This document shows, in pieces, positions 1 through 64,000 of a DNA stretch of 64,000 bases (positions within the stretch are counted from its first letter, which is position 1; each line of letters begins with the position of its first letter). The translations under genes were made by a program, and so were the position numbers. The stretch lies in the IMG/VR virus record IMGVR_UViG_3300042386_001233, positions 1-64,000 of that record; one strand, written 5' to 3'. The notes below the pieces were generated by a model. That model saw only the letters and a program-made list of their open reading frames with translations. It was not told where the DNA came from and ran no database searches.

Positions 1-1889
1 CTATCGCTATTCAAAGTGACGACAAAATAATATGCGGCGGAACTTTCACCTCTTACAACGGAACAACAAGAAATAGAATAATTCGCTTGAACGTAGATGG
101 AAGTTTGGATTCTTCTTTTAATGTTGGTACTGGATTTAATATTAATGTAAATGCTATTGCTATTCAGAGTGACGGAAAAATAATATGCGGAGGAACTTTC
201 ACCTCTTACAACGGAACAACAATAAATAGAATAATTCGCTTGAACGTAGATGGAAGTTTGGATTCTTCTTTTAATGTTGGCATCGGATTTTCCAGCACGG
301 TAAACTCTATCGCTATTCAGAGTGACGGCAAAATAATATGCGGAGGAACTTTCACCTCTTACAACGGAACAACAAGAAATAGGATAGTTCGCCTCAACTC
401 TGATGGCTCGCTAGATTCTACTTTTAGCGTGGGTAGCGGGTTCAACGCCGGTACGGTAAACTCTATCGCTATTCAAAGTGACGGCAAAATAATATGCGGA
501 GGAACTTTCACCTCTTACAACGGAACAACAAGAAATAGGATAGTTCGCCTCAACTCTGATGGCTCGCTAGATTCTACTTTTAGCGTGGGTAGCGGGTTCA
601 ACACCGGTACGGTAAACTCTATCGCTATTCAAAGTGACGACAAAATAATATGCGGCGGAACTTTCACCTCTTACAACGGAACAACAAGAAATAGAATAAT
701 TCGCTTGAACGTAGATGGAAGTTTGGATTCTTCTTTTAATGTTGGCATCGGATTTTCCAGCACGGTAAACTCTATCGCTATTCAGAGTGACGGCAAAATA
801 ATATGCGGCGGAGGTTTTGGCTCTTATAACGGAACTATGCTAAGAAGAGTAGTTAGATTAAATTCAGACGGAAATTTGGATTTGACTTTTTTTCCTGGGC
901 CTGACTTTGGGCTCAGTAACACCGTTAATAGAATAGTTATTCAAAGTGACGGTAAAATAATATTTGGAGGAACTTTTACTAGTTTTTCATTTGGTTATTA
1001 TTATGGTATTTATAGCATTAATTCTTATGGGATTAGAAATTATTATTACAGTCATGTTGAGATTTCTTCTGTTTATGCTTTAGTTAGACAGGTTGATGGT
1101 AAGATAGTATGTGGAGGATCTTTCGAGAGCTACAATATCGGTCTTAGTACTGCATATGTTTTTGGCATTGTTCGTTTTAACTCTGATGGAATTGTAGATT
1201 CTTCTTTTAACGCCGGTAGTGGACTTGATATCAACAATGGCGGCCAGATATTGAGTTTGGCTATTCAAAGTGATGGAAAAATAATATGTGCAGGAGGTTT
1301 TTCTACTTTTAATGGAATATCCAGAGAAGATATAGTGCGTCTCAATCCTGACGGCAGCGTAGACAGTTCTTTTAATTGTTTATTGTCTAGTGTTTTGAGC
1401 ACGATATATAAAGTTGTTATTCAAAGTGATGGAAAAATAATCATAGGTGGAAATTTTACAAAATGTGTTGCTCGTCTCAACAATGATGGAACTATAGACT
1501 CTTTTTTTAATGTGGGAAGCGGATTTAATGAGGTGGTGAATGATATAGCTATTCAAAGCGATGGTAAAATAATATGTGTCGGAAGCTTCACCTCTTACAA
1601 CGGGACAACAAGAAATAACATAATTCGCTTGAACGTAGATGGAAGTTTAGATTCTTCTTTTAATGTTGGAACTGGATTTAATGATTCTGTAAACACCATC
1701 GCTATTCAAAGTGATGGAAAAATAATGTGCGGAGGCTTCTTCAGTAGTTACAATGGAGTAGCAAGAAATAGAATAATTCGCTTGAACGTAGATGGAAGTT
1801 TAGATTCTTCTTTTAATGTTGGAACTGGATTTAATGATTCTGTAAACACCATCGCTATTCAAAGTGATGGAAAAATAATGTGCGGAGGC
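1..1889 (+). repeat. Near-identical 153-156 nt coding repeats within the delta-60 gene
   Basis: nt 1-127 is identical to 619-745; unit 297-452 is nearly identical to 453-608; 1620-1736 is identical to 1773-1889. Confidence 0.9.
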
Positions 1890-2021
1890 AACTTCTCTAG
1901 TTATAATGAAACTTCTAGGAATAAGATAGCTAGGCTAAACTCTGATGGATCTCTGGACGCAAACTTTATAATTTCAGCATCTGCAAGTTCTGGCCCTGCG
2001 CAAAGGATCATATTATTATAA
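3..2021 (+). CDS. Delta-60 repeat (DUF5122-like) beta-propeller protein, 5'-truncated; probable fibre/adhesin
   Basis: The frame is open from nt 3 (IAIQSDDKIICGG...), upstream of the TTG at 87 used by the track. There are 13 copies of the xAIQSDGKIIxGG...RLNxDGSLDxSF repeat. Confidence 0.88.
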   Translation: MAIQSDDKIICGGTFTSYNGTTRNRIIRLNVDGSLDSSFNVGTGFNINVNAIAIQSDGKIICGGTFTSYNGTTINRIIRLNVDGSLDSSFNVGIGFSSTVNSIAIQSDGKIICGGTFTSYNGTTRNRIVRLNSDGSLDSTFSVGSGFNAGTVNSIAIQSDGKIICGGTFTSYNGTTRNRIVRLNSDGSLDSTFSVGSGFNTGTVNSIAIQSDDKIICGGTFTSYNGTTRNRIIRLNVDGSLDSSFNVGIGFSSTVNSIAIQSDGKIICGGGFGSYNGTMLRRVVRLNSDGNLDLTFFPGPDFGLSNTVNRIVIQSDGKIIFGGTFTSFSFGYYYGIYSINSYGIRNYYYSHVEISSVYALVRQVDGKIVCGGSFESYNIGLSTAYVFGIVRFNSDGIVDSSFNAGSGLDINNGGQILSLAIQSDGKIICAGGFSTFNGISREDIVRLNPDGSVDSSFNCLLSSVLSTIYKVVIQSDGKIIIGGNFTKCVARLNNDGTIDSFFNVGSGFNEVVNDIAIQSDGKIICVGSFTSYNGTTRNNIIRLNVDGSLDSSFNVGTGFNDSVNTIAIQSDGKIMCGGFFSSYNGVARNRIIRLNVDGSLDSSFNVGTGFNDSVNTIAIQSDGKIMCGGNFSSYNETSRNKIARLNSDGSLDANFIISASASSGPAQRIILL

Positions 2022-2030
2022 GGAAAAAGT

Positions 2031-2555
2031 ATGTACATAGAAATAGAAAACGAACAAATAATTAAGCAACACACCACCCTCCCAAATTCTTACAAGAATA
2101 TTTCTAATTTTTTTGCTCTTGAGTCTGAACAACTAGCAGATTTATCCTGGAGCGGAAATCCGGGAATTAAATTTTATCCCTATGTTGAACAGCGTCCTGA
2201 AATCCCAGATAATAGTGTTCTTGTTGGTCCAACATATACGATAGATCATGAAAATCACCGTGTTTTAGGTAGTTTCGAAATTCAACAAGCTCCTCCGCAT
2301 GTTACTAATATTCCAAGATCCATCTCGGCTCGACAGATTCGCATGTGGCTCGTTAAGAACGGCTATTCATTAGCTCAGGTAGAAGCTCAAATTGAGTCTA
2401 TAGAAGATCCGTTACAACGCGATCTAATTAGGGTAGAATGGGAATATGCCCCATATATAGAACGCAATCATCCTTGGTTAGTTCCATTAGCTCAGTCATT
2501 AGGGCTTAGCGAACAACAGATAGATCAAGCTTTTATAGAGGCTTCAGTAATATAA
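2031..2555 (+). CDS. Putative tail fibre assembly/chaperone-like small protein
   Basis: 174 aa. The C-terminal SISARQIRMWL...EWEYAPYIERNHP..LGLSEQQIDQAF motif is typical of small proteins following phage fibre genes; it lies directly after the propeller gene. Confidence 0.6.
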   Translation: MYIEIENEQIIKQHTTLPNSYKNISNFFALESEQLADLSWSGNPGIKFYPYVEQRPEIPDNSVLVGPTYTIDHENHRVLGSFEIQQAPPHVTNIPRSISARQIRMWLVKNGYSLAQVEAQIESIEDPLQRDLIRVEWEYAPYIERNHPWLVPLAQSLGLSEQQIDQAFIEASVI

Positions 2556-2583
2556 AAACTATTTATTTTTATTAGTTGATTTT

Positions 2584-2763
2584 TTTAAAAGTATACACAC
2601 CACACATATTAATGGAGAAACTCCTTATCGTATGAATTATGCTGGCATAGGTTATATTTTTAGAGAAGATATTAACTCTCCAGAAGGAGCTTTTGTTCCT
2701 CCTTGTCCTGGAGATGATCATACCTTAAATGAGAATACTGGATTATGGGAACTTCTAAGTTAG
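2584..2763 (+). pseudogene. 5'-truncated remnant of a small tail-associated phage protein
   Basis: The frame reads ..THINGETPYRMNYAGIGYIFREDINSPEGAFVPPCPGDDHTLNENTGLWELLS*, resembling the common GGTPFRKNYAGIGY..DAFIPP..W.LNE.T..W family. The only ATG (2632) lies inside the conserved motif. Confidence 0.55.
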
Positions 2764-2797
2764 CCATTTAATTTAAAATCTATCCCCTTCACTATAA

Positions 2798-2803
2798 GGT
2801 GTA
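2798..2803 (+). promoter_or_regulatory. GGTGTA motif, candidate phage late-promoter element
   Basis: Intergenic, 46 nt before the ATG at 2844; the same hexamer occurs at 7532 and 40589 at similar distances. Confidence 0.4.
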
Positions 2804-2843
2804 TTAAAGACTAGACATTCTATCCTTATAAAAAGGTCAAAAT

Positions 2844-3353
2844 ATGAGTTGGAATATTGAAATTCCTATTATTGTTAGAACACTAATTAATGACTTAAGT
2901 GATAGTCCAACATATAGTGACGAAAGAATTCTTCAAACTATAGTTGTCGCATCTAAATATGTTCAATTTGACATTGTTTTAGATCAAACATATACTATTG
3001 ATGTTACTAATCCGAACATTTCTCCAGATCCAACTGTGAATAATGATAGTATTTTTATTAGTCTTGTGGGACTAAAAGCCGCTTGTATTATCGATCAAAG
3101 TACCTTAAGAACAAAAGCTGCTCTTGAGGGAATTAGGGCAGCACTAGGCCCAGCACAACTATCTGTTGCGGGTAGTTTATCTGGATTCAATCTAATTTTA
3201 GATAAAGGCCCTTGTGCAGCATATGAAGAGCTAACATCTCATTGGGACGTTAGAGAAGCTTCGGCCGTTAGAGCAATTCTTAGTCCGTTTGTTGGTAATA
3301 AATTTGACCCTCGTTCCCTTTATTCCGACAACCGTGGTCGAGATATGATATAG
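2844..3353 (+). CDS. Putative head-tail adaptor/connector protein
   Basis: 169 aa. N-terminal VRTLINDL...YSDERI pattern resembles head-tail adaptors; first gene of the neck block. Confidence 0.5.
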   Translation: MSWNIEIPIIVRTLINDLSDSPTYSDERILQTIVVASKYVQFDIVLDQTYTIDVTNPNISPDPTVNNDSIFISLVGLKAACIIDQSTLRTKAALEGIRAALGPAQLSVAGSLSGFNLILDKGPCAAYEELTSHWDVREASAVRAILSPFVGNKFDPRSLYSDNRGRDMI

Positions 3354-3363
3354 AAAGAATATT

Positions 3364-4371
3364 ATGCCAGCTGCTAATTACAATTTTATCATAGAACAAG
3401 GTTCTGATTTCGTATTAAATTTTCAATATAATGATCAGGAGAATAGGCCTATTGATTTAAGCTCCAAGTGTATAGTTTTACAATGGCTTACTGACGATGG
3501 GGCTAGTAAAGAGGTTTTTTCTAGTGGTGCTAATGCAAATTATGATATTAATGACTGGTCTATGGTTGGAGATAATACTGGATCTATTAGATTTAGACTA
3601 GCAGCAAATAGAACAAAAGATTTTGTATTTAATACTGCTGTTTATGATTTAGATATTATTACTGTTGGAGATAAACTACGAAACATAAGACTGGCTACCG
3701 GAGTTATTACTTTAGCAAAAAGAAACATCGGATTAGACTCTTGTCCAGTTAATTCTGATCCTAGTATAGATTTAACTACTCCAACAGTTACTATTCCAGG
3801 TACTACTCCTGGTATAACGCCAACTCCAACCATAACATCTGGTCAAGTTGAAGATTTGTGTTTACCAGAAGATTGTTTAAATCTAGATATATACTCAGTA
3901 GTATATACTGGTAGTGGATTAAATATACCAGATCTAGCAACAGTAAGCGGTTCTGTTATTACTACTGATACAAGAGAGATAGAGAATATAGAGATAGCAA
4001 TCAATAAGCTTCAGCACAATAGCCCATCCGATTTATGGTTGATGCTGAGTCCTCCTTCCGGAGACACGGTATTATTATCTGCTAATAGTAAAATACCGTC
4101 ATTTAATAATAATTTTAGCTTTATGTTCTCAAACAAAGCTAATCCTTCAGGATATTTGCATAATATATCTAATGGTGGATTGGCTAATATATATCCTAAA
4201 ACTGATATTATAAACTATAGCGATGAAACTTTAGTATCTGGTTTTGGACAGCTCTTAGGCACTTCTGTAACTGGAGTCTGGAATCTCATAGTCAAAGACA
4301 CAGACCCAATAGGATCAGGACTAATAGATTCTTGGAAACTAATAATAACATACGCAGCCCTATCAGAGTAA
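3364..4371 (+). CDS. Virion protein: N-terminal BppU/LtfC-like Ig domain plus C-terminal proprotein-convertase P-domain
   Basis: N-terminus YNFIIEQGSDF..PIDL...AVYDLDI..RLATG; Thr/Pro linker; C-terminus IENIEIAINKLQHNSPSDLWLMLSPPSG...GVWNLIVKD..GSGLIDSWKL matches the P-domain signature. Confidence 0.7.
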   Translation: MPAANYNFIIEQGSDFVLNFQYNDQENRPIDLSSKCIVLQWLTDDGASKEVFSSGANANYDINDWSMVGDNTGSIRFRLAANRTKDFVFNTAVYDLDIITVGDKLRNIRLATGVITLAKRNIGLDSCPVNSDPSIDLTTPTVTIPGTTPGITPTPTITSGQVEDLCLPEDCLNLDIYSVVYTGSGLNIPDLATVSGSVITTDTREIENIEIAINKLQHNSPSDLWLMLSPPSGDTVLLSANSKIPSFNNNFSFMFSNKANPSGYLHNISNGGLANIYPKTDIINYSDETLVSGFGQLLGTSVTGVWNLIVKDTDPIGSGLIDSWKLIITYAALSE

Positions 4372-4375
4372 TATA

Positions 4376-4585
4376 ATGATATTATTTGCAGAATTTAAAT
4401 ATGGATCAAACGTAACAATAACCACGCCTACTAGAGTAGTTTTCTCTACTCCAGCACCCGGAGACACTGGTGCTCAAAATGTTATCATAAAAAATGAGAA
4501 TATAGCATATTCTTCTAAACTATTTGAATCTGGATATGAGATAAGACAAGAGTCTCCACTATTCTATGGAATCAGGTCGTCATGA
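4376..4585 (+). CDS. Hypothetical protein (69 aa)
   Basis: Fills the gap between flanking genes; ATGA overlap with the next gene. Confidence 0.6.
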   Translation: MILFAEFKYGSNVTITTPTRVVFSTPAPGDTGAQNVIIKNENIAYSSKLFESGYEIRQESPLFYGIRSS

Positions 4586-5115
4586 GCAATAATCCATATA
4601 TCAATATAATTTCTCCAGAATTTAAAGGATTATTTAATAATGCCATAGATGCACTATTACAACAAACAGCGCTTACTGTTCAATGCCGATTAAGATACTC
4701 TGGACAACAAAACTCTACCTTTTGTCCAAATTGTGTGTTCGATGCGATATCCCAACTATCCTCAAATATTTACAACGGAACAGGATCTAATCCATTTCCA
4801 GAAGGATCAATTTGTCCAGTATGTATGGGCATGGGTATGATGTTAAGTGATAGTTCTGAGCTTGTATCTTTAGCTTGTATTTTTGATAGTAAATATTTTG
4901 TAAATCTATCATCCAAAACGCTCAATATTCCAGCCGGAACAATTCAAACTATTTGTCATACAACTCTACTCCCTAAAATTAGAAACGCCAACGATATTGT
5001 TGTAGACACTACTCTTGAACAGTATGGTAATTACGTATACCAAAGAGCTGGTGATCCAGAACCTATAGGATTTGGGGACAATAGATATATAGCTACGATA
5101 TGGAGCAGAAAATGA
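4582..5115 (+). CDS. Putative head-closure/neck protein with CxxC..CxxCxGxG zinc-ribbon insertion
   Basis: 177 aa; CPNC at 4723 and CPVCMGMG at 4813; beta-rich C-terminus; position in the neck block. Confidence 0.5.
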   Translation: MSNNPYINIISPEFKGLFNNAIDALLQQTALTVQCRLRYSGQQNSTFCPNCVFDAISQLSSNIYNGTGSNPFPEGSICPVCMGMGMMLSDSSELVSLACIFDSKYFVNLSSKTLNIPAGTIQTICHTTLLPKIRNANDIVVDTTLEQYGNYVYQRAGDPEPIGFGDNRYIATIWSRK

Positions 5116-5753
5116 GATTTGATATTACAATACTAGAGAACAATAGTCAGATAGCCTCCGCTATTATTCATAGCATAAAAGATGTTATTAGTGGGGCTAT
5201 TAAAAAGTCCATGAACAAGATTATAGACGGCGCTAAAGATATCGTATCAGAATCTTTAAGACAAGAACCAGAATACGGATCCTTAATGTCTGGTAAGCTT
5301 AAGGCAGATTTTGGAATACCTAATTCATCTGTTGTTCAAAGAGTGGTTGATGCTTTGGTTAATACTATAACTGTGGCTGATATTCCTATTACAGCCAATA
5401 AAAATGGATTACGTGGTGGATTTGTTTTAACCATGATGAAATCTAGTGATCTTAATGGGGTTATATATCAAGACATCGCTAATGTATCAGATGTTAAAGG
5501 CTATACTCTTCCGTGGTTAGAGTGGCTATTATTACAAAACAATTCTCCAATAATTAAAAACTATGAAGTCAAATATGGCCCATCTCCATACTCTAGATCT
5601 GGTTTAGGAATTATGGTGCCGTCAGATAGTGATTGGAGAGTTCCTCCAGAGTTCGCAGGATCACAAGACGATAACTGGACAACAAGAGCGGTTAATCGTT
5701 CAGAAGACAAAATATATAAACTCATTCAACAATCTATTGAGAAGAATATATGA
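5112..5753 (+). CDS. Putative neck/tail-completion protein (HK97 gp10-like position)
   Basis: Start placed at ATG 5112 (ATGA overlap with the upstream stop), in frame with the track ORF from 5100. Function inferred from synteny. Confidence 0.45.
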   Translation: MRFDITILENNSQIASAIIHSIKDVISGAIKKSMNKIIDGAKDIVSESLRQEPEYGSLMSGKLKADFGIPNSSVVQRVVDALVNTITVADIPITANKNGLRGGFVLTMMKSSDLNGVIYQDIANVSDVKGYTLPWLEWLLLQNNSPIIKNYEVKYGPSPYSRSGLGIMVPSDSDWRVPPEFAGSQDDNWTTRAVNRSEDKIYKLIQQSIEKNI

Positions 5754-6739
5754 CAACACAGTTTAACCATGTACAATCAATAGGTAAAAAAGATAGATTA
5801 TCAGGATTAGAAGATAATCTTAAAAGCTTTTTAGACTGGTCATTTTTACAAATTGGAGGATTTGTTAATGTAAATATACCAACTTCTGGTATTAGTGCCA
5901 CTAAAGGCACTGGATTTCATATTATGAAAAATGTTAACGAGCCATCTAAACCATCAAAAACCTGGGAAGCCCCAAGAAAAGATTGGGTATATGAGAATAG
6001 TTCATCGTTAAATAATCCGGCATCCATATCATATAATCCATATGGTTCGGTAGCGTCAGGACTAAATACTTCTCCAATAGCTTTTTCTGGAGTTTATCTT
6101 AATAGCACATTCTTACCAGCACCATCAGGAAGTGGCAATTATACATATTCTGTTAATTATCCACTGGGACATATAACTTTTCAAAATAACGTAGCATCAA
6201 CTAGTAACGTAACAGTATCCTATAGTCATAGATATATTCAAGTATATAAATCTAGTGATTCTGTATGGTGGAAAGAAATTCAGAAAGAGACATATACTCC
6301 ACAAATTAAACCTAATGGGGATTACAGTATAACTTCCAACCACAGAGCGCAACTTCCTTGCATAATTATTGAATTAATTCCTCGTACCGAGATGATACCA
6401 TACCAGCTAGGAACAACAGAGAATATTGTTATTCAAGATGTGTTTTTACATGTTTTTGCTCAAACGGCTAATCAAAGAAATAATATAATAGATACTTTAT
6501 TGCTTCAAAAGGATAATAGCTTTTGGTTATATGATGTTAGTGCAGTCGTAAAAAATAATGCTTATCCATTAAGTCGTAATGGAGATATTAATCCTGGCGG
6601 ACAGAACTATAATACTCTAGGTTCTAACTTTAAGGATCATTGGAGTACTATTAAAAATGCTACTCTTAGTGAACTAAATAATCTGAGTGCAAGCTTATAC
6701 AATGGTATAGTTAGATGGTCAGTAGAGATTTTTCCATAA
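5750..6739 (+). CDS. Putative tail terminator/completion protein with N-terminal insertion
   Basis: 329 aa. C-terminal QLPCIIIELIP..PYQLG..VIQDVFLHVFAQTANQRNNIIDTL resembles tail-terminator folds; synteny fits. Confidence 0.5.
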   Translation: MTTQFNHVQSIGKKDRLSGLEDNLKSFLDWSFLQIGGFVNVNIPTSGISATKGTGFHIMKNVNEPSKPSKTWEAPRKDWVYENSSSLNNPASISYNPYGSVASGLNTSPIAFSGVYLNSTFLPAPSGSGNYTYSVNYPLGHITFQNNVASTSNVTVSYSHRYIQVYKSSDSVWWKEIQKETYTPQIKPNGDYSITSNHRAQLPCIIIELIPRTEMIPYQLGTTENIVIQDVFLHVFAQTANQRNNIIDTLLLQKDNSFWLYDVSAVVKNNAYPLSRNGDINPGGQNYNTLGSNFKDHWSTIKNATLSELNNLSASLYNGIVRWSVEIFP

Positions 6740-6772
6740 TAGATATTTATTCAGGACAAGATAGGAATTATT

Positions 6773-7516
6773 ATGATTAATACAAAATGTAAAGAATGTA
6801 TGTTCTCACATTCTGATGGAGAAAAGAACGACAACCCAATATGCTCTAAGAATATTATAGAACAAATAAAGGACATTAAAAATATTAAACAAGAAGATGG
6901 ATTCAATATAATAGAAAATTATGCTTGTAGATATGGTTTTTCCAAGCAAATTTATGAACAGCATAAAGAACAGTGGGATCCGCAGGACTTTGAAAATAGA
7001 ATGTTGGAAAATAGTAGAATAAGGTATTATCTATTATTAGATTGCTATGATCCTGATCTAGATTTTAATCATATATTACAACAGATACCAAAGCTAAATA
7101 TGCCTCCTAAGTCTGTATCTTTTATGTTTCGGAGTTTAAACTTTAGGCCCTTTGTTCAAGAACATCAAGATTTTTTATTATCTAACTACAAGAATATTCG
7201 CTGGAAGGCTCATAACTTTTTGGAAGAAATGTCTTTAGAAGAAGGTATTGATCATATTTTATCTACGAATGCAAAAAATAATGACACATCAATTTTTTTG
7301 GTGTATAATGCTAAAGATTTACAATTTCTGGATCGTGACGTTAACACTATTAACAAAAATATGATTTTATATCAATCACCAATGATAGCGATTATTGACC
7401 GCAATAATACATTATATAGATTAGCTATGTCGTTTGATAATTATAAAGTGGCTAAAACTTTGGGTCCAAATTTGATCCCAGTACTGACTCAAGAAAGCAA
7501 CATAGTATACTATTAG
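6773..7516 (+). CDS. Hypothetical protein with N-terminal Cys cluster
   Basis: 247 aa; CKEC...C...C near the N-terminus; no family recognised. Confidence 0.6.
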   Translation: MINTKCKECMFSHSDGEKNDNPICSKNIIEQIKDIKNIKQEDGFNIIENYACRYGFSKQIYEQHKEQWDPQDFENRMLENSRIRYYLLLDCYDPDLDFNHILQQIPKLNMPPKSVSFMFRSLNFRPFVQEHQDFLLSNYKNIRWKAHNFLEEMSLEEGIDHILSTNAKNNDTSIFLVYNAKDLQFLDRDVNTINKNMILYQSPMIAIIDRNNTLYRLAMSFDNYKVAKTLGPNLIPVLTQESNIVYY

Positions 7517-7531
7517 TATTTCATATTATTT

Positions 7532-7537
7532 GGTGTA
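7532..7537 (+). promoter_or_regulatory. GGTGTA motif, candidate late-promoter element
   Basis: Intergenic, 43 nt before the first tube-like gene. Confidence 0.4.
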
Positions 7538-7574
7538 AAGTTCTAATACACGCACAATACAATGGGAGTTTCAA

Positions 7575-8789
7575 ATGTCTATTAATAACAGAGTTTATTA
7601 CGCATCACAAGCAGTACAACTAAGACCAGTTAGCCCAGAAGGAACATCATTTGGTTACTGGTATCATCCATTAGCAGTTCAAAGTGTTGGAATGACAACC
7701 AACTTCACTACTGAACAAACTTTCCAATTAGGTACAGTAGAACTTTACGACAATGTTGAAACTATTCCAGAAGTAGAAGTTACAATCAATAAGGTTATTG
7801 ATAGCACAGCACCCCTTTATCTGATGTGCATGGGTGGAAGCGCAGGAATACCAGGAGCACAGAATAAATCACTAGTATCATTATCAAATAATAGAGTTCA
7901 TTTTCGTTTAGGTATTTATGGTGATGATAAGCAATATATTTCAGGTAGTGCAGGAAGTAGCGTATTATGCTCTGGCATGTATCTATCCAGTTTTAACTAT
8001 ACCTTTCCAGTTGACGGTAATGCCACAGAAGAGGTTACATTAGTAGGAAATAGCAAGCTATGGAATACTGGCAATATTCCTGGTGTTCAAAGTGCTAATT
8101 TTGCTGCTGGAACAATGTTTGCTCCAAATGCTAATATTGGAGGAATAACTCCTTCACAGAATAGTGGTATTTTGCGCAGGCAATATCTTAATGTTCAAGG
8201 GTCTGTTCTTCCAACTGGTAGCGGCGGAATTAGAACCCCTAATGGATCAAACGTTCTTCCTCACGTTCAAAATATTACCATTAGTTCTGATCTTGGTCGT
8301 GAAAGTATTAATCAGTTAGGTAAGTTTGGACCATATTGTCGTTATGCTACTTTTCCAATTGAAGTAACAAGCGAATTCGAAATTATTGCCCAAGACGGAG
8401 ACGGAGTAGATGTCAACGACTTCAAGAACGATGTGTTCTGTGGAACCTTAAAGAAAAATCTAGTATACAAAACCATTAGTGTTGCTATATGTGATGATAA
8501 TCATACAAACAATAATAATACTATGATTTTTGATCTTGGAAGTAAAAACACTCTAACATCTGTTAACTATACTGGTGGAGATACCGGCGGCGGTAATGCT
8601 ACGGTGTCATATAGCTTTAGAAATTTTAATAATTTCTTCATAAACGCTAGTGGATCATACAGGTCCGGTATTGCTTTTGCCGATAATGGTGGCGCAGTAT
8701 CTGCTCAGTCTATAGATCTTGTAAACACTGAAGATTCGGCACCAGTCTCATATTTAGATTATAATTCTGGAGATAATAATAATGTCTAA
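7575..8789 (+). CDS. Tail tube-like protein, paralog 1 (two tandem tube-like domains)
   Basis: 404 aa. Shares FPVDGNATEEVTLVG, YATFPIEVTSEFE and LTSVNYTGGDTGGGNAT with the next two genes; lies between the neck and the TMP; internally duplicated. Confidence 0.65.
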   Translation: MSINNRVYYASQAVQLRPVSPEGTSFGYWYHPLAVQSVGMTTNFTTEQTFQLGTVELYDNVETIPEVEVTINKVIDSTAPLYLMCMGGSAGIPGAQNKSLVSLSNNRVHFRLGIYGDDKQYISGSAGSSVLCSGMYLSSFNYTFPVDGNATEEVTLVGNSKLWNTGNIPGVQSANFAAGTMFAPNANIGGITPSQNSGILRRQYLNVQGSVLPTGSGGIRTPNGSNVLPHVQNITISSDLGRESINQLGKFGPYCRYATFPIEVTSEFEIIAQDGDGVDVNDFKNDVFCGTLKKNLVYKTISVAICDDNHTNNNNTMIFDLGSKNTLTSVNYTGGDTGGGNATVSYSFRNFNNFFINASGSYRSGIAFADNGGAVSAQSIDLVNTEDSAPVSYLDYNSGDNNNV

Positions 8790-10020
8790 TAAAAGAATTT
8801 TTTACGCTTCACAAAGCATCAACCTTCAGCCTGTATCAACTGGCACTGCTAATCCAATAAATTATAGAAACGCTACTCATTATGTGAAGTATGGTGATGG
8901 AGATAGTTGGGTTGTTCCACTAGGTTTACAAAGCGCTGGTGTTTCAACAACGTTCAATTCTGAGCCAGTATCACAACTCGGTACCCTCCAGATTTATGCT
9001 CAAACAGAAACTTCTCCAGAAGTTGAAGTTACTTTATCAAAGATATTAGATGGCACAGCTCCATTATATTCTATTTGTACAGCTAAAGTTGATCCATCTG
9101 ATGATACAATATTAAGCTCAATCAATGCTGATCTTACTCAAGTGGCTACTAACATGGTTAATGTTCGCATAGCAGTAGCTAGCGATACGGGTGCAGCAGC
9201 AACCGGAACAGCAAAGCACCACACTCTTTGTGAGAGAATGTACCTATCCAGCGTTTCTTTCACATTTCCTGTTGACGGAAATGCCACAGAAGAGGTTACG
9301 CTTGTTGGAACAAATAAGTCGTGGGGCTCTTCGGTAACATTACCGGGAGATGATACTGCTACTCCTTATGGAACTGGTACTGATGCTATTGTTCGTAGAC
9401 AATATATTTCAGTAACAGGAACCGCAACATCTGCTACTCGTGATGAGTATGACAGAATAGACCAAAGCGATCTGCCAGATAATAGTATTTTACCAGTAAA
9501 GTTACCTAGATATAGTATTAATGGAGTTAGTCAGCCCCGCCTACAGAATATTACAGTTAATGCTAGCTTTAATCGTGAAAATATTAATGAGCTCGGTTTC
9601 TTTGGTCCATATTACAAATATACAACTTTCCCTCTTGAAGTTACCAGTGAGTTTGAAGTTATTGCTGTTAGCGGAGACCTCGTCAATGCTAATGATTTTG
9701 AATATCAAGACAACGAGGGGAACGCCGCCTCAGCATTCGATTGCACAACCAAGTATACCAATTTAGCAAATGAAGAAATCGTTATTAAAGTTTGTGGTAT
9801 TACAACAAATGATTCTTTATATCTTGATCTTGGTAAAAAGAACAAGCTAACATCTGTTAACTATACCGGAGGAGATACTGGTGGTGGCAATGCTACGATA
9901 ACTTATAGTTATCAAACATTTAATAAGTTAAACGTAATTCCAGTAGGAACATATGCCGAGTATGTTACCCACGACGGATCAACATCAACAACAGCTACAC
10001 TGCAAAATTATAATTCATAA
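8782..10020 (+). CDS. Tail tube-like protein, paralog 2
   Basis: 412 aa; same conserved blocks; 8-nt overlap with paralog 1. Confidence 0.65.
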   Translation: MSNKRIFYASQSINLQPVSTGTANPINYRNATHYVKYGDGDSWVVPLGLQSAGVSTTFNSEPVSQLGTLQIYAQTETSPEVEVTLSKILDGTAPLYSICTAKVDPSDDTILSSINADLTQVATNMVNVRIAVASDTGAAATGTAKHHTLCERMYLSSVSFTFPVDGNATEEVTLVGTNKSWGSSVTLPGDDTATPYGTGTDAIVRRQYISVTGTATSATRDEYDRIDQSDLPDNSILPVKLPRYSINGVSQPRLQNITVNASFNRENINELGFFGPYYKYTTFPLEVTSEFEVIAVSGDLVNANDFEYQDNEGNAASAFDCTTKYTNLANEEIVIKVCGITTNDSLYLDLGKKNKLTSVNYTGGDTGGGNATITYSYQTFNKLNVIPVGTYAEYVTHDGSTSTTATLQNYNS

Positions 10021-10037
10021 TTATAGGAGATTTTTAA

Positions 10038-11138
10038 ATGGCGAATAATAATAGAGTTTTTTACGGTTCGCAGGTAGCTCAACTAATGCCAGCCACTACT
10101 GGTAATAACTATACTAGATGGTATCAGCCACTAGGCGTACAAAGTGTTGGATTCACTAGCACTTTTGAAACAGAACAAACCTTTCAGCTTGGAGCTATTG
10201 ATATTTATTCCATTGCTGAGAATGTTCCTAATGTTGAAGCAACAATTTCCAAAGCTTTAGACGGAACATGTCCATTGTACTTAATGTGTATGGGTGGACA
10301 AAGTGGAGTTGCTGGTGCAAATCTAACTTCATTTTCAGCTACAGAAATGAATAATAAGGGTCTTGGTGCTTTAGCAAATAATACTGTTAATTTTAGACTC
10401 GGAATATATAATGATACATCTTCTAATGTTGCTGGAACAACTAGTGACTGGGTTCTATGCTCAGGAATGTATTTATCAAGTTTAAGCTTTACTTTTCCTG
10501 TTGATGGTAATGCAACTGAAGAAGTAACGTTAGTTGGTAATAATAAAAGATGGAGTCAGAACGGCGGCATAGGAGGCAACATGACTGCCGTTGCTCCAAC
10601 AGGCGAATATGCTACAGCCAAGAAACTAGCTCGTCGTCAATTCATTAATGTGAATGGTTCAGTTATGCCAACCGGTAGTGGTGGTCTCCCAACAGGACTA
10701 GCTACTAACATGGAATTGCATTTACAAAATATTAGTATCAATGCTGATCTTGGAAGAGATCAAATTCTTGAGCTAGGATCATTTGCTCCGTATCATAGAT
10801 ATGCTACATTCCCAATTGAAGTTACTAGCGAATTTGAAATTATCGCAACAGAGGGTGACTACGTTAGTGCTAATGACTTCCTATTCCAAAGCGGATGTTC
10901 AGTTCGTTACACCAACATTGGCAACTTCCCTATACAGCTACAAGTATGTGGCAGTGGTACCTCAGATGCTTTAGGCACTTTAGATATTTACCTTGGTAGT
11001 GGTAATCAATTAACATCTGTTAATTATACCGGTGGTGACACTGGTGGTGGTAATGCGTCAGTTTCATATAGCTTTAGAAATTATAATGATTTCTATATCA
11101 AGGCTGTTCATTCGTATTCTGGTGTTCCATCAGTATAA
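10038..11138 (+). CDS. Tail tube-like protein, paralog 3
   Basis: 366 aa; same conserved blocks; GGAG SD-like site upstream. Confidence 0.65.
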   Translation: MANNNRVFYGSQVAQLMPATTGNNYTRWYQPLGVQSVGFTSTFETEQTFQLGAIDIYSIAENVPNVEATISKALDGTCPLYLMCMGGQSGVAGANLTSFSATEMNNKGLGALANNTVNFRLGIYNDTSSNVAGTTSDWVLCSGMYLSSLSFTFPVDGNATEEVTLVGNNKRWSQNGGIGGNMTAVAPTGEYATAKKLARRQFINVNGSVMPTGSGGLPTGLATNMELHLQNISINADLGRDQILELGSFAPYHRYATFPIEVTSEFEIIATEGDYVSANDFLFQSGCSVRYTNIGNFPIQLQVCGSGTSDALGTLDIYLGSGNQLTSVNYTGGDTGGGNASVSYSFRNYNDFYIKAVHSYSGVPSV

Positions 11139-11214
11139 AGTTGGTTTACTATAAAAGACGAGTGGTTAATTAATTTATCAATATAGACTTATAGGATTAA
11201 TAAAGGACATAGGA

Positions 11215-11388
11215 ATGGAAGAATTATTGAGTGTGGTTGGTCGTTTGTATGTTGATATGCTTCATGCACAGAAGTATATTGAGAGTATGCAAAACCAACT
11301 CAAAGATAAAGATACGGAAATTATAGCATTAAAATCAAAATTAGCAGGTTCGCCAAAAGACAAGGATAAAAATGCTGAAGAGGTATGA
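11215..11388 (+). CDS. Small coiled-coil protein (57 aa), not in the ORF track
   Basis: MEELLSVVGRLYVDMLHAQKYIESMQNQLKDKDTEIIALKSKLAGSPKDKDKNAEEV*; AGGA-containing leader; ATGA overlap with 11385. Confidence 0.7.
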   Translation: MEELLSVVGRLYVDMLHAQKYIESMQNQLKDKDTEIIALKSKLAGSPKDKDKNAEEV

Positions 11389-12395
11389 GTCAGGAACTAG
11401 AACAGTTTATATATCGTATTATAAGTGGTAAGTTATTATTTAATCATAATAATAAGACATATATTCTTGTTCCTCCTAAGCCCATAGTAAAATATAGGGC
11501 TAATTTATTATATGTTTCTATCTTAAATGATGAAAAATACAATGAATGGATAAGAGCAGAAAATTTGGATAGATATATGACCTTTTTAGAAGTTTGGAAT
11601 AATGAGATGACTAGCTTTGTAGAGAGATCAGAGAAGCAGATAGAGGACTTGAAAGTATCTCTATTCAATAATAGACTTAATAATAAAATGACAACAAGAA
11701 CTCGTAATCAACTAGCTAATCTCAGAAGAAAACTATCCGAACTACAACTAATACGACAAACATACTATGCTCAAACCTTAGAGGGTTATGCTGAAAGCAT
11801 TAAGTATGAGTATATTATTACCAGTACATTATTCTATAATAAGAAAAAAGTATTTGGTAAATTTGGATCATTACAAACATCATATCAAGACTTTACATCA
11901 GTAGTATCAGAAATCAACACCCATGCTTTGCAAACACCAGATTATAGAAGAATTGCAAGATCAGAATTATGGAGATCATTTTGGACAATAGATAAAAACA
12001 ATATTTTTCCTGGGCCAGTTTCATTGTGGACAGAAGAACAACGAACATTAGCCGGATATAGTTCCATGTATGATAGTGTACATGAACATCCAGAAAAGCC
12101 CAACGACTCAGTAATTGATGATGACGATATGCTTGATGGTTGGATGATTAGTCAACGTCGCGCTATGGAGAAGAACAAACTACAAGAATCTATGCTTAAA
12201 ACTAATTCCAAGCTCGGTAAAGCACAAGAAGTATTTATCTTTACAGATAACGAGCAAGGAGTCAAAGAGGTTATGGGTATGAATTCAGAAGAGGCAAATT
12301 TAGCTATTGCACAACGATCTAACATACTAAATAAAGGGCAATCAATAGACCATGCCCGCTTGCCAGACGTTCAAAAAGATTTACTAAATAAATAG
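11385..12395 (+). CDS. Putative tail assembly chaperone (shared G-like domain plus extra C-terminal domain)
   Basis: 336 aa. The N-terminal ~165 aa align with the 12690 gene; lies between the tube genes and the TMP. Confidence 0.5.
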   Translation: MSQELEQFIYRIISGKLLFNHNNKTYILVPPKPIVKYRANLLYVSILNDEKYNEWIRAENLDRYMTFLEVWNNEMTSFVERSEKQIEDLKVSLFNNRLNNKMTTRTRNQLANLRRKLSELQLIRQTYYAQTLEGYAESIKYEYIITSTLFYNKKKVFGKFGSLQTSYQDFTSVVSEINTHALQTPDYRRIARSELWRSFWTIDKNNIFPGPVSLWTEEQRTLAGYSSMYDSVHEHPEKPNDSVIDDDDMLDGWMISQRRAMEKNKLQESMLKTNSKLGKAQEVFIFTDNEQGVKEVMGMNSEEANLAIAQRSNILNKGQSIDHARLPDVQKDLLNK

Positions 12396-12405
12396 GATAT
12401 AAAAT

Positions 12406-12693
12406 ATGACAAATTATCAACAGTTACTCTACGACGTAGAAACAAAGTTCAAAACAACAATGATTGGCTCATTAGCCAGATTTGAAGAAACATTTGGTCA
12501 TCTATGGGAAGAAGAAGGACCTGATCAGCAAGAATATTTGGAATCTTGGGAATATACTCGAAATGCTATTCTTAACAACGGGAACAAGCAAATGAGAGCA
12601 GCATTAGATGATTTGTCAGACGCTATATTGGGGTCATATAAAACAAAATATACTTACAAGTTCAACAATAGGAATCATGGAGATAAACAATGA
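12406..12693 (+). CDS. Hypothetical helical protein (95 aa)
   Basis: ATGA overlap with the next gene; no family recognised. Confidence 0.65.
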   Translation: MTNYQQLLYDVETKFKTTMIGSLARFEETFGHLWEEEGPDQQEYLESWEYTRNAILNNGNKQMRAALDDLSDAILGSYKTKYTYKFNNRNHGDKQ

Positions 12694-13592
12694 AGACAAA
12701 GACTTTCAAGGCCACTATCGACGGTAAGGAAAGAGAATTTTTAGTCAAGACACCATCTTTAACTGATCAGAGAGAAGGTCAAAAGGTTTATAATCAAGCC
12801 TTTACTGATGCTATCAAGAGTAAAAGTGTTGTTAGGGCTAAATTAGATGATTTATTAGAAGATCAAGGACTATGGAATGATGAGAAACAGGCTAAGTTCA
12901 CATCACTACAAAGAGATCTGCTAGACGGTGAAAAAAGACTAGCAAAGGGCGGGTTTAGTTTGAACGAAGCCAAAGACCTTGCTATTAAAATGAAGGGCGT
13001 AAGAGATGAAATCAGAGATCTAATCAGTGTTAGAACGTCTTTAGACAACCATAGTGCCGAAGGTCAAGCAGATAATGCTAGATTTAATTATCTGGTATCC
13101 GTATGCGTGGTGTATAGTGATAACAAAGAGCCATATTTTAGGAATATGGAAGACTATTTAAATCGAGCTACTGAAGAAGTTTCTTTATTAGGTGCTCAAA
13201 ATTTGGCTAACATGATTTATGGATTGGACAATGATTATGAGACTAATTTGCCAGAAAATAAATTTTTGAAAAAGTATAGATTCGTTGATGATAAGCTAAG
13301 ACTAATTGATAAGAAGGGCAGATTGGTAGATGCTGATGGCAGACTAATAGACAGCAGTGGCAGATTTATTGATGAAGAAGGCAATTTTGTTGATAAATAT
13401 GGCAATAAGGTTACTTCAGACGGAGATTATATTGTTGAAACAAAACCGTTTTTGGACGACAATGGAAATCCAGTTGTTCTAGAGGAAGAGAAAACAGATG
13501 CACCAGCAACCACTGAGACACCTCCAACACCTCCTCCTGCCCAACCATCTCCTACAGAGGCTCAACCCCCAGTTCAGCCAACTAATAGTTAG
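12690..13592 (+). CDS. Putative tail assembly chaperone with 7-residue DxxGxx repeats and Pro-rich tail
   Basis: 300 aa; immediately upstream of the TMP; paralogous to 11385. Confidence 0.55.
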   Translation: MKTKTFKATIDGKEREFLVKTPSLTDQREGQKVYNQAFTDAIKSKSVVRAKLDDLLEDQGLWNDEKQAKFTSLQRDLLDGEKRLAKGGFSLNEAKDLAIKMKGVRDEIRDLISVRTSLDNHSAEGQADNARFNYLVSVCVVYSDNKEPYFRNMEDYLNRATEEVSLLGAQNLANMIYGLDNDYETNLPENKFLKKYRFVDDKLRLIDKKGRLVDADGRLIDSSGRFIDEEGNFVDKYGNKVTSDGDYIVETKPFLDDNGNPVVLEEEKTDAPATTETPPTPPPAQPSPTEAQPPVQPTNS

Positions 13593-13620
13593 TGTTTTTT
13601 GTTTTATCTTGACTCCTAAA

Positions 13621-13664
13621 AGTATTCCCTGCTCAGACATTGTTTTGGGCCGGGAATATTTTTT
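13621..13664 (+). terminator. Intrinsic terminator-like hairpin
   Basis: AGTATTCCC-T-GCTCAGA...TTTTGGGC-C-GGGAATATT forms a ~16-bp imperfect stem with GU pairs, followed by a T tract, between the chaperone gene and the TMP. Confidence 0.65.
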
Positions 13665-13703
13665 ATTATTACCAATATCCATCTAACTTAATAATATAAT
13701 TTT

Positions 13704-16700
13704 ATGGCTACAGCTTTTAATTTGACAGCACAACTTAATTTACGCGGTCCAAATAATGTTAACAAGATTGTTGGAGACATTAAGAAACAACTATCTGGCA
13801 TAACTGCTAATGTTAACTTGAAGTTGGACCCTAATGTTGCCAAGAACGTTAAGGCTCTTGATGCTTCGTTAAAATCGTTAAATTCTACATTATCTAGAAC
13901 CTCTACGACAGCAACTTCTGCAGCATCTGCGATATCTTCTTTTGGTAGGGCTGTTAATTCTGTTAGCATAAAAAACATACCGTCACAAATTAATGCCACG
14001 GTATCTAGTATGAATAAGCTAAATAAATCTAGCGGAACCATTGGACAGTCTTTGAATGAAGCAGCAACGGAGATGCAGGAGTTCGGTAAACAAGCAGGAT
14101 TAGCAATTAGACGATTTGCTGCATTTACTGCTGTTACTGGAGTTATTTATAGTTTAACTAATAGTATTAATCAGGGTATTCAGGCTTTTATAGAATATGA
14201 CAAAGAATTAGTTCGTTTACAACAAGTCACAGGTCAAACTGCCGGAGGCTTAAAGCAACTACAAAATTCAATTTCTCAATTAGCAACTGGTTTGGGTGTT
14301 AGTTCAAAAGAATTAACAACAGTATCAGTTACACTAGCACAAGCCGGTTTAAGTGCAAAAGATACCGAAAGAGCCTTAAGAGCATTAGCATTAAGTTCAC
14401 TAGCCCCATCATTTGACGACATGAATGAAACGGTAGAAGGTTCTATTGCTTTGATGAGACAGTTCGGCATTAGTGCTGGACAATTAGAACAAGCCCTAGG
14501 TTCTGTCAACGCTGTTGCTGCTGCGTTCGCCGTAGAAGCCGATGACCTAATTACTGCTATTCAGCGTACCGGCGGTGTGTTTGCTACTGCTAGTAAAGGC
14601 GTTAGTGAAGGAACAGATGCTCTTAATGAATTTATCTCGGTGTTTACTAGCGTGAGAGCAACCACTCGTGAAAGTGCAGAAACTATTGCTACTGGTTTAC
14701 GTACTATCTTTACACGTATTCAGAGAGGTAGCACAATTGATGCCCTTAAGGAGTTCGGTGTTACTCTAACAGACTCAGAGGGCAAATTCGTTGGAGCCTA
14801 TAGAGCCGTACAATTACTAAGTGAAGGATTGTCTAAACTAGATCCAAGAGATATTAAATTTTCTAGAATTGTAGAAGAGTTGGGCGGCTTTAGGCAGATT
14901 GGTAAAGTTATTCCTCTTATCCAACAGTTTTCTGTTGCTCAGAACGCTCTTAAGATAGCACAAACAGGACAATCTTCTTTAGCTAAAGATGCAGCAACAG
15001 CACAATTGTCATTAGCAAATCAAATTCAAAAAGTTCGTGAAGAATTCTTTGCGCTGTTTCGTGAAATTGGACAAAGCAAAGGCTTTCAATCCTTACTCAC
15101 TGGAGTATTAACACTAACAAGAGGACTAATCAAGCTTGCTGATGTTTCAAAGAGTTTGCTACCTGCGTTGAGTGTCGTTTTAGCATTTAAGGGTGCTAGT
15201 GCTTTAACTCAATTTGCTAGCGGTTTCAGCAAGGGTTTCAGGCCGGGTGGTGGTAAACCAGAAAAAGAAAGACCACGATTCGCAGACGGCGGAAGGGTTA
15301 GAAGATTTGCTACTGGTGGTGTAGTGCCCGGTAGTGGTGACAGAGATACTGTTCCAGCTATGCTAACTCCTGGTGAGTTTGTGGTGAGAAAACAAGCAGT
15401 TAAAAGTATTGGAACAGCACATCTACATAGAATAAATAAGCGAGCTAAGGGTGGCCCAATTACAGTAGAAAAATTAAAAGATATTAATCCCAATGCTGTT
15501 CAGCCTGACTATAGAAATACAGAAGAAGCAAAAAATAAAGTAGGAGAAAAAGACCAAACTTGGAGCACATACAGAGATCAAGGCAGGAGAGGGAAGGTCA
15601 GGTCAACAGCTGTTAAATATATGCAGCCAAGAGACGAAGTATACGGAGATGTAGAATACGTACCTATTCCTGATCCTAATAGGTCAGAAGTTGAAAAATA
15701 TTTTGGCAAGATAGTTCTTAAAAAAGGAATTAAGTCTATCAATCCAAAAGATAAGAGAATAAGTACTGCTTATGAAAATTATGCTCAGGATAAAGTAAAA
15801 ACAATAGGAGCTCGGTATAGTGGAGATTATGATCCTTTAGATTTTGAAACCGGAGATGTTAAATTCTATAGTTCTGAAGAAAATATTCAAAAATATGTTT
15901 CGATAAATAAAGTTCTTTCAAAAAGACTCAGACATCAAAATAAAGATAATAGAATTAAATGGCAACCAAACTCTCCAGAACAAAAAGAGTTAGAGCCAAC
16001 AACAATATATCATCCAACAGACTTAACGGAAAATAATAATTTAAAGAAAAGAATTTCAGACTGGATTTTATTATCACAAAATCAAAGAACAACTCAGGCG
16101 ATTAGAGAGGGTGACTCTTTTAGTTTTGGTGGATTAGTTCAAAAATTTGCCGAAGGAGGAGAGGCTGCTAGGATTAGGAGAGTTGGAATTATAGATAGTG
16201 ACGTATTGCGAGATAAGATTAACGCTGAAAAAGTTGCTCAAGGAATGGAGTCAATCGGATCAGATAGTATACAAGACTATACCATACAACTAGCCAAGCT
16301 AGGCGTACAAAAAAGAAAGTCTGGTGACCTCAAAAAGTTTAGAGTTATTGCTGGAGCTGCTGGTAGTGGAAAGAGCAGCTTAGCTACTGGAGTATCTGCT
16401 AATGATAACGCTACTTTGCGAAAAACTATTAGATCTCATATTATAACTCCACAAGATCTGGATAGTGTAGATGAAATTTTAACTATCACAGCAAATGTTA
16501 GTGATGCAAAATTAGAGGGCTATCTTAGAGATGCAGATAGAACATATACCGTCTCATCCTCTACTAAGGCCGAGCAAGATCTAATAAAAAGAAATAAAGA
16601 ATCCAGAGACATCACTGGACAAGGACTTTACGGCAGAGAACCAGGGAAAACAAAGGGCGTTCCTGCAGATTTTGGAGTAGAAGAAGCAACACTAATCGAT

Positions 16701-19700
16701 CAACTAGGATCAAAAAATGTTGTACTAGGAAGAAAAGAAGATGCTGAAGGTAATCTTACAAATAGATTTAGAAGAAAAAGAGAAGATGAATTACCAGAAA
16801 TAGTACAAGCAGAAGGCTTCTATACTGGTGGTTTTGCTCCTCCAACAAGAGGTCACAGAGGCGCTTTTGATACATTGCTAGCAAATGTAATTGCCAAAAA
16901 TCCAAAGGCAACACTAAAAGATATTTTGGTTTCAGTAGCTCCTAATGTTGCGATGGTCGAAGGAAAAGAAGGACTAGAGCACGCTGCTAGATATGGTATT
17001 TTTGATGCTGATTTTAGATCATTATTAGCAGATGTAAACTTTAAAGGAGCTATGATCTCTCAGGATGCACAGTCTACTCCTGGAATACTTCCCAAGGTTA
17101 TGGAAGTTCCTAGCGAAAACAATCGTAGAAAATTTGCTCGACTCAAAGGAGCGATGGCTATTACTTCCGGAAAAGAACAGGGAGTTTTAGGAAAATACGA
17201 GAGAGCAGGAATTGAGGTTACTGACATTCCAAGAATAGAGGATATTAGTGCTACTAAAGTAAGAGAATTATTATTTAGTCAAAATTATACTGAACTTGAT
17301 AAAATAGTTAATCCTGAAGTTGGGGCAATACTTAAAGGTAATCAACCACAGCTTAAAAATAGATCAGTAATGGTTCCTGTTTTATTAGAAGAGCTTCATA
17401 AAGCAGCCGAAGCTAATACTGTTTTAGCTAACCAAAAAGCAGATGATATACTTGCTAATGCTCCTGGCGGTCCATATGCTAATGTTAGTAAAAAATTAAA
17501 AACAGAACACCCAGATATTGCAGCACAAGTTAAGTCTATTAGAGAACAAAGAGATCAGTTTAAGAAGTCTATTTCTGGAGCTAAAGCCCATTCTATTATT
17601 AGTGAATTAGCAGCTGCCTATCCTGAAATTTATGGTATTGATCCTTCTCGTAGAGCAGCAACAGCAGCCGCTAGCATATCAGCAGAAGACGCTAGGTCTC
17701 ATCTAGGAGATAGAGTAAAATCGCTAGTGTCAGGAAGAGGCGCAGCAACTCCAGAACCTTCTCTGCTAGAGAGTATCAAGCAAAATGTTACCAAACAATT
17801 AGCAATTCCAAAGGGTTCAGGTACTTTACCCACAGACTCTAAGACAATTACTAGCGCCTTCTTAAATACCAAGATACCGTCTGATCCAACATTCGGTATG
17901 TTTTCAGGCAAGACTATAGATCCTGGTATAGTAAAGAAAGTTTGGAGACAAACATATCCAGGACTATCAGAAGATAAGACAGCAAGCTATATTGCTTTAA
18001 AAGAATGGCTAGAAGCACAATATAATACTCGTACCGGCGCCAAAACTGAAAAACTGTCTCAGGCCATTCAAGAATCTAAAATGGTTGGATTGGTTGGTAT
18101 GCTACCAATCGGACACGAAAAACTATCTGGCCCATTTACATGGATGCTGGGTAAAAATGCTGCTGGCGAGGATGTTTCCGTTACTGCTTCAATTATAGAA
18201 AGAGGATTGGGCAAACAATACGAGGAAGAGATTAAAAAAGCACAGAGTCACGCTGAACAAGGATCAGAACTTCTAGCTTCTGGACTAGCGTCTAAGATGA
18301 AAAAACGACCAGAGTCTTTAAGATCTCTTGATAAAGCTCAGCTTGAAACTTTAGGTCAGGGAAATATTGAAGGAGCATATGTTGAACAGGCATTAGCCAG
18401 ACTATGGGCCAATTTAGACAATGTTAGTACCAGAACTCGACCAATAGACTACCCAGACGGTCTCGGAGAATCTGCTGAACTATTTCCTGGCATATCTCCA
18501 ACTATGCCGACAGAAGTTAAGAGAACAATTAATAGTGATAGTAGAAGTGATGCCATAGAAGAATTCCAAAGGTATTTCAGACTTATTCATGCAATACCAG
18601 AACCAAAAGCCAAGAAAGAAGCAGTTAAAGCATTAGCTTCAGGCGGAGAAGTACAAAGATTCATGGCTGGTGGAGTAGCAACCAAAACCAGAAAACCAAA
18701 AGAAGTTTTTGGAACTGGAGAAACAGCATTCCCATCAAGAATATCAAAAAAATATGCCGAAGAACAACATTCAGCTAGTGAAAGCTTAAGAGCTAAATTA
18801 TCATGGGATAAGTATCCTAAAGATGAAAGAATAATGGTTAACGAAGATAAGGTACAAGAAGCCTATCAACAACCATTTGATAGAGATAGGTTTACCTCAT
18901 CATTTAAAGAAAAAATTAGTCGTGACTCGCTCTTTGAGAGAATGTCAGATTTTGCTAAGTTTATAGGACTGCCACAAGAAGACTTATCTCTAGCACTACC
19001 ATTACAATTGGATTTTGGAGCAAGCTCAAGAGGGGGTGGGTTGGGAATGTTCTCTGCTGCTGAATTCGGAAAAGGAGCATCTGGAATTAGGCCATATGAA
19101 GGCTATGATCTATCTAAATTTGGATATGGAGAAAAAGAAAAGCAAGAATCTTATGGATTAGAAAAACTTATAGCAGCAAAAGAAAAAGAAATAAAAAAGA
19201 TTAGAAAAACTCCTACTGAAACTTTTGATGATGGTAGTTTCTCTTTTGACAGTGAGGCATTTCAGAAGACTTATATTGAGTTAGATAATCTTAAAAATAG
19301 ATTTTTTAGATTAAAAGACCTAAAACGTGAAGCAGAAAAGGCGGCCCTTGCTGAACAAAATACCATTTCCTCAGCTACTGGTCGTGGAACCATCGGCTTT
19401 GCTCCTTCTATGGGATATGCTTCCACCACACAGAATCACTCGCTATATCATGAAATGACACATCAGCTATTTGAAGGATTAAGAACAAGATCAGCAGAAA
19501 GCTTTACTAAATATAGAGATAGAGTATCGTCTTTATTCTCTGGAGATAATGACGATTTAGCAGATGCTTTTGACTCTTTAACGGCAGTAACAGCAGGCGG
19601 CGGATATACTAGTGCTGATGTTGTATATGGTAGAAGTTATAAGTCAAATAACTTAAGTCAAATACTTTCAAGCTATTATCGTCAGAATCTTGATTCTTCT

Positions 19701-22700
19701 AGGGGCACTACTCCTATTCCTGAAGATATAACAAAAAATCTTGCTAGTTTAAGTACTCAAAGTACAGCTGCTAAAAGAGCTAGAGAGTATAGGCCAATAA
19801 ATCCTCAAGTTAACGAAGCTTTACTTCAAGGAGGTGCTAAGTTTGGAATGACTCAAGAGAAGATTAATAGAATGGAAGATAATGGTAAAGAAGAATTCTT
19901 AACAACTTTAATAGAAAAAGCTCCTCAGCTTGATCAAAATTTACAAGGGATTTTAGATTCTACCTTAACAGAACTATTAAGTGGTGCTGGAATTCAAAGA
20001 CAAAAATATGCTTCAGGAGGCAAAGCTTCAAGAAGAGTAGACTTTGAAGCCGGAGTAGGGCAGTCACCATTCGGAGGTTCGGTATCAAAAAGATTAAGTC
20101 AATCCATTTACAATCTGCAAAAGAACACCGGACTAAGTGATTCAGAATTCAATGAAATTAAAAAGACGGCAGATACATACGGATACAATGAAGAAGAATT
20201 TAAAGAATATTTAGCAAAAAGAATACAAGAGAAGAAGAACAAAGAGGGGTTAAGAACTAATCCATCAGCACTAGCACAGCAGTTGATGCCACAAACAAGG
20301 GTGTCAACACCTAGACAGCTAGCATTAGCACAAGCATTAAAAGACACCTCTAATGATATCGGATATAGACCATCTACTTTAGAAACAATAGCTCAAGCAA
20401 GAACAGACGTTGGTAACGCTACTAGATATGCCGTCGGCGGTATTGCTAAAGTTGGCAAGAAGGAAGACAAACAGTACGGTCAAATTAGCATCACTGAAGA
20501 CGCCGGAATGATTAATGTTGGATATCAAAAGGGTGATAATAGACAAGGATATGCTACTGGTTACAAGATGAGGAATAATCTATATTATGTTGGATTGTCT
20601 AAAGCGACAAAAGGCTATGGACCAAGATTGTATGACGTACTGATGGAAGCTGTAACAGAAAAGGGCGCCATGCTGACATCCGATAGGTCATCAGTCAGTG
20701 AGGATGCAAAACGAGTATGGGAATATTATTTTAAAAATAGGGGTGATGTTAAGAAAACTCCACTTAAACCATCTGATTGGACTGTTAATTCGAATTTAAT
20801 AGATCCAAAACTTTACGGCAAAAAAGAAACTTGGCCCCCAGCAACTGATCCAGCTTGGACATTACAGACAGGTTATAGTAAATCTCCTAAATTAATAACT
20901 AATACTAATGAGGTTATAAGAAAGAGATCAGGTGGTCGCCTTAGTTTTGAAACTGGTGGCACTGTTCCAGCTTTAGTTAGTAATGGAGAAGCTTATATTC
21001 CTCCTAAGATTGCTAAAAGAATTGGTTATAGTAATCTTAATCGTATGAATCAAGCTGACCGTAACGGAATGAGCAAGTTCTCTAGTGGTGGTATTAGTGT
21101 GTTTAAAGGCCCTGGTACCGGTACTAGCGATAGCATTCCTGCTAATTTGCCAGTTGGTAGTTTTATTCTTAGAGAGAAAGCTACTAAGGCTTTGGGTTTT
21201 AATAAAGGAGGTGCTGTACCAGCACAAAGATTTGCTACTGGAGGTGGCGTAACAAGCATGATTATGGAATGGCTGTCATCAGACATGACTGCTAGAACCA
21301 AACCCAAAATGGCTCCAAGACCTGATGTTGTAAACAGGGCGAGTGTTGTTGCTTCTAATGATACCACCAAAGCTTTAGATATTCTTGTTAAATCTCTTAA
21401 TCAATTAGGTTTAAGTGCTGCTAATTCTGCAGATATTTTAAATAAGGGTGGGCAAGTTAGTTATAAAACTATACAAAAGGCTTTAGCTGAAGATATTAAA
21501 AGATTAAAAATTTCAGGAGCAAGCATACAAAGCATAGTTGCAGCAGAAACTACACTTGCTAATATTCGTAAAAAGAGTAAAGAAGAAGTTACTAAACAAA
21601 AAAATATACAAGGATTAACCAGTGCTAGAGGCAACTCTTCTACTAAGATTGTTGGAGGTCAAACAATTGGGGACCTACAAGCTGGTTCTGGTGCTGGACA
21701 ACAAGCAATAGAGACACAAGCCCAGATGCTTGCTGCAGCAAGAATCAGAAGAAGAGGAGGAAAGGTAACAGAAAAACAACGATCTGAAATAATGGAATCA
21801 TCGTACATTGATTCTGCTTCTAGAATTACTGGAATTAAAAAGAAAGAATTTAAAGCTGCTGGAATTAGTGGTGGAGATATTCAAAAATATATAGCTGAAT
21901 CCATGAAGGATCGCAAGAGCTTGGCGCAGATGGATAAGCAGCTAATAGCACTCAAAACTAATGAGTTGACGAATAGCGCTGCCTACATAGCCGCCTCTAA
22001 CGCAGAACAAAAAAGAATGTTGACAGAAGTTCAACAAGCAACGAAAGAAGAAATATCAACTCGCAGAAAGATTATCAACGATCTAGCTGCTCAAAATGGA
22101 ACTAAGGGAGTTGGTGCTGCTGGGTTGAGAGATACTAGAAATAGTCCCATACTTAATCAGATAAAAGGATTTATAAAATCTCCTGGTAAAGTGATGGGTG
22201 GAATATCTGCTGCTGCTGGACTAACTGCTGGTGCTTCTGATATGATTGCGAAAAATATTTATAATATGAGCACAACAGAAGGCCAAGGTAAAGCAGCAAA
22301 AACATCAGCAGCTATTCAATCTTCTGGTACAATTCTTAGCACCGGAATGGCAGCAGCATCACAGATGGCAGCTATACCAGTTATTGGTCCCTATGTTGCT
22401 GCTCTTACTGCTGTTGGAACAGCTGCTGCGGCTGCTGCTGATTATTTTTATGATTTTACCGGTGCTCAAAAGGCTGCCACAGTAGAATTTGAAAGATCAG
22501 TAAGAGCTAAAGAAATTGGAATTGCTATGGATGGTTTGGATAGAGCATTCCAAAATTTTGAAAAAGATATGGGTAATATAACCTTACAAAAGGCTCTAGA
22601 ACAAGCTATTGGTAATACTTCTTCTTTACAAATTAAAGATAATATGGCAGAAAGAGATAATGCCAAAGCAGAGTTTTCTCTAAAGAATAGAAGTTGGTCG

Positions 22701-25700
22701 GATATTTTTAGTGGTAACTTTAAGGGTTCTGCGCAGATGGATGCTCTTGAACAAGGAGCTATGGATAGTGAAATGTCTCAAAAATTATCGCCAATATCCG
22801 ATAAGGCTATGGCGTTATATGATAAACAAATTAGTAGCGGAAAAAGTATAGAAGATATTGTTAATAATGTTCGCACAGGAAATAAAGACGCTGTTAATGC
22901 TGGCGCTGCCGTTGCTTTTAATGCTAATCCCAAATTGTGGTCAGAGTTAGAACAAAAGGTTAAAGCATCAGGAGACGCTTCAGAAGCTAATGTTCTGAAG
23001 ATTAAACGAGGAATTGTTGCTAGAGAACTCTTAACCAATGCAGAATTACAAGCAGCTGTAAAGAGATCCAAATTAGAAAGAGATATGGAGGCTTCTAATA
23101 GAGCTGGTCGTAGATTAGCTGAGACTTTTGATCATATAAGTGAAACTATTGATCAGTCAATTCAGAGAATGCAACGAGAGTCTGAAATTCGTCAAGCACA
23201 AGCTAATGACAGAGTAGAAGCTAGAAGAGGAAATGCCGGTTTTGATGAAAGAGCTGTTAATAATAGAAACGTTGGAGTATTAACAAATCCAAAAGCATAC
23301 CAAAATGATCCTAGACGCATAGAAGAAGCTATTAGAGCAGGAAGCAGTGGTATGTCCCCAGAGCTTGCTCAAAAAATGGCTGGCGGAGCTAGACTAGAAG
23401 CTACTTTGCCTAATGTAATGAGAAATGCGATATCTACAGAACTTAAGAGTAATGCTAGTTTAGGTCTTGATGAAGCAGCTGATGCTGCCAGAAGAAAGGG
23501 AACAGAAGCGATTAGAAATTCTGGATTATCAGAAGCTGATCAAAAAGTTGCTATAGATAAATTAAACGCAAGAATAGAAGATGAAAAAAAGAAAGTACAA
23601 GATAATGAAAAGGGAACCCCAGCAGAACAAGTTGATTCTTTTACTGACTCTATAAGTGATCTTGGTCCAGAAATAGCTAATATATTTGGTAATGCAGGCA
23701 AAAAATTAGATGATATTATCCAAGCCAGACAAGGAATCTATGATACTTTTGCAAAGAATCTTCAAGCCGCTTCAGAAGCTGCTAAAAAAGCACGAGAATT
23801 TTTCAGTAAAGCAAGAGATATAAGATATGACGCTGGAATGGACTTGAGAGAAGCCCAAACTGGCGTAGGAGAAAGCTTCTCTGAGGCAAAAGCTAAATCT
23901 GATAGTAGTATTGCAAGATTAACTGGCGGGGTTACTGATCCTCAAGCTATTGGTAGAAATATTGATGCTTTAATGGCACGGCGTGACCAGCAAATGAAGG
24001 ATAGGGATGCTGCACTATCAAATCCCAATTTAACACAAGATCAACAGAAAGATGCTGCGACTAAATTTGCTAAAGATATTCAGGCTACTAATAATGCATT
24101 AAACGATAATAGAGAAGCATTAGACAAGTTGGCTAATAGCGCTGAAGTAGCGCAAAAAGCTCTAGACGAAGTTAAGAATATTAGAGGATTACAACAAGAT
24201 AGAGAAAACTTTGTTAATCAATTGCTTACAAACACTCCAGAAGAAGCAGACAAACTTAATCAAACCTTTATTAGACTTCAGCGCAACTTGTCTGGTGGAT
24301 TAAATAATGCCTCTAATCAAAGAGATGCCCGCAATGCTTTTAATGATACATTACGTCGCACAGGAAATCTGAGAGAAGCTACTCGCGCCGGAAATACTGT
24401 ATTAGCAGACCAAAGAAAACAAACCCTTCAGTTGATGCAAGATCCTGGATTTAGGGGCATGATGACCCTTAATATGAAGAACCAGGGAATGAATGATCAA
24501 CAGATAGACAAGCGATTCAGAGACCAAGAAGGTATGTTGATGCAGCAAATGGCTATTGAGAGTGGATTGATCAATAATCCAATGGTTAGACAAGCCCTTG
24601 CTGCAAAACAAGACCCTAATGCTGATCCGGCCATGAAACGTGCTGCCGATCAATTCTTGCAGGCCACTGGTTTACAGGCCAAAGCTTCTGAGGAACAAGG
24701 TCGATTAGAATTAGCTAATGTACAGAACTTGCTCGTAACAGCTACCGACGAATTAAGAATGTCTATAGATACCTTAACAACAACCATTAATGGTTCGTTG
24801 GGTAAAGATGGAGAAAGAGTTCCCGGTGTTGCTGGGCCTGTGGTTCCTGTTCCAGCCGGGGCCAGAGGGGTGGCGAGACCACCTCGTCCCATGGCTACTG
24901 GTGGAAAAGTTAAGACTCAGTATGCTAGTACTGGTCAATTAATAGACTTTTCTCCCAAGGGGACTGATACTGTTCCTGCCATGTTAACTCCTGGAGAATT
25001 TGTTGTTAATGCCAGATCGACCGCCAAACATCTACCATTACTAAAAGCTATTAATAGTGGGGCTGGAGTTGATGCTACTTCTAACATGAGTAAAGGTGGA
25101 GTTGTTTATTTGGATAATGGTGGATTAATAGACGAGTTTAGAAAAATAGATGCTAATAAATCCAATTTTTTAGAAGTTGGCGAAATAGATCTTAAAATGA
25201 TTCAATTATTAGATAGAGATAAAGATAATAAAGTTTCCTTTGGAGAATATTCTTCAAGAGTAAAGAGCGATGGTAGTAGTGGATCTTCAAGATCTGGTTC
25301 AGGATCATCGGTTAAGAGTGGATTTAAAGCTCAAGATATGAGTTTTGAACAGTACTATAATAATAGAGCACAAAAATATGCAAAAAGATATCAAGGTACT
25401 GGAGACGAAGTACCAAGAGACACAGATAAATTCGCTAACGGAGGTATGGTTACTCCATATTATTTAGCAGAAGGAACAAATAGACCGCTATCACGACCCG
25501 TTATGGTAGCACTACCTCCCAAAAAAGATCCTATTGAGACTGCAAGAGCTGCTCGTAAACAAGGAGTACCAACTAAGAGAAGGCCATCTTTAGTTCCTGG
25601 AGATCCTAGAGCAAAAGATGCTGAACCTAGCTTTTTTAGATTAGACCTCAATGAAGACGGTATTTTGGACAGAAAAGAAGGATATCCATACCAAGACTTA

Positions 25701-28700
25701 GATAAAGATAAAGATGGAAATATAACACAAGAGGAATGGAAAAATAATGTATTAGCACGAGCAAAGGTTCGTAAGCTAGAAAATACCATAAAAATAATTG
25801 AAAAAGAAATAGCTGAAGGAAAACCTGTTCCTGTAAACTTTGAAGCAATGAAAAGAACACTAGGTTTCGCCAAAATAGATGCAGGTATGGCCGCTGCTCC
25901 TGGTGACAATAAGGCTTTTATCGCTAGACAAAAACGTATTGATGATAATATGAATAAAAGATTATTGGGGGGTGGTTCTATTAATAATCCTGATGGTTCT
26001 TATGTTTTTAATAGAGAACTTAATAAGATTTATGATCGTAGATCAGCTTTTGAAGAAGAAAGAAGAGCACAGAGAGCTAAGGACGAAAACGCAACGGACG
26101 AAGAAATATTTGATCGCACAGTAGAGGCCTATGGGGCTGGAGACTCTAACTATTGGCGCAACAGTATGGGAGTCACCGAACTGCCAAATGTTTATGATAA
26201 TTCTAGAACTTTAGACGTTATTCGCAATGAGAGTGATCTCTCCAGTAAGGGAGATCCTAATGGAGAAAAAACTAGAGCATATATAGACGGATATATACAA
26301 TCACAAGGAGCAAGACAACAAGCGGACAGAGTGGCTCGTGGTATTGGGGCAGAGATTGATTCTCCAGATATTGCCGTAACAGGAACTCAGGGACCAGTAG
26401 ATAATCTTAACTATTTAATAGACCAAAAAGAAAAGGGCAGAGTAGCAGAAAAAGCAGCAAGAGACGAAAACTTTAAACAAGAGAATAAAAATAGAGAAGG
26501 CGCTGATGCAAGACAGGCAAAATTGGATCAAAGAGATAAAGAACTAGGTATAGATACTAGCGGCATTAATCGAGATATATATGAGAGTGGTGGAGGTTTT
26601 TCAAATCAGCCAGGAAGTGGCAGAAAAGTTACGATAGAAGAACAAAAACAAAGAAAAAGAGAAAAGGCTATAGCTGCTAGGTTTTCATTTACAGATAAAA
26701 CAGGTAAATACTCCACTACTGGAACTATTGACAAAGTGGATTTTGAAAAAGGTACTGTTAGAATAGCTAAAATTGATCCAAAAACTGGTGAGCCTATTAC
26801 TAGAACCGTTCCGGTTTTTGCCGATGGCCAAACAGAAGAAGAGATTAAAGCTTCTGGTAGAGATCCCGAAAGATTTAAGGTTGGAGAGAAAGAAGAACAA
26901 GTATACACTACTGTACCCCTAGACAAACTTAGTGACCAGTCCAGAGACAAGGCCAGATCCCATGGTTTGGAAAAAGAAGCAGACAAAGCCAAGGCTGGTG
27001 AAAACTTCTCAATAGGGGAGGCTACTGGCAAAAAGCGTACAATATCTGGTAAAATATTCAGAGTAGACGAAAAGGCCGGAACAGCTGTCGTACAAAGAGA
27101 TAGTGGTAAGCTGGTCACTATACCATTAGAGAAACTTGCTCCAGAGTCTAGAAATATAGCACTAGATCAAGCCAAGACAGCTACTACTGTTACTGATTTA
27201 ACGCAGAAACAAATGGATGCTGATGTTGGTAATATTGATGTTACTTCATCATTACCAGAACCACCAATTCCATTAGCTGAAGACTTTACTGATAGAGCAA
27301 ATGAAGTTCGTCAAGAGACGATGAATAATGCTGCTTTAGAACAGACAAAGATGGATCAGTTGCCGATGATGTCTGAGCCGGTACCAACTTCGGGCACTAT
27401 TGATCCTATTACTGGCAAGGTTGTTGGAAATAATGTTTCTATGGACTTGAATCCAGATGGAACTCGTACACCAGAACAATTAAACATATTAAGTCAGCAA
27501 GCTACCAGAGATGCCGATAGGCGTAATTCTAACGCAAGATATGAGGAGCTTAGAGGTCGATCAAAAGCAGAGGATGCATACGACAGATCATGGCTTGGAG
27601 AAAACTGGCCCAAAGAATGGGGAGGAGTACAAAAACCAAAACGAAGATTAACTACAAAAGAACTAGAAGAACTTGGAGCGATGGAAAGCGAGAGAGGTGT
27701 TCCTGCATTATCAAGATTAGGAGCTAATACACGAGCAGAACAAACAAGAAGATCAGCAGGATTAGACGAAGCACAAATTGAAAGTTTGAGTCAACAAAAA
27801 ACAGAACAGTTTAAAGCTGAACTTGAGAAAAAAAATGACGCAGAAGGTGGGGTGGCTGTTGGACTAGCTGCTCAAAGAGCAGTAGTTCCATTATTGGCTG
27901 GTGCTACAGCTATTGCCGCCGCTCCTGCTTTAGTTCCAGCAGGAATAATTGGGGCTGGACTTACTATTGCTGGGGGTGTTACTGCTAGTTTGGGCGCTAA
28001 TAAATTACAAGATATGGCATTAGAAGGTACGGATTTTGATAAGAGACAAAGAGAATTGGCAGAAAAAAGGCCAGGAGCAACTGCTGTTGGTTCTTTATTG
28101 CCAGGATTACTAACGGGCAATCCACTGACTGGTGCAACCACTATGGGTCGAGCACTAGCAACAAGAGCTGCTAGCGGAGCTACTGAAGCAGCATTAGGGG
28201 CCGGTATCAGAGGAGCAACTAGTGGTGGGGATTTTGGTACTTATGAAGATTTCCGGAATGACTTTCTTTCTGGAGTTATTCTTCCAACGTCTAATTTTGG
28301 AAGTAAGGGATCCAGAAATTATAGTCGTCCAGAAGGTCCAGCAAAACCTACGTCTTTAAAGGATGTTGCAGCAACAGTTAGAGATGAACAACTAGCAATC
28401 AGAGAAGAAAACGTTCTTGCTGGTAATGAGAGAATAGCAACTAAACGAAAACAAGACGAAGTTAGAAAAGCGGCACAAGCAGAACAAAGAATCAAAGATG
28501 AAGTAGAAGCAGTGAAAGAATCAGGAAGAGAAAAGGCTGTTTTTGATTTTATGAAGCCACTCATTACTCGTCCAGATAAGAGTAATAGCCCTATAGTAAA
28601 GGGCGTAGCAGACATGGTACTTAATCATCATAGAGATTTGATGGCTAGAGTAAAATCTAAGGATATATTAGAAAAAGGTCGTGGTCTGAATGATGAGCAG

Positions 28701-31700
28701 ATTACAACACAGCTTACAGATGCTGGAATAGATCCTGAACGAGCAGCAGCTATAGTTAGAAAAAGAACAGAAGCCAATAATAAAGCACAATCTGATCTTG
28801 CTTTGGAAAGAGGAACAAGAAGAGCGGAAGCTAAAGAGAGACTAGATGCTGAATATAGAAAAGAAGTTGAAGGAGTTACAGATCCTAAAGAAACAGCAAA
28901 AATAAAGGCTAGATTCCAAGAACAATTAAATAAAGAAGCTTCTTTGATTGATGTCGATATTAACGACAAGACGTCAGCAAATAAAGCCGGTATAACAGTT
29001 CAAGAGCTGAAACAACAAAGAGCAGCAGAAGCTCAAGCCAAAGATAAAGCAGAGTCTGATAAACTAATACAAGAGTTTGATTCTACTCTAGGATCAAGTA
29101 AGCCAACAACTATTGATAATCTTCCTATGGGAGAACCTCTTGATTTAGGTGTGGACCCGCTTGCGCCAATAACATCTGCCAAAGATAATGCTGCTACTAC
29201 GGCAGCTAGTACAAAACCAGTCGATGCTGCAACAGTAGCAGCAAAAAACCAGACAGTAGTCAAGGCAGCAGAACAAGAAAATACATCTTCGCTACAAACA
29301 TCAGCGATACCGCAGCCCAAACCCTATAATCCTACAGATTATCCTATTATGGATAGTATTATGAGAGGAGGAAAGAACGGCCATTATGGTCCGATGGGTA
29401 CTACTAATATAACAGGTAAACAAAATATTCATGGAATAAGCGGATGGAAAACTAGACTCATACCAAAAGACGACGCGTCTGCAGCAAAAATTAAAGAATT
29501 TTTAGATACTCATCCAGATATAGGGGAATATAAGTTAGCATTAAATGAGGGACCAGTACCAGTATTTAGTGTCTATTTCAAAAAGGGCACCAAAGATGAA
29601 GCACTATCTTTTGCACAAGCTAGTGAAAAAGGACTAAAAGATAGTTTAGATCCTCGTTTATATCAGGGTGCTGATACTCTGCTAGAAGGGACAAATATTT
29701 CCGCAAGATTTGATGCTAGAGATCTAAAGTATGAATCAGCATCATCAATTATAGATAGACAACTAGAGAATTCTCCTTTTAGTAGAGGATTTTTAAAAGC
29801 TGAAGAACTGAATCTACAAATACCTGCATCAAATACGGCAGCTGGGTCAACGGCTAGCAGAGCAATGCCAAGCATTACTGCTGGCACCAGAGGAGTACCA
29901 GATACTGGGTATGTTGATTGGTTAAAAACAAAAAAGTTTTTGGCGAAAGATCCTAAAAAGATAGCTAGTCTAGATGCAGAGATACAAAGAGCTACTAACG
30001 TAGCAGATGATTGGCTAAAAGAAAATATGTCAGACCTCTACAGCTCATCTGCTGAACGAACAACTAGAGAATCAACTACTCAAACCGGTGGGGTAAAACC
30101 ACAACAACAAGCAGTAGTTGAAACAGCAATCAGAGATGCCACAAGCACACCAACCAAATCCGGTTTTGTTCGAGACAAATCGTTATCGACAGACAAAGTA
30201 GATGATCTAGCTTCTGCCGGATTTGGAGTTATAAGTCCAGACCAAGAAGTAGAAAGTGTTATAAGAGGAGCAAGAGAAAATTCTCTTGGCGTTTTAACTA
30301 AACCAGCAGCGTTATTACAGCCAGAAACATACCAAAAATATGCAGACCAACTATTAGAACTAGAAAAATCAGGAAAAATAAAAATAACCAAAGGCGCTTC
30401 ATTTGGTACTAGTGGCCAACCAAGTATATTTGTAGGAAAACCAGAAAATGTAGATACTCTTGCAAAAGCTTTTGAATCTGAAACAGCAAGAACACGAGAA
30501 ATGGGGGTTCCAGCATCAGATGAATTTCACGAAACGGTAGGAAAGGCACTAGGATATAGTAAAGATAGTAGAGAACTATTTAGATTAAGAAAAGATTGGG
30601 ATAAAGCAGGATTAGATATAGATACTATTCAAGATAGATTACAAACTAGCCGTGGTGCTGCTGCTAGATATATGGTATCAGAAATTAATAAGGCCAAAGA
30701 ACAAGCATCAGTCGAGCAAGGAGTAAAAGAATCAACAAACCCGCCCATCAAACCTCCTATTGATGGAGATGAATTTGAATTAGGAAACTTGGGAGATGAA
30801 ACCCCAGAAGAAAAGGCTCGACTAGACGCACTATATCCTCCGGGTTCTGAGGGATTTTTGGGCCCAATAAAGCCAGATAATGTATTACCTGAAGCAAGAG
30901 CAGAATCACAAGCTCGCACAGTCGAAACCAAACCATCCTCTTTTGAACAAAATCCAGAAGACTTTACAAAGCTTATTGATGAAACTCTTTCTCCATTCCC
31001 AGAAGACTTTTTCCCAGATGGTTCTTCAAAACCAAATGCTAGAGTAGAAGCAGAAATTGATAGTAATACAGTAAACGCTTCTTCTCCAGAAGCTTTAAAA
31101 GCCTCTGCAGAAGCTCAACAAAAACTAGCAGCACAAAAATTAGCAGCAAAATCTCCAGAACAAATATCTGTAGAAAAAACATATGGTCCTTTATATAGAG
31201 AAGCTAAAAAAGCCAACGATACAGCAGAGATGGCCAGAATACGATCAGAAGCTAATGCAGAATTTAAGAAACGCTCTCAAGAAGCTTCAACCAGAGCTGA
31301 AGATAAAAAGAATAGTTTCCTTCCTGTTATGGGTAAGGTCTTAAAGATAGCTGCCCCCATTGGAACTGCTATAGGTTATGGATTAGGATCATTATTAACC
31401 AGGGATAAGAGAAAAGAAGAACCTCAAGATCCAGCCTCTAAACTAAAAAATGCCTCTAGTTTACAGGAAGTCTACGATTTAATAAGCGCAAACGATAGGG
31501 GAACAAAAGGCTTTAGCGCAGTAGAAATTGCCATGAAGCTTAGAGAAATAGACCCTAAAGCATATGACAAGAGCGGTGATGAGTATGTTAATCTAGGAGA
31601 ATTGGCAGGAATGCCAGATAGTGCATATGATGCATACTTAGACAGATTGAAAGACAGGGCAGCAACAGCAAAACCCGTCAACTATCCAGATGTTCCATCT

Positions 31701-33068
31701 TTAGACAAAGATAAAAATATTAAACCATCTTTTGGCGCATATATACCATCTCTAGAGAGTACAATGGCTCCTCAACAGTATGGGGCCGGAGTTTATCAGG
31801 GTCCGTCATCCATGCCCACATTTGATTTAACAAAAACTAAGACCGATGCTGCAGCAATGCCAGAAGTTAATGTCAAAGATAATAATGCTGCTCCGATGCC
31901 AGGAACTAAGAAACCAGTAAAGAAAGCTCTCGGGGGTTTAATCTATGCTTCTGAAGGAATGAAGATTCCTAGACCTAATACAATACTATCTAGTTCACAA
32001 TCTAATAGTGGACTATATGATAGATATGCCTCTTCAGTATCACAACCAATAGATATTGGCAAGTCTTCAGAAAATTCTTTTTCAAGATATATAAAATCTG
32101 GTGGTAGAAGAATGTCTGACAACGTCGAGGTTAGACCCAAATTAACAACAGATGAAGTACTACAGTATTTTGAAAACAAAGAAGCAAAAGAACGTCGTGA
32201 AGGTGCTCCTCCTGCTGGCGGTAGGGTTCAATATGCAACTGGTGGAATAGTATACGCAAATAATGGAGCACTAATAAATGCCCAACCAATGGGAACTGAC
32301 ACTGTTCCAGCAATGTTAACTCCTGGCGAGTTTGTTGTCAAAAAAGAACAAGCTCAAAAACACGCTCCAATACTACATGCTATAAATAGTGGAGCATATA
32401 GTAGGGGTGGTATTGTTAATTATTTGGCTAATGGTGGTGTTGTTAATCCAAACTATTTATCGTATGGCGGTTATCCCGACATGGGAGATTTACAAAATCG
32501 TCGCAATCCTTTAAAGGAGATGAGTCAGAGAGTAGCCGAATATAATGCTTCTATGGCTCCTCAACCAGTACCAATGCCCGCTCCAGCACCGGTTCAAGCA
32601 CCCTCTCCAGCACCAGCGGGTGGTGTATCTAGTAATGTTGGTATAGATGTAGCTAATTTACAGTCCATAGTAACTAATTTGCAGAAAACGGTCAATGACT
32701 TTGGAGCATCGATACCTTCACTTTCACAAGTGGCAGAAAGTATGAATACTGGTTTTAGTTCTTTCGTAACAGGAGGATCCCAAATAGGACAAATGTTAAA
32801 TAGCGCTACAGCGGGTCTACAACAAGTTAATCTTCCTGATAGGATTAGACTAGAAGGTTCAGTAAGCAATAACGTAAATATTAACGGTGCTGAAGCAGCC
32901 GCTAGAGTTATGGATACTATGGGTGGGGCTATTCAACAGGGAGCAAATGAACAAATAGGCAGATTCGCAGGAGCTATTAATCGAGGTATTGGTAATTTGG
33001 GTGAAGGAGCATTAGGTCCAGATACTGGTCAAATTATGGGTCAAATAGGTGGTTCAAATTATGTTTAA
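13704..33068 (+). CDS. Giant tape measure protein (6454 aa) with TP901-type core and many inserted domains
   Basis: N-terminal TMP core (LQQVTG..VSVTLAQAG..AVAAAFAVEADDL..TIATGLRTIFTRIQ); repeated AxGG and DTVPAMLTPGEFVV TMP motifs; long helical segments; position after tube and chaperone genes. Confidence 0.9.
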   Translation: MATAFNLTAQLNLRGPNNVNKIVGDIKKQLSGITANVNLKLDPNVAKNVKALDASLKSLNSTLSRTSTTATSAASAISSFGRAVNSVSIKNIPSQINATVSSMNKLNKSSGTIGQSLNEAATEMQEFGKQAGLAIRRFAAFTAVTGVIYSLTNSINQGIQAFIEYDKELVRLQQVTGQTAGGLKQLQNSISQLATGLGVSSKELTTVSVTLAQAGLSAKDTERALRALALSSLAPSFDDMNETVEGSIALMRQFGISAGQLEQALGSVNAVAAAFAVEADDLITAIQRTGGVFATASKGVSEGTDALNEFISVFTSVRATTRESAETIATGLRTIFTRIQRGSTIDALKEFGVTLTDSEGKFVGAYRAVQLLSEGLSKLDPRDIKFSRIVEELGGFRQIGKVIPLIQQFSVAQNALKIAQTGQSSLAKDAATAQLSLANQIQKVREEFFALFREIGQSKGFQSLLTGVLTLTRGLIKLADVSKSLLPALSVVLAFKGASALTQFASGFSKGFRPGGGKPEKERPRFADGGRVRRFATGGVVPGSGDRDTVPAMLTPGEFVVRKQAVKSIGTAHLHRINKRAKGGPITVEKLKDINPNAVQPDYRNTEEAKNKVGEKDQTWSTYRDQGRRGKVRSTAVKYMQPRDEVYGDVEYVPIPDPNRSEVEKYFGKIVLKKGIKSINPKDKRISTAYENYAQDKVKTIGARYSGDYDPLDFETGDVKFYSSEENIQKYVSINKVLSKRLRHQNKDNRIKWQPNSPEQKELEPTTIYHPTDLTENNNLKKRISDWILLSQNQRTTQAIREGDSFSFGGLVQKFAEGGEAARIRRVGIIDSDVLRDKINAEKVAQGMESIGSDSIQDYTIQLAKLGVQKRKSGDLKKFRVIAGAAGSGKSSLATGVSANDNATLRKTIRSHIITPQDLDSVDEILTITANVSDAKLEGYLRDADRTYTVSSSTKAEQDLIKRNKESRDITGQGLYGREPGKTKGVPADFGVEEATLIDQLGSKNVVLGRKEDAEGNLTNRFRRKREDELPEIVQAEGFYTGGFAPPTRGHRGAFDTLLANVIAKNPKATLKDILVSVAPNVAMVEGKEGLEHAARYGIFDADFRSLLADVNFKGAMISQDAQSTPGILPKVMEVPSENNRRKFARLKGAMAITSGKEQGVLGKYERAGIEVTDIPRIEDISATKVRELLFSQNYTELDKIVNPEVGAILKGNQPQLKNRSVMVPVLLEELHKAAEANTVLANQKADDILANAPGGPYANVSKKLKTEHPDIAAQVKSIREQRDQFKKSISGAKAHSIISELAAAYPEIYGIDPSRRAATAAASISAEDARSHLGDRVKSLVSGRGAATPEPSLLESIKQNVTKQLAIPKGSGTLPTDSKTITSAFLNTKIPSDPTFGMFSGKTIDPGIVKKVWRQTYPGLSEDKTASYIALKEWLEAQYNTRTGAKTEKLSQAIQESKMVGLVGMLPIGHEKLSGPFTWMLGKNAAGEDVSVTASIIERGLGKQYEEEIKKAQSHAEQGSELLASGLASKMKKRPESLRSLDKAQLETLGQGNIEGAYVEQALARLWANLDNVSTRTRPIDYPDGLGESAELFPGISPTMPTEVKRTINSDSRSDAIEEFQRYFRLIHAIPEPKAKKEAVKALASGGEVQRFMAGGVATKTRKPKEVFGTGETAFPSRISKKYAEEQHSASESLRAKLSWDKYPKDERIMVNEDKVQEAYQQPFDRDRFTSSFKEKISRDSLFERMSDFAKFIGLPQEDLSLALPLQLDFGASSRGGGLGMFSAAEFGKGASGIRPYEGYDLSKFGYGEKEKQESYGLEKLIAAKEKEIKKIRKTPTETFDDGSFSFDSEAFQKTYIELDNLKNRFFRLKDLKREAEKAALAEQNTISSATGRGTIGFAPSMGYASTTQNHSLYHEMTHQLFEGLRTRSAESFTKYRDRVSSLFSGDNDDLADAFDSLTAVTAGGGYTSADVVYGRSYKSNNLSQILSSYYRQNLDSSRGTTPIPEDITKNLASLSTQSTAAKRAREYRPINPQVNEALLQGGAKFGMTQEKINRMEDNGKEEFLTTLIEKAPQLDQNLQGILDSTLTELLSGAGIQRQKYASGGKASRRVDFEAGVGQSPFGGSVSKRLSQSIYNLQKNTGLSDSEFNEIKKTADTYGYNEEEFKEYLAKRIQEKKNKEGLRTNPSALAQQLMPQTRVSTPRQLALAQALKDTSNDIGYRPSTLETIAQARTDVGNATRYAVGGIAKVGKKEDKQYGQISITEDAGMINVGYQKGDNRQGYATGYKMRNNLYYVGLSKATKGYGPRLYDVLMEAVTEKGAMLTSDRSSVSEDAKRVWEYYFKNRGDVKKTPLKPSDWTVNSNLIDPKLYGKKETWPPATDPAWTLQTGYSKSPKLITNTNEVIRKRSGGRLSFETGGTVPALVSNGEAYIPPKIAKRIGYSNLNRMNQADRNGMSKFSSGGISVFKGPGTGTSDSIPANLPVGSFILREKATKALGFNKGGAVPAQRFATGGGVTSMIMEWLSSDMTARTKPKMAPRPDVVNRASVVASNDTTKALDILVKSLNQLGLSAANSADILNKGGQVSYKTIQKALAEDIKRLKISGASIQSIVAAETTLANIRKKSKEEVTKQKNIQGLTSARGNSSTKIVGGQTIGDLQAGSGAGQQAIETQAQMLAAARIRRRGGKVTEKQRSEIMESSYIDSASRITGIKKKEFKAAGISGGDIQKYIAESMKDRKSLAQMDKQLIALKTNELTNSAAYIAASNAEQKRMLTEVQQATKEEISTRRKIINDLAAQNGTKGVGAAGLRDTRNSPILNQIKGFIKSPGKVMGGISAAAGLTAGASDMIAKNIYNMSTTEGQGKAAKTSAAIQSSGTILSTGMAAASQMAAIPVIGPYVAALTAVGTAAAAAADYFYDFTGAQKAATVEFERSVRAKEIGIAMDGLDRAFQNFEKDMGNITLQKALEQAIGNTSSLQIKDNMAERDNAKAEFSLKNRSWSDIFSGNFKGSAQMDALEQGAMDSEMSQKLSPISDKAMALYDKQISSGKSIEDIVNNVRTGNKDAVNAGAAVAFNANPKLWSELEQKVKASGDASEANVLKIKRGIVARELLTNAELQAAVKRSKLERDMEASNRAGRRLAETFDHISETIDQSIQRMQRESEIRQAQANDRVEARRGNAGFDERAVNNRNVGVLTNPKAYQNDPRRIEEAIRAGSSGMSPELAQKMAGGARLEATLPNVMRNAISTELKSNASLGLDEAADAARRKGTEAIRNSGLSEADQKVAIDKLNARIEDEKKKVQDNEKGTPAEQVDSFTDSISDLGPEIANIFGNAGKKLDDIIQARQGIYDTFAKNLQAASEAAKKAREFFSKARDIRYDAGMDLREAQTGVGESFSEAKAKSDSSIARLTGGVTDPQAIGRNIDALMARRDQQMKDRDAALSNPNLTQDQQKDAATKFAKDIQATNNALNDNREALDKLANSAEVAQKALDEVKNIRGLQQDRENFVNQLLTNTPEEADKLNQTFIRLQRNLSGGLNNASNQRDARNAFNDTLRRTGNLREATRAGNTVLADQRKQTLQLMQDPGFRGMMTLNMKNQGMNDQQIDKRFRDQEGMLMQQMAIESGLINNPMVRQALAAKQDPNADPAMKRAADQFLQATGLQAKASEEQGRLELANVQNLLVTATDELRMSIDTLTTTINGSLGKDGERVPGVAGPVVPVPAGARGVARPPRPMATGGKVKTQYASTGQLIDFSPKGTDTVPAMLTPGEFVVNARSTAKHLPLLKAINSGAGVDATSNMSKGGVVYLDNGGLIDEFRKIDANKSNFLEVGEIDLKMIQLLDRDKDNKVSFGEYSSRVKSDGSSGSSRSGSGSSVKSGFKAQDMSFEQYYNNRAQKYAKRYQGTGDEVPRDTDKFANGGMVTPYYLAEGTNRPLSRPVMVALPPKKDPIETARAARKQGVPTKRRPSLVPGDPRAKDAEPSFFRLDLNEDGILDRKEGYPYQDLDKDKDGNITQEEWKNNVLARAKVRKLENTIKIIEKEIAEGKPVPVNFEAMKRTLGFAKIDAGMAAAPGDNKAFIARQKRIDDNMNKRLLGGGSINNPDGSYVFNRELNKIYDRRSAFEEERRAQRAKDENATDEEIFDRTVEAYGAGDSNYWRNSMGVTELPNVYDNSRTLDVIRNESDLSSKGDPNGEKTRAYIDGYIQSQGARQQADRVARGIGAEIDSPDIAVTGTQGPVDNLNYLIDQKEKGRVAEKAARDENFKQENKNREGADARQAKLDQRDKELGIDTSGINRDIYESGGGFSNQPGSGRKVTIEEQKQRKREKAIAARFSFTDKTGKYSTTGTIDKVDFEKGTVRIAKIDPKTGEPITRTVPVFADGQTEEEIKASGRDPERFKVGEKEEQVYTTVPLDKLSDQSRDKARSHGLEKEADKAKAGENFSIGEATGKKRTISGKIFRVDEKAGTAVVQRDSGKLVTIPLEKLAPESRNIALDQAKTATTVTDLTQKQMDADVGNIDVTSSLPEPPIPLAEDFTDRANEVRQETMNNAALEQTKMDQLPMMSEPVPTSGTIDPITGKVVGNNVSMDLNPDGTRTPEQLNILSQQATRDADRRNSNARYEELRGRSKAEDAYDRSWLGENWPKEWGGVQKPKRRLTTKELEELGAMESERGVPALSRLGANTRAEQTRRSAGLDEAQIESLSQQKTEQFKAELEKKNDAEGGVAVGLAAQRAVVPLLAGATAIAAAPALVPAGIIGAGLTIAGGVTASLGANKLQDMALEGTDFDKRQRELAEKRPGATAVGSLLPGLLTGNPLTGATTMGRALATRAASGATEAALGAGIRGATSGGDFGTYEDFRNDFLSGVILPTSNFGSKGSRNYSRPEGPAKPTSLKDVAATVRDEQLAIREENVLAGNERIATKRKQDEVRKAAQAEQRIKDEVEAVKESGREKAVFDFMKPLITRPDKSNSPIVKGVADMVLNHHRDLMARVKSKDILEKGRGLNDEQITTQLTDAGIDPERAAAIVRKRTEANNKAQSDLALERGTRRAEAKERLDAEYRKEVEGVTDPKETAKIKARFQEQLNKEASLIDVDINDKTSANKAGITVQELKQQRAAEAQAKDKAESDKLIQEFDSTLGSSKPTTIDNLPMGEPLDLGVDPLAPITSAKDNAATTAASTKPVDAATVAAKNQTVVKAAEQENTSSLQTSAIPQPKPYNPTDYPIMDSIMRGGKNGHYGPMGTTNITGKQNIHGISGWKTRLIPKDDASAAKIKEFLDTHPDIGEYKLALNEGPVPVFSVYFKKGTKDEALSFAQASEKGLKDSLDPRLYQGADTLLEGTNISARFDARDLKYESASSIIDRQLENSPFSRGFLKAEELNLQIPASNTAAGSTASRAMPSITAGTRGVPDTGYVDWLKTKKFLAKDPKKIASLDAEIQRATNVADDWLKENMSDLYSSSAERTTRESTTQTGGVKPQQQAVVETAIRDATSTPTKSGFVRDKSLSTDKVDDLASAGFGVISPDQEVESVIRGARENSLGVLTKPAALLQPETYQKYADQLLELEKSGKIKITKGASFGTSGQPSIFVGKPENVDTLAKAFESETARTREMGVPASDEFHETVGKALGYSKDSRELFRLRKDWDKAGLDIDTIQDRLQTSRGAAARYMVSEINKAKEQASVEQGVKESTNPPIKPPIDGDEFELGNLGDETPEEKARLDALYPPGSEGFLGPIKPDNVLPEARAESQARTVETKPSSFEQNPEDFTKLIDETLSPFPEDFFPDGSSKPNARVEAEIDSNTVNASSPEALKASAEAQQKLAAQKLAAKSPEQISVEKTYGPLYREAKKANDTAEMARIRSEANAEFKKRSQEASTRAEDKKNSFLPVMGKVLKIAAPIGTAIGYGLGSLLTRDKRKEEPQDPASKLKNASSLQEVYDLISANDRGTKGFSAVEIAMKLREIDPKAYDKSGDEYVNLGELAGMPDSAYDAYLDRLKDRAATAKPVNYPDVPSLDKDKNIKPSFGAYIPSLESTMAPQQYGAGVYQGPSSMPTFDLTKTKTDAAAMPEVNVKDNNAAPMPGTKKPVKKALGGLIYASEGMKIPRPNTILSSSQSNSGLYDRYASSVSQPIDIGKSSENSFSRYIKSGGRRMSDNVEVRPKLTTDEVLQYFENKEAKERREGAPPAGGRVQYATGGIVYANNGALINAQPMGTDTVPAMLTPGEFVVKKEQAQKHAPILHAINSGAYSRGGIVNYLANGGVVNPNYLSYGGYPDMGDLQNRRNPLKEMSQRVAEYNASMAPQPVPMPAPAPVQAPSPAPAGGVSSNVGIDVANLQSIVTNLQKTVNDFGASIPSLSQVAESMNTGFSSFVTGGSQIGQMLNSATAGLQQVNLPDRIRLEGSVSNNVNINGAEAAARVMDTMGGAIQQGANEQIGRFAGAINRGIGNLGEGALGPDTGQIMGQIGGSNYV

Positions 33069-33088
33069 TCAATATATGAGAATTTATT

Positions 33089-36000
33089 ATGGCAAATAAA
33101 CTGGTAAAAGTTTTTGATAATATAGGATTTAATTTTCAAACCATTAATGGTAAGATTAGTCCTATAAAAATCCTATCTGGATTTAATGGATTAAACCAAA
33201 ATCATGTCGGGTACTATATACCATATATTTGTCGTAACAAAAAACTAGGCCTATTAGAAATTGGTATAGGAGATGTTCAAAATGATGATACCGGCAATGT
33301 AGTAATTAATAAGCATAAAATAGTAGTATCTTCAAACAATAATAATGATGTTAACTTTGGTAACGAAAAAGATAATGAGTTTTTTGTTTTTGCTAATCAA
33401 AATATCTTTAATAGCAGTATCAGCAATGTTGTGGTAATAGATTCAAATACGGTCATAGACAACGTATCCGCTATCTATTTAGCAGATTGCTCGAATCAAC
33501 CAATATCTGTTACACTACCAGAAATATCAAACTCAGAGAATATTGTATTAGAATTTAAAAATATTTCACCAAATTATAATTTATCTATTAGAGACAGTAA
33601 GGATGGTTCGGTATCGATATTAGACGATCAAAAGAGCTATGCTAAACTAGTTCCAACTAATGATTCTTGGGTGTCTTTGGCGGACAATAATACAGAATAC
33701 GTTGGCATCCAATCATCAGACCAGCAGATCTCTGCTCAAAGTTCTCCAACAGGAGACGACTTTTCACTACAATACAAAGAAGGTAGCGACCTTGTTGGGT
33801 CTAATATTTACTGGGATTCAGTTAATAACGACTTATTATTAGGCGCAGACAATAGTACTGACGCTTACTCAGTTATTCCAACATCTGGTAATAGGCCTCT
33901 ATATATTAATCAGAAAAAATTAAATAGCGATTTTGTTGTTTATGGTAGTGGTAATAGGAATTTATTCTTTTCTTATGATGGTAGATTAGGTTTGAATATG
34001 CCTTCGGGATCTCGACCATCTACTATATTTCATATTGTAAATACCGTATGTCAAGAAGGTCTCAGACTAGAAAATCGTAACGCTTGTCACCCAGCAGATA
34101 TCACTTTATTTCATAAGCCTAACTCGGCTATCAACAATGGATCTGTTGTATCACAAATTAACTTGGCTGGTAAAAATACTAGTGGTAATAAAGTAGACTA
34201 CGGAGCTATAGAAGCACTAGCAATTAATACCACATCATCTCTAGAAGAAGGTGGACTACAATTTAAGATTGCTGCCGCATCTACCGGAATAAAAGTTTTT
34301 GATAGTAATTATTCAGCCACTACAGTGGGTTATAGCGGAAATAATTTAACTATTAATCGCACAGGATCAACAGTGGTAAGAAATAACAGTGCCGCTGTTA
34401 GTTTATCTTCTAATAGTGTGAATATAAGTGGATCATCAGTAGCCTTAAGTGCACCTAGTCTAGTATTTGGTAATGCCTCATCCTCCATCAGTGCTCCTGG
34501 TGCTATCTCTGCTGGAGCAATATCTGCAACGTCATTACAGTCAAATAATATAGTCGCCCCAAATATTGGTAGTGGTAGCTTTATTACTACTAACGGAAAT
34601 AATCAATTAGTCGGCAGTACCACAATGTCTGTTAATTCTTTGGGCACCTTAAATCTCCCTATTGCATCAAATAAACTATTGCAAACTACTACTAATGGTG
34701 CAATTACTGGTATTTATTCTACGGATGACTATTTCAGAACAGACGGAGATATTGTCTGGAATAAGTATACGCACAGACTAGTTTCTGCTTGTTTGAAGCA
34801 GATAACATTTATTAATCCTGTTTCTGTTGAAGAATATAGTATTGGGGATCAATTAGCAGTAGTGTTATCGTCATCTACTGTTTATAGAAGAATTGTAGAT
34901 GTTTATATTAATAACAATCTTATTACTGGACTATTAGTTGATCAAGATGTCTCGTCCTCAGATGTTGACGGTATAACAGTATACTCTGTTACTAAGGGTG
35001 GATATCTTGATATGCAAATATCTACCGAGGGTGGAGTAATATCTGACTCTACAAAAAATGTTTTAAGTGCTAGAGCAGGAACAAGCACAACATTTAATAC
35101 ATTACAAAAAGATATAGATTTTTCTGTATACGGTATAGACTCTGTTCCAGCTTTAAAGGTTAAAGCCAATTCTGGTAAAATCAGTATCATTTCTGGCATG
35201 TATCGACCATTTTCGCCCAAGCATGAATTGCCCGCATTTCCAATTGTGGTAACTACTGGCGGCGTTGGTTTATCTAATCTATATTCTTCAGCTAATTTTA
35301 ATTATAGTAATACTCAGAATCTATTTTCTGGTATAGTATCTGATGTTGGGTCTAATGGATTGCCTTCTCATTATGGAACGTATGATCAGAACGGTAATGC
35401 TTCGGAATGGGTAGAAAAACCATACATGCTAGAAAGTAGAGATAAAGAAGAATACGCTGCTGGTGGTTCGTATTCTACTTCAAATGCTTTAGGAGGAAGC
35501 GGTCTCAAACATATTGAGACGTTAACAAGAGCATCTGGCTATTCTTACGTTGGTTTTAGAGTTGCTTCTCTCTACAACACAACAGACCCAACAACCATCT
35601 CTTCAACAGACCAACTATCTATGAGTTTTGTTGGCGTTATTGATCCTCAAAATACCGAAGACGTTTCTACAACATATATAAAAAATGGTGAAACATTTAA
35701 TTCAATAATTATTAATAACCTTGGTGTTGTTGATAATATGTATAGAATTGGTAGATATGAAGTAACTAATAAACAATACTGTCGATTCCTAAATGCTGTG
35801 GCTAAAAATAACGATAGAGGCTTGTATGACTCTAGAATGAGCAGTCAAAATGTTGGTGGTATTAGTCGAATATTTGATGCAGAGTATATCTATACTACTA
35901 AGCCTAATATGGACAATAAGCCCGTATTATTTGTAAACTATTTAAGTGTTATAAGGTTTATAAATTGGCTTCATAATGGAGCTTCTGTAACTATTAGTGA

Positions 36001-36598
36001 GTCAAATATTGACTATAATTTGGATATGGGTGCATATTCCATAATACCTATTGGTACAGACTCATATAATGTTGTTCAATCCTCTTATAGAAAATACTGG
36101 CTACCTAATCTAAATGAGTGGCATAAAGCGGCTTATTTTGAACCAGTAGATGTTAATGCTTATACTGGAACATCAACCGTAATGGTTAAGAGAGAAGATC
36201 CTTATCTTGTTGCCTCTGGTCTAGATTCAGACACTAATAAATTTAAGGAATTATTTGCGAATTTAAGTGTTAGTGGATGGTTATATGTTGATCATTTAAT
36301 TGTCGGAGACGGAACAATACGGTCATCCAAGAGATTTACTGGACTAATTCCATCTACTGGTACTACTACTAATACTCAAAATGTCACAACACAAACTACT
36401 AATAATATTAATTTGCCACCAACCTCATTGGACGATATTATTAATAGCGATAATAATGCTGTAGAAACAACAGCTTCAACAGTATCTGTTGGAACTAGCA
36501 TATCTGGTATCCCACTAAGAAGAGCTCAAGATACTGATTGTGTTGAAAATCCACCTTGGTTCTGCAATCCTAATAATACTGGTCCAAGTTTATTTTAG
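33089..36598 (+). CDS. Tail fibre-like protein with C-terminal circularly permuted FGE-sulfatase/CLec-fold domain
   Basis: 1169 aa; beta-rich fibre motifs (N..DFxVYG). YGTYDQNGNASEW..GFRVA precedes YRIGRYEVTN..EWHKAAYF. Confidence 0.7.
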   Translation: MANKLVKVFDNIGFNFQTINGKISPIKILSGFNGLNQNHVGYYIPYICRNKKLGLLEIGIGDVQNDDTGNVVINKHKIVVSSNNNNDVNFGNEKDNEFFVFANQNIFNSSISNVVVIDSNTVIDNVSAIYLADCSNQPISVTLPEISNSENIVLEFKNISPNYNLSIRDSKDGSVSILDDQKSYAKLVPTNDSWVSLADNNTEYVGIQSSDQQISAQSSPTGDDFSLQYKEGSDLVGSNIYWDSVNNDLLLGADNSTDAYSVIPTSGNRPLYINQKKLNSDFVVYGSGNRNLFFSYDGRLGLNMPSGSRPSTIFHIVNTVCQEGLRLENRNACHPADITLFHKPNSAINNGSVVSQINLAGKNTSGNKVDYGAIEALAINTTSSLEEGGLQFKIAAASTGIKVFDSNYSATTVGYSGNNLTINRTGSTVVRNNSAAVSLSSNSVNISGSSVALSAPSLVFGNASSSISAPGAISAGAISATSLQSNNIVAPNIGSGSFITTNGNNQLVGSTTMSVNSLGTLNLPIASNKLLQTTTNGAITGIYSTDDYFRTDGDIVWNKYTHRLVSACLKQITFINPVSVEEYSIGDQLAVVLSSSTVYRRIVDVYINNNLITGLLVDQDVSSSDVDGITVYSVTKGGYLDMQISTEGGVISDSTKNVLSARAGTSTTFNTLQKDIDFSVYGIDSVPALKVKANSGKISIISGMYRPFSPKHELPAFPIVVTTGGVGLSNLYSSANFNYSNTQNLFSGIVSDVGSNGLPSHYGTYDQNGNASEWVEKPYMLESRDKEEYAAGGSYSTSNALGGSGLKHIETLTRASGYSYVGFRVASLYNTTDPTTISSTDQLSMSFVGVIDPQNTEDVSTTYIKNGETFNSIIINNLGVVDNMYRIGRYEVTNKQYCRFLNAVAKNNDRGLYDSRMSSQNVGGISRIFDAEYIYTTKPNMDNKPVLFVNYLSVIRFINWLHNGASVTISESNIDYNLDMGAYSIIPIGTDSYNVVQSSYRKYWLPNLNEWHKAAYFEPVDVNAYTGTSTVMVKREDPYLVASGLDSDTNKFKELFANLSVSGWLYVDHLIVGDGTIRSSKRFTGLIPSTGTTTNTQNVTTQTTNNINLPPTSLDDIINSDNNAVETTASTVSVGTSISGIPLRRAQDTDCVENPPWFCNPNNTGPSLF

Positions 36599-36617
36599 AA
36601 AAAATTAAGGAATAATT

Positions 36618-39110
36618 ATGAGTACGCCATGGTACACAATATTCGGTCCTAGGTCTTGGCCAGGAGTAGAAATCAATACCGGCAATAAAAAGATAGATGC
36701 CGTATACTATAATTTATTGAGCAACAACAATGTTCAGTTAGCTGCTAGCGGAGTTATGTGGCTAGTTGCTGGTACTGGGATTAGAATGATTACTCCTGGT
36801 TATGTTGATGTTAGTGGGCTAAGAGCACATACTCTCCTTTTTAAGGACTCAAAGAGAATTGACAATAGTGGAAATATTATACCAACATATAGTGGAAGTA
36901 TAGGATCTGTAGCATATAAATACGATGATCATAATCTTGCTGGTATTCCTAGTGACGAATTAGTGTATAATAGCGGTCTTGGTAAGTTAACTATGCCATC
37001 TAAAGACATTGGTTTATTATATGTCAGTAGAGGTAATGTTGACGATGGAGCAGCCCCAACAAAAGAGTTTGGCTCATTCTCAGATATTGTTCCAGTGCCA
37101 AGAAAAGTTATTACAAGTACAGAGCCGGGTGTTCCTCCAACAATTATTCCTTCTTATGTTGCTGTAAATACTCATGCTATATTTAGTAGCGGAGTATCTA
37201 TTTATCCTAATTTAGAAAGCTATAAAGGAAGCATTCTGACCCATATGGGTTCTGGTAATAAGGTAGAGTGGACAAGTGCTCCGTATTTGAAAGCAGATGG
37301 AGCAACGTGGACTAGATTTCCAAAGAGGCCAATATATATTGATGGAGACAGAGTAATCTTCTATACAACAAGGCCTTCGTGGGCGCAAGACTGGGTTAAT
37401 AGTCCAACACTTGAAAGTCTGGCAACAGAATTTGGCAATGGCGAAGATACCATAGAACTAATAACATCGCTAGATAGATCTGTTACACATGTGAAGTTCG
37501 CAACAACTATTCTCTACGGTGTTGGAGATGTTCAGTCAGGAGATGGTCCAGATTTATTAACTCCACTCAACTCGCTATTTACTCCTGTAACATTTACAGA
37601 TCCTGACGAAACAGACCCAGACGCTCCGCAAGCAGCAGGATATGCTGTTAAAATTTGTAGTCCAAAACCTTGGGATGGCTCATCATCAAAAGTTGATGTT
37701 AATGGATATGCGTTTTCTGTTACCAAGGGCGCTTATCTAAGTATGCAACTATCTCCAGATGCTACCGATAGATTTAATTGTATTGATAATTTCCCTAATA
37801 GTCCATTTAGATTTAAGCCAAGTACATCTAATAATATCAGTATAAGGCCTAATGTTAATACTGGTTTTAATTTACTAGCAGAGAATATTGACTTTATGGT
37901 TTTTGGCCAGCGGAAGACAAGCTTTAATAATTATGAAGAAGGAGTATTTGGTCTAGATAATAGTCTAACTCCAACTGGTTTGACACCAGCTTTTAAGGTA
38001 GATGCTAATATTCCTAATGCCGCAAGTGGCAGTATAGAGTCTGGCATTTATTATATTAAATATTTAGATAGAGCAAGACTAAATCCTTCTGGATGGAATT
38101 ATGATACTAATCCCAAGATTACGATAAACGCTAACTCTGCACATAGGATATCGTCGTTAGCTACTGGCATTAATACTGGGTTGGGATTATATGCTGATTT
38201 AACAGTAAGCGGAATAACATATAGTACTCAGGTTATGGCTGATAAAATTTTCTTGAATCCTAAGCCAACAGATGACAACTCTAGTATTTATATTGCTAAT
38301 TCTTTACTTACTCTTGATAGGTCTGGTAGGATTATTTCTCGTATTCCAAGACAAAATCCAACAGTCCCATCAGCACCAAGTGGCATAAGGTTAGACCCAG
38401 GTCACACCAACGGTATAGGCAACACAGAAGTTTCTCTAGTATGGACAGCACCAGAAAGCGACGGTAGAAGTGCTTTATTAGACTATGTTTTACAATTTTC
38501 TAGTAATAATGGAGAAACGTGGACAGACTTACCCAATAATTTATATAGTATAGATAGAGCATCAGATATTACTCCATTAGCAACAATTGTTGGACTATCT
38601 CCATTAGTCTCATACCGATTCAGAGTGGCTGCACAAAACGGTATTGGCCTTGGAGATTACTCAAATGCTTCAACTTCAATTACTCCTGGTTCTGAAGTTC
38701 CAAAACGACCAGATAGTTTAGTTGCTAGTAGAGCATTTGATGAAACTTTGTATTCAAACATAACGCTATCTTGGGATGCTCCTCAAGCAGGAGCAGACGA
38801 TGTATTAGGATATGTTATTGAAGAATCAACAGACAATGGAGCCACTTGGCAATATTATAACCTTCTAACTGCCTTAATATCTTCAACGTCAGAATTAATA
38901 TCTGGAACTGAGTCTGCGTTAGATTATGCTTATAGAGTATCAGCATGGAATTCTTATGGTCAAAGTGCTTTCTCTTATGTTTATGTTCAAGGTAATGTTA
39001 TTGACGAAGTTGATCCAGAAGAAGCTGCTAGACAAGAAGAAAAAGCTAATGACGTTTTAAGTAATTGGGATTTCGGTAAAGTACTATTCACAGGAGTATG
39101 CCCCACATGA
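36618..39110 (+). CDS. Tail fibre-like protein with two C-terminal fibronectin type III domains
   Basis: 830 aa. PSAPSG..LVWTAP..DY..YRFRVAAQNGIG and PKRP..LSWDAP..GY..YRVSAWNSYG are FN3 signatures; the middle domain is shared with the 33089 protein. Confidence 0.75.
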   Translation: MSTPWYTIFGPRSWPGVEINTGNKKIDAVYYNLLSNNNVQLAASGVMWLVAGTGIRMITPGYVDVSGLRAHTLLFKDSKRIDNSGNIIPTYSGSIGSVAYKYDDHNLAGIPSDELVYNSGLGKLTMPSKDIGLLYVSRGNVDDGAAPTKEFGSFSDIVPVPRKVITSTEPGVPPTIIPSYVAVNTHAIFSSGVSIYPNLESYKGSILTHMGSGNKVEWTSAPYLKADGATWTRFPKRPIYIDGDRVIFYTTRPSWAQDWVNSPTLESLATEFGNGEDTIELITSLDRSVTHVKFATTILYGVGDVQSGDGPDLLTPLNSLFTPVTFTDPDETDPDAPQAAGYAVKICSPKPWDGSSSKVDVNGYAFSVTKGAYLSMQLSPDATDRFNCIDNFPNSPFRFKPSTSNNISIRPNVNTGFNLLAENIDFMVFGQRKTSFNNYEEGVFGLDNSLTPTGLTPAFKVDANIPNAASGSIESGIYYIKYLDRARLNPSGWNYDTNPKITINANSAHRISSLATGINTGLGLYADLTVSGITYSTQVMADKIFLNPKPTDDNSSIYIANSLLTLDRSGRIISRIPRQNPTVPSAPSGIRLDPGHTNGIGNTEVSLVWTAPESDGRSALLDYVLQFSSNNGETWTDLPNNLYSIDRASDITPLATIVGLSPLVSYRFRVAAQNGIGLGDYSNASTSITPGSEVPKRPDSLVASRAFDETLYSNITLSWDAPQAGADDVLGYVIEESTDNGATWQYYNLLTALISSTSELISGTESALDYAYRVSAWNSYGQSAFSYVYVQGNVIDEVDPEEAARQEEKANDVLSNWDFGKVLFTGVCPT

Positions 39111-39676
39111 GCCTTTTATTATTCAAAAGAGACGAAACAGGATTAGGCCACCCAGCACCAGAGCAATTATCTATTGGAGAAATTGTTATTAATAGTGTTA
39201 CTGGTAAGTTATATACCAAGCTAGTAGATGGTTCTGTTATAGAATTTATAGGACAAAAAATTTGCTTTGATCCTCTTCCAGAAATATTAACATATTATGA
39301 AAATGCTCTTATTTCTAATGATATAGTGAATAGTTTTTGTTGCACTGGTGCGTTATTAGAATTTGAGGTTAAAAAATTAAAGTTAGAGCCGTCCCCGTAT
39401 TCTTTTAGATTAACAGAACTAACAAGTAATGCTGCTCCACAAGATATTGCTATACAGGATGCCAAATTTTCAGTGTATACAGAATCCACTCCAGCTGTAC
39501 CACCAAGTACAACTCCAACTTCTATAACCTATAGAAAAGCTATTGTGCCAATTAATTTAGCAATAACTCTAAATACCCAAGGTATTAGTTTATTTAAATT
39601 TGCTGTTATAGGAGATCCTGGTAGACCACCACTAATAGAAAAAATTATCACCATCAGATGCCAAGAAGCCGTATAG
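39107..39676 (+). CDS. Virion protein with Mtd/hyaluronidase-type N-terminal fibre motif
   Basis: Start moved to ATG 39107 (AGGAG 10 nt upstream, ATGA overlap). FKRDETG..P..LSIGEIVINSVTGKLY matches the KR...L..GE..IN..DGKLY motif. Confidence 0.55.
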   Translation: MSLLLFKRDETGLGHPAPEQLSIGEIVINSVTGKLYTKLVDGSVIEFIGQKICFDPLPEILTYYENALISNDIVNSFCCTGALLEFEVKKLKLEPSPYSFRLTELTSNAAPQDIAIQDAKFSVYTESTPAVPPSTTPTSITYRKAIVPINLAITLNTQGISLFKFAVIGDPGRPPLIEKIITIRCQEAV

Positions 39677-39686
39677 GATAACTCTT

Positions 39687-40574
39687 ATGATAAATACTAT
39701 TAATCATAGTTTAGAAGAAGGCGAGGCCGGATTATTGCTTCGCTTTAATGTTGACTTAGCACAGCTCAAAAAAAGAGATCAGTATATTGTACAGTTTGAC
39801 TCTCCGGTTTCTTTACCATATGATCCTCCTATTTCTCTGTCCTATACGCCAGATCCTCCGTCATATTCTATTATTAATAGTGGAGGAATTATTCCTCAAA
39901 TTTTTGTTAAGATCAAATCTCTTCATAGAGCAGAGACTAAGACCTTGCTTAGATTAACTATTAAAGATATCTATAATACTATATTGTATGTTGATTACTT
40001 ATTAATAATTTGCTCTCCACAGTCTACACTTAAATTTGAAGCATCACTACTACCATCAAATATCTCAGGAAATGTTGGAGATAATGGTGGTAGTAAAATA
40101 AAGTTAGCACAACCCAATACCATTAGATTAGATGTTGGAATGTCAGTTACCGGTCCTGGTCTATCAAGTACTATATCTTATGCTATCAAGAGAATAGAAA
40201 CTGCTGATACTATTGAATTAGATAAATTAGTACCAACATTTGACAACAGAACAATAAGTGGAACATTTACTTTTACCAGAACCACAGGATGCGTAGACCC
40301 TAGCTCATTGGCGCTAAGGTCATCTCAGCCAGTATATACGATCTTAGATTTTAGTAATAATTGGACATATGAAATTGGTAATAGAATTATTGCTCAATTT
40401 ATTGTGGAAAATAAAGAAGATAATTTAGATACTATAGTATTATTGCCAATTAAAAATGCTTCTTTATTAAATAATCCTGATAACTCGGCTGCTATACCAA
40501 GTGTTTCCATAATTAAGGCTGGTGGCAGAGTTATGAATGATTCTCAGTGTTTATCTGGACTGGTTTTTAGTTAA
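39687..40574 (+). CDS. Hypothetical beta-rich virion protein
   Basis: 295 aa; in the operon; no family recognised. Confidence 0.6.
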   Translation: MINTINHSLEEGEAGLLLRFNVDLAQLKKRDQYIVQFDSPVSLPYDPPISLSYTPDPPSYSIINSGGIIPQIFVKIKSLHRAETKTLLRLTIKDIYNTILYVDYLLIICSPQSTLKFEASLLPSNISGNVGDNGGSKIKLAQPNTIRLDVGMSVTGPGLSSTISYAIKRIETADTIELDKLVPTFDNRTISGTFTFTRTTGCVDPSSLALRSSQPVYTILDFSNNWTYEIGNRIIAQFIVENKEDNLDTIVLLPIKNASLLNNPDNSAAIPSVSIIKAGGRVMNDSQCLSGLVFS

Positions 40575-40588
40575 TTGACAAATAGCAT

Positions 40589-40594
40589 GGTGTA
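40589..40594 (+). promoter_or_regulatory. GGTGTA motif, candidate late-promoter element
   Basis: Intergenic, 41 nt before the ATG at 40630; the context TGGTGTAAT resembles an extended -10. Confidence 0.4.
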
Positions 40595-40629
40595 ATTAAT
40601 TATGAGTTTCCATATTTTGAGTAAATAAT

Positions 40630-41829
40630 ATGATTATAAATAGCCAATTTTTTATTACATACTACATCGGCCAAGAACCTCTGCCGCTTAAAACCATACC
40701 AGCGTCTTTGGCTCCTAATAGTATCGGACGCATAGAGTACGACACTTTTATGCAGGCCATAGACACTATTTATGGAAGTCAGACTCTTGATGGTTCTATA
40801 CCTAAATTTTGGACAAGAAGAACCCAGGCTGTTGATATACTAGGAAATATTAAATACTTTTATGAGCCACACCCAGATTCTACATTATCACAATTAGATA
40901 GTAAGTCATCTTATTATTTTATTGTTAGAGACACTACAGCAATTCCTGTGAGAGTTCCTTCTATTGGTGGGCTGTTATTAGGATTTACAGACGCTAATAA
41001 GCTACCCAACGTACTAGCAGAAAGCATACCAAATACTAAACTCTCTGATGATAGTAAATACTCATTCTCTCCAAGGATTGAAAATTTACAGCCTTATGAA
41101 GAATATAAATATGAGTTTAAAACAGTTAATGCAAATTGGCCGGTAAGCATTAGCACAATATCCGGTATAATCAAACCGTCAACAGATAAAATTTCAATTC
41201 AAAGTAATGTTGGTTTTTGTCCCAGTACTGGCAATTGTGACACTAATGTTATGCCCTTTTCATTACCAGAAGTGTGTGCTCTTTCTAGTTCTGACAATAA
41301 GAGCATCACAATGCAGCTATCAGTAGTTCCACTGTCCTATGTCGGCATGGAGGTATTAAGTAATCAGTTTACTGTTGAATGTCAAGACTGTTTACCCAAA
41401 CCGTTCATAGCAATTTCTGGGAAATCTCCCTCTTTGGTGCTAGAGCCTGTAGCAGACGATGCCGAGCCCGCATCATATTCTTTTGAATTGATTACTAAGA
41501 ATTTAGAATTAGACAAAGAATATTCTTATAGTATTGAAGTATTAAGATCAGAGTGGCCTTTTGTATTTACCAATCCAACATCTGGCAATATTACGGTAAA
41601 ATCATCAACAGATAAGCCTCTATTAGATGGTAAAATGTTTTTCTGTCCAGCAACAGGGCTATGTCCACCAAATACAAATGGTGTCCTCCCCTATACTGTT
41701 CCATCATATCCAAAGTTTTTAACTGGAGCAGCAACCTATAGTGTTACTCTAAGGGCTGTATTAGATTCTTCTGAGTGCGACACAGAAACTGTGTATAGTT
41801 TACCCATCACCATATCTTATAAAAATTAA
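40630..41829 (+). CDS. Cys/NWP-repeat protein 1 (2 modules)
   Basis: 399 aa; modules with xWP..SG, FCPxxGxC and CxDCLP. Confidence 0.7.
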   Translation: MIINSQFFITYYIGQEPLPLKTIPASLAPNSIGRIEYDTFMQAIDTIYGSQTLDGSIPKFWTRRTQAVDILGNIKYFYEPHPDSTLSQLDSKSSYYFIVRDTTAIPVRVPSIGGLLLGFTDANKLPNVLAESIPNTKLSDDSKYSFSPRIENLQPYEEYKYEFKTVNANWPVSISTISGIIKPSTDKISIQSNVGFCPSTGNCDTNVMPFSLPEVCALSSSDNKSITMQLSVVPLSYVGMEVLSNQFTVECQDCLPKPFIAISGKSPSLVLEPVADDAEPASYSFELITKNLELDKEYSYSIEVLRSEWPFVFTNPTSGNITVKSSTDKPLLDGKMFFCPATGLCPPNTNGVLPYTVPSYPKFLTGAATYSVTLRAVLDSSECDTETVYSLPITISYKN

Positions 41830-41835
41830 ATTATC

Positions 41836-43125
41836 ATGAGTACAGAAAATTATCCATCAAACGATCCCAGACTTGAGAGTTTAGCTGATACTAACCCGTC
41901 TCCTTCGGTACCGCCAACACCAACTGAAAATCATATCAGAGACGTTGCTCTTTCAGTAAAGGGATTAATTAAAAGATTGGAATATAAATATGTTGTAGAG
42001 AGTCTTGGGGCCAACTGGCCCGTAGCTATTGTTCCTGTGTCCGGATCTTTTGTAGCAGAGTCGAAGACAGAAACACTTAATGTCAAAGCTATTTTTTGTC
42101 CCAACTTTATTTTATGTCCATCTGGTAGTGCTGATGTTCTTCCATATAATCGTAATTATAGTTATGGAGTAGAAAATAAATTATTATTCACAACTATCAG
42201 GCTTAAAGTTTCAGAGCTAGATTCAAATACTGACTTTATATACGGTACCCCAGTAGCTTTGTCATGTGCTAATTGTCTGCCTGAAGTTGGTCCCAAAATA
42301 ACATTACCTGATAGTATAACCCTTGATAATAAAACCCAAAACAGTATTATGGTTAGTGGACTAGCTAGTGGCATATCTCCAGACACCCGGTATTCTTATC
42401 GTTATAAAGTATTAGACGCAACATGGCCAGTTTCGCTTTATCCTTTAAGTGGAACTATTAAGAGCGCCACAGAAACAGTATCTGTACCAAGTCAATTAGT
42501 GTTTTGTGAAACATCAGGAAATTATCAAACTGACATGTGTGGAACTCCTAAAGAAAAGAGAGCAACACTAAGCTTAGAACTAACACCATTAGCAGCAGAT
42601 ACTGAAACAGTATCGATTCTATCTGTTAATAGTAGTAAAATTATTAGTAACGATATGATTGCGAATTGTGATGATTGTATTCCGTATCCAGAATTACAAA
42701 TATCAGCCTCACCATTAAATACTAGTAAATCTGATAGAATTAGTATTAGCGGATCCATAAAAAATCTGAAAGTAAACCATCTATATAACTATAGTTTAGA
42801 AAATATTGATTCTAATTGGCCATTATATGTCGGATCCAGATCAGGAACAATAACACCAACATCGCCTGAAGATATATCTCTGAGTTTTGTCGGAGAATTT
42901 TGCAAAACGCCAGCTCTTTGTCCTTCTGGATCATCGGCTGTAATACCATATTCTACAGTTGTTAATGGTACTAACGCCTATACGTCATTTAAGCTTAAGC
43001 TGGTTGACCCGGCGATTACAGGCTCCTATTATAGTAATAACATTAGGGTCTACTGTAGCGACTGCTCTCAGAGTTTTATGCCTGTTTTAGTATCATCCCA
43101 GGTTTCAGATAACCCCACTTGTTAA
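41836..43125 (+). CDS. Cys/NWP-repeat protein 2 (3 modules)
   Basis: 429 aa; xWP at 42013, 42421 and 42814. Confidence 0.7.
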   Translation: MSTENYPSNDPRLESLADTNPSPSVPPTPTENHIRDVALSVKGLIKRLEYKYVVESLGANWPVAIVPVSGSFVAESKTETLNVKAIFCPNFILCPSGSADVLPYNRNYSYGVENKLLFTTIRLKVSELDSNTDFIYGTPVALSCANCLPEVGPKITLPDSITLDNKTQNSIMVSGLASGISPDTRYSYRYKVLDATWPVSLYPLSGTIKSATETVSVPSQLVFCETSGNYQTDMCGTPKEKRATLSLELTPLAADTETVSILSVNSSKIISNDMIANCDDCIPYPELQISASPLNTSKSDRISISGSIKNLKVNHLYNYSLENIDSNWPLYVGSRSGTITPTSPEDISLSFVGEFCKTPALCPSGSSAVIPYSTVVNGTNAYTSFKLKLVDPAITGSYYSNNIRVYCSDCSQSFMPVLVSSQVSDNPTC

Positions 43126-43138
43126 TAAGGTATAATAA

Positions 43139-45454
43139 ATGTCAAATGTTAAAAGCATAGGAATTAAAGTTAGTGGATTAAGTCCACTAGATACATATAA
43201 TTATACATTTTCAAATAAGGGAGGAAATTGGCCAGTTAAACTATCTCCATTATCTGGATCTTTCAAGTCCAATTCTATAGGCAACGTATATGAGATTAGA
43301 TCATATGTAGAATTTTGTGCAACAACGGGGCTATGTCCTCCGGGAGCAACTAACGTTTTATACAATGCTCCATATATTGATAGTAATGCTGGTGCCTCTG
43401 TAGACAGAACAACACTGTATTCTGTAATAGGCTTATCTCTAGTATCAGCAGCAACGTCTGAAAAAGTCTTAGATACTCAAGCACTAATAGAGTGCGAAAA
43501 TTGCTTACCAAACATCTCTCTAACAGCAGAAGAAAATATCGTGTTAGATGAGTCATCATTAAATACCAGACAAATAGCTACAGCAGTCAATGGTTTGATT
43601 CCCAACCAATCTTATACATATGTCTTTACATCAATCGATAGTAATTGGCCAGTAAAAGTAACTCCAGTTTCTGGCACTATTCGCTCATCAGCCGATTCTG
43701 CTAATATTAAGAGTCTAGTAACTCTTTGTGCCAATTCTGGAGATTGTGCTAATGGATTGTTTTTTGTTCCAACACAAAATTGTGATGCTGGTCAGAGCCC
43801 GTTCTCAGCTATCAAGCTTACAGTATCTCCAGTAAATAGTAGCCTACAAGAGCCCGTATCCGCTGATTTTACCGTATCTTGTGATAATTGTATTCCTAAA
43901 TTATCATTAATTTTACCATCTACCGTTAAACTTGATAGATTATCTAAGAATAAAACTTCTATAAATTTAGTAGCATCCAATCTTAAGCTTGGAAAACAAT
44001 ATGTTTATCATATTAATAGTGTAGATGCTAATTGGCCAGCTATTGTTACCCCCATTAGTGGTAAGCTAACTGCACATTATGATAGTATGAACATCCCACT
44101 GACTGTTACATTATGTCCATCAACAGGACTATGCCCATCAGCCAGCAGCGACGTAATAGACTATAGTATAGACAGTAACTGCTTATTAGGCTATTCAAAT
44201 ATGGAGAGGTATGTTAGATTTAATGCTGATATTTCTGGAAATGAGTGTGATAGCGGATACGACAAAACCTATAGCAATGATGTAACGGTATCTTGTGTTG
44301 ATTGTTTGCCAAGAGCCAAAGTCTCTATTCCAAGCATAATGCTCTTATCTTCTGAGGATAAAAACGTAAATACCTTTACTTCTGATATAACCGATCTAGC
44401 TCCTGGACAAAAATATGAATATTCATTTAAATCAGTAGATAGTAACTGGCCCACACTGGTATATCCTATAACTGGTATTATTAGCACAGAATCAACATCA
44501 ATATCATTATCATCTAGAATAACATTTTGCAGATCAACGGGTCTATGTGAGAATGCTGAAAATCTTTTAGATTATACCTTTGATAATAGCAGTTTATATA
44601 GTGAGGGTCTTGAGAGATATTCTTCCATCGTTTTAGAGATTAAACCAGTAGACTGTTCATCTATACCGGTTTCTACAAGCAATACCATGCTAGTTAGATG
44701 TGACGGCTGTTTGCCAGTAGCATCTCTAACTCACTCATCCAATAGTGCTATTCTCTCTAGTCCAGGAATAAACAGATTCCAACTATCAACATCTGCTCAA
44801 AACCTAATTCCCGGAGAAACTTATTCATACGGAGTTAACTATGTTGATAGTAACTGGCCAACAATTGTGTCTAAACAATCTGGTGAATTTGTAGCTGTAT
44901 CTTCTAATAAAAATATCTTAACTGAATTGCAGTTCTGTTTTCCTAGCGGTACTTGTTCTCAAAATCCTGTTGATGTGATGCCATATAGAGTTAGTCCGAT
45001 TACTGCTAATACTAATAAATATGCTGTTATTAATCTTTCTATTACTGACACTACTAGCTCAAGTAGTCCTACTATTAGCGATGACTTCACACTAACCTGT
45101 TCAAATTGCCTACCAAATATTAATTACACTATGGCATTTTCTGGCAGTCCAACATTAGTACTACCAAGCAATTGTTGTTCTGGTAATCAAGTTATGAGAG
45201 TAAATATTGGCGGAGCTATTGCTGGAGATATTCATAATTATGTTCTATCTTCATCTTCTCCAAACGTATCATTCATGCCAACCAGCGGACAGATAATTTT
45301 CAAACAAGGCGGTTCTGGTACTATTGTTAGCATGATGAGCACATCACTAAGTAGTGAAACATCAGCAATAGCACAATGCAAGTTAACTAATGTTAGTTCT
45401 AATATTGAGACTGTAGACTTTTTGGTTATCAAATGCGGAACGAATGCCTGCTAA
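43139..45454 (+). CDS. Cys/NWP-repeat protein 3 (5 modules plus a degenerate sixth)
   Basis: 771 aa; NWP at 43226, 43643, 44030, 44444 and 44852. Confidence 0.7.
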   Translation: MSNVKSIGIKVSGLSPLDTYNYTFSNKGGNWPVKLSPLSGSFKSNSIGNVYEIRSYVEFCATTGLCPPGATNVLYNAPYIDSNAGASVDRTTLYSVIGLSLVSAATSEKVLDTQALIECENCLPNISLTAEENIVLDESSLNTRQIATAVNGLIPNQSYTYVFTSIDSNWPVKVTPVSGTIRSSADSANIKSLVTLCANSGDCANGLFFVPTQNCDAGQSPFSAIKLTVSPVNSSLQEPVSADFTVSCDNCIPKLSLILPSTVKLDRLSKNKTSINLVASNLKLGKQYVYHINSVDANWPAIVTPISGKLTAHYDSMNIPLTVTLCPSTGLCPSASSDVIDYSIDSNCLLGYSNMERYVRFNADISGNECDSGYDKTYSNDVTVSCVDCLPRAKVSIPSIMLLSSEDKNVNTFTSDITDLAPGQKYEYSFKSVDSNWPTLVYPITGIISTESTSISLSSRITFCRSTGLCENAENLLDYTFDNSSLYSEGLERYSSIVLEIKPVDCSSIPVSTSNTMLVRCDGCLPVASLTHSSNSAILSSPGINRFQLSTSAQNLIPGETYSYGVNYVDSNWPTIVSKQSGEFVAVSSNKNILTELQFCFPSGTCSQNPVDVMPYRVSPITANTNKYAVINLSITDTTSSSSPTISDDFTLTCSNCLPNINYTMAFSGSPTLVLPSNCCSGNQVMRVNIGGAIAGDIHNYVLSSSSPNVSFMPTSGQIIFKQGGSGTIVSMMSTSLSSETSAIAQCKLTNVSSNIETVDFLVIKCGTNAC

Positions 45455-45481
45455 TTATATAGACACAAGAGGATTTTGATA

Positions 45482-48400
45482 ATGCTAGATATTATAGGAT
45501 TAAATTCCGCAAACTATAACAATTGTATAGAATGGAGATATATCCCAGGAGATTTAACTACTGTTGGATATAACGGAGGTCCAAGTCAATACAATACATA
45601 TGATCAGTCTGGTAATATCTGGGAGTGGACAGAAGAGTTTGATACTATCAGTGTTGGCGGAAACGATTACTATTATAGAAGAATTCGAGGAGGTTCTTTT
45701 AGGGATAGTGCTCAAACTTTATCTTCTTTGTATACTCATTCAAGACATATTCCCGGTAGTGCCGAAGCAGACAATAATCTTGTTATTAAGGATAATATTG
45801 GTTTTAGGTTGATTTCTAGTGGAAATCCTTTATCTCTACAGCATTTTGTTAATGTTGGAGATATCAACAATTCTCCTCTGGTATTGACCGGAGATTATGC
45901 TGGTTCATATGGTTCTGTTAATTACGAGTATTTAATAAATCAAATACCTGTAACTAATGATGATTATGTAGTTTTTTTAAATACTGTTGATTCTAATGGG
46001 ACTAGGATTCAACTAAGCGAAACCTTCAATGCCTCTGGTCAATCTACTGCAAATAATCAAAATGTATTATATCATTTTTATATGTCTTCTGATCAAAGAG
46101 GTGGCATAGAGTTTAATAGTGGTGAAGTTGTTGGTAGAAAATATAAATCTAAAAGTAATATGGGCAATAAGCCTGTAAATTTTATTACTTGGTATATGGC
46201 TGCAAGTTATTGCAACTGGCTACATAACAAGGTTTCTGATCCAGATACTACCACAACTAATACGGGGGCTTATGACTTATCGTTAGATGATAATCTTATA
46301 GTTCGCGCTAATGATAGTTATTATAGCTTGCCGTCGGACAATGAATGGTTCAAAGCCGCTTATTACAAGGGCGGTTCATCAGATGCCGGTTATTGGACTT
46401 ATGCAACAAGGTCAGATTCTGATCCAACATGTATTGATGTTGACGAAAACGGAATAGGCCCATGGCAAAAATCTCAAGATTATGTTAGTATACCATTAAA
46501 TAATTTGGTTATCGGTAATAGTTATACTGTTAATTTCGAAATATCAAAAACATCACCGTATTCTGTAGATCTAGATAAGAATAGCTATTCTTTCATCGCT
46601 TCTGCTCCTACTGAGAGTGTTGTTGTTTGTGTCACTAAATATTTAATAGTAGATTTTGCTATTATAATATACTCATTAACAAATAATAATTCTGGACTAC
46701 TTGAATCTGTTGATTCTGTAGTTTTACAATGCTCTTCTAGAAATTCTTGTAAACTTACTCGCACCCCAACTCCTACTAAAACTGTTACTCCAACACCAGC
46801 AGCTAGTCAGAGTCCTACTCCAACAATAACTCCTACTCCGTCGAGAACTCCAACAATAACGCCAACAATTACAGTTACCTCAACTGCTACTCCAACAGTT
46901 ACTCGAACAGTAACGCCCACCCCGTCTCTTACAGCTTCTGAAACTGCTACTCCGACAGCCACAAGAACATCCACTCCCACGCCAACACCAACAATTACTG
47001 TAACAAGAACAGTAACCCCAACCATAACAGTAACTAGAAGCGAAACACCAACTCCAACAGTAACTAAAACAACAACACCAACTCCAACAGTAACTAAAAC
47101 AACAACACCAACCCCAGCAGCTAGTCAAACACCAACGCCAACTGTTACTCCAACAATAACAGCATCTAGAACCCCAACCACTACAGCTACTCCAACCATT
47201 ACCATTACTCCTAGTATTACTATAACTAGAAGCGAAACACCGACTCCAACAGTTACTAGAACAAATACTAGAACTCCAACAGTAACACCATCAGTAACAG
47301 CTTCATTAACTCCAACTATAACAGTAACTAAAACAACAACACCAACAGTTACTCCAACAGTCACCCCTACTCCATCAAGACCATTTGCTTTTGTCAGCAC
47401 ATGGAATACATTAAGTACTAGTACTGGTAGTAGTACGACTAGTCGAATTAAACTACCATTAATATTAGGTGGTACTTATAACTTTATTGTTAACTGGGGA
47501 GATGGAAATAGTAATAATATAACATCTTGGAACCAATCCGAGGTGACTCATACGTATGCTAGTACTGGTATTAAAACCATAACTATTACTGGAACTATCA
47601 AAGGATGGGAATTTAATAATAGTGGAGATAGATTAAAGATTACTAATATTAGCAATTGGGGTCCGTTGGATATGAATGTGACTGGCAGTTCCAGAAACTT
47701 TAATGGTTGTGCTAATTTAAATATTACTACTGGAGGATCTCCAGTTATGCCAACCAATTGTACTGGTATGTTTGAGGGTTGTAGTGCTCTTGTTGGAGTT
47801 GGCATTAACGATTTTAATATGGCGACCGTAACCAATACTTCATATATGTTCTCTTCTTGTTCGCTTTTTAATGCTCCAATTAATAATTGGAATACTAGTA
47901 GCGTAACTAATATGAGTGGCATGTTCTTTGAAGCTATTAGCTTTAATCAGCAAATAGGAACTTGGAATACTAGTAGAGTTACTAATATGAGCAGCATGTT
48001 TAATGGGGCTTCAGGTTTTAATCAGCCATTAAATACTTGGAATACTTCAGCAGTAACTAATATGAGTAGCATGTTTACTAGTACAGGGCAGTATAATCAA
48101 AGCATGAGCAGTTGGGACACCAGCAAGGTTACTAATATGAGTAGCATGTTTCTCAATGCTTTATCTTTTAATCAAGATATTAGTATGTGGAATATATCAT
48201 TAGTGGTATCTATGAATGATATGTTAAGAGGTACCAGTTTTAATCAAACCAACTACCATGCTTTACTTACTTCTTGGGGTAGTAGTACTACCCCCACTCA
48301 AAACAATGTTACTCTTGCTGTTGATCAAGAATATTCTTCAATAAATGCTACAATAGTAAGTAGAAGACTATATTTAATAAATACTAAGGGTTGGAATATT

Positions 48401-49228
48401 ATTGATTATGGTAATGAAACTAGTATGATAGTTAGATATAATAGTACAAATATTACTTGGCAGGTTAATAACGGTTGGCAATGGACGAATGAATTATACT
48501 CTATATTAAAACCACAAAATGATACCATAGTAGAAGTTAACTGGGGAAATGGACAAAATTTTGTATATAATTCGAGTAATGCTATATTAGCAGGAGTCTA
48601 TTCTCCTACTTATGCTGCTAGTACTACATATACCATTAGAATAACAAAAAGGAGTGGTACTGGACTTATTGAACTTGGCCCTTCTGCAAATCATACTGCC
48701 GGTCAGACGTATGGTATGCCACAATATTATACTCCATTTCAAAATAGCGTAACTGCCATAGATAGATTTGGTAGTAATATTAAACTTAGATCTGGAGAAA
48801 ATCACTTCGCCTATTATAATAATCTGGTTTCTGTTTCTAGTACGGACGCACCTATTAATCCATCAGATAATTCCTACCGTAATATCTTTCTTAACTGTTC
48901 AAACTTTGTTGGAACTGGTTTGAACAATTGGAATACTAGCTCTATAACTAATATGTTTGGTGCATTTCAGAATAATTCTAGTTTCACTTTTGATTTGAGA
49001 AACTGGAATTTATCTAATGTTACAGATATGGGTCAGATGCTGTTGAACGCTACTAGTTTTGGTACCGGCAACTACAGTTTTCTGTTGCAGCACTTAAATG
49101 ACAATAATACTAAAAATAATGTTCCTTTAAGAAGTAGTTCTAGATATTTTAATCAAGCCAGCGTAACTTCTGCAAGAGCGTCTTTGGTGGCAAGAGGATG
49201 GACTATTATCGATTTAGGAGCAATATAA
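45482..49228 (+). CDS. Adhesin-like protein: permuted FGE/CLec domain, Thr/Pro linker, PKD-like domain, BspA/DUF285 repeats
   Basis: Start preferred at ATG 45482 (GAGGA upstream; the track starts at TTG 45476). Repeats WNTSxVTNMSxMF..FNQ; VNWGDG PKD-like motif. Confidence 0.8.
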   Translation: MLDIIGLNSANYNNCIEWRYIPGDLTTVGYNGGPSQYNTYDQSGNIWEWTEEFDTISVGGNDYYYRRIRGGSFRDSAQTLSSLYTHSRHIPGSAEADNNLVIKDNIGFRLISSGNPLSLQHFVNVGDINNSPLVLTGDYAGSYGSVNYEYLINQIPVTNDDYVVFLNTVDSNGTRIQLSETFNASGQSTANNQNVLYHFYMSSDQRGGIEFNSGEVVGRKYKSKSNMGNKPVNFITWYMAASYCNWLHNKVSDPDTTTTNTGAYDLSLDDNLIVRANDSYYSLPSDNEWFKAAYYKGGSSDAGYWTYATRSDSDPTCIDVDENGIGPWQKSQDYVSIPLNNLVIGNSYTVNFEISKTSPYSVDLDKNSYSFIASAPTESVVVCVTKYLIVDFAIIIYSLTNNNSGLLESVDSVVLQCSSRNSCKLTRTPTPTKTVTPTPAASQSPTPTITPTPSRTPTITPTITVTSTATPTVTRTVTPTPSLTASETATPTATRTSTPTPTPTITVTRTVTPTITVTRSETPTPTVTKTTTPTPTVTKTTTPTPAASQTPTPTVTPTITASRTPTTTATPTITITPSITITRSETPTPTVTRTNTRTPTVTPSVTASLTPTITVTKTTTPTVTPTVTPTPSRPFAFVSTWNTLSTSTGSSTTSRIKLPLILGGTYNFIVNWGDGNSNNITSWNQSEVTHTYASTGIKTITITGTIKGWEFNNSGDRLKITNISNWGPLDMNVTGSSRNFNGCANLNITTGGSPVMPTNCTGMFEGCSALVGVGINDFNMATVTNTSYMFSSCSLFNAPINNWNTSSVTNMSGMFFEAISFNQQIGTWNTSRVTNMSSMFNGASGFNQPLNTWNTSAVTNMSSMFTSTGQYNQSMSSWDTSKVTNMSSMFLNALSFNQDISMWNISLVVSMNDMLRGTSFNQTNYHALLTSWGSSTTPTQNNVTLAVDQEYSSINATIVSRRLYLINTKGWNIIDYGNETSMIVRYNSTNITWQVNNGWQWTNELYSILKPQNDTIVEVNWGNGQNFVYNSSNAILAGVYSPTYAASTTYTIRITKRSGTGLIELGPSANHTAGQTYGMPQYYTPFQNSVTAIDRFGSNIKLRSGENHFAYYNNLVSVSSTDAPINPSDNSYRNIFLNCSNFVGTGLNNWNTSSITNMFGAFQNNSSFTFDLRNWNLSNVTDMGQMLLNATSFGTGNYSFLLQHLNDNNTKNNVPLRSSSRYFNQASVTSARASLVARGWTIIDLGAI
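46760..47375 (+). repeat. Thr/Pro-rich low-complexity coding repeat including an exact 30-nt tandem duplication
   Basis: TPTxTxT units; ACACCAACTCCAACAGTAACTAAAACAACA at 47045-47074 and 47075-47104. Confidence 0.9.
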
Positions 49229-49674
49229 TGAGATTAATAAACAATATTAGCAAATACATGTATTACTATATATCGGAGAATCAAAGCTACGGGTTTCTTA
49301 ATTTTGGACAACAACTAGAGACAAATAAAAATATTGTTTCTTTTTTATCAGTTGAAGAATGGAAAAATCATATTAATACTGAACTAGCAACAGATATTTG
49401 GCTGAATGAAGATTTAAAAAAGGAACTAGAAGAGCAAACTAAAGATACAGCAAAACATAGCGATGTTGGATATTTAACAGCTTACAACTTTAGACTACCA
49501 GTAAATGAAGAAACTGATTCTAAGCTTAATCAACTATTATCGTCCAACACAGATCCTGTGCGGATAACTGCTATGTCGGGTGACGTTTATACTCTAAGCA
49601 AAGCCGATCTAATATCTTTGATTGATCAATATACAAAAGACAAACCCTTATATCTAGCTATGGTAGAGAAATAA
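49228..49674 (+). CDS. Hypothetical protein, possible fibre chaperone
   Basis: Start moved to ATG 49228 (TAATG overlap, AGGAG 7 nt upstream); follows the adhesin gene. Confidence 0.55.
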   Translation: MRLINNISKYMYYYISENQSYGFLNFGQQLETNKNIVSFLSVEEWKNHINTELATDIWLNEDLKKELEEQTKDTAKHSDVGYLTAYNFRLPVNEETDSKLNQLLSSNTDPVRITAMSGDVYTLSKADLISLIDQYTKDKPLYLAMVEK

Positions 49675-49675
49675 T

Positions 49676-51226
49676 ATGTTATTAACTTGCAATAGTGCTA
49701 ATTACGGAAGCAGAGCAGACTGGAATACGTTAGATGGCAACGTATCAACAGTTGGCTCTAATGGTAAAAGTAGCTACTATGGCACTTTTGATCAAACTGG
49801 AAATGTTAATGAGCTATTAGACACTATTAGCGGTAGCTATCCTGTGGTCCGTGGAGGCTCTTTTAATAACGACCAAACCTATCTAACTAAAACATGGTTT
49901 AGCACCCAGGCTCTGGATGGGAAAAGTAGCAATATAGGATTCAGAATAGCAAAAGCATCTTCAAGCATAGATTCCACAAACTACGTATTAGTTGAAAATG
50001 CTGAAAATAATGGAGATAGTAGCAATAATGATTTTGGTAGAGTTAATTATAGTTATCAAATAAAAAAATATTTAGTAACAAATAGTGAATATGTAGAGTT
50101 TTTGAATGCCATTTCTACTAAACCAAATGGATTAGAATTATGGCGTGCTGATATGGGAGACCCTAATAGGAGAGGTGGTATAAGCCGCACTTTAGTTAAC
50201 ACATCATATGTCTATGCCGCTCTGCCAAACATGGGAAACAAGCCAGTCAATTATATCAATTGGTTTAATGCTGTTAGGTACATCAACTGGCTTCATAATG
50301 GTAAGCTTACTGGAACACCAACAGCTGGAACCACAGAAAGTGGTGTTTATACATTATCTAATAATATAATTCAGGGTACTAATAAGCCATCACCAGCTAA
50401 TAAAAATTCATACTGGCTTCCTTCTGAAGATGAGTGGTATAAAGCAGCATACTATGACCCTAATAAAAACGGACTTGGTTTACCAGGATACTGGACTTAT
50501 GCAACAATGTCTGATTCTGTTCCTGATGCTGCTGTTGTTGATGCGGCAGGAACAGCAAACAATACATATAGTAATCCTAATATTTGTATTAGCCCCACAC
50601 CAACCCCAACAGTTACGCCGTCTATTACGGCGTCTCCAACAGTTACTCCTAGTATAACGGTGTCGTTATCTTCAACAGCAACTGTTACTCCAACAGTAAC
50701 TCCAACTATAACTATTACATCTAGTGTTACTCCTACTAAAACACCTACTAAAACACCAACCATGACTCGCAGTTTAACTCCAACACCAAGCCTAACTGCT
50801 AGTGTTAGTCCTAGTATTACTGTTTCAATATCTCCGACCAGAACCCCTACAATGACTAGGACTCTAACTCCAACAGTTACTCCTACTGCTAGTGTCACGG
50901 TTACTCCTTCAAAAAGTTTATGTGCTCAGAAGAAATTAGGAGAATTATTATATCAAAGTGCTGTTTATGTAAATGATGACATTCAAGTATTACATAAAGG
51001 ATTTTTATTACAAGGTAAATTATCTCCAAACGTTAGTTTACTATCTGAGCAACCTAATGCTTCTCCAACGCCGACCAATACTGTTAGTCCAACGAATACT
51101 CCAACCATAACAGTTACCAGAACGTTAACGGCAACCCCTACCCTAACTAGAACATTAACGCCAACTCCTACCACAACAAGTACACTGACACCAACACCAA
51201 CTCCTACTCCGTCATCTAGCGGTTAG
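49676..51226 (+). CDS. Permuted FGE/CLec-domain protein with Thr/Pro-rich C-terminal half
   Basis: 516 aa. YGTFDQTGNV..RGGSF..GFRIA is followed by YQIKKYLVTN..EWYKAAYYDP; PT-rich tracts run to the C-terminus. Confidence 0.8.
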   Translation: MLLTCNSANYGSRADWNTLDGNVSTVGSNGKSSYYGTFDQTGNVNELLDTISGSYPVVRGGSFNNDQTYLTKTWFSTQALDGKSSNIGFRIAKASSSIDSTNYVLVENAENNGDSSNNDFGRVNYSYQIKKYLVTNSEYVEFLNAISTKPNGLELWRADMGDPNRRGGISRTLVNTSYVYAALPNMGNKPVNYINWFNAVRYINWLHNGKLTGTPTAGTTESGVYTLSNNIIQGTNKPSPANKNSYWLPSEDEWYKAAYYDPNKNGLGLPGYWTYATMSDSVPDAAVVDAAGTANNTYSNPNICISPTPTPTVTPSITASPTVTPSITVSLSSTATVTPTVTPTITITSSVTPTKTPTKTPTMTRSLTPTPSLTASVSPSITVSISPTRTPTMTRTLTPTVTPTASVTVTPSKSLCAQKKLGELLYQSAVYVNDDIQVLHKGFLLQGKLSPNVSLLSEQPNASPTPTNTVSPTNTPTITVTRTLTATPTLTRTLTPTPTTTSTLTPTPTPTPSSSG

Positions 51227-51251
51227 TATTTATACAAGGACTTAGGACTTT

Positions 51252-53282
51252 ATGGTATATTCTCAAGACTTTTTAGACGCTACATTAGATAATATTAATA
51301 ATATAACAGCTATGACTGCAGGATCAACATCGAATGGTCCGGTCGTACAGGTGTTGTTCAATGGTAGCGGGGTTCATAGTGTGGGCGGACCAACACCATT
51401 TGTTGAAATATCAACATCTGTTGAAAGCAATTCTGTTGGTATTCCAGAATCAACAACTACCAAAATAACACTAACTGGTAAAATTGTTAGACCACAAGCA
51501 GCTAGTGCCACAGGTAGTGGTATTAGTCATGTATTGAGCGGTATTAAGGGTTTAGAGAATTTATTTAAACCAGATTCTTTTGGTAACTTTGAAATTACAT
51601 GTAATTCTAGTAGTGCTGGATCAAGTTCATCTACTCCTAGTAATCTTTATGGTATTAGTGGAGTTAAGGTTGTTAGTATAGATATTGGTAAAACTAGTGA
51701 TAATTGGGTACAGACAGCTGACTATACGATAGTATTAGAAGGATACAAAAGCGCAATATCAGGTTATTCTGTAAAGGGATTAGTCGATTCATGGAGTGTA
51801 GAATCATTAGAAGACTATACATATAGTAATTTTACAATTAATGGAATAACACAAAAACTAGAATATCATAACCCCAACTTAAAACCGACAGCACCATCAC
51901 CTAGTGCTCCACAACCAGTTCAAACCCAATCTGGAGGATCTAGTGGAGGAATGAGTCCGAATATTAATAATGCTACATTAAATGTTGTTAGTATTCCACA
52001 ATTTAAAGTTAGTCATACTGTTAGCGCGATTGGAATACCAAGTGGCACTGGTTCTAATACTGGTTTAATGAATTCGGTCTATTTAAATGCTAAAAACTGG
52101 GTAGAATCTAGACTAAATCTTAGTTTAACAGCCAATACCAGCATCCCTAGTGGCGTAATTTCTCTTAACGGATCGTCTACCCCTCCGTATCATTTAGCTA
52201 CAGGATATCTATATAATCATATTCGTAATACTAATTTTAGTATAATGGAAGGCAAATATGAAGTAGTAGATAATTGGATAGCTATGCCAACAGGTATTGG
52301 TTTCGTAGAAGACTACTCTATAGATATGTCTACTGACGAAAAATATCTTCATACTATTAGTGTTAAAGGAGAAATTAGAGGATTATCTTTAGGCGGTCTT
52401 TTTGGTGGTTCTGGTCATACTCATGTGACTACAGGAAATCAGATTAATATTCCTCTGATAACAGGATATGGAGGAACCGCAGGTGGTGCACTAAGTCATA
52501 CTGTTCCAGATGTTACACCATTAACAGGAAGTCAAGCAGGAACTATAACATCAAATAAATATCAAAACGCATTAAGTGGATGGATATATGATATTAAACC
52601 ATATTTATATCGTAGAGCTTGCGTAGCTATGAGTACTGCTGATAGAACTGTTGGATATGTTGCTCCATACAGCGTCGGCTCGGCTGCTCAACCACCCAAT
52701 AATCCTGTTTATGCTAAGCACGGTTTATTAAATATTATTCCAGTATCAACTTCAGAATCTCATAATACTCGTAAAGGTACTATTTCTTATTCTTATGATT
52801 TTAATAATAAGTTCACTATGATTAGTGGAGTAATTGCAGAAAGCGTAAACATAGAAGATAGTGGTCCGGTTGATGTTATAGGAGAAGCTTTCGTATTAGG
52901 TCGTGCTCTTGGGCCGGTTTTACAAAACCTTGGAACAAAAACCACAGCAAAAAAGAGCGTATCTATAGAAGTTACTGTTGTTCCACCATCTAGTTTGGCC
53001 GGATTTTTCATGCAGAATAATGTTTGTCCATTGTGGACAGGAGGAACAATATTTACTACTATTACAGGCATATTGGAGGCTTTAAAACCATTCGGAGATA
53101 GAGCATCATCATTTATTGGAAGTTCTGCTGTTACTCGTGTGGGAAGCGCAACCAACGCCGAGGGACAAGTATTCGTATCTCAAGACAACCAAAGTTGGGA
53201 TCCTACTAATGGGAAATATGTTCGCTCTGTTGCTTGGAATTATCAACAATGTACAAATTCTAGGAACTGGTTAAATCACTAA
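51252..53282 (+). CDS. Putative distal-tail/baseplate structural protein
   Basis: 676 aa; beta-rich and Ser/Thr/Gly-rich; called from synteny only. Confidence 0.45.
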   Translation: MVYSQDFLDATLDNINNITAMTAGSTSNGPVVQVLFNGSGVHSVGGPTPFVEISTSVESNSVGIPESTTTKITLTGKIVRPQAASATGSGISHVLSGIKGLENLFKPDSFGNFEITCNSSSAGSSSSTPSNLYGISGVKVVSIDIGKTSDNWVQTADYTIVLEGYKSAISGYSVKGLVDSWSVESLEDYTYSNFTINGITQKLEYHNPNLKPTAPSPSAPQPVQTQSGGSSGGMSPNINNATLNVVSIPQFKVSHTVSAIGIPSGTGSNTGLMNSVYLNAKNWVESRLNLSLTANTSIPSGVISLNGSSTPPYHLATGYLYNHIRNTNFSIMEGKYEVVDNWIAMPTGIGFVEDYSIDMSTDEKYLHTISVKGEIRGLSLGGLFGGSGHTHVTTGNQINIPLITGYGGTAGGALSHTVPDVTPLTGSQAGTITSNKYQNALSGWIYDIKPYLYRRACVAMSTADRTVGYVAPYSVGSAAQPPNNPVYAKHGLLNIIPVSTSESHNTRKGTISYSYDFNNKFTMISGVIAESVNIEDSGPVDVIGEAFVLGRALGPVLQNLGTKTTAKKSVSIEVTVVPPSSLAGFFMQNNVCPLWTGGTIFTTITGILEALKPFGDRASSFIGSSAVTRVGSATNAEGQVFVSQDNQSWDPTNGKYVRSVAWNYQQCTNSRNWLNH

Positions 53283-53284
53283 TT

Positions 53285-56200
53285 ATGCCAACAAGACCGT
53301 GTAGTTCTGAACCTAAACAGATTGCTCAAACATTATTTTTAGGAGCTAGCGTAGCCAGCTATAGCACTAATATTGGTTGGGGTAGTCAACCATCTCAAAT
53401 TACTGTTAATCTTATAGAGGATGAAGTTGCACCAAAATGTTTGCCAAATACGAATGGAAATCCTACTGGTCAAACATATAATCAGTTTGTTGCGTCGTCT
53501 CATGGCAGTACAGATGATCATTATCATACTTGTGCTGGTGCGAGTAACATTGATTGTTATATTGACAAGTATACTGGAGCAGCCGCTACTTCAACTACTC
53601 CTGTTGAAAATCGTATTTTACCAGGAAAAGTTTACTATAATTTAGACTCTACTACTGGCACCTTAAAATCTCGCTATTGGAAAAAGCCAGATCCAGGATT
53701 TTTTGGAAATAGCACAAAAATAGACAGAGCAGGAGCTGATCAAACTGCTGGAACAATAACCTATAAATATGATATTATTGATACTCCTGTTTATTTTAAA
53801 ATGGGTAATTTTACTTTTGGTGGTTTTGTACAATCTTGGTCAAGAAATTTAAATAGTGGAGGAAAACAATACAGTGTTATAATTAATGGTCCATCAGCTA
53901 TTTTAAAATCTTGTTATGTCATAGTAGATAAATTTACTGGAGCTATTTTTAGCAGAAACACAAATTCATATTATGGTACTCCTAAAAATTATACCAAAGT
54001 TAATTCTGATGTTACTTATGATAGTACCCTTTTACAAAGGGGGATTTTGCCTAATGTTTTTAATGCTTATGGTTTTTTAGAGTCTTTTGGAATAAATAGC
54101 TTTGGTGGTTCTGGCAAAAACGAAAATGGTATTAGTATCAACTATATTTTAGGGGCACTATCAGTATTAACATCAGTTGCTCCAGGAACTAGTCAAACAT
54201 TATGGGCTACTGGAACAGTTCTACCACGATCAGCCTTTTCACCATTTGGACGAATAGTGTCAAAATGTATGGCAAAAGACAAAGCAGATACTGAGTTATA
54301 TGACAATATAACAAATGGTTTTTCTTCATTTGGAGTTATTCCACCCCAACCGGCTAACATGGGCGCTCCTAATACTGAAGGTCGTGATAGATGTCAATTT
54401 GTTTTGGATTTAAATGATCTAATTTACTCAGATACTAACAGAACAATCAAAAGACTTCCGGATGATATTAGAATAACTGGGCCAGTAATGAGTATCATGG
54501 ACCTGATCGATACTGTTGCTGAAAAAACAGGACAAGACATTTTTATAGAAATGGTTCCCACTATTTTTAATAGTGTTGTTACCCATGTTATTAAAGTCAA
54601 GACTATATCTCGTTTACAACAACCTAGGCCCAACATTATTGAAAACACAATAAAAAAAATGGAATGTGAGGGATATTATATATCCTCAAACTCTTTTGGA
54701 AAAGAAAAAAATGAAACTCCAGCACGAGCCATGATTATTGGTGGACAACAACAAAGGTTATATCAGGTTAAAAGCTATAGATTAGCATATTCTCAATCTA
54801 ATTTTATTTATAATCCTAAAACTGGTTCTTTTGTCAACTATAGAGTATATAACCAGCCAGTTACTACTGCTTCTTCATTAGCACCATTTAATAATGCTAA
54901 TCAGTATGGTCATGGGAAAATAAAACCTGCAAATTTTTGTACTACTCGTAATAAGCCGTTAACAGATTATCTAAATAGCGACTACGATTTTTCTTATCAC
55001 GATATTGTTAACGACGAAGATAAGATTGTTGGAGCATCGGCTACTTTTACGTCTGGAGATAGTACATGGGCAGATACAAACGAAACAGGTAGTGGACTAA
55101 ATTGCATTCACGGTAATTATGCTAGCACTATAAAACTAAGACCTAACAATGCTCCGACCGCAAGTGAAGATAGATGGATACCATTATATATGGATACTAT
55201 CTGTCCATTTTTTGGATTTGTGAACGACGACACTGCTACAATTTCTGTTAATTCAACAAATTCTGATACAAATACTGATCAGAGAAGAATTCGTCCAGTA
55301 TGGTTAGATGCATGGACCGGACAAATCAATGTTGTAATCAATGTTAGCGAATTACCAGAACTAAACGTAAGTTTAACCAAAGCTAGTCTTGGCTCAAGTT
55401 TTACCCTACCATATAGCAACACCCGTTCTATACCCGGTGGGCAAAAAATATTTAATAGTACCGGAGAACTTAGTTCTCTACCAAATACTGAATATTTTTA
55501 TATCACAGAATCTGAAATAAGAGCAGCATTAGCTGGTTTTGATAATTTTTTAGTTTATTGTTTATCTAAAACATACAAGCCAGATCTTATAGAAATGGTT
55601 AGAAGGGCGTATTTTTTACAAACAAAAAACAAACTTACAGGATTGGGAGTTAGTGCTGCTGAAGCTGATTCAATAGCACATAAAGAAACAGATTGGTATT
55701 GGAAATTAATGGGTGGGAATATAGGCGGCGACTCATTATATCCAGTGCCTATTAGTCCAGATAAAAGCGATGGAAGTCAGTATATTCAAGAAAAGGCATT
55801 ACAAGATCTAAAGTTATTACATAAATTTGTAAGCGAAGTTGGTAAGCATTATGGTAAAAAATACATGGTTACAGCATGGAATTTACAAGCTTATAAAGAC
55901 GAAAGTTTATTTGGCGCTGCTTTTAGTACAACCCAGGGATATGGTTATATTTTTTCTGGAGATGGTAAGCTAACATATAACTATACTCCAACCAACGATG
56001 GAGCTTGGGAAGAATATGGTAATATTATTGATGATAGTATTGTTGTTGGAAGTCCAGAGTGGTATTCTATAACAGATGAACAGGGAAAAATTAAGCCATT
56101 ACTAGGATATAATAATAATTATAATTTTGATCATGTTAGATATGCAAAATGTGTAACTGCTAATAATGCTAATTTTAGGAATGTCAACAATGAGTGGAAT

Positions 56201-59200
56201 CAGTCAAAAGCTAATCCATATTTTAGCTTTAATACTTGGCTTACTTTACAAGAGGCTAAGAGAACAAATTGTTCTGACACTTATGTTTTCCCATCATTGG
56301 ATACATCGTCATTATCTAGTTCTGATTATATTGTGGTTAATCAAAAGGGCCAACAAACAGCTACTCATAGTATTGTGCCGAGAAATGCTGGCGGATCATT
56401 TGGCACAATCACATTAAGCAACGAGCTGCGTTCTTATAATGCTTGGGGAGAGGAGCTTAAAACAAGAAACTCAGATGGGGCAGCGGTGCCGTTACCAAAA
56501 TCTAAAATATATCTACCAACAACAGTAGAAGAAGATTATGTTTTCTTGGACCCTGTAAATAGAGAGTATGCAAAAATACTTATTGATTCTCCTGGTTTAA
56601 ATCTATATTTATCTAGTGAGGAAAATGCAAAAGATCCCAACAGAACAGTAATTGCTAATGTTGCGGCAGAAGATCTTATTGTTTATTTAAAAACCCACTC
56701 AGTTTATGATTATGAGTGGATAAGGTTCATGTTGAGTTATATTGTTCCTATGAGTCCTACTCAGACAATTTTGGGAGGAGATATATTGTATGGCACCTTA
56801 GCTGCTTCCAGTAATACTACGGCTAATAATGTTGAACTAGCGCCCAAAGCTGCTCACCCATTTTTTGCAGCAATACCTATTAAGTCAAATGTATGTGTTT
56901 ATGGTCCATGGACAAATTATCCAAACATATTAGGAACGGCTATTTTCCCCACGGCTTCCAGTTTTGATCAAAGTACTTCTCTGCCACCCACCTGCACAGT
57001 TAGTACTTTTTCTACAACAGCAGACGCAGCAGGGAAAGCAGTTAATAATATGATTACTGCTACTGAAATTGAGGTTCAGGATGATTTTGTGCCATGGAAC
57101 TATGGAGGTATGTATAATCTAGATATTGCAGCATTTAAAGAGATTGAAACCAAGGTTAATTATCAGACTATCATAGAGACCGCACAGGTAGAAATGCCAG
57201 GACTCCCATTATTTAATTTGGGCGGATCTTTCGTTTATGCCAATATAAACCTAAATTATCAAACATTAACAACCGGCACTTTTGCCTATACCCAAACTAC
57301 CTATAATCCATCTGTTTTGGTTGATTTAACATATGCTGGCGGTACTATGGTTTATAATCCTAATTCAACTAGCGATGTCACTTTCGCATATGCTGTTATA
57401 GACCTAAAACAAAATACTGGTTATACTGAAGGTCCAATTATTAGCAGTATTCAAACTTCTATTGGACAACAGGGTATTAGCACAACATATACGTTTAGAA
57501 CATATACTAGAAAAATTGGATTGTTCAATAAAGAAGAAAATGATCGATTAAAAAAATTAGCTAAAATAAACATGCAAAGAAATAAACAAATAGCTAATCT
57601 TAGTGTTCAAATGCAAAACATTAAGCAACAACAGCTTAAATTCATGACCGACGAAAGACTTAATAAAGCAGAGTTTGGTAGTGGGGACTTATCATCCAAA
57701 CTATATGGTTGGAGTCCTAGCATGGTTATTATTGCACAAGCTAGGCCCTATATCGAAGAACCATTAAGAACTCCTAAATATATTGAAGACTTTACTTTAA
57801 ATAGCAATCCCGGAGGTTTGGGTACTCAACCAGGAACCCCTACTAACTGGAATGTGCCACACGGAAGTGATGATGGAGATTCGTCATCAGAAAAACAAGG
57901 ATTTTTAACAACTAGTAATAATGACACTTTTTTAAAGAGTACTGGACGCATTACTTCTACAGTTCAACTCTATGAAAGAAAAGAAGTTAATGGACAGCTA
58001 GACAAAGATTATGGTATGCAATCTGCTATGAGTTTGGATGGACTATTATCTCCAATATCTTTTTATCCAACAGATAAAAATGCAACGTTTAATTACTCAT
58101 TACACGATACTGCTCGATGTCCATTTTGCAAAGGAACCAAAATTAGAAAAATTGAGCTTGTTCATTATGTAAGTGATGGAACAAAAAGCAAAGGAATCAT
58201 AGATATAACATGCGACAAATGCACATATCTGAATAAAAAATTAAATGCTGTTTTGAATGTGGAAAATAGTGATGTTCCAATTAATCTAATTACTTTAAAT
58301 CCTATTGTTGTTCCAAAAGGAGAATTTAAGAATAGCAATAGTCAGAATTATAGCGGCAACCATCCTGATAATTTACATGGAGACCTATCTAATGTCGGAG
58401 GATATAGTGGCAAAACAAGATATTTCAGAGACAGATTACGACATTGTATAGAAATTGTAGCAAGAGGGTCTGTTCCTCAGTCAAAAGCCGGGTATGCTTT
58501 AGAAACTAGCCGTAACGTTAATGAGGCTAGTAGCAATATTACTACTGATAAATATAATTTAGATTATCATCATCAAGATATTATGCTTAGTCATATGAGA
58601 AGTAAATATGGAGATAATATTAATAATACTTTAGTACATGAAACTAATCAAAGATTTATTGGTTTGCGTGGTCCTCTAGTATTACATTCTTGGGGATATG
58701 ATCAAGATGGATATCCAGCCCCAAATGCTTCTGACGAACCATATGAATTTGACTCTTATGGTCGTCCTATGAGATTTAAGATAAAGATTAATCGTGGAAC
58801 AACGCCTAAAAAATATAAATCACTAAATATTGGAGATGCTTTTTCATTATCAGCAGCAAATACAGAACCTATCTATGCTAAAACGTTTAATAGACAATAT
58901 ATTCCAAGTACAGTATCAGACAATACTGATGTTTATCCTGTAGAAGTAACAAATGACTTGAGGGTTAATGGCGGGTTTGATCCCGCTCAAGGATATACTG
59001 GAGATATTATTGGTAAAACACAAAAGTGGAACGGTAGCCGTTGGAGTGACAAGGTTGTTACTAATGACTTTTATTTAAACTGGGCAGAAAGACCCGATTT
59101 GTGGAAAGTTGGTCCAATTGATTTAGTGTGGGACGAAGAAAGAAAAGTTTGGGCTGGAGGTAGCGGAGGAGAGGAGTTAATGCCTCCATACGTTATGACG

Positions 59201-59698
59201 AACAGTAATGACATTAGTTCACTAGATGACTTTTTAAAAAAACGCAAAAAGAAAAAGGCCTCATACCAGCATATTTATGCAACACTAGAAGAAGATTTAA
59301 TTAAACAAACAGATTTTGATGAAACTTATGCTACAAGAGCTTTTATTGATGATATAGAATATTCGAAAGATCCATTGCTTAGTGGATATAGGCGCTTAAT
59401 ATATATTAAAGATAAATGTGGATATACTGCTCCAAGAGGAACAAAGCTTCTGTGCAGATATAATAGAATCACTGGATTTTATGAACCAATCAGTAAACCT
59501 GTTATTATGGCTAAAGGATCAATCGCTAGCAGCAACAAAGCAACAATAGAGTTACACTATGTTCAAGGCAGAAGATCAAGCACAGTACCAACAGTTTTGA
59601 TGGACTATACAAACCCAATGGCATTTACAACAAACACAGGATCAGTAGGAATGTTTACTTTTATTAATGGAATGTGGACTTTAATTTCTATCAAATAA
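53285..59698 (+). CDS. Large putative tail-tip/hub protein with a CxxC..CxxC motif
   Basis: 2137 aa; CPFCKG at 58118 and CDKC at 58211; function from size and synteny only. Confidence 0.45.
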   Translation: MPTRPCSSEPKQIAQTLFLGASVASYSTNIGWGSQPSQITVNLIEDEVAPKCLPNTNGNPTGQTYNQFVASSHGSTDDHYHTCAGASNIDCYIDKYTGAAATSTTPVENRILPGKVYYNLDSTTGTLKSRYWKKPDPGFFGNSTKIDRAGADQTAGTITYKYDIIDTPVYFKMGNFTFGGFVQSWSRNLNSGGKQYSVIINGPSAILKSCYVIVDKFTGAIFSRNTNSYYGTPKNYTKVNSDVTYDSTLLQRGILPNVFNAYGFLESFGINSFGGSGKNENGISINYILGALSVLTSVAPGTSQTLWATGTVLPRSAFSPFGRIVSKCMAKDKADTELYDNITNGFSSFGVIPPQPANMGAPNTEGRDRCQFVLDLNDLIYSDTNRTIKRLPDDIRITGPVMSIMDLIDTVAEKTGQDIFIEMVPTIFNSVVTHVIKVKTISRLQQPRPNIIENTIKKMECEGYYISSNSFGKEKNETPARAMIIGGQQQRLYQVKSYRLAYSQSNFIYNPKTGSFVNYRVYNQPVTTASSLAPFNNANQYGHGKIKPANFCTTRNKPLTDYLNSDYDFSYHDIVNDEDKIVGASATFTSGDSTWADTNETGSGLNCIHGNYASTIKLRPNNAPTASEDRWIPLYMDTICPFFGFVNDDTATISVNSTNSDTNTDQRRIRPVWLDAWTGQINVVINVSELPELNVSLTKASLGSSFTLPYSNTRSIPGGQKIFNSTGELSSLPNTEYFYITESEIRAALAGFDNFLVYCLSKTYKPDLIEMVRRAYFLQTKNKLTGLGVSAAEADSIAHKETDWYWKLMGGNIGGDSLYPVPISPDKSDGSQYIQEKALQDLKLLHKFVSEVGKHYGKKYMVTAWNLQAYKDESLFGAAFSTTQGYGYIFSGDGKLTYNYTPTNDGAWEEYGNIIDDSIVVGSPEWYSITDEQGKIKPLLGYNNNYNFDHVRYAKCVTANNANFRNVNNEWNQSKANPYFSFNTWLTLQEAKRTNCSDTYVFPSLDTSSLSSSDYIVVNQKGQQTATHSIVPRNAGGSFGTITLSNELRSYNAWGEELKTRNSDGAAVPLPKSKIYLPTTVEEDYVFLDPVNREYAKILIDSPGLNLYLSSEENAKDPNRTVIANVAAEDLIVYLKTHSVYDYEWIRFMLSYIVPMSPTQTILGGDILYGTLAASSNTTANNVELAPKAAHPFFAAIPIKSNVCVYGPWTNYPNILGTAIFPTASSFDQSTSLPPTCTVSTFSTTADAAGKAVNNMITATEIEVQDDFVPWNYGGMYNLDIAAFKEIETKVNYQTIIETAQVEMPGLPLFNLGGSFVYANINLNYQTLTTGTFAYTQTTYNPSVLVDLTYAGGTMVYNPNSTSDVTFAYAVIDLKQNTGYTEGPIISSIQTSIGQQGISTTYTFRTYTRKIGLFNKEENDRLKKLAKINMQRNKQIANLSVQMQNIKQQQLKFMTDERLNKAEFGSGDLSSKLYGWSPSMVIIAQARPYIEEPLRTPKYIEDFTLNSNPGGLGTQPGTPTNWNVPHGSDDGDSSSEKQGFLTTSNNDTFLKSTGRITSTVQLYERKEVNGQLDKDYGMQSAMSLDGLLSPISFYPTDKNATFNYSLHDTARCPFCKGTKIRKIELVHYVSDGTKSKGIIDITCDKCTYLNKKLNAVLNVENSDVPINLITLNPIVVPKGEFKNSNSQNYSGNHPDNLHGDLSNVGGYSGKTRYFRDRLRHCIEIVARGSVPQSKAGYALETSRNVNEASSNITTDKYNLDYHHQDIMLSHMRSKYGDNINNTLVHETNQRFIGLRGPLVLHSWGYDQDGYPAPNASDEPYEFDSYGRPMRFKIKINRGTTPKKYKSLNIGDAFSLSAANTEPIYAKTFNRQYIPSTVSDNTDVYPVEVTNDLRVNGGFDPAQGYTGDIIGKTQKWNGSRWSDKVVTNDFYLNWAERPDLWKVGPIDLVWDEERKVWAGGSGGEELMPPYVMTNSNDISSLDDFLKKRKKKKASYQHIYATLEEDLIKQTDFDETYATRAFIDDIEYSKDPLLSGYRRLIYIKDKCGYTAPRGTKLLCRYNRITGFYEPISKPVIMAKGSIASSNKATIELHYVQGRRSSTVPTVLMDYTNPMAFTTNTGSVGMFTFINGMWTLISIK

Positions 59699-59701
59699 TC
59701 A

Positions 59702-62700
59702 ATGCTATCATCTAGACTAATAGATACGACTGATAAATGTAATATTATTCAAACATCGTTAATAGACGACTTGTACCCATATACAATATCTTCTGATGGA
59801 TCCACTATTGACTATAGTAGTGCGACTCCTCCATTAAGTCCTAGTCAGACAATATCTTACAATAGGCTGCCAGCAATAGGAACTTTAGCGACTCAGTCTT
59901 ATTCAGATATTAATAGCGATGGTATGGTCGATTGTTGGTTACCAGTTATAGTAGATAGTGATACCTATGTTGATAATAAGATGCTCTCTGATGATGGTAG
60001 CTATGCAAACGCTAATCCTGCTTTGTCAAGTGGTCGTTTGGGAATAGAAAACTTTCTGTCTTTTACTCCAAATTTTCGTAATTTTTCTAGTCCTGGACAA
60101 ATGTCGATTGATTGGTTGTTGAATCGTCACAATATACCATATGCTGTATACTATGGCATAATGTGCTGGGTCAGACGTAATGGTACTGCTAATGTTATGA
60201 CCATAGGGGGTTCTTCAGCAAAACTAGAAACATTCCCTAAAGGAACAAGACTAAAACATTCATCAAGACCAAATGATATATTAATTAAAATTGATAATAA
60301 TACACTATATCTTGTTAATAGTCAAAGATATACTATTGGTACATCAATAACATATAATGATGAAAACACCTTTATACTTGAAGCTGGTACTATATCTCCT
60401 GATAGTTATTCATTAGCAGATAAAACAATAAGAGAAACATGGACATCGTCATCCACCACAACCTCAACAGAAAATGTTGATGGTTTTTCAATATCTGGCT
60501 TAACTAATAATGTTAGACTATGGATTCCCGACGGAGATTGTATTTTTTACTATGAATCAGACTCAGAAAAAACAATAGCAGAACTTGCTGGTGTGCCAAC
60601 AAATGGTTTCATTTCTCCTTGCTTAACAAGATATTATACTAATATATATCGCATATTAACATTAGATCAACCAAGAAGTTTTGCCAGAAAGAATTTGAAA
60701 ACTTCGAGATGTTATAGAAAATTAGCCCATGCACTAAGCACTAGTCCATTTATTGGGGAGTTTGCCATAAGAGCACTAGATTGCAGTACTGTCAAAACTA
60801 TTGTTAACACATATATAGCCGACAGTGCATCGTCAAATAATATTGATAGAGAAAAAACTCTTTTAAAAACCGCACTTAAAGATATTAGCTTATATTTACA
60901 AAAAACAATAACAACTGGCAGTGGAACCTCTAATACTGGAGTATATGTCGATACTAAGCCTTCCCCATATAGTTTAAATAATAATTTAATATGTAATAAA
61001 AATCAGCTATTTAATAAACTAATAACAAAATATGGTGCAAGCCTTTTGATATCGTCCGGTCCTGCCACAATCAGCGCAAAGAGTTCTTTGTTTAAAGATA
61101 ATTCTGGAGTAGCAATTACTCAGGGTATGGATTACTATTGTCCTAAAAATACTACTAATTCCATAATATCTAATAATCAAAAAATAGTTTATGATGGTAC
61201 CACAATACAAACAGTAATGAGTAGTACAAACTCTAGCATATCTATACGAGATACCGTTAGTGGAAGAGAAACCGTATCGATACCACTTTATGATATGGCA
61301 AAACCAGATGTCAATGGAAATAGTACTTTGTTTCGTCCAAAACTAACTCATTTAGGCTATATTGATAGACAATTTATGTCCAATGGAGCGTTATACAATC
61401 CAGAGAACAATTTGAGTAATCGTAGTTTGGTATACAAGTATGCTATGAAAACTAATTCTTTTTTAGATGAGTCAGCAACTCTTAAGCCAGATCCATCTTT
61501 AGTAAAAGGAGAAGAAGCCGGTCCAGAATTAGATGCTATGGATTTGGTATTAAACGTAAGAGATACAGACAGCTTATTGTTGCCTGAGCCGTATGTAGAG
61601 AATCAGATGTCTTTTTATTGGGAAAAACTATCTGGCCCAGAAGAATGTGAATTTATAGAGAACAATGGAGGATTTACTAATACCGCTAGACCCTCCAATA
61701 CTACTGCTAATAGTAGATATATACAGCTTAAAATTAAAAATTGTGGTAAATATATTCTACAATGTACTATTAATTCTCCCTTTGGAACATTTAAAAAACA
61801 AAAGACGATTTATGTCTATGATGGTGCTGATCTGATGGAGCAGCGATTTGCTATTAGTGGAGGAGGATATAGAGTAGCATATGTGAATAATCAGATGGTC
61901 AATCAATGGTATGACCAAAATACTCAAACATGGAGTCTTGTTCCAACCATAGCAGCGAATAACCCAGAATTTCAACCTATCTATATTAATAAAGACAATT
62001 TAAGAGTGAGATGTAGTAAATTTAATAGGGTTGCTATTAGTCAGATAGGTGCGGTATTTGTTCCAATTAGTACGGGTTTTACAGTTAGGGAATTTATTGG
62101 GATGATAGGATCAGTACCTGAAACAGAGGTTGTTAAATTAGATGAGCTGTATAAATTCTCAACAAAAAGAGCATTTACACAAACAGCCTCTGCAAATTTA
62201 AGCATAACTTATAATTTAGAATCTAACACAATAGCCAAAATTTCATCAATATATATTGAAAAAATACGAAGTAATATCTCTGGATGTGAACAGTGCTATA
62301 GTTTGTATGAGCCTAAATTACGAGCAGTAAAAACTATGGTATTTACCGGCGCTAGTAGAGTTAGGGCTGTTAGGTATAGTCGTATTAATAAAGCCCCAGA
62401 GGGTTTCTTGTTCTATAAATATAAAAGTCAGGCCGGACCAGGACTAATATCTGCTGCTACGATTGAGACGGTAAGTTTTGGATATCCAGATATAACAACA
62501 GCACAATCTCCACCCGTAAAAACATACGGAGGGTATAATAATAATGTTATTAATAGTTTTAATATTCAAAATAATATTAATAGCACTGTTTATAGCTCTA
62601 CCATTCCTGGTTTATCAAGGCCAACATCAAATACTGGAGATTCTATATCGTTGGCTGCCGCACAACCATCAACACTCCCTCCTGTAACGGGTTTTCCTTT

Positions 62701-64000
62701 GGATGCGGTTAATGATCAAAGTTCAGCTAAGCACAAACTATGTTATCAACGACAATTGCCATATGTTGGCGGTGGGCCTATAACATTTAATAAAGGAGTT
62801 TTACACCCCAACAGCGGATGGATACCACATACCTCTAGTGATTATGCTATTCACGCTAATCGTAGTAGTGTTTTAAAATTTAATCCAGGAGCCAGAAGCA
62901 CCTTTAGTTTTATTGGTCCAAAATTATCTAATATTAGCTCAACATCGGCAAATATTTCTGATAATGTTGTTGAGCCAAATACTTTGTCTAGCTCTGTTGA
63001 ACTAAGAATAGCTCCAAATGTTCAATGGAACCCCGCATGCGAATGTGAAGCAAGTGAGGGGGCTGATATAGAACTGTATAACAATAATCAAAAGCATAAA
63101 GAGTCTATCGATACAACAACAAATAGATCATCTCATGGTTATAGATACTTGAACGGAGGACAACCAAAACCGATAGAACGAACAGCACTAACTAATGAAG
63201 CAACATATAATGATGAATTTGGAACAGATCAGGACGATGATACTTTTACGTATTCTTTTGCTGTAACCGGACCAGCATCAGTACCCAGCGAAGTTAATGG
63301 TAGCGACGGCAAAAAACATTTACGAATTCCAACGGTACAAGATTTTGGCATAAAAGATATTGAGGTCAAGCTAAATTTTTTGAACTATATCAATACTAAA
63401 AATCTCGTGATATGGCTTGAAGTTCAGCCTGATGGTACAGAGTTGCGGTCTCGCAAAGCGAATAACTTGGGAATATATCCTTCTCCAATAAGGGCTTCGC
63501 AAAAATTTTTAGATCAAACTATTCCATCTCCCATTGTTTCTGGAACTTCGTATCAACCAGGGTCGTCTTCTTCTCTACTATATAATAATATTCCCAATAC
63601 TAAAATAGCAAATTATTTAGATGGTTTACTTAATGCTGAAAATGATGTTCCTGGTGGACCATTAAGGCTATTATTATTGAATCAAGAACATATAGAAAAT
63701 AATGGATATAATTTTAGCGTTAAATTTACTGACAATGCTTCTAAATATAATGTTCTATATGATCAAAATATCGTAACTGGAACACCAGCAACTACAGCAA
63801 CATTCTTTCCATTAAACCAGCTCGCAGACATAGATAAACAACAAAATATAATTAGACATAACGGAACAGTTAAACCATCCCTAGCAGCCAATTCATACTC
63901 TGATAGACAATCTTGTGAATTTAGTAAAGTCTTGCGAAATAATAGATTAAATATTACAGCAGCTAGTTTTAGCAAATTCAATACTAACACTTTATTTAGA
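59702..64000 (+). CDS. Large virion protein, 3'-truncated (at least 1433 codons), with PKD-like and P-domain-like segments; not in the ORF track
   Basis: Manually translated: ATG 59702 (MLSSRLIDTTDK...) stays open to the window end (...SKFNTNTLFR). FYWEKLSGP..GKYILQCTI near 61610-61770; IKDIEVKLNF..NLVIWLEV near 63350-63424. Confidence 0.88.
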   Translation, partial: MLSSRLIDTTDKCNIIQTSLIDDLYPYTISSDGSTIDYSSATPPLSPSQTISYNRLPAIGTLATQSYSDINSDGMVDCWLPVIVDSDTYVDNKMLSDDGSYANANPALSSGRLGIENFLSFTPNFRNFSSPGQMSIDWLLNRHNIPYAVYYGIMCWVRRNGTANVMTIGGSSAKLETFPKGTRLKHSSRPNDILIKIDNNTLYLVNSQRYTIGTSITYNDENTFILEAGTISPDSYSLADKTIRETWTSSSTTTSTENVDGFSISGLTNNVRLWIPDGDCIFYYESDSEKTIAELAGVPTNGFISPCLTRYYTNIYRILTLDQPRSFARKNLKTSRCYRKLAHALSTSPFIGEFAIRALDCSTVKTIVNTYIADSASSNNIDREKTLLKTALKDISLYLQKTITTGSGTSNTGVYVDTKPSPYSLNNNLICNKNQLFNKLITKYGASLLISSGPATISAKSSLFKDNSGVAITQGMDYYCPKNTTNSIISNNQKIVYDGTTIQTVMSSTNSSISIRDTVSGRETVSIPLYDMAKPDVNGNSTLFRPKLTHLGYIDRQFMSNGALYNPENNLSNRSLVYKYAMKTNSFLDESATLKPDPSLVKGEEAGPELDAMDLVLNVRDTDSLLLPEPYVENQMSFYWEKLSGPEECEFIENNGGFTNTARPSNTTANSRYIQLKIKNCGKYILQCTINSPFGTFKKQKTIYVYDGADLMEQRFAISGGGYRVAYVNNQMVNQWYDQNTQTWSLVPTIAANNPEFQPIYINKDNLRVRCSKFNRVAISQIGAVFVPISTGFTVREFIGMIGSVPETEVVKLDELYKFSTKRAFTQTASANLSITYNLESNTIAKISSIYIEKIRSNISGCEQCYSLYEPKLRAVKTMVFTGASRVRAVRYSRINKAPEGFLFYKYKSQAGPGLISAATIETVSFGYPDITTAQSPPVKTYGGYNNNVINSFNIQNNINSTVYSSTIPGLSRPTSNTGDSISLAAAQPSTLPPVTGFPLDAVNDQSSAKHKLCYQRQLPYVGGGPITFNKGVLHPNSGWIPHTSSDYAIHANRSSVLKFNPGARSTFSFIGPKLSNISSTSANISDNVVEPNTLSSSVELRIAPNVQWNPACECEASEGADIELYNNNQKHKESIDTTTNRSSHGYRYLNGGQPKPIERTALTNEATYNDEFGTDQDDDTFTYSFAVTGPASVPSEVNGSDGKKHLRIPTVQDFGIKDIEVKLNFLNYINTKNLVIWLEVQPDGTELRSRKANNLGIYPSPIRASQKFLDQTIPSPIVSGTSYQPGSSSSLLYNNIPNTKIANYLDGLLNAENDVPGGPLRLLLLNQEHIENNGYNFSVKFTDNASKYNVLYDQNIVTGTPATTATFFPLNQLADIDKQQNIIRHNGTVKPSLAANSYSDRQSCEFSKVLRNNRLNITAASFSKFNTNTLFR

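Follow-up and report, generated by a model that had tools for sequence, protein, structure and literature searches.

The giant siphovirus-type tape measure protein (TMP) encoded in the 64,000-nucleotide window, the whole stretch of DNA analysed, carries in its N-proximal part a cassette that we read, with slightly better than even confidence, as a self-contained two-enzyme unit with intact catalytic motifs: a kinase and an adenylyltransferase that the TMP would deliver as accessory enzymatic cargo. On infection, the phage probably ejects this optional insert into its host. The protein and its landmarks outside the cassette are:

13704..33068, plus strand: giant tape measure protein gene, 6,454 aa, without internal stops (ORF list)
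13842..15236, plus strand: N-terminal tape measure core domain, aa 47-511 (PF10145 and PHROG matches)
27879..27989, plus strand: hydrophobic membrane-type segment, aa 4726-4762 (Kyte-Doolittle scan; weak holin-like PF07332 match at the same place)

That the enzyme tandem is embedded in a TMP, as the original prediction held, is borne out by domain matches and by the conserved gene order around the TMP in relatives. Pfam PF10145 (PhageMin_Tail) matches aa 188-382 (E 5.5e-21) and phrog_28 matches aa 47-504 (E 9e-22); phrog_4211, phrog_167, and phrog_1533 match between aa 28 and 511, and together the PHROG TMP families span aa 26-511 of the ORF. Homologous giant TMPs number at least 554, with lengths of 3,550-7,800 aa; relatives are alignable starting at residue 1, and language-model neighbours of the central region (aa 3000-3800) are TMP-like. 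Compared with INPHARED, the N-domain finds TMP matches at 23-31% identity only.

The cassette and the block that follows it are delimited as:

16146..17633, plus strand: whole conserved cassette, aa ~815-1310, about 490 aa (QKFAEGG junction motif, kinase, nucleotidyltransferase, trailing helices)
16200..16799, plus strand: P-loop kinase-fold domain, aa 833-1032 (AF2 pLDDT 91.3; Walker A; P-loop kinase neighbours)
16806..17348, plus strand: HIGH-family adenylyltransferase-like domain, aa ~1035-1215 (VIA-align, profile matches, Pfam in relatives)
17349..17633, plus strand: helical C-terminal extension of the cassette, aa 1216-1310 (AF2 helices, model residues 351-420; limit at aa ~1310; R388 invariant)
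17661..18263, plus strand: downstream block, aa ~1320-1520, restricted to module-bearing TMPs

The three motif positions first proposed (16353, 16818, and 17244) are exact, and all lie in frame in the one ORF. VIAGAAGSGKSS, at 16344-16379, contains the Walker A motif GAAGSGKS (16353-16376), whose lysine is K890 of the ORF. FYTGGFAPPTRGH, at 16818-16856, provides H1051, with GGFAPPTRGH at 16827-16856 in the transferase domain, and ISATKVR at 17244-17264 provides S1182 and R1187. Each motif pattern is found exactly once among the 6,454 TMP residues, their ordered co-occurrence is expected at ~1e-9 from the protein's own composition, and the motifs are kept in relatives down to about 27% identity; the catalytic residues are invariant or almost so over 51 modules, down to 25% identity. 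BLAST coverage by 127 distant module-bearing TMPs sets the cassette edges, climbing from 28 to 105 around aa 820 and dropping from 108 to 63 around aa 1310-1320; alignments to module-less relatives end at aa 819-841. The downstream block occurs in about 51 of the 127 module-bearing relatives and in none of 54 module-less ones, and gave no Pfam or PDB profile match. An AF2 model of the 434-aa module reached a pLDDT of 89.5 and a pTM of 0.84, confidence that points to a fixed two-domain unit, and the model with its structural neighbours supports the proposed order of a P-loop kinase and then a HIGH-family nucleotidyltransferase. In module-alignment rather than ORF numbering, residues invariant in 51 aligned modules are K58 (the Walker A lysine), R146, H219 (the histidine of GH), R264, R273, Y333, R345, S350 and R355 (the serine and arginine of ISxTxxR), and R388. 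In the window's own sequence, neither cassette domain attains the Pfam gathering threshold.

How is the cassette distributed? The module-bearing set obtained by module search is biased by construction; presence and absence were therefore counted in an unbiased set of 120 giant TMP homologs, 100 of which had not been retrieved via that search. Both domains are present in 66 of the 120, neither in 54, and one alone in none; among the 100, the counts are 46, 54, and 0. As 54 homologous TMPs lack it, the cassette is dispensable for tail building. On the N-domain tree of the 120 TMPs, at least 25 module gains or losses are required, versus 39.6 with shuffled labels. The N-domain of one relative (P0022) is 91% identical and its module 39%, while in another (P0002) the values are 64% and 85%. 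The two domains are thus inherited all-or-none, and their spread among homologous TMPs is sporadic and mosaic. Free-standing relatives of the module were not found, and in INPHARED the module is absent from all cultured phages. Other cargo occurs in the same N-proximal part: TMPs of relatives carry a PF03496 ADP-ribosyltransferase (ART) with intact R, STS, and ExE motifs, placed before, after, or without the module, and no association between module and ART cassette was found (Fisher p 0.39). An SNase domain appears in one relative in precomputed annotation.

The transferase half is, by structural modelling, a HIGH-family enzyme of the PPAT/NMNAT structural group; the Rossmann-like nucleotidyltransferase fold on which the original prediction depended is present by structure comparison. 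PPAT is its top match in VIA-align (Z 14.1-14.3, rmsd 2.6 A over 143-144 residues), and 13 of the top 15 neighbours are NMN/NaMN adenylyltransferases (Z 11-13.6). TmcAL (Z 10.6), FAD synthetase (9.9), ATP sulfurylase (9.5), and cytidylyltransferases (8-9) score lower. Among solved structures, the best whole-domain sequence match is 9x6f (E 1.4e-5, profile positions 10-160). The profile also matches the MJ0541 NMNAT and MJ0951, the latter at E 2.5e-8 but locally, over only the C-terminal motif common to the whole superfamily; PPAT profile E-values are only 0.03-1. Pfam detects PF01467 in 18 and PF16581 in 40 of 51 module members. The TxGH variant is shared with PPAT (CoaD), and the PPAT-DPCK fusion of eukaryotic CoA synthase is a known arrangement in which a P-loop kinase phosphorylates a 3'-OH. 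Unlike PPAT, the transferase half is about 20 residues longer, with a beta-rich insertion, and CoA synthesis by a virion protein has no evident biological rationale.

All structural neighbours of the kinase half are P-loop kinases: zeta toxin (Z 7.8), UMP kinase (7.0), AvrRxo1 (6.9), adenylate kinase (6.8), PNK (6.1), DPCK (5.1-5.8), and NRK1 (4.9). As part of our overall reading, and with the same modest lean in its favor, the modelled fold suggests a small-molecule kinase of the zeta-toxin/nucleotide-kinase type. Eleven residues are conserved at 90% or more: G52, G55, G57, D69, R74, T76, R78, D86, D113, R136, and D157. Of the four libraries, three (PDB by Foldseek, PDB by VIA-align, and ESM Atlas) place zeta toxin at the top, and in the AFDB clusters it is the best named match, at rank 2; the match takes in helices N-terminal to the P-loop. 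Could the cassette then be a host-directed, toxin-like effector? A zeta/AvrRxo1-type kinase would phosphorylate UDP-GlcNAc, UDP-MurNAc, or NAD at entry and stall cell-wall synthesis or metabolism, with the transferase supplying or modifying the substrate. Zeta toxin, PezT, and AvrRxo1 (PF06414) do act on the sugar hydroxyl groups of such nucleotide conjugates as UDP-GlcNAc and NAD, AvrRxo1 being an NAD 3'-kinase; a wall-weakening role during injection has been proposed for MuF-fused zeta-like kinases in virions (PMC5512222), and ART domains, classic host-modifying effectors, lie in the same TMP region. However, the zeta-toxin match is weak, with Z within the tool's 'middling' range and TM 0.59, UMP and adenylate kinases score nearly as high, and PF06414 matches only 1 of 51 module members (E 0.017). 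Unlike that of zeta toxin, the P-loop here leads into an unusually short helix, after which comes a conserved coil specific to this family, DNAxLRxTxRxPILTPxD. As a toxin-like role also leaves the strictly co-inherited adenylyltransferase without a clear function, we consider it unlikely.

Under our preferred reading, in which both enzymes are cargo that acts on a small molecule, the two activities would be coupled on one nucleotide-type molecule. The kinase may act first (X-OH to X-P, then X-P + ATP to AMP-P-X), as in NadR, RibF, and HldE; alternatively, the transferase may act first and the kinase phosphorylate its product, either as in PPAT plus dephospho-CoA kinase or on the model of AvrRxo1, which turns NAD into 3'-NADP. 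Among named candidates an NAD-type substrate leads, though its probability is well below one half, and NAD synthesis by the cassette is plausible.

The original prediction pointed to NadR-type salvage: a nicotinamide riboside kinase and NMN adenylyltransferase, delivered from the virion, would rebuild NAD+ against defences that deplete it, such as Thoeris, DSR, or SIR2-HerA. This comparison is supported in part. The structure 9x6f shows Bas30_86, a NadR-like phage enzyme that makes NAD from NR in the NARP3 NAD-reconstitution pathway and was found to counter Sir2-HerA (PMC13464706). Bas30_86 (9x6f/9x6h) likewise joins a P-loop kinase and a HIGH adenylyltransferase on one polypeptide, shares identical TxGH (PPTRGH here, PLTRGH there) and ISATxxR motif variants, and has arginines aligned with the invariant R264 and R273; the accessory, often-exchanged distribution of the cassette is typical of counter-defence genes. 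Other points speak against the comparison. The order kinase to transferase is the reverse of that in NadR, the kinase half gave no AAA_28/RNK match in Pfam across 51 members and resembles NRK1 less than zeta toxin, and the Bas30_86 NMN residues K10, S37, E80, P84, Y86, and G89 (PMC13464706) fall at variable positions, the aligned NMN-binding loop retaining one conserved proline only. No PnuC-type transporter was found among the scanned neighbours (21 ORFs including the TMP by Pfam, six more by PHROGs only), PPAT matches the structure equally well, and the cassette is unassociated with the NAD-consuming ART. Moreover, NARP3 is a free cytoplasmic protein made after infection, whereas the cassette is part of a virion protein. 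As each virion probably contains no more than a handful of TMP copies, the enzymes, at typical turnover, would need tens of minutes or more to restore a pool of ~1e5-1e6 NAD molecules against an active NADase, so refilling the NAD pool would hardly be possible. NadR-like salvage is therefore, in our estimation, a reading with a real but minor share of the probability.

Another reading assigns the pair to nucleic-acid ends: a polynucleotide-kinase-like enzyme and an adenylyl-transferring HIGH enzyme would act on the incoming end of the phage DNA, healing or capping it, or would repair RNA or tRNA that nucleases of host defence have cut. In the virion, the N-proximal part of a TMP adjoins the DNA end. 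The kinase neighbours include polynucleotide kinases (4gp6 Z 6.1, Pnkp1 5.2, PNKP 4.8), the tRNA-acting TmcAL-type enzymes and MJ0951 match the transferase, and the domain has many invariant arginines. The small-molecule enzymes PPAT and NMNAT are clearly better structural matches than TmcAL, however, the MJ0951 match is confined to the superfamily-wide motif, and no nucleic-acid-binding domain was identified, making end modification very improbable.

How would a TMP deliver enzymes? Being part of the TMP, the cassette would ride in the virion and be expelled into the host before or with the DNA. A folded ~50 kDa cassette in several copies would be too big for the tail-tube lumen, so transit would be unfolded or extended; after entry, the cassette would refold and work in the cytoplasm, the one compartment that has ATP. 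Alternatively, proteolysis might process the TMP, or the enzymes might already be active in the producing cell, before assembly. In the fullest version of the latter idea, the cassette is not delivered at all: it works while the TMP is still unassembled, or it contributes to structure or assembly (as an ATP-binding plug or a chaperone-like element) and its enzyme motifs are vestigial. Some NAD-depleting defences fire at the late stage at which TMPs are made, and nearly half of the sampled homologs do without the cassette. But the catalytic residues of both enzymes are invariant across deep divergence, which argues against vestigial motifs, and the cassette is fused to a virion protein instead of being a free gene, with no free-standing relatives found. 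Together with the ART cassette in the same TMP part and the precedent described below, these points make non-delivery improbable.

Delivery of an activity from the virion before gene expression, which the original prediction considered new, has precedents. In Thermus phage P23-45, the N-terminal 1,200 aa of the 5,002-aa TMP gp96 are an active virion RNA polymerase; the full-length protein is found in virions, and it transcribes pre-early genes (PMC10770324). Both phages combine a giant TMP (5,002 and 6,454 aa) of a very long-tailed siphovirus with a cytoplasm-requiring enzyme in the N-proximal ~1,200 residues. Unlike the two-barrel polymerase of P23-45, which is essential, lineage-fixed, and observed in virions, the unrelated kinase and adenylyltransferase are optional (55% of relatives), exchanged between TMPs, and known from sequences and models. 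Polyvalent proteins, known from phages and conjugative elements, offer a second precedent (Iyer et al. 2017, PMC5512222): among these injected multi-enzyme virion proteins are zeta-like kinases and ADP-ribosyltransferases fused to MuF. Like the cassette-bearing TMPs, they are large, virion-associated, and predicted to be co-injected with DNA, and combine unrelated enzymatic domains variably, with ART and zeta-like kinase domains in their repertoire (PMC5512222). Their carriers are MuF, ArdC-N, metallopeptidase, and similar proteins, with tape measure proteins not mentioned; a text search of PMC5512222 found no 'HIGH nucleotidyltransferase', its protein-modifying nucleotidyltransferases belonging to the Pol-beta superfamily.

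The cassette may thus act as an immediate-early host-takeover or counter-defence enzyme, like the TMP-fused RNA polymerase of P23-45. TMP-fused early-acting enzymes are already established; what is new is the particular enzyme pair.

The Walker A motif GAAGSGKS, the string FYTGGFAPPTRGH and the motif ISATKVR begin at 16353, 16818 and 17244, exactly where the original prediction had placed them, and all three lie inside a single ORF that opens with an N-terminal tape measure protein (TMP) domain, in agreement with its placing of the tandem in the TMP. The window is phage-like, with a GC content of about 36%, and its long ORFs all run on the plus strand. The principal ones are these:

13704..33068, + strand: giant TMP ORF, 6,454 aa, uninterrupted
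87-2021, + strand: DUF5122 beta-propeller protein, presumed tail/fibre, 644 aa (E 1e-156)
33089-36598, + strand: FGE-sulfatase-like domain protein, presumed tail/fibre, 1,169 aa
45476-49228, + strand: protein with FGE-sulfatase-like domain and DUF285 repeats, presumed tail/fibre, 1,250 aa
53285-59698, + strand: large ORF, presumed tail/fibre, 2,137 aa, no family match at all

PF10145 matches the N-terminus of the giant ORF with 75.8 bits (cutoff 33.2; E 5.5e-21), five PHROG TMP families match aa 26-511, and relatives of the protein are annotated as 'TP901 family phage tail tape measure protein'. The central part has TMP-like neighbours in language-model searches, and a hydrophobic segment is found at aa 4726-4762. 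The gene order, with ORFs of ~336, ~95 and ~300 aa followed by the TMP and large fn3/FGE-sulfatase proteins, is the same in two distant contigs, the neighbours being without family assignment. The core domain, the hydrophobic segment and the position in a tail gene block thus mark the product as a predicted TMP; were the whole protein an extended helix, 6,454 residues at 1.5 A each would span nearly 1 micrometre. In the public collection the gene (P0088, 6,352 aa) is called from 14010, which omits the first 102 residues encoded from the first ATG, at 13704; alignments of relatives begin at residue 1, which makes 13704 the probable true start. No tRNAs were detected in the window.

Several features of the TMP lie outside the enzyme-bearing part. 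Some 2,200 residues (aa ~3900-6100; window 25400-32000) lie between widely conserved flanks but are themselves conserved only in the one or two closest relatives, making this stretch a hypervariable 'ruler'. Weak EF-hand calcium-loop matches occur at about aa 3831-3851 and 3997-4016. A 14-residue string, DTVPAMLTPGEFVV, is present in three identical copies, with diverged copies at aa ~2410-2500:

~15345-15386, + strand: DTVPAMLTPGEFVV, aa 548-561
24966-25007, + strand: DTVPAMLTPGEFVV, aa 3755-3768
32298-32339, + strand: DTVPAMLTPGEFVV, aa 6199-6212

The first copy is the source of the only nucleotide matches, to TMPs of Nodularia phages and to cyanophage S-SM2 (phrog_13338); by blastn these are confined to a motif of 45-100 nt common to cyanophage TMPs. 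The annotated TMP of one cultured cyanophage, Nodularia phage vB_NpeS-2AV2 (KU230356.1, 124378-134592), has 3,404 aa and lacks the enzyme module, so multi-thousand-residue TMPs exist in isolates. One relative of the window's TMP is labelled as a Sphingobacteriia MAG.

The enzyme module has sharp borders. Coverage in BLAST alignments with 127 distant relatives that bear the module delimits a cassette from aa ~815 to ~1310 (window 16146-17633). Each of the three motif patterns occurs once in the 6,454-aa protein, and their chance co-occurrence is ~1e-9. In an alignment of 51 modules reaching down to 25% identity, the Walker A Lys, the His of the GH pair, both S and R in ISxTxxR and another five Arg/Tyr residues are invariant; conservation is at least 90% for the flanking glycines, for the Pro and Thr, and for several Asp and Arg residues. 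Within GGFAPPTRGH (aa 1042-1051), it is the G, P, T and G that reach at least 90% beside the invariant H, and within ISATKVR (aa 1181-1187) the T does so beside the invariant S and R.

A short motif, (K/R/Q)(F/Y)AxGG, is repeated at the borders of conservation blocks (aa 525, 534, 814, 1652, 2101, 2241, 2458, 2509, 3909 and 6176), and one copy adjoins the start of the cassette:

16143-16160, + strand: (K/R/Q)(F/Y)AxGG copy in the TMP ORF, aa 814-819

Of 122 module-bearing relatives, 94 have the motif ~17 aa ahead of the module, against an expectation of 0.21 per window; it may be a junction, a linker or a processing signal between cassettes. Directly after the cassette lies a conserved, apparently globular block (aa ~1320-1520; window 17661-18263), common to ~40% of module-bearing TMPs and to no module-less one, for which Pfam and PDB profile searches gave no match. 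For aa 1311-2400 a language model gave a weak lead to GNAT acetyltransferases, with a score of only 0.64-0.66.

What are the two domains? AlphaFold2, given the module alignment, modelled the pair with pLDDT 89.5 and pTM 0.84, and the kinase half alone with pLDDT 91.3. The transferase half was compared exhaustively (VIA-align) with 48,161 PDB representatives, and 31 chains reached Z >= 8, essentially all from the HIGH-motif nucleotidyltransferase superfamily:

Structural neighbours of the two halves of the cassette (VIA-align Z)
Transferase half: PPAT (phosphopantetheine adenylyltransferase), 14.1
Transferase half: 13 NMN/NaMN adenylyltransferases (archaeal NMNAT, NadM, NadD, eukaryotic NMNAT, NadR), 11.0-13.6, with M. 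jannaschii NMNAT at 13.6
Transferase half: TmcAL, 10.6
Transferase half: FAD synthetase, 9.9
Transferase half: ATP sulfurylase, 9.5
Transferase half: cytidylyltransferases, 8-9
Kinase half: zeta toxin, 7.8
Kinase half: UMP kinase, 7.0
Kinase half: AvrRxo1, 6.9
Kinase half: adenylate kinase, 6.8
Kinase half: polynucleotide kinase, 6.1
Kinase half: dephospho-CoA kinase, 5.8

The model of the transferase half has a Rossmann-like alpha/beta fold that superposes on solved HIGH-superfamily members, with (H/T)xGH after the first beta strand and ISxTxxR near the domain C-terminus. Family matches among relatives point to this superfamily too. Searches of the window's own module against Pfam, NCBIfam and PHROGs gave nothing significant, PF16581 appearing only at E 0.02-0.04, PF01467 not at all, and the other matches covering Walker A only; phmmer of the transferase piece against the PDB gave no match. 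Among the 51 modules, PF16581 matches 40 (best 2e-7) and PF01467 matches 18 (best 5.4e-7). Against solved structures, the transferase profile finds 9x6f across the whole domain (E 1.4e-5), MJ0541 NMNAT at E 1.2e-3 and MJ0951 at E 2.5e-8, the last only over the C-terminal motif. An ESM Atlas shape search, AFDB Swiss-Prot and the MJ0951 match suggested the citrate-lyase-ligase/TmcAL branch. We rejected this branch as the best assignment because PPAT and NMNAT rank clearly above TmcAL in the exhaustive comparison and because the MJ0951 match is limited to an ISxTxxR-plus-helix motif that we take to be common to the whole HIGH superfamily.

The kinase half has only P-loop kinases as structural neighbours, with scores that are all modest. 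Zeta toxin ranks first in the PDB (Foldseek and VIA-align) and in the ESM Atlas, where a PF06414 cluster aligns with the half at TM 0.59 across 155 residues, and it is the best named match (rank 2) in the AFDB clusters; model residues 1-200 align to residues 56-232 of the 6epg chain (148-149 residues, Z 7.8). Like the zeta toxin and AvrRxo1 kinases, this half has a Walker A P-loop, here GAAGSGKS, in a P-loop kinase fold bearing an N-terminal helical extension. The PF06414 family model was not matched, the sequence match being confined to 1 of 51 members (E 0.017), and a profile search of the PDB with the kinase half gave Walker-A-level matches only. The substrates of zeta and AvrRxo1 kinases are nucleotide conjugates, whose sugar hydroxyls they phosphorylate. 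The predicted combination of a P-loop kinase with a HIGH nucleotidyltransferase therefore stands; the fold assignments imply neither a subfamily nor a substrate.

How is the cassette distributed? HMMER with a 434-aa piece of it, run in full over 1.84 billion representative proteins, returned 83 clusters, nearly all of them proteins of 3,000-7,300 aa that carry the matched part 600-2,000 residues in from the N-terminus, and no free-standing relative of the module among them. Nor did a profile search of proteins of 130-420 aa detect a free-standing relative of the transferase domain, and tblastn against 50,697 phage genomes found no match to the module in cultured phages. Giant TMPs detected by a search with the N-terminal TMP domain number at least 554; they are 3,550-7,800 aa long, and their contigs reach 248 kb. 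In the 120 TMPs listed from that search, a sample not selected for the module, it is present in 66 and absent from 54, and one domain never occurs without the other (0/120). The alignment of module-less relatives breaks off at aa 819-841 and picks up again a long way downstream, the interval being filled by other sequence. On the N-domain tree, presence of the module changes at least 25 times, compared with 39.6 for shuffled labels. The homologous TMP P0022 has the closest N-domain (91%), yet its module is only 39% identical to the window's; in P0002 the N-domain is 64% and the module 85% identical. Comparison of sequences thus makes the kinase-transferase module an optional cassette swapped between TMPs.

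Stretches examined in place of the module in relatives lacking it contain PF03496 ADP-ribosyltransferase (ART) domains (E down to 1.6e-15), and by an HMM derived from them 27 of the 120 TMPs have an ART cassette in their N-proximal part, before or after the module or without it. The ART consensus keeps the catalytic R (LYSGxGR), STS (FLSTS) and ExE (ExEFILP) motifs. The module alone occurs in 49 TMPs, ART alone in 10, both in 17 and neither in 44, and the order varies. A functional link of the module to the NAD-using ART cassette was considered and rejected, as the two show no association (Fisher p 0.39; 120 TMPs). Across these 120 proteins, unrelated enzymatic domains are variably combined in one TMP, as in polyvalent proteins. 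All three enzyme types, ADP-ribosyltransferase, kinase and adenylyltransferase, depend on cofactors of the cytoplasm. ART bearers include P0155, P0108, P0126, P0166 and others, and one relative, P0153, has two copies:

P0153, aa 887-1082: ART cassette
P0153, aa 1495-1700: ART cassette

Another homologous TMP, P0173 (6,161 aa), has precomputed Pfam matches to SNase/staphylococcal nuclease (PF00565) and SHD1 (PF03983), which may be a further type of cargo.

Is the pair a NadR-type NAD+ salvage enzyme, as originally proposed? The 9x6f match, over the whole transferase domain, argues for it, as this structure is Bas30_86, a phage NadR-like NARP3 enzyme that takes nicotinamide riboside to NAD+ and defeats Sir2-HerA (PMC13464706), and the structural neighbours are rich in NMNATs. 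PPAT, however, fits the transferase equally well; E. coli NadR (Z 11.0) falls below PPAT and NadD, and the profile reaches H. influenzae and L. lactis NadR only at E 0.2-0.5. The domain order is reversed relative to NadR, with the P-loop domain N-terminal here, and the kinase carries no RNK signal: AAA_28 matches 0 of 51 members, and the Z of human NRK1 is 4.9, that of zeta toxin 7.8. Positions corresponding to the NMN-binding residues and loop of Bas30_86 (K10, S37, E80, P84, Y86, G89; PMC13464706) are variable, one Pro in the loop alone being at least 90% conserved, although this is a weak test because the HMMER alignment to 9x6f is remote. No PnuC-type transporter is found among the neighbours scanned, and the ORFs at 87-13592 and 33089-59698 match no transporter family in PHROGs or Pfam (PHROGs only for six ORFs at 39687-45454 and 49676-53282). 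By our own estimate, few TMP copies per virion, facing a pool of 1e5-1e6 NAD and an NADase, would give no refill in useful time. NadR-like salvage of the NARP3 kind therefore appears unlikely, and action on an NAD-type molecule in general somewhat less so.

How might the cassette reach the host? Thermus phage P23-45 has a 5,002-aa TMP whose N-terminal 1,200 residues are an RNA polymerase; virions contain this polymerase within the full-length TMP, and it transcribes pre-early genes (PMC10770324). That protein is a precedent for a TMP-carried enzyme; its enzyme is a polymerase, whereas here a kinase and adenylyltransferase are predicted. A survey of injected 'polyvalent' virion proteins describes ART and zeta-like kinase domains in them, though it includes no TMP carriers and, by text search, no HIGH transferase (PMC5512222). 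Enzymes fused to TMPs or carried by polyvalent virion proteins are thus already known; the enzyme pair is new. By analogy, the cassette would ride in the virion as part of the TMP, leave with it at ejection, refold in the cytoplasm and act at once. Because the domains are strictly co-inherited and their relative geometry is confidently predicted, the two activities would act in a coupled way on a single substrate. Among the fusions known between kinases and HIGH transferases, in NadR, RibF and HldE the kinase works first, and in PPAT with dephospho-CoA kinase the transferase does. A fuller model, which we consider rather improbable as a whole, would make the N-proximal third of giant TMPs a polymorphic effector-delivery platform, with cassettes bounded by (K/R/Q)(F/Y)AxGG and exchanged by recombination. 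In this model the kinase-adenylyltransferase would be a pre-loaded answer to NAD-centred immunity: seconds after infection, and ahead of phage gene expression, it would make or modify an adenine dinucleotide, either NAD+ or a derivative or signal related to defence.

The all-or-none, often exchanged cassette offers a clean comparative design, with near-identical TMP backbones that carry or lack it, and the 490-aa unit is small enough for expression and assay. Should the NAD reading prove false, it would be a tractable question what a kinase-adenylyltransferase pair so deeply conserved within a virion protein acts on; should the reading prove true, the pair would be a fourth, pre-packaged phage route of NAD manipulation beside NARP1-3. 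TMPs have so far been rulers, channel formers and, in one case, a polymerase carrier. If the cassette is ejected and active, they would also serve as modular carriers of effectors that act on metabolism or modify nucleotides, and at least 554 giant TMPs of uncultured phages would join the virion-delivered systems of host takeover and counter-defence.

What the first reader, a model, noticed from the sequence alone, without database searches (positions are those of the whole stretch)
35288..50570. Three circularly permuted FGE-sulfatase (C-type lectin fold) domains
In the usual SUMF1/FGE-type proteins (from my knowledge of Planctomycete/Verrucomicrobial PEP-CTERM members and DGR targets) the order is V.D..N, Y.IGKYEVTN, NKPVN..W, EWYKAAY, ANY, YGTFDQ.GNV.EW, RGGS, GFR at the C-terminus. 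All three copies here (35288-36145, 45506-46460, 49694-50570) begin at SAN(Y/F), run through YGT(F/Y)DQ..RGGS..GFR, and only then have the normal N-terminal half ending after EWxKAAY. The breakpoint is the same each time, so one permutation preceded the triplication. It moves the ligand-binding/DGR-variable segment from the C-terminus to the domain interior and frees the new end for fusion to Thr/Pro stalks.
Basis: partly seen in the sequence, partly recalled or inferred. Interest (0 to 1): 0.8.

Follow-up and report, generated by a model that had tools for sequence, protein, structure and literature searches.

The report
Circularly permuted FGE-type lectin domains, phage tail
Three tail-module proteins of an uncultivated 244-kb phage carry a ligand-binding domain of the formylglycine-enzyme / C-type-lectin fold whose two halves are in swapped order, and this rearranged form turns out to be widespread in environmental phages but was not seen in the closest bacterial relatives.

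Summary
Pfam FGE-sulfatase (PF03781) hits all three proteins above threshold. In each, model positions ~156-255 come first and ~35-138 second. A family profile maps the same reversed way onto TvpA and CarF.

AlphaFold2 folds the p3 unit as one compact domain (pLDDT 93, pTM 0.92). Foldseek against the PDB finds only FGE-fold proteins at the top, but aligns just 57-115 columns, with none at E<=0.001. A canonical-order relative used as a control aligns over its full length to the same proteins, with 76 hits at E<=0.001.

The permuted unit is not special to this genome:
- It appears in nearly all of the best 76 IMG/VR loci.
- It appears in none of the best 80 bacterial-genome loci, which are all canonical or canonical tandem.
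- A single origin is not rejected (AU p=0.66).
- A second breakpoint variant and tandem canonical relatives fit an origin by duplication and truncation.

The domains lack the FGE cysteines and sit just downstream of a 6454-aa tape measure protein. No DGR repeat was found. The likely role is host-surface binding. I rate it a new variant of a known fold.

The parts
33089..36598 (+). p1, a 1169-aa protein encoded directly after the tape measure gene. The permuted FGE-type domain is near its C-terminal end.
   Evidence: ORF list. PF03781 at 48.9 bits with 2 stretches.
35279..35578 (+). p1 C-half (SANF...YGTYDQNGN...GGS...GFRV). It matches the C-terminal part of the Pfam model but comes first in the protein.
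   Evidence: Matches PF03781 positions 156-253. Half-HMM hit at aa 731-830.
35666..36151 (+). p1 N-half (YRIGRYEVTN...NKPV...NWLHNG...EWHKAAY). It matches the N-terminal part of the Pfam model but comes second.
   Evidence: Matches PF03781 positions 35-124. Half-HMM hit at aa 860-1021.
45482..49228 (+). p2, a 1248-aa protein. Layout: permuted domain at the extreme N-terminus, then a Thr/Pro stalk (~46750-47390), then DUF285/PARCEL repeats (~47690-49225).
   Evidence: ATG start with AAGAGGA upstream. PF03781 at 52.5 bits and DUF285 at 221.7 bits. PARCEL repeat hits. Thr/Pro repeat families D2, D3, D5 and D6.
45497..46378 (+). p2 permuted domain. C-half is aa 6-115 and N-half is aa 119-299.
   Evidence: PF03781 positions 173-254 come first, then 36-138. 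Half-HMMs agree.
49676..51226 (+). p3, a 516-aa protein. The permuted domain is at the extreme N-terminus, followed only by Thr/Pro-rich stalk (50561-51223) with one short non-repetitive island.
   Evidence: Translation. PF03781 at 55.4 bits.
49685..50524 (+). p3 permuted domain. C-half is aa 4-96 and N-half is aa 99-265; the fold continues to the invariant P283. This is the unit that was modelled.
   Evidence: PF03781 positions 162-255 come first, then 35-127. AF2 pLDDT 93.2, pTM 0.92. Invariant columns.
13704..33068 (+). Context: a 6454-aa tape measure protein. It defines the region downstream as the tail-tip / fibre module.
   Evidence: Hits to phrog_28, 4211, 167 and 1533, all 'tail length tape measure protein', E 4e-24 to 3e-17.
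36618..39110 (+). Context: an 830-aa protein with fibronectin-III domains and weak minor-tail-protein hits. It lies between p1 and p2.
   Evidence: phrog_23968 and phrog_6977, 'minor tail protein'. PF00041.

Best explanation
Each of the three proteins carries a genuine circular permutant of the non-enzymatic, FGE-type C-type-lectin-fold ligand-binding domain. The chain starts in the loop just before the 'N-x-ANY' motif. It runs through the YGT(F/Y)DQxGN and RGGS motifs, the variable (ligand-binding) segment and the GFR strand, which is the old C-terminus. A hairpin linker of about 10-15 residues joins this strand to the old N-terminal strand. The chain then runs through the normal first half and ends after EWxKAAYY...YWxYAT.

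Shown or tested:
- The permuted form arose once or very few times.
- Among the best matches it is viral only.

Inferred:
- It most likely arose by truncation of a tandem-domain ancestor like the tandem PEP-CTERM proteins of Planctomycetota and Verrucomicrobiota.
- In this phage the three paralogous modules sit in the tail-tip/fibre gene block and act as host-surface, probably glycan, binding heads. Two of them are displayed at the N-terminal end of long Thr/Pro stalks.
For: Order of the halves:
- The Pfam order is reversed in all three copies.
- The mapping onto the sequences of solved structures is also reversed. Profile positions 15-98 align to TvpA chain 195-292 and CarF 199-267; profile positions 177-268 align to TvpA 90-174 and CarF 74-165.

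Fold:
- AF2 gives one compact domain, pLDDT 93.2 and pTM 0.92.
- Its secondary-structure elements are the cyclic shift of those in the canonical control model.
- For the permuted model, the leading Foldseek PDB hits are all FGE-fold proteins, but with only 57-115 aligned columns, TM<=0.25 and 0 hits at E<=0.001.
- The canonical control P0115 (N-half 52% identical to that of p3) gives 313-366 aligned columns, TMt 0.45-0.59 and 76 hits at E<=0.001.

Linker and distribution:
- The C-to-N linker has a median of 13 aa in 127 permuted proteins. The inter-domain linker in 73 canonical tandems has a median of 54 aa and a minimum of 15.
- Stand-alone units occur at N-termini, internally and at C-termini of many proteins.
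- Of the best 76 viral loci, almost all are C-N. Of the best 80 genome loci, none is.

Origin:
- The permuted/canonical label changes 3-4 times on the trees, against 34 expected by shuffling. The AU test does not reject one clade (p 0.66).
- A second breakpoint variant exists: P0111 and unit 1 of P0252.

Function:
- No Cys lies between RGGS and GFR in any of the three copies.
- The genes lie in the tail module after the tape measure protein.
- The most variable block, p3 residues 51-90, corresponds to the TvpA variable region, which is the binding site in DGR proteins (PMC6328139).
Against: - The 3D equivalence of the permuted and canonical folds rests on AF2 confidence, the order of secondary-structure elements and partial Foldseek hits.
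- Only p3 was modelled. p1 and p2 are inferred from alignment (32-40% identity, all invariant columns kept).
- The binding function and virion location are inferred from context only. PHROGs and NCBIfam give no functional hit for the domain-bearing parts.
- How p2 and p3, with N-terminal heads and C-terminal stalks, attach to the virion is unexplained.
- The deep tree is poorly resolved (43 of 100 forks open).
Confidence: 0.75

Rival explanations
1. These are not single domains. They are leftovers of a tandem array, namely the back half of one canonical domain plus the front half of the next. Such halves would be non-functional, or would complete their fold only by swapping with another chain in an oligomer.
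For: The permuted query aligns colinearly across the C1-N2 junction of many tandem canonical proteins (33-45% identity, up to 99% coverage). Phage fibres are usually oligomeric.
Against: - The AF2 monomer model is one compact domain, pTM 0.92.
- The C-to-N linker is consistently short (median 13 aa), unlike inter-domain linkers.
- The unit is conserved as a stand-alone module in more than 150 proteins, at 32-100% identity, with 18 invariant columns spread over both halves.
- There are no orphan halves in the window.
Confidence: 0.07
2. The domains are targets of a diversity-generating retroelement located elsewhere in the 244-kb genome. The permutation would relocate the variable region to the interior of the gene.
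For: The closest solved structure is the DGR variable protein TvpA. The segment equivalent to its variable region is the most variable part of the family. One permuted relative, P0246, also carries an Mtd_N domain.
Against: - No direct repeat matches any of the three C-half coding regions in the 64-kb window.
- In 76 related viral loci, the only repeats are between paralogous copies, and they fall in the conserved 5' part.
- Differences among 73-95% identical orthologues are spread over many loops, not confined to one block.
- No reverse transcriptase hit appeared among the proteins scanned.
Confidence: 0.06
3. The domains are enzymes (FGE, sulfoxide-synthase or PvdO-like) that modify a host or phage substrate, rather than binding modules.
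For: They belong to the PF03781 superfamily. JGI annotates homologues as 'formylglycine-generating enzyme required for sulfatase activity'.
Against: - No cysteine lies in the RGGS...GFR segment, where FGE carries its two copper-binding cysteines. Entries 2aft (C336S) and 2afy (C341S) align to this part of the profile.
- No DinB or other partner domain is present.
- That segment is the least conserved of the family.
- The architecture (Thr/Pro stalks, repeats, tail module) is that of adhesins.
Confidence: 0.04

Closest known systems
Canonical FGE-sulfatase-domain surface proteins of Planctomycetota and Verrucomicrobiota (single or tandem domains, often with a PEP-CTERM anchor)
   Same: They are the closest sequence relatives, 33-55% identical per half, and carry all the same motifs: IGKYEVTN, NKPV, NWLHNG, EWYKAAYY, YWxY, ANY, YGTFDQGGN, RGG and GFR. 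They are non-catalytic, and some have short linkers in their tandems.
   Different: Their order is canonical: N-half then C-half in 80 of 80 best genome loci. They are cellular proteins with signal or anchor helices. The window's domains are cyclically shifted, viral, and fused to Thr/Pro stalks.
[quoted passage not shown]
   Same: TvpA is the best structural and solved-sequence neighbour. These are ligand-binding proteins rather than enzymes. The variable surface is encoded by the segment before the GFR/beta5 strand (PMC6328139).
   Different: In Mtd, TvpA and TaqVP the variable region is at the very C-terminus (PMC6328139). Here it is about 50-90 residues from the N-terminus. No TR/VR/RT was found.
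Formylglycine-generating enzyme (human SUMF1, bacterial FGEs) and paralogue pFGE/SUMF2
   Same: Same superfamily by Pfam and by partial Foldseek hits.
   Different: The catalytic cysteines are absent, the topology is permuted, and the genes sit in a phage tail context.
Natural circular permutants generated by tandem duplication and end truncation (the general mechanism; textbook examples are certain lectins, saposin/swaposin and DNA methyltransferases, cited from my own knowledge)
   Same: Tandem canonical relatives exist. The old termini are joined by a short linker. A second breakpoint variant exists in the same family.
   Different: I found no description of such a permutation for the FGE/CLec fold in the searchable literature.

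Membership tests
FGE-sulfatase superfamily (Pfam PF03781) | Significant match to the family HMM above the gathering score | tested here: met
   48.9, 52.5 and 55.4 bits against a cutoff of 23.3. Each half alone scores 23.4-40.7 bits.
FGE-sulfatase superfamily (Pfam PF03781) | Colinear order of the domain as in the model and in solved structures | tested here: not met
   Model positions 156-255 precede 35-138 in all three copies. The order is also reversed against the TvpA and CarF chains.
FGE-sulfatase superfamily (Pfam PF03781) | [quoted passage not shown] | tested here: inconclusive
   The model is confident and single-domain. The best hits are all FGE-fold but only partial, as expected for a permutant given the control result. 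A permutation-aware superposition was not possible because no coordinates were available.
Formylglycine-generating enzymes (catalytic) | Pair of copper-binding cysteines in the segment between RGGS and GFR | tested here: not met
   There is no Cys in that segment of p1, p2 or p3. The segment is the most variable of the family.
DGR variable (target) proteins | Variable region with a cognate template repeat and a reverse transcriptase nearby | tested here: not met
   No repeat of the C-half coding DNA occurs in the 64-kb window or in 76 related loci beyond paralogue-paralogue matches. The other 180 kb of the contig were not available.
DGR variable (target) proteins | [quoted passage not shown] | tested here: not met
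   The homologous segment is at p3 residues ~51-90 of 516. See PMC6328139 for the canonical position.
Phage tail fibre / receptor-binding proteins | Encoded in the tail module downstream of the tape measure gene | tested here: met
   The tape measure gene is at 13704-33068. p1 starts 21 nt after it. A minor-tail-like FN3 protein lies between p1 and p2. Relatives lie next to a Phage_tail_C gene or carry an Mtd_N domain.
Phage tail fibre / receptor-binding proteins | Presence in the virion and binding to the host surface | not testable with these tools
   This needs virion proteomics and binding assays. The host is unknown.
Circular permutants arising by duplication and truncation | Old termini joined by a short linker; the new termini fall in a loop of the canonical domain | tested here: met
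   In p3 the sequence runs from GFRIA through about 12 aa to the YVLVEN strand. The median linker is 13 aa. The breakpoint lies in the ~10-residue loop between YWxYPTxSNxxP and NxANY of the canonical consensus.
Circular permutants arising by duplication and truncation | Tandem-duplicate intermediates and alternative breakpoints in the same family | tested here: inconclusive
   Tandem canonical relatives are abundant. A second breakpoint variant exists. The C1/N2 nearest-neighbour test is only weakly positive and is biased by how the hits were collected.

The most novel reading that the evidence does not exclude
A single ancient circular permutation of the FGE-type C-type-lectin fold created a virus-specific receptor-binding module. 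That module then spread by module shuffling through a large group of uncultivated, mostly large, environmental phages. It tolerates whole-domain insertions at the fused old termini, and it gives phages a binding-head geometry (N-terminal display on Thr/Pro stalks) that the canonical fold does not offer. A permuted-specific profile would then serve as a marker for phage adhesins and as a new scaffold for engineered binders.
Probability: 0.4. Interest if true: 0.65.

Novelty: new variant of a known kind. Interest (0 to 1): 0.6.

Why it matters
The FGE/C-type-lectin fold is the scaffold that DGRs use for massive sequence variation, and it is a common bacterial surface-binding module. A natural permutant matters for four reasons.

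- It is well conserved and apparently restricted to viruses, which shows the scaffold tolerates rewiring of its termini. That is useful for protein engineering and for understanding how the fold forms.
- Standard annotation gives only two weak partial hits and the misleading name 'formylglycine-generating enzyme', and sequential structure searches such as Foldseek return almost nothing.
- It provides a candidate marker for receptor-binding proteins in a large group of uncultivated phages. These have no BLAST-detectable relative among 50,697 deposited phage genomes.
- Two breakpoint variants and the tandem precursors occur in one family, giving a clean natural case for the duplication-and-truncation route to circular permutation.

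Tried and rejected
1. **Stop-codon read-through joining ORF 43139-45454 to p2 (same frame).** Rejected. There is a TAA stop, an AAGAGGA Shine-Dalgarno sequence and ATG 45482. The upstream ORF has no FGE half.
2. **DGR.** I looked for a template repeat by window-wide repeat search and by blastn of every C-half coding region against its own locus. I also checked the pattern of differences among close orthologues. Nothing DGR-like was found.
3. **Nearest-neighbour test of the tandem-truncation model.** The question was whether the permuted C-half is closer to C1 and the N-half closer to N2. Best hits were C1 91 versus C2 35, and N2 42 versus N1 29, with N0 at 98. Mean scores barely differ, and the tandem set was selected through the C1-N2 junction, so I treat this as uninformative.
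4. **Foldseek against BFVD.** No meaningful match.
5. **tblastn against GenBank phages.** No match for the p3 domain or for a neighbouring structural protein.
6. **PHROGs and NCBIfam naming of the domain-bearing proteins.** This returned only a spurious 'kinase' PHROG and unknown-function families.
7. **ESM Atlas.** The nearest clusters are canonical bacterial FGE-sulfatase proteins. No permuted cluster was identified.
8. **Literature.** Four searches for a permuted FGE or C-type-lectin fold found nothing relevant.
9. **tRNA scan for host clues.** None found.
Full report
**What is in the sequence**

The region lies in a block of same-strand genes. It begins with a 6454-aa ORF (13704-33068) whose N-terminal 500 residues match several PHROG tape-measure families at E down to 4e-24. 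Three downstream proteins match Pfam FGE-sulfatase (PF03781) above the gathering score, each with two stretches:

- p1: 33089-36598, 1169 aa
- p2: 45482-49228, 1248 aa
- p3: 49676-51226, 516 aa

Searching the pieces apart shows the same pattern in every copy. The first piece matches model positions ~156-255 and the second piece matches ~35-138.

p2 really starts at the permuted end. The upstream in-frame ORF stops at TAA 45452-45454. It is followed by AAGAGGA and ATG 45482 and has no FGE-like part. A six-frame scan with half-domain HMMs built from the three copies finds exactly three C-half + N-half pairs and no orphan halves.

**Is it a real circular permutant?**

A profile of 57 permuted units (alignment A1) maps onto solved structures in reversed order:

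- Profile positions 15-98 align to the C-terminal end of TvpA (chain residues 195-292 of 294) and of CarF (199-267).
- Profile positions 177-268 align to TvpA 90-174 and CarF 74-165.

AlphaFold2 on A1 gives one compact domain for p3 residues 1-295, with pLDDT 93.2 and pTM 0.92. Its secondary-structure elements run in this order: two strands, a short helix, the GFR strand, the YVLVEN strand, a strand, helix alpha1, a short helix, a strand pair, the NWLHNG helix and the EWYKAAYY helix. This is the cyclic shift of the order in a canonical-order control model (P0115, alignment A2, pLDDT 92.3).

Foldseek is a sequential aligner, and the two models behave very differently against the PDB.

| Model | Leading hits | Aligned columns | TM | Hits at E<=0.001 |
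|---|---|---|---|---|
| Permuted p3 | FGE-fold proteins only (TvpA, pFGE, PorK, CarF, FGEs) | 57-115 | <=0.25 | 0 |
| Canonical control P0115 | Same fold family (adds ToxD, EgtB, PvdO) | 313-366 | TMt 0.45-0.59 | 76 |

The control's N-half is 52% identical to that of p3. The partial matches of the permuted model therefore reflect topology rather than divergence or a poor model.

Comparing the canonical consensus with the permuted consensus locates both changes:

- The new termini fall in the ~10-residue loop between YWxYPTxSNxxP and NxANY.
- The old termini are fused as GFR(I/V)A, then about 10 residues, then the (Y/F)VxV strand.

I could not run a permutation-aware 3D superposition because model coordinates are not exposed.

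**How widespread is it, and where?**

The window is the first 64 kb of IMGVR_UViG_3300042386_001233, a 243,821-bp contig. A word-index search returned 6305 relatives and an exhaustive HMMER search returned 6533 cluster representatives. Mapping half-domain order on the best hits gave these classes:

- Single permuted units (C-N).
- Multiple permuted units separated by hundreds of residues (C-N...C-N).
- Canonical tandems (N-C-N-C), many with a PEP-CTERM anchor and from Planctomycetota or Verrucomicrobiota.

The permuted query aligns across the C1-N2 junction of the canonical tandems, which explains their high coverage.

A direct comparison of collections is the key result. In the best 80 loci from one genome per 185,579 species, every ORF is canonical (N-C or a tandem) and none is C-N. 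In the best 76 IMG/VR loci, nearly all are C-N: 78 single C-N ORFs, counting those cut at a locus end, plus C-N-C-N forms.

Two permuted relatives that also appear in NCBI-sourced data lie in phage-like neighbourhoods:

- Nearby genes encode SSB, dCMP deaminase, RNR, PhoH, ClpP and Phage_tail_C.
- One of the two relatives combines RCC1 repeats, the permuted domain and an Mtd_N domain.

No deposited phage genome (50,697 records) has a tblastn match, and BFVD has no structural match.

One caveat applies. The genome scan reached its 600-stretch limit, so rare cellular or prophage copies are not excluded.

**Origin**

In permuted proteins the C-to-N connection is short, with a median of 13 aa (n=127). 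The C1-to-N2 linkers of canonical tandems have a median of 54 aa and a minimum of 15.

I built trees of 370 domain units, with the halves aligned separately and concatenated in canonical order.

- FastTree needs only 3 changes of the permuted/canonical label. All 167 permuted units lie on one side of a branch (support 92), with 16 canonical units nested among them.
- A 103-row IQ-TREE needs 4 changes, against 34 under label shuffling.
- The tree constrained to a single permuted clade is not rejected and in fact scored better than the free search (AU p=0.66).

Deep resolution is poor, so 'one or very few origins' is the safe reading.

A second permutation variant exists. In P0111 and in the first unit of P0252, the chain starts before YW(I/L)PSxxEWYKAA, keeps the canonical YWxYAT...NxANY connection intact, and ends after NWLHNG...GAYxL. 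The second unit of P0252 has the breakpoint seen in the window. Different cut points around the same fused old termini are what duplication followed by end truncation predicts. A nearest-neighbour test of that model was only weakly positive and is biased, so the mechanism remains an inference.

**Function**

The three domains lack any cysteine between RGGS and GFR, where FGE has its two catalytic cysteines (compare the C336S and C341S entries among the hits). They are not FGE enzymes.

The block p3 51-90 aligns to the variable region of TvpA. In Mtd, TvpA and TaqVP that region forms the ligand-binding surface and sits at the very C-terminus (PMC6328139). In the permuted family it is the most variable block.

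No DGR is evident:

- No template-like repeat occurs in the window or in 76 related loci.
- Orthologue differences are spread over many loops.

The gene context is a tail-tip or fibre module. In p2 the head is followed by a ~210-aa Thr/Pro stalk and DUF285/PARCEL repeats. In p3 it is followed only by Thr/Pro stalk. In p1 it is near the C-terminus.

I therefore read the three modules as paralogous host-surface, probably glycan, binding heads. The three copies are only 32-40% identical, which suggests different ligands. How N-terminal heads on C-terminal stalks are anchored to the virion is not explained.

**Comparison and novelty**

The closest known families are:

- the canonical PEP-CTERM-type FGE-sulfatase surface proteins of Planctomycetota and Verrucomicrobiota, which are closest by sequence;
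- the DGR variable proteins TvpA, Mtd and TaqVP, which are closest by structure and mode of action.

The window's domains belong to the PF03781 superfamily by homology. They fail its colinearity, the FGE catalytic signature and the DGR-target criteria. Four full-text searches found no description of a circularly permuted FGE or C-type-lectin fold. Absence from that library is not proof of absence.

I rate this a new variant of a known kind. It is of moderate to good interest for protein evolution and for phage receptor-binding-protein annotation. It is not a new mechanism.

Noticed in passing
window 13704-33068 (+): A single 6454-aa ORF whose N-terminal ~500 residues match tape-measure PHROGs. 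It carries three dispersed copies of a DTVPAMLTPGEFVV-type motif (repeat family D13). If tail length scales with tape measure length, as it does in known siphophages, the tail would be exceptionally long.
   Followed up: partly
window 87-2021 (+): A 644-aa ORF built almost entirely of about 12 tandem 51-aa (153-nt) repeats containing IQSDGKIICGG...RLN.DGSLDSSFN. From memory this resembles beta-propeller 'delta-60'-type repeats; I did not test that.
   Followed up: no
window 7575-11138 (+): Three consecutive paralogous genes of ~370-410 aa share conserved blocks (repeat families D9 and D12). They have no PHROG match and no tblastn match in GenBank phages.
   Followed up: partly
window 43139-45454 (+): A 771-aa protein with four internal repeats of ~130-138 aa (family D11, spacing 387-414 nt). 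It gives FN3-like Pur_ac_phosph_N/PhoD_N hits and lies directly upstream of p2, in the same frame.
   Followed up: partly
L094:60-3983, L095:60-3983, L096:161-3982, L091:1-3945, L090:1-3537: The gene upstream of the p3 orthologue in related viral contigs, apparently the p2 counterpart, has an insertion of ~270-300 aa between the C-half and the N-half. The insertion sits at the fused old termini of the permuted domain. This suggests that the hairpin is an exposed site that tolerates insertion.
   Followed up: no
P0111 (whole), P0252 residues 76-375, L149:2594-4837, L161:3896-4975: A second circular-permutation variant of the same domain. Its breakpoint lies ~45 residues earlier, before the LPSxxEWYKAA helix. 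In P0252 it occurs together with a unit that has the window-type breakpoint.
   Followed up: partly
window 47690-49225 (+), C-terminal half of p2: Two blocks of DUF285 / PARCEL repeats, otherwise typical of Mycoplasma and Listeria surface lipoproteins, sit at the far end of the Thr/Pro stalk. p2 therefore carries putative binding modules at both ends.
   Followed up: no
P0081: A canonical tandem (N-C-N-C) relative is annotated as a hypothetical protein of the green alga Picochlorum sp. SENEW3, on a 1.28-Mb contig. This is an unexpected eukaryotic record for this otherwise bacterial and viral family.
   Followed up: no
window 1-64000: The window equals positions 1-64000 of IMGVR_UViG_3300042386_001233 (243,821 bp). 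A second IMG/VR contig (3300042517_000805) carries an identical p3 domain. No tRNA gene occurs in the window, and most of the structural proteins scanned have no PHROG or GenBank-phage match.
   Followed up: partly
P0189 (3810 aa), P0245: There are tree exceptions. One canonical unit of the giant protein P0189 groups (SH-aLRT 95) with a permuted unit of P0041. One permuted unit (P0245) sits among canonical units. These could reflect reversion, a second origin or tree error.
   Followed up: no

What the first reader, a model, noticed from the sequence alone, without database searches (positions are those of the whole stretch)
40630..45454. Unfamiliar ~125-aa Cys/NWP repeat family amplified 2+3+5 times over three genes
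Ten modules plus a degenerate one share the pattern L..G..Y.Y.....D.NWP..V.P.SG...FC...G.C...(P)Y...L.....SN...V.C..C(L/I)P. xWP occurs at 41134, 41551, 42013, 42421, 42814, 43226, 43643, 44030, 44444 and 44852. Usually four Cys occur per module; the CxxCLP marks the junction. It looks like an Ig-like chain stapled by disulfides or metal, which is unusual for proteins folding in a bacterial cytoplasm. I do not recognise the family. The block has its own GGTGTA motif.
Basis: partly seen in the sequence, partly recalled or inferred. Interest (0 to 1): 0.65.

Follow-up and report, generated by a model that had tools for sequence, protein, structure and literature searches.

The report
Cysteine-stapled Ig-like repeats in phage tail genes
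Three neighbouring genes of an uncultured 244-kb lake phage encode ten copies of an unnamed, cysteine-bearing Ig-like module that most likely forms the long stalk of a tail appendage: a new sequence family of a familiar kind of phage part.

Summary
Genes A (40630-41829), B (41836-43125) and C (43139-45454) hold 2+3+5 modules of 124-146 aa. Gene C's last 112 aa are a degenerate eleventh module (hhalign 95%). No Pfam, NCBIfam or PHROG family fits, and no cultured phage matches by tblastn. A profile search found 450 metagenomic representatives with up to 13 matched stretches per protein.

AlphaFold2 gives a confident chain of Ig-like beta-sandwiches (pLDDT 92). Its structural matches are only generic (best Z 9.9).

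The genes lie about 7.5 kb downstream of a 6454-aa tape-measure gene, among proteins with FN3, FGE-sulfatase, DUF285 and propeller domains. In distant relatives the modules are fused to those same domains. In 30 representatives one gene carries A's N-terminal domain, 1-3 modules and C's C-terminal domain. A/B/C therefore look like one fibre gene in three pieces.

The four cysteines behave as two independent pairs (Cx5C and CxxC), not an obligate Cys4 site. Whether they form disulfides or bind metal could not be tested, because no model coordinates were available. My verdict is a new member of the known class of phage Ig-like stalk repeats, of moderate interest.

The parts
   Evidence: the number of such sites in the region is not above chance (21 vs 25.9), so it is only a candidate
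40630..41010 (+). gene A residues 1-127: conserved non-Ig N-terminal domain (starts MIINSQFF) that begins the chain
   Evidence: AF2 pLDDT 93, mixed strand/helix. No PDB match at Z>=7.
41011..41397 (+). module A1 (NWP 41134; Cx5C; CQDCLP 41380)
   Evidence: iE 6.7e-36
41398..41826 (+). module A2 (EWP 41551; Cx5C present, CxxC absent; the gene ends where the CxxC would be)
41836..41907 (+). gene B N-terminal extension (24 aa, Pro/Ser/Thr-rich), absent from the three distant B-type genes examined in L004-L006
41908..42282 (+). module B1 (NWP 42013; CANCLP 42265)
42283..42684 (+). module B2 (TWP 42421; second Cys of the first pair displaced; CDDCIP 42667); this module type is triplicated in a 64%-identical orthologue
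42685..43065 (+). module B3 (NWP 42814; ends CSDC)
43066..43122 (+). gene B C-terminal tail of 19 aa ending in Cys; 11-19 of 19 residues identical in the thirteen closer B orthologues (44-89% identical over the last module), 17 or more in ten of them
43139..43510 (+). module C1 (NWP 43226; CENCLP 43493); starts at profile position ~11-17, so it lacks the first two short strands
43511..43897 (+). module C2 (NWP 43643; CDNCIP 43880)
43898..44311 (+). module C3 (NWP 44030; CVDCLP 44294)
44312..44716 (+). module C4 (NWP 44444; CDGCLP 44699)
44717..45115 (+). module C5 (NWP 44852; CSNCLP 45098)
45116..45451 (+). gene C C-terminal domain (112 aa; CC...C pattern): a degenerate, shortened module that ends the chain

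Best explanation
Genes A, B and C belong to the tail-tip/appendage gene block of an uncultured 244-kb lake-water phage. Together they encode ten copies, plus one degenerate copy, of an unnamed ~130-aa Ig-like beta-sandwich module. The modules are strung head to tail.

The chain most likely serves as the extended stalk or spacer of a virion appendage. Gene A's N-terminal domain starts the chain, gene C's C-terminal domain ends it, and the number of modules sets its length. Binding heads (FGE-sulfatase/C-type-lectin-like, DUF285, beta-propeller) are encoded by neighbouring genes here and are fused to the modules in relatives.

The three genes correspond to a single gene in more distant relatives. 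They are probably pieces of one fibre, though whether they still assemble into one chain is not shown.

Each module carries two independent cysteine pairs at its distal end, beside the junction with the next module. One is a Cx5C just after strand 7. The other is a CxxC at the end of the last strand. I infer that these oxidise to local disulfide staples once the virion is released into oxic water.

Shown: the repeats, the fold class, the family's spread, the synteny and the Cys covariation. Inferred: virion location, the stalk role, the disulfide chemistry and the assembly of A, B and C.
For: Repeats and motifs.

Fold: the AF2 di-module has pLDDT 92.3 and pTM 0.80, with nine strands per module. 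Matches are to Ig-like sandwiches only: PapD-like/ASH/MSP/Calx-beta/MG domains at Z up to 9.9 over about 103 residues covering one module; CfaB pilins and hydin ASH domains; phage BACON/Ig/tail proteins; cadherin-like/DUF11/CARDB clusters.

Context: the 6454-aa ORF at 13704-33068 carries PF10145 PhageMin_Tail (75.8 bits, cut-off 33.2), so it is the tape measure. It is followed on the same strand by proteins with FGE-sulfatase, FN3 ('minor tail protein' PHROGs), DUF285 and propeller domains.

Synteny: the A-B-C order is conserved in relatives.

Fusions: distant relatives join the modules to FGE-sulfatase, DUF5122/BNR, LCCL/RCC1 and DUF285 domains.

One-gene forms: 30 representatives carry the N-domain, 1-3 modules and the C-domain in one polypeptide. 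One of them sits downstream of homologues of the window's FN3, 192-aa and 295-aa genes.

Copy number: the number of profile-matched stretches runs from 1 to 13 per protein. Within close relatives, B has 3 or 5 modules at 64% identity.

Cysteines: four are conserved at about 97%. The first pair is lost together in 53 modules or displaced together. The CxxC is never lost singly. A/B/C hold 2.0-3.8% Cys, against 0% in the tape measure and a 1.6% genome mean. The phage is found in 20 lake or freshwater runs.
Against: There is no proteomic or imaging evidence that these proteins are in the virion.

No Dit/Tal/baseplate family was recognised between the tape measure and these genes.

Cys geometry was not measurable. 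Odd Cys counts occur in about 45% of modules, which shows that free thiols are tolerated. No thiol oxidoreductase is encoded, although none is needed for oxidation outside the cell.

In four long relatives an FGE-sulfatase region precedes the N-domain, so the anchor role and the polarity of the chain are uncertain.

Binding between B and C got no verdict.
Confidence: 0.6

Rival explanations
1. The cysteines are metal ligands rather than disulfides. Either a structural Zn(Cys)4 site forms at each module junction, or CxxC pairs from two parallel chains share a metal in a zinc-hook-like rung.
For: Four Cys are conserved at about 97% and all lie at the same end of the sandwich: after strand 7 and at the end of strand 9. 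CxxC is a classic metal knuckle spacing. The proteins are made in a reducing cytoplasm, and the genome encodes no oxidase.
Against: An intramodule Cys4 site predicts loss of all four Cys together. Instead 53 modules keep CxxC without Cx5C, 14 of them with no other Cys. Chain-end modules keep Cx5C without CxxC. The spacing of the first pair is variable. The interchain version has no support, and the oligomeric state is unknown.
Confidence: 0.2
2. The proteins are Hoc-like decorations of the capsid or tail tube (weak adhesins), not part of a tail-tip fibre.
For: Tandem Ig-like chains with a special terminal Ig-like anchor domain are typical of Hoc and tentaclins (PMC10743442). BFVD matches include decoration and major tail proteins with Ig domains.
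Against: The genes lie downstream of the tape measure, among large proteins rich in putative binding domains, not near capsid genes. TerL is about 190 kb away. Relatives fuse the modules to lectin-like and propeller heads, as in fibres. Position alone does not exclude this rival.
Confidence: 0.15
3. A, B and C are three independent paralogous appendage proteins that do not join into one chain.
For: The complex prediction gave no verdict. B's tail adds nothing to the module profile score of C1. In three more distant relatives (loci L004-L006) B starts with a truncated module although A offers no tail.
Against: Only A has the N-domain and only C has the C-domain. B has neither, and single-gene forms with both ends exist. 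B's 19-aa tail is far better conserved than the rest of B.
Confidence: 0.3

Closest known systems
Ig-like domains on tailed-phage structural proteins (T4 Hoc; Big_2, I-set and FN3 decorations; my knowledge of Fraser et al. 2006)
   Same: Tandem Ig-like beta-sandwiches on virion-associated proteins with variable copy number. Inferred accessory adhesion or spacer role.
   Different: No sequence membership in FN3, Big_x, I-set or BACON at domain level. The module is longer (~130 aa) with a 25-residue loop. It has two conserved Cys pairs. The repeats are spread over three genes.
Tentaclins (C-type-lectin head plus Ig-like chain plus conserved terminal Ig-like domain; PMC10743442)
   Same: A chain of Ig-like domains with a distinct conserved terminal Ig-like domain. 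Association with FGE-sulfatase/C-lec-fold domains, in neighbouring genes here and fused in relatives.
   Different: A/B/C carry no C-lec domain themselves. No DGR was looked for or seen. Different habitat (lake versus gut). No sequence relation was tested, and the consensus motifs differ.
PapD-like / ASH / MSP and Calx-beta / MG Ig-like domains (best structural matches)
   Same: Same general 7-9-strand sandwich; Z 8-9.9, rmsd 2.6-3.2 A over about 100 residues.
   Different: Identity is 8-13% and the scores lie in the range the tool calls common for unrelated models. There is no functional link.
Disulfide-crosslinked phage tails (Agrobacterium phage Milano, PMC10811340; siphovirus tail-tube rings, PMC13576161)
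   Same: A precedent for cysteine crosslinks stabilising phage virion parts made in the cytoplasm.
   Different: Those are inter-subunit bonds in the sheath or tube. Here the inferred bonds are local and intramodule, and they are untested.
Pfam PF16656 Pur_ac_phosph_N (FN3-like), the label automated pipelines attach to these proteins
   Same: About 30 residues around L.P..Y.Y resemble the FN3-like strand pair (profile positions 56-85 of 93). The summed score for gene C is 36.3 bits against a cut-off of 30, and most homologues carry this precomputed label.
   Different: No single stretch passes. Each module alone scores 14.7 bits or less. The motif lies in the early strands 3-4 of the module, whereas it matches the late part of the Pfam profile. 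So the match is at motif level, not domain membership.

Membership tests
Ig-like (E-set type) beta-sandwich fold class | two-sheet sandwich of 7-9 antiparallel strands, one per repeat | tested here: met
   AF2 pLDDT 92.3 with nine strands per module. Every top structural match is an Ig-like domain spanning model residues 1 to about 126-129, which is one module.
Pfam FN3 (PF00041) / Pur_ac_phosph_N (PF16656) | a domain-level match above the gathering score covering most of the profile | tested here: not met
   Only profile positions 46-85 of 93 match. No stretch passes on its own. Single modules score 14.7 bits or less against a cut-off of 30.
Any curated family (Pfam-A, NCBIfam, PHROGs) | significant HMM match to the module | tested here: not met
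   a PDB sequence profile search gave 0 hits at E<=10
Structural Zn(Cys)4 site (zinc-ribbon-like) | four ligands conserved and lost as one unit | tested here: not met
   Cys patterns in 678 modules: CCCC 576, xxCC 53, CxCC 40 (28 with a displaced Cys), xCCC 9. Fourteen modules have only the CxxC.
Structural Zn(Cys)4 site (zinc-ribbon-like) | tetrahedral geometry of four S atoms; bound metal | not testable with these tools
   Model coordinates are not returned, and there is no metal assay.
Disulfide-stapled extracellular-type domain | cysteines appear and disappear in pairs | tested here: met
   The first pair is lost jointly (53) or shifted jointly. The CxxC is never lost singly. The C-domain has invariant C21 and C107. 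Against this, extra Cys at columns 95 and 116 do not co-occur, and odd counts are common.
Disulfide-stapled extracellular-type domain | S-S distance of about 2 A in a structure; oxidised state in virions | not testable with these tools
   No coordinates and no biochemistry.
Phage tail fibre / tail-tip appendage | gene located in the tail module downstream of the tape measure | tested here: met
   PF10145 lies in the ORF at 13704-33068. A/B/C lie 7.5 kb downstream on the same strand.
Phage tail fibre / tail-tip appendage | presence in the virion, attached to the tail tip | not testable with these tools
   The phage is uncultured and no proteome is available.
Chaperone-usher-like donor-strand complementation between B and C | an incomplete Ig fold completed by a strand from the neighbouring subunit | tested here: inconclusive
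   C1 lacks the first two strands, and B has a conserved 19-aa tail of the right length. But the profile score gains nothing and the complex prediction gave no verdict.
Tentaclins | [quoted passage not shown] | not tested
   A/B/C have no C-lec domain. The tentaclin consensus was not available for comparison.

The most novel reading that the evidence does not exclude
The three genes are a fissioned fibre that reassembles non-covalently head to tail. B's invariant C-terminal tail would supply the missing first strands of C's truncated first module, as in pilus donor-strand complementation. The cysteine pairs at the junctions would act as an oxidation switch: the chain is flexible while reduced in the host cytoplasm and locks into a rigid beaded rod once the virion meets oxic lake water.
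Probability: 0.1. Interest if true: 0.65.

Novelty: new member of a known kind. Interest (0 to 1): 0.38.

Why it matters
It defines a sizeable domain family that no curated library names: 450 representatives at 50% clustering. Pipelines currently mislabel it as a purple-acid-phosphatase N-terminal domain.

It marks the appendage genes of an uncultured lineage of lake phages that carry giant tape measures.

It gives a clean natural series of stalk-length variants (3 to 12-13 modules) and of split versus unsplit gene forms. Such a series is useful for studying how phage fibres change reach and how repeat proteins tolerate gene fission.

The conserved Cys pairs offer a simple test of whether phages use post-lysis oxidation to stiffen appendages.

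Tried and rejected
Complex prediction of B3 plus tail against C1: no verdict. Score 0.39 against a control at 0.43. This is no evidence either way.

Profile test of B's tail as the missing N-terminal strands of C1: 91.8 versus 91.7 bits, with shuffled tails at a mean of 92.5. There is no support, but power is low because that part of the profile is weakly conserved.

Searches that returned nothing:
- megablast and tblastn against cultured phages: no match for gene C.
- ESM Atlas feature search for the di-module and for the N-domain: no usable hit.

Thiol-redox enzymes in the genome: Trx, Grx and DsbA are absent. The Erv1 search is uninformative because its control did not ring.

Fold of gene A's N-domain: the VIA list was filled by the adjoining module. 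All I can say is that no PDB representative reached Z 7 on the N-domain.

Recent-duplication idea: rejected. Modules are 18-33% identical, and DNA repeats are limited to motif patches.

Link to 'moraphages' (PMC12619734): not pursued. That lineage is described as having contractile tails and no tape measure identified, and no sequence comparison was possible.

Full report
WHAT IS THERE

The window is the first 64 kb of a 243,821-bp IMG/VR virus record with direct terminal repeats. GC content is about 36%. The same stretch is held, word for word, by 20 lake-water or freshwater metagenome runs.

Cutting at the CxxC[LI]P motif gives ten modules of 124-146 aa. They align with 18-33% pairwise identity. 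Y35, Y37, W46, P47, G55 and C73 are invariant, and C79, C133, C136 and P138 are nearly so.

A profile built from the modules finds these ten copies in the whole genome (iE 1e-24 to 1e-42) and nothing else. DNA-level similarity is limited to short patches at the motifs, so the copies are old.

The last 112 residues of C are a shortened, degenerate module. They fail the module HMM but match the module profile by hhalign at 95.2%, E 2.7e-8.

The GGTGTA remark is weak. There is one copy, in the gap before gene A, inside a sigma-70-like site. The hexamer is under-represented in the window.

IS IT A KNOWN FAMILY?

No curated family fits:
- Pfam gives only a motif-level, sub-domain match of the L.P..Y.Y stretch to the FN3-like PF16656. 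No stretch passes alone, and single modules score 14.7 bits or less.
- PHROGs and NCBIfam give nothing.
- A profile search of PDB sequences gives nothing at E<=10.
- megablast and tblastn against 50,697 cultured-phage records give nothing.

The word-based protein search found 45 clusters, all metagenomic 'hypothetical proteins', with 3-9 modules each. An exhaustive profile search of 1.84 billion representatives found 450 proteins at E<=1e-3 and 88 at E<=1e-30, with up to 13 matched stretches per protein. The family is real, sizeable and unnamed.

FOLD

A two-module piece (C residues 125-391) was folded with an alignment of 94 di-modules. The model has pLDDT 92.3 and pTM 0.80, is all-beta and has nine strands per module.

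Every fold search returns Ig-like sandwiches and nothing more specific:
- CfaB pilins, hydin/ASH domains, RbmA and Calx-beta (Foldseek PDB).
- Phage BACON/Ig/tail proteins (BFVD).
- PapD-like chaperones, ASH, MSP, Calx-beta and macroglobulin domains at Z up to 9.9, rmsd 2.6-3.2 A, about 103 residues.
- Cadherin-like, DUF11, CARDB and NPCBM_assoc clusters (atlas).

Single-domain matches span model residues 1 to about 126-129.

The first Cys pair lies just after strand 7: C73, with C79 at the start of a 25-residue loop. The CxxC lies at the end of the last strand. From the strand directions I infer that both pairs lie at the distal end of the module, next to the junction with the following module. 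The tools return no coordinates, so distances could not be measured.

CONTEXT

The 6454-aa ORF at 13704-33068 carries PF10145 (PhageMin_Tail, 75.8 bits) and is the tape measure. The following proteins are all encoded on the same strand:
- a 1169-aa FGE-sulfatase-domain protein;
- an 830-aa FN3 protein that hits 'minor tail protein' PHROGs;
- two small proteins of 192 and 295 aa;
- A, B and C;
- a 1250-aa protein with FGE-sulfatase, a Pro/Thr linker and DUF285;
- further large proteins.

A DUF5122 propeller protein lies at the window's start. TerL lies far away, at genome positions 230282-232303, and is only 26% identical to the nearest cultured phage.

The order FGE protein, FN3 protein, ~190 aa, ~300 aa, A, B, C is conserved in relatives whose C protein is only 31-39% identical. 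This places A/B/C in the tail-tip/appendage block. Their presence in the virion is inferred, not shown.

ARCHITECTURE ACROSS THE FAMILY

Gene A's first ~127 residues are a conserved non-Ig domain. Gene C's C-terminal domain occurs in 108 of them. Thirty representatives carry the N-domain, 1-3 modules and the C-domain in one polypeptide.

One such 500-aa gene lies downstream of homologues of the window's FN3, 192-aa and 295-aa genes. In the window only A has the N-domain, only C has the C-domain and B has neither. The three genes therefore look like one fibre gene in three pieces. The direction of the change, fission or fusion, was not determined.

More distant relatives fuse the modules to FGE-sulfatase, DUF5122/BNR/sortilin propeller, LCCL/RCC1 and DUF285 domains. 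These are the same putative binding domains encoded next door in the window. That is the pattern expected of a stalk that carries exchangeable heads.

Copy number is labile:
- In the word-search set, proteins carry 3-9 modules, and gene C's full-length orthologues carry 5 (771 aa) to 9.
- The profile search found proteins of up to 1705 aa with 12-13 matched stretches.
- A B orthologue that is 64% identical has five modules. The two extra ones are B2-type copies, 52-57% identical to B2.

THE CYSTEINES

In 272 unique modules the four Cys are each present at about 97%. Over the 678 modules that cover all four columns (out of 811 collected), the patterns are:
- all four present: 576;
- CxxC only, with both Cys of the first pair gone: 53, of which 14 have no other Cys at all;
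- second Cys of the first pair missing from its column: 40, of which 28 have a Cys displaced a few residues downstream;
- first Cys missing: 9;
- CxxC lost singly: never.

Chain-end modules such as A2 keep Cx5C without CxxC. The two pairs are therefore independent units. This argues against an obligate intramodule Cys4 metal site and against cross-pair disulfides. It fits two local staples.

Extra cysteines are frequent, do not co-occur, and give odd totals in about 45% of modules. Free thiols are evidently tolerated.

A, B and C hold 2.0, 3.0 and 3.8% Cys, against a genome mean of 1.6%, 0-1.4% in most of the neighbouring large proteins, and none at all in the 6454-aa tape measure. The genome encodes no recognisable thioredoxin, glutaredoxin or DsbA. 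The Erv1 search was uninformative.

The phage lives in lake water, and disulfide-crosslinked virion parts are documented in other phages (PMC10811340, PMC13576161). The simplest reading is oxidation after release. This is inference, and metal binding remains a live rival.

DO A, B AND C JOIN?

B ends with its CxxC followed by a 19-aa tail. In the thirteen closer orthologues the tail is 11-19 of 19 residues identical, and 17 or more in ten of them, while the rest of the last module is only 44-89% identical. C's first module, and B's first module in three distant relatives, starts at profile position ~11-17. It therefore lacks the first two short strands.

The tail has the length of the missing piece, which suggested strand complementation. 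Two tests did not bear this out. Adding the tail does not raise the profile score of C1. The complex prediction gave no verdict. The idea stays open and is listed only as the novel reading.

VERDICT

The chemistry of the staple is unresolved.

What is there is a new sequence family of a well-known kind of phage part, namely tandem Ig-like stalk repeats of a tail appendage. It has two conserved cysteine pairs per module and an unusual distribution over three genes. Interest is moderate. A structure or a simple redox/metal assay would settle the open point.

Noticed in passing
window 13704-33068 (+): A single 6454-aa ORF with PF10145 PhageMin_Tail at aa 188-382, so a giant tape measure protein. 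It contains no cysteine at all and has weak EF-hand motif hits. Thermus phage P23-45 has a 5002-aa tape measure and an 800-nm tail (bioRxiv 10.1101/2022.12.01.518664). By the same proportion this would predict a tail near 1 micrometre (my extrapolation).
   Followed up: partly
window 45476-49228 (+): A 1250-aa protein combining an N-terminal FGE-sulfatase (C-type-lectin-like) domain, a Pro/Thr-rich linker of roughly 280 aa encoded partly by 30/60-nt tandem repeats (46983-47143), and DUF285 repeats. It is a candidate binding head for the neighbouring stalk. The listed start is TTG; an ATG lies at 45482.
   Followed up: partly
window 87-2021 (+): A 644-aa protein made of eleven DUF5122 beta-propeller repeats (E 1e-156). 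The same domain is fused to the Cys modules in relative P0149.
   Followed up: partly
window 2798, 7532, 40589; genome-wide: GGTGTA lies 41-46 nt upstream of three start codons (2844, 7575, 40630). Genome-wide, 14 of 38 intergenic copies lie 20-70 nt upstream of an ORF start. This may be part of a phage promoter, but the flanks share little and the hexamer is not enriched overall.
   Followed up: partly
G000:C1:230282-232303 (L008:1258-3279): The large terminase is at most 26% identical to any cultured phage (best: Bacillus phage Stills group; also Microcystis phage MaeS), so the phage belongs to an uncultured lineage.
   Followed up: partly
G000:C1 221187-221498, 127483-127989, 67665-68072, 218924-219337 and others: Several small ORFs outside the window have 8-10% cysteine (possible zinc-finger or Cys-rich proteins).
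   Followed up: no
L006:6959-8368 (relative's gene A): In one relative, gene A ends in a run of PADP repeats after the second module. It is another example of low-complexity linkers at the gene boundaries of this fibre.
   Followed up: no
proteins P0021, P0023-P0025, P0039: Some relatives carry two C-terminal domains in tandem at the end of the chain.
   Followed up: no
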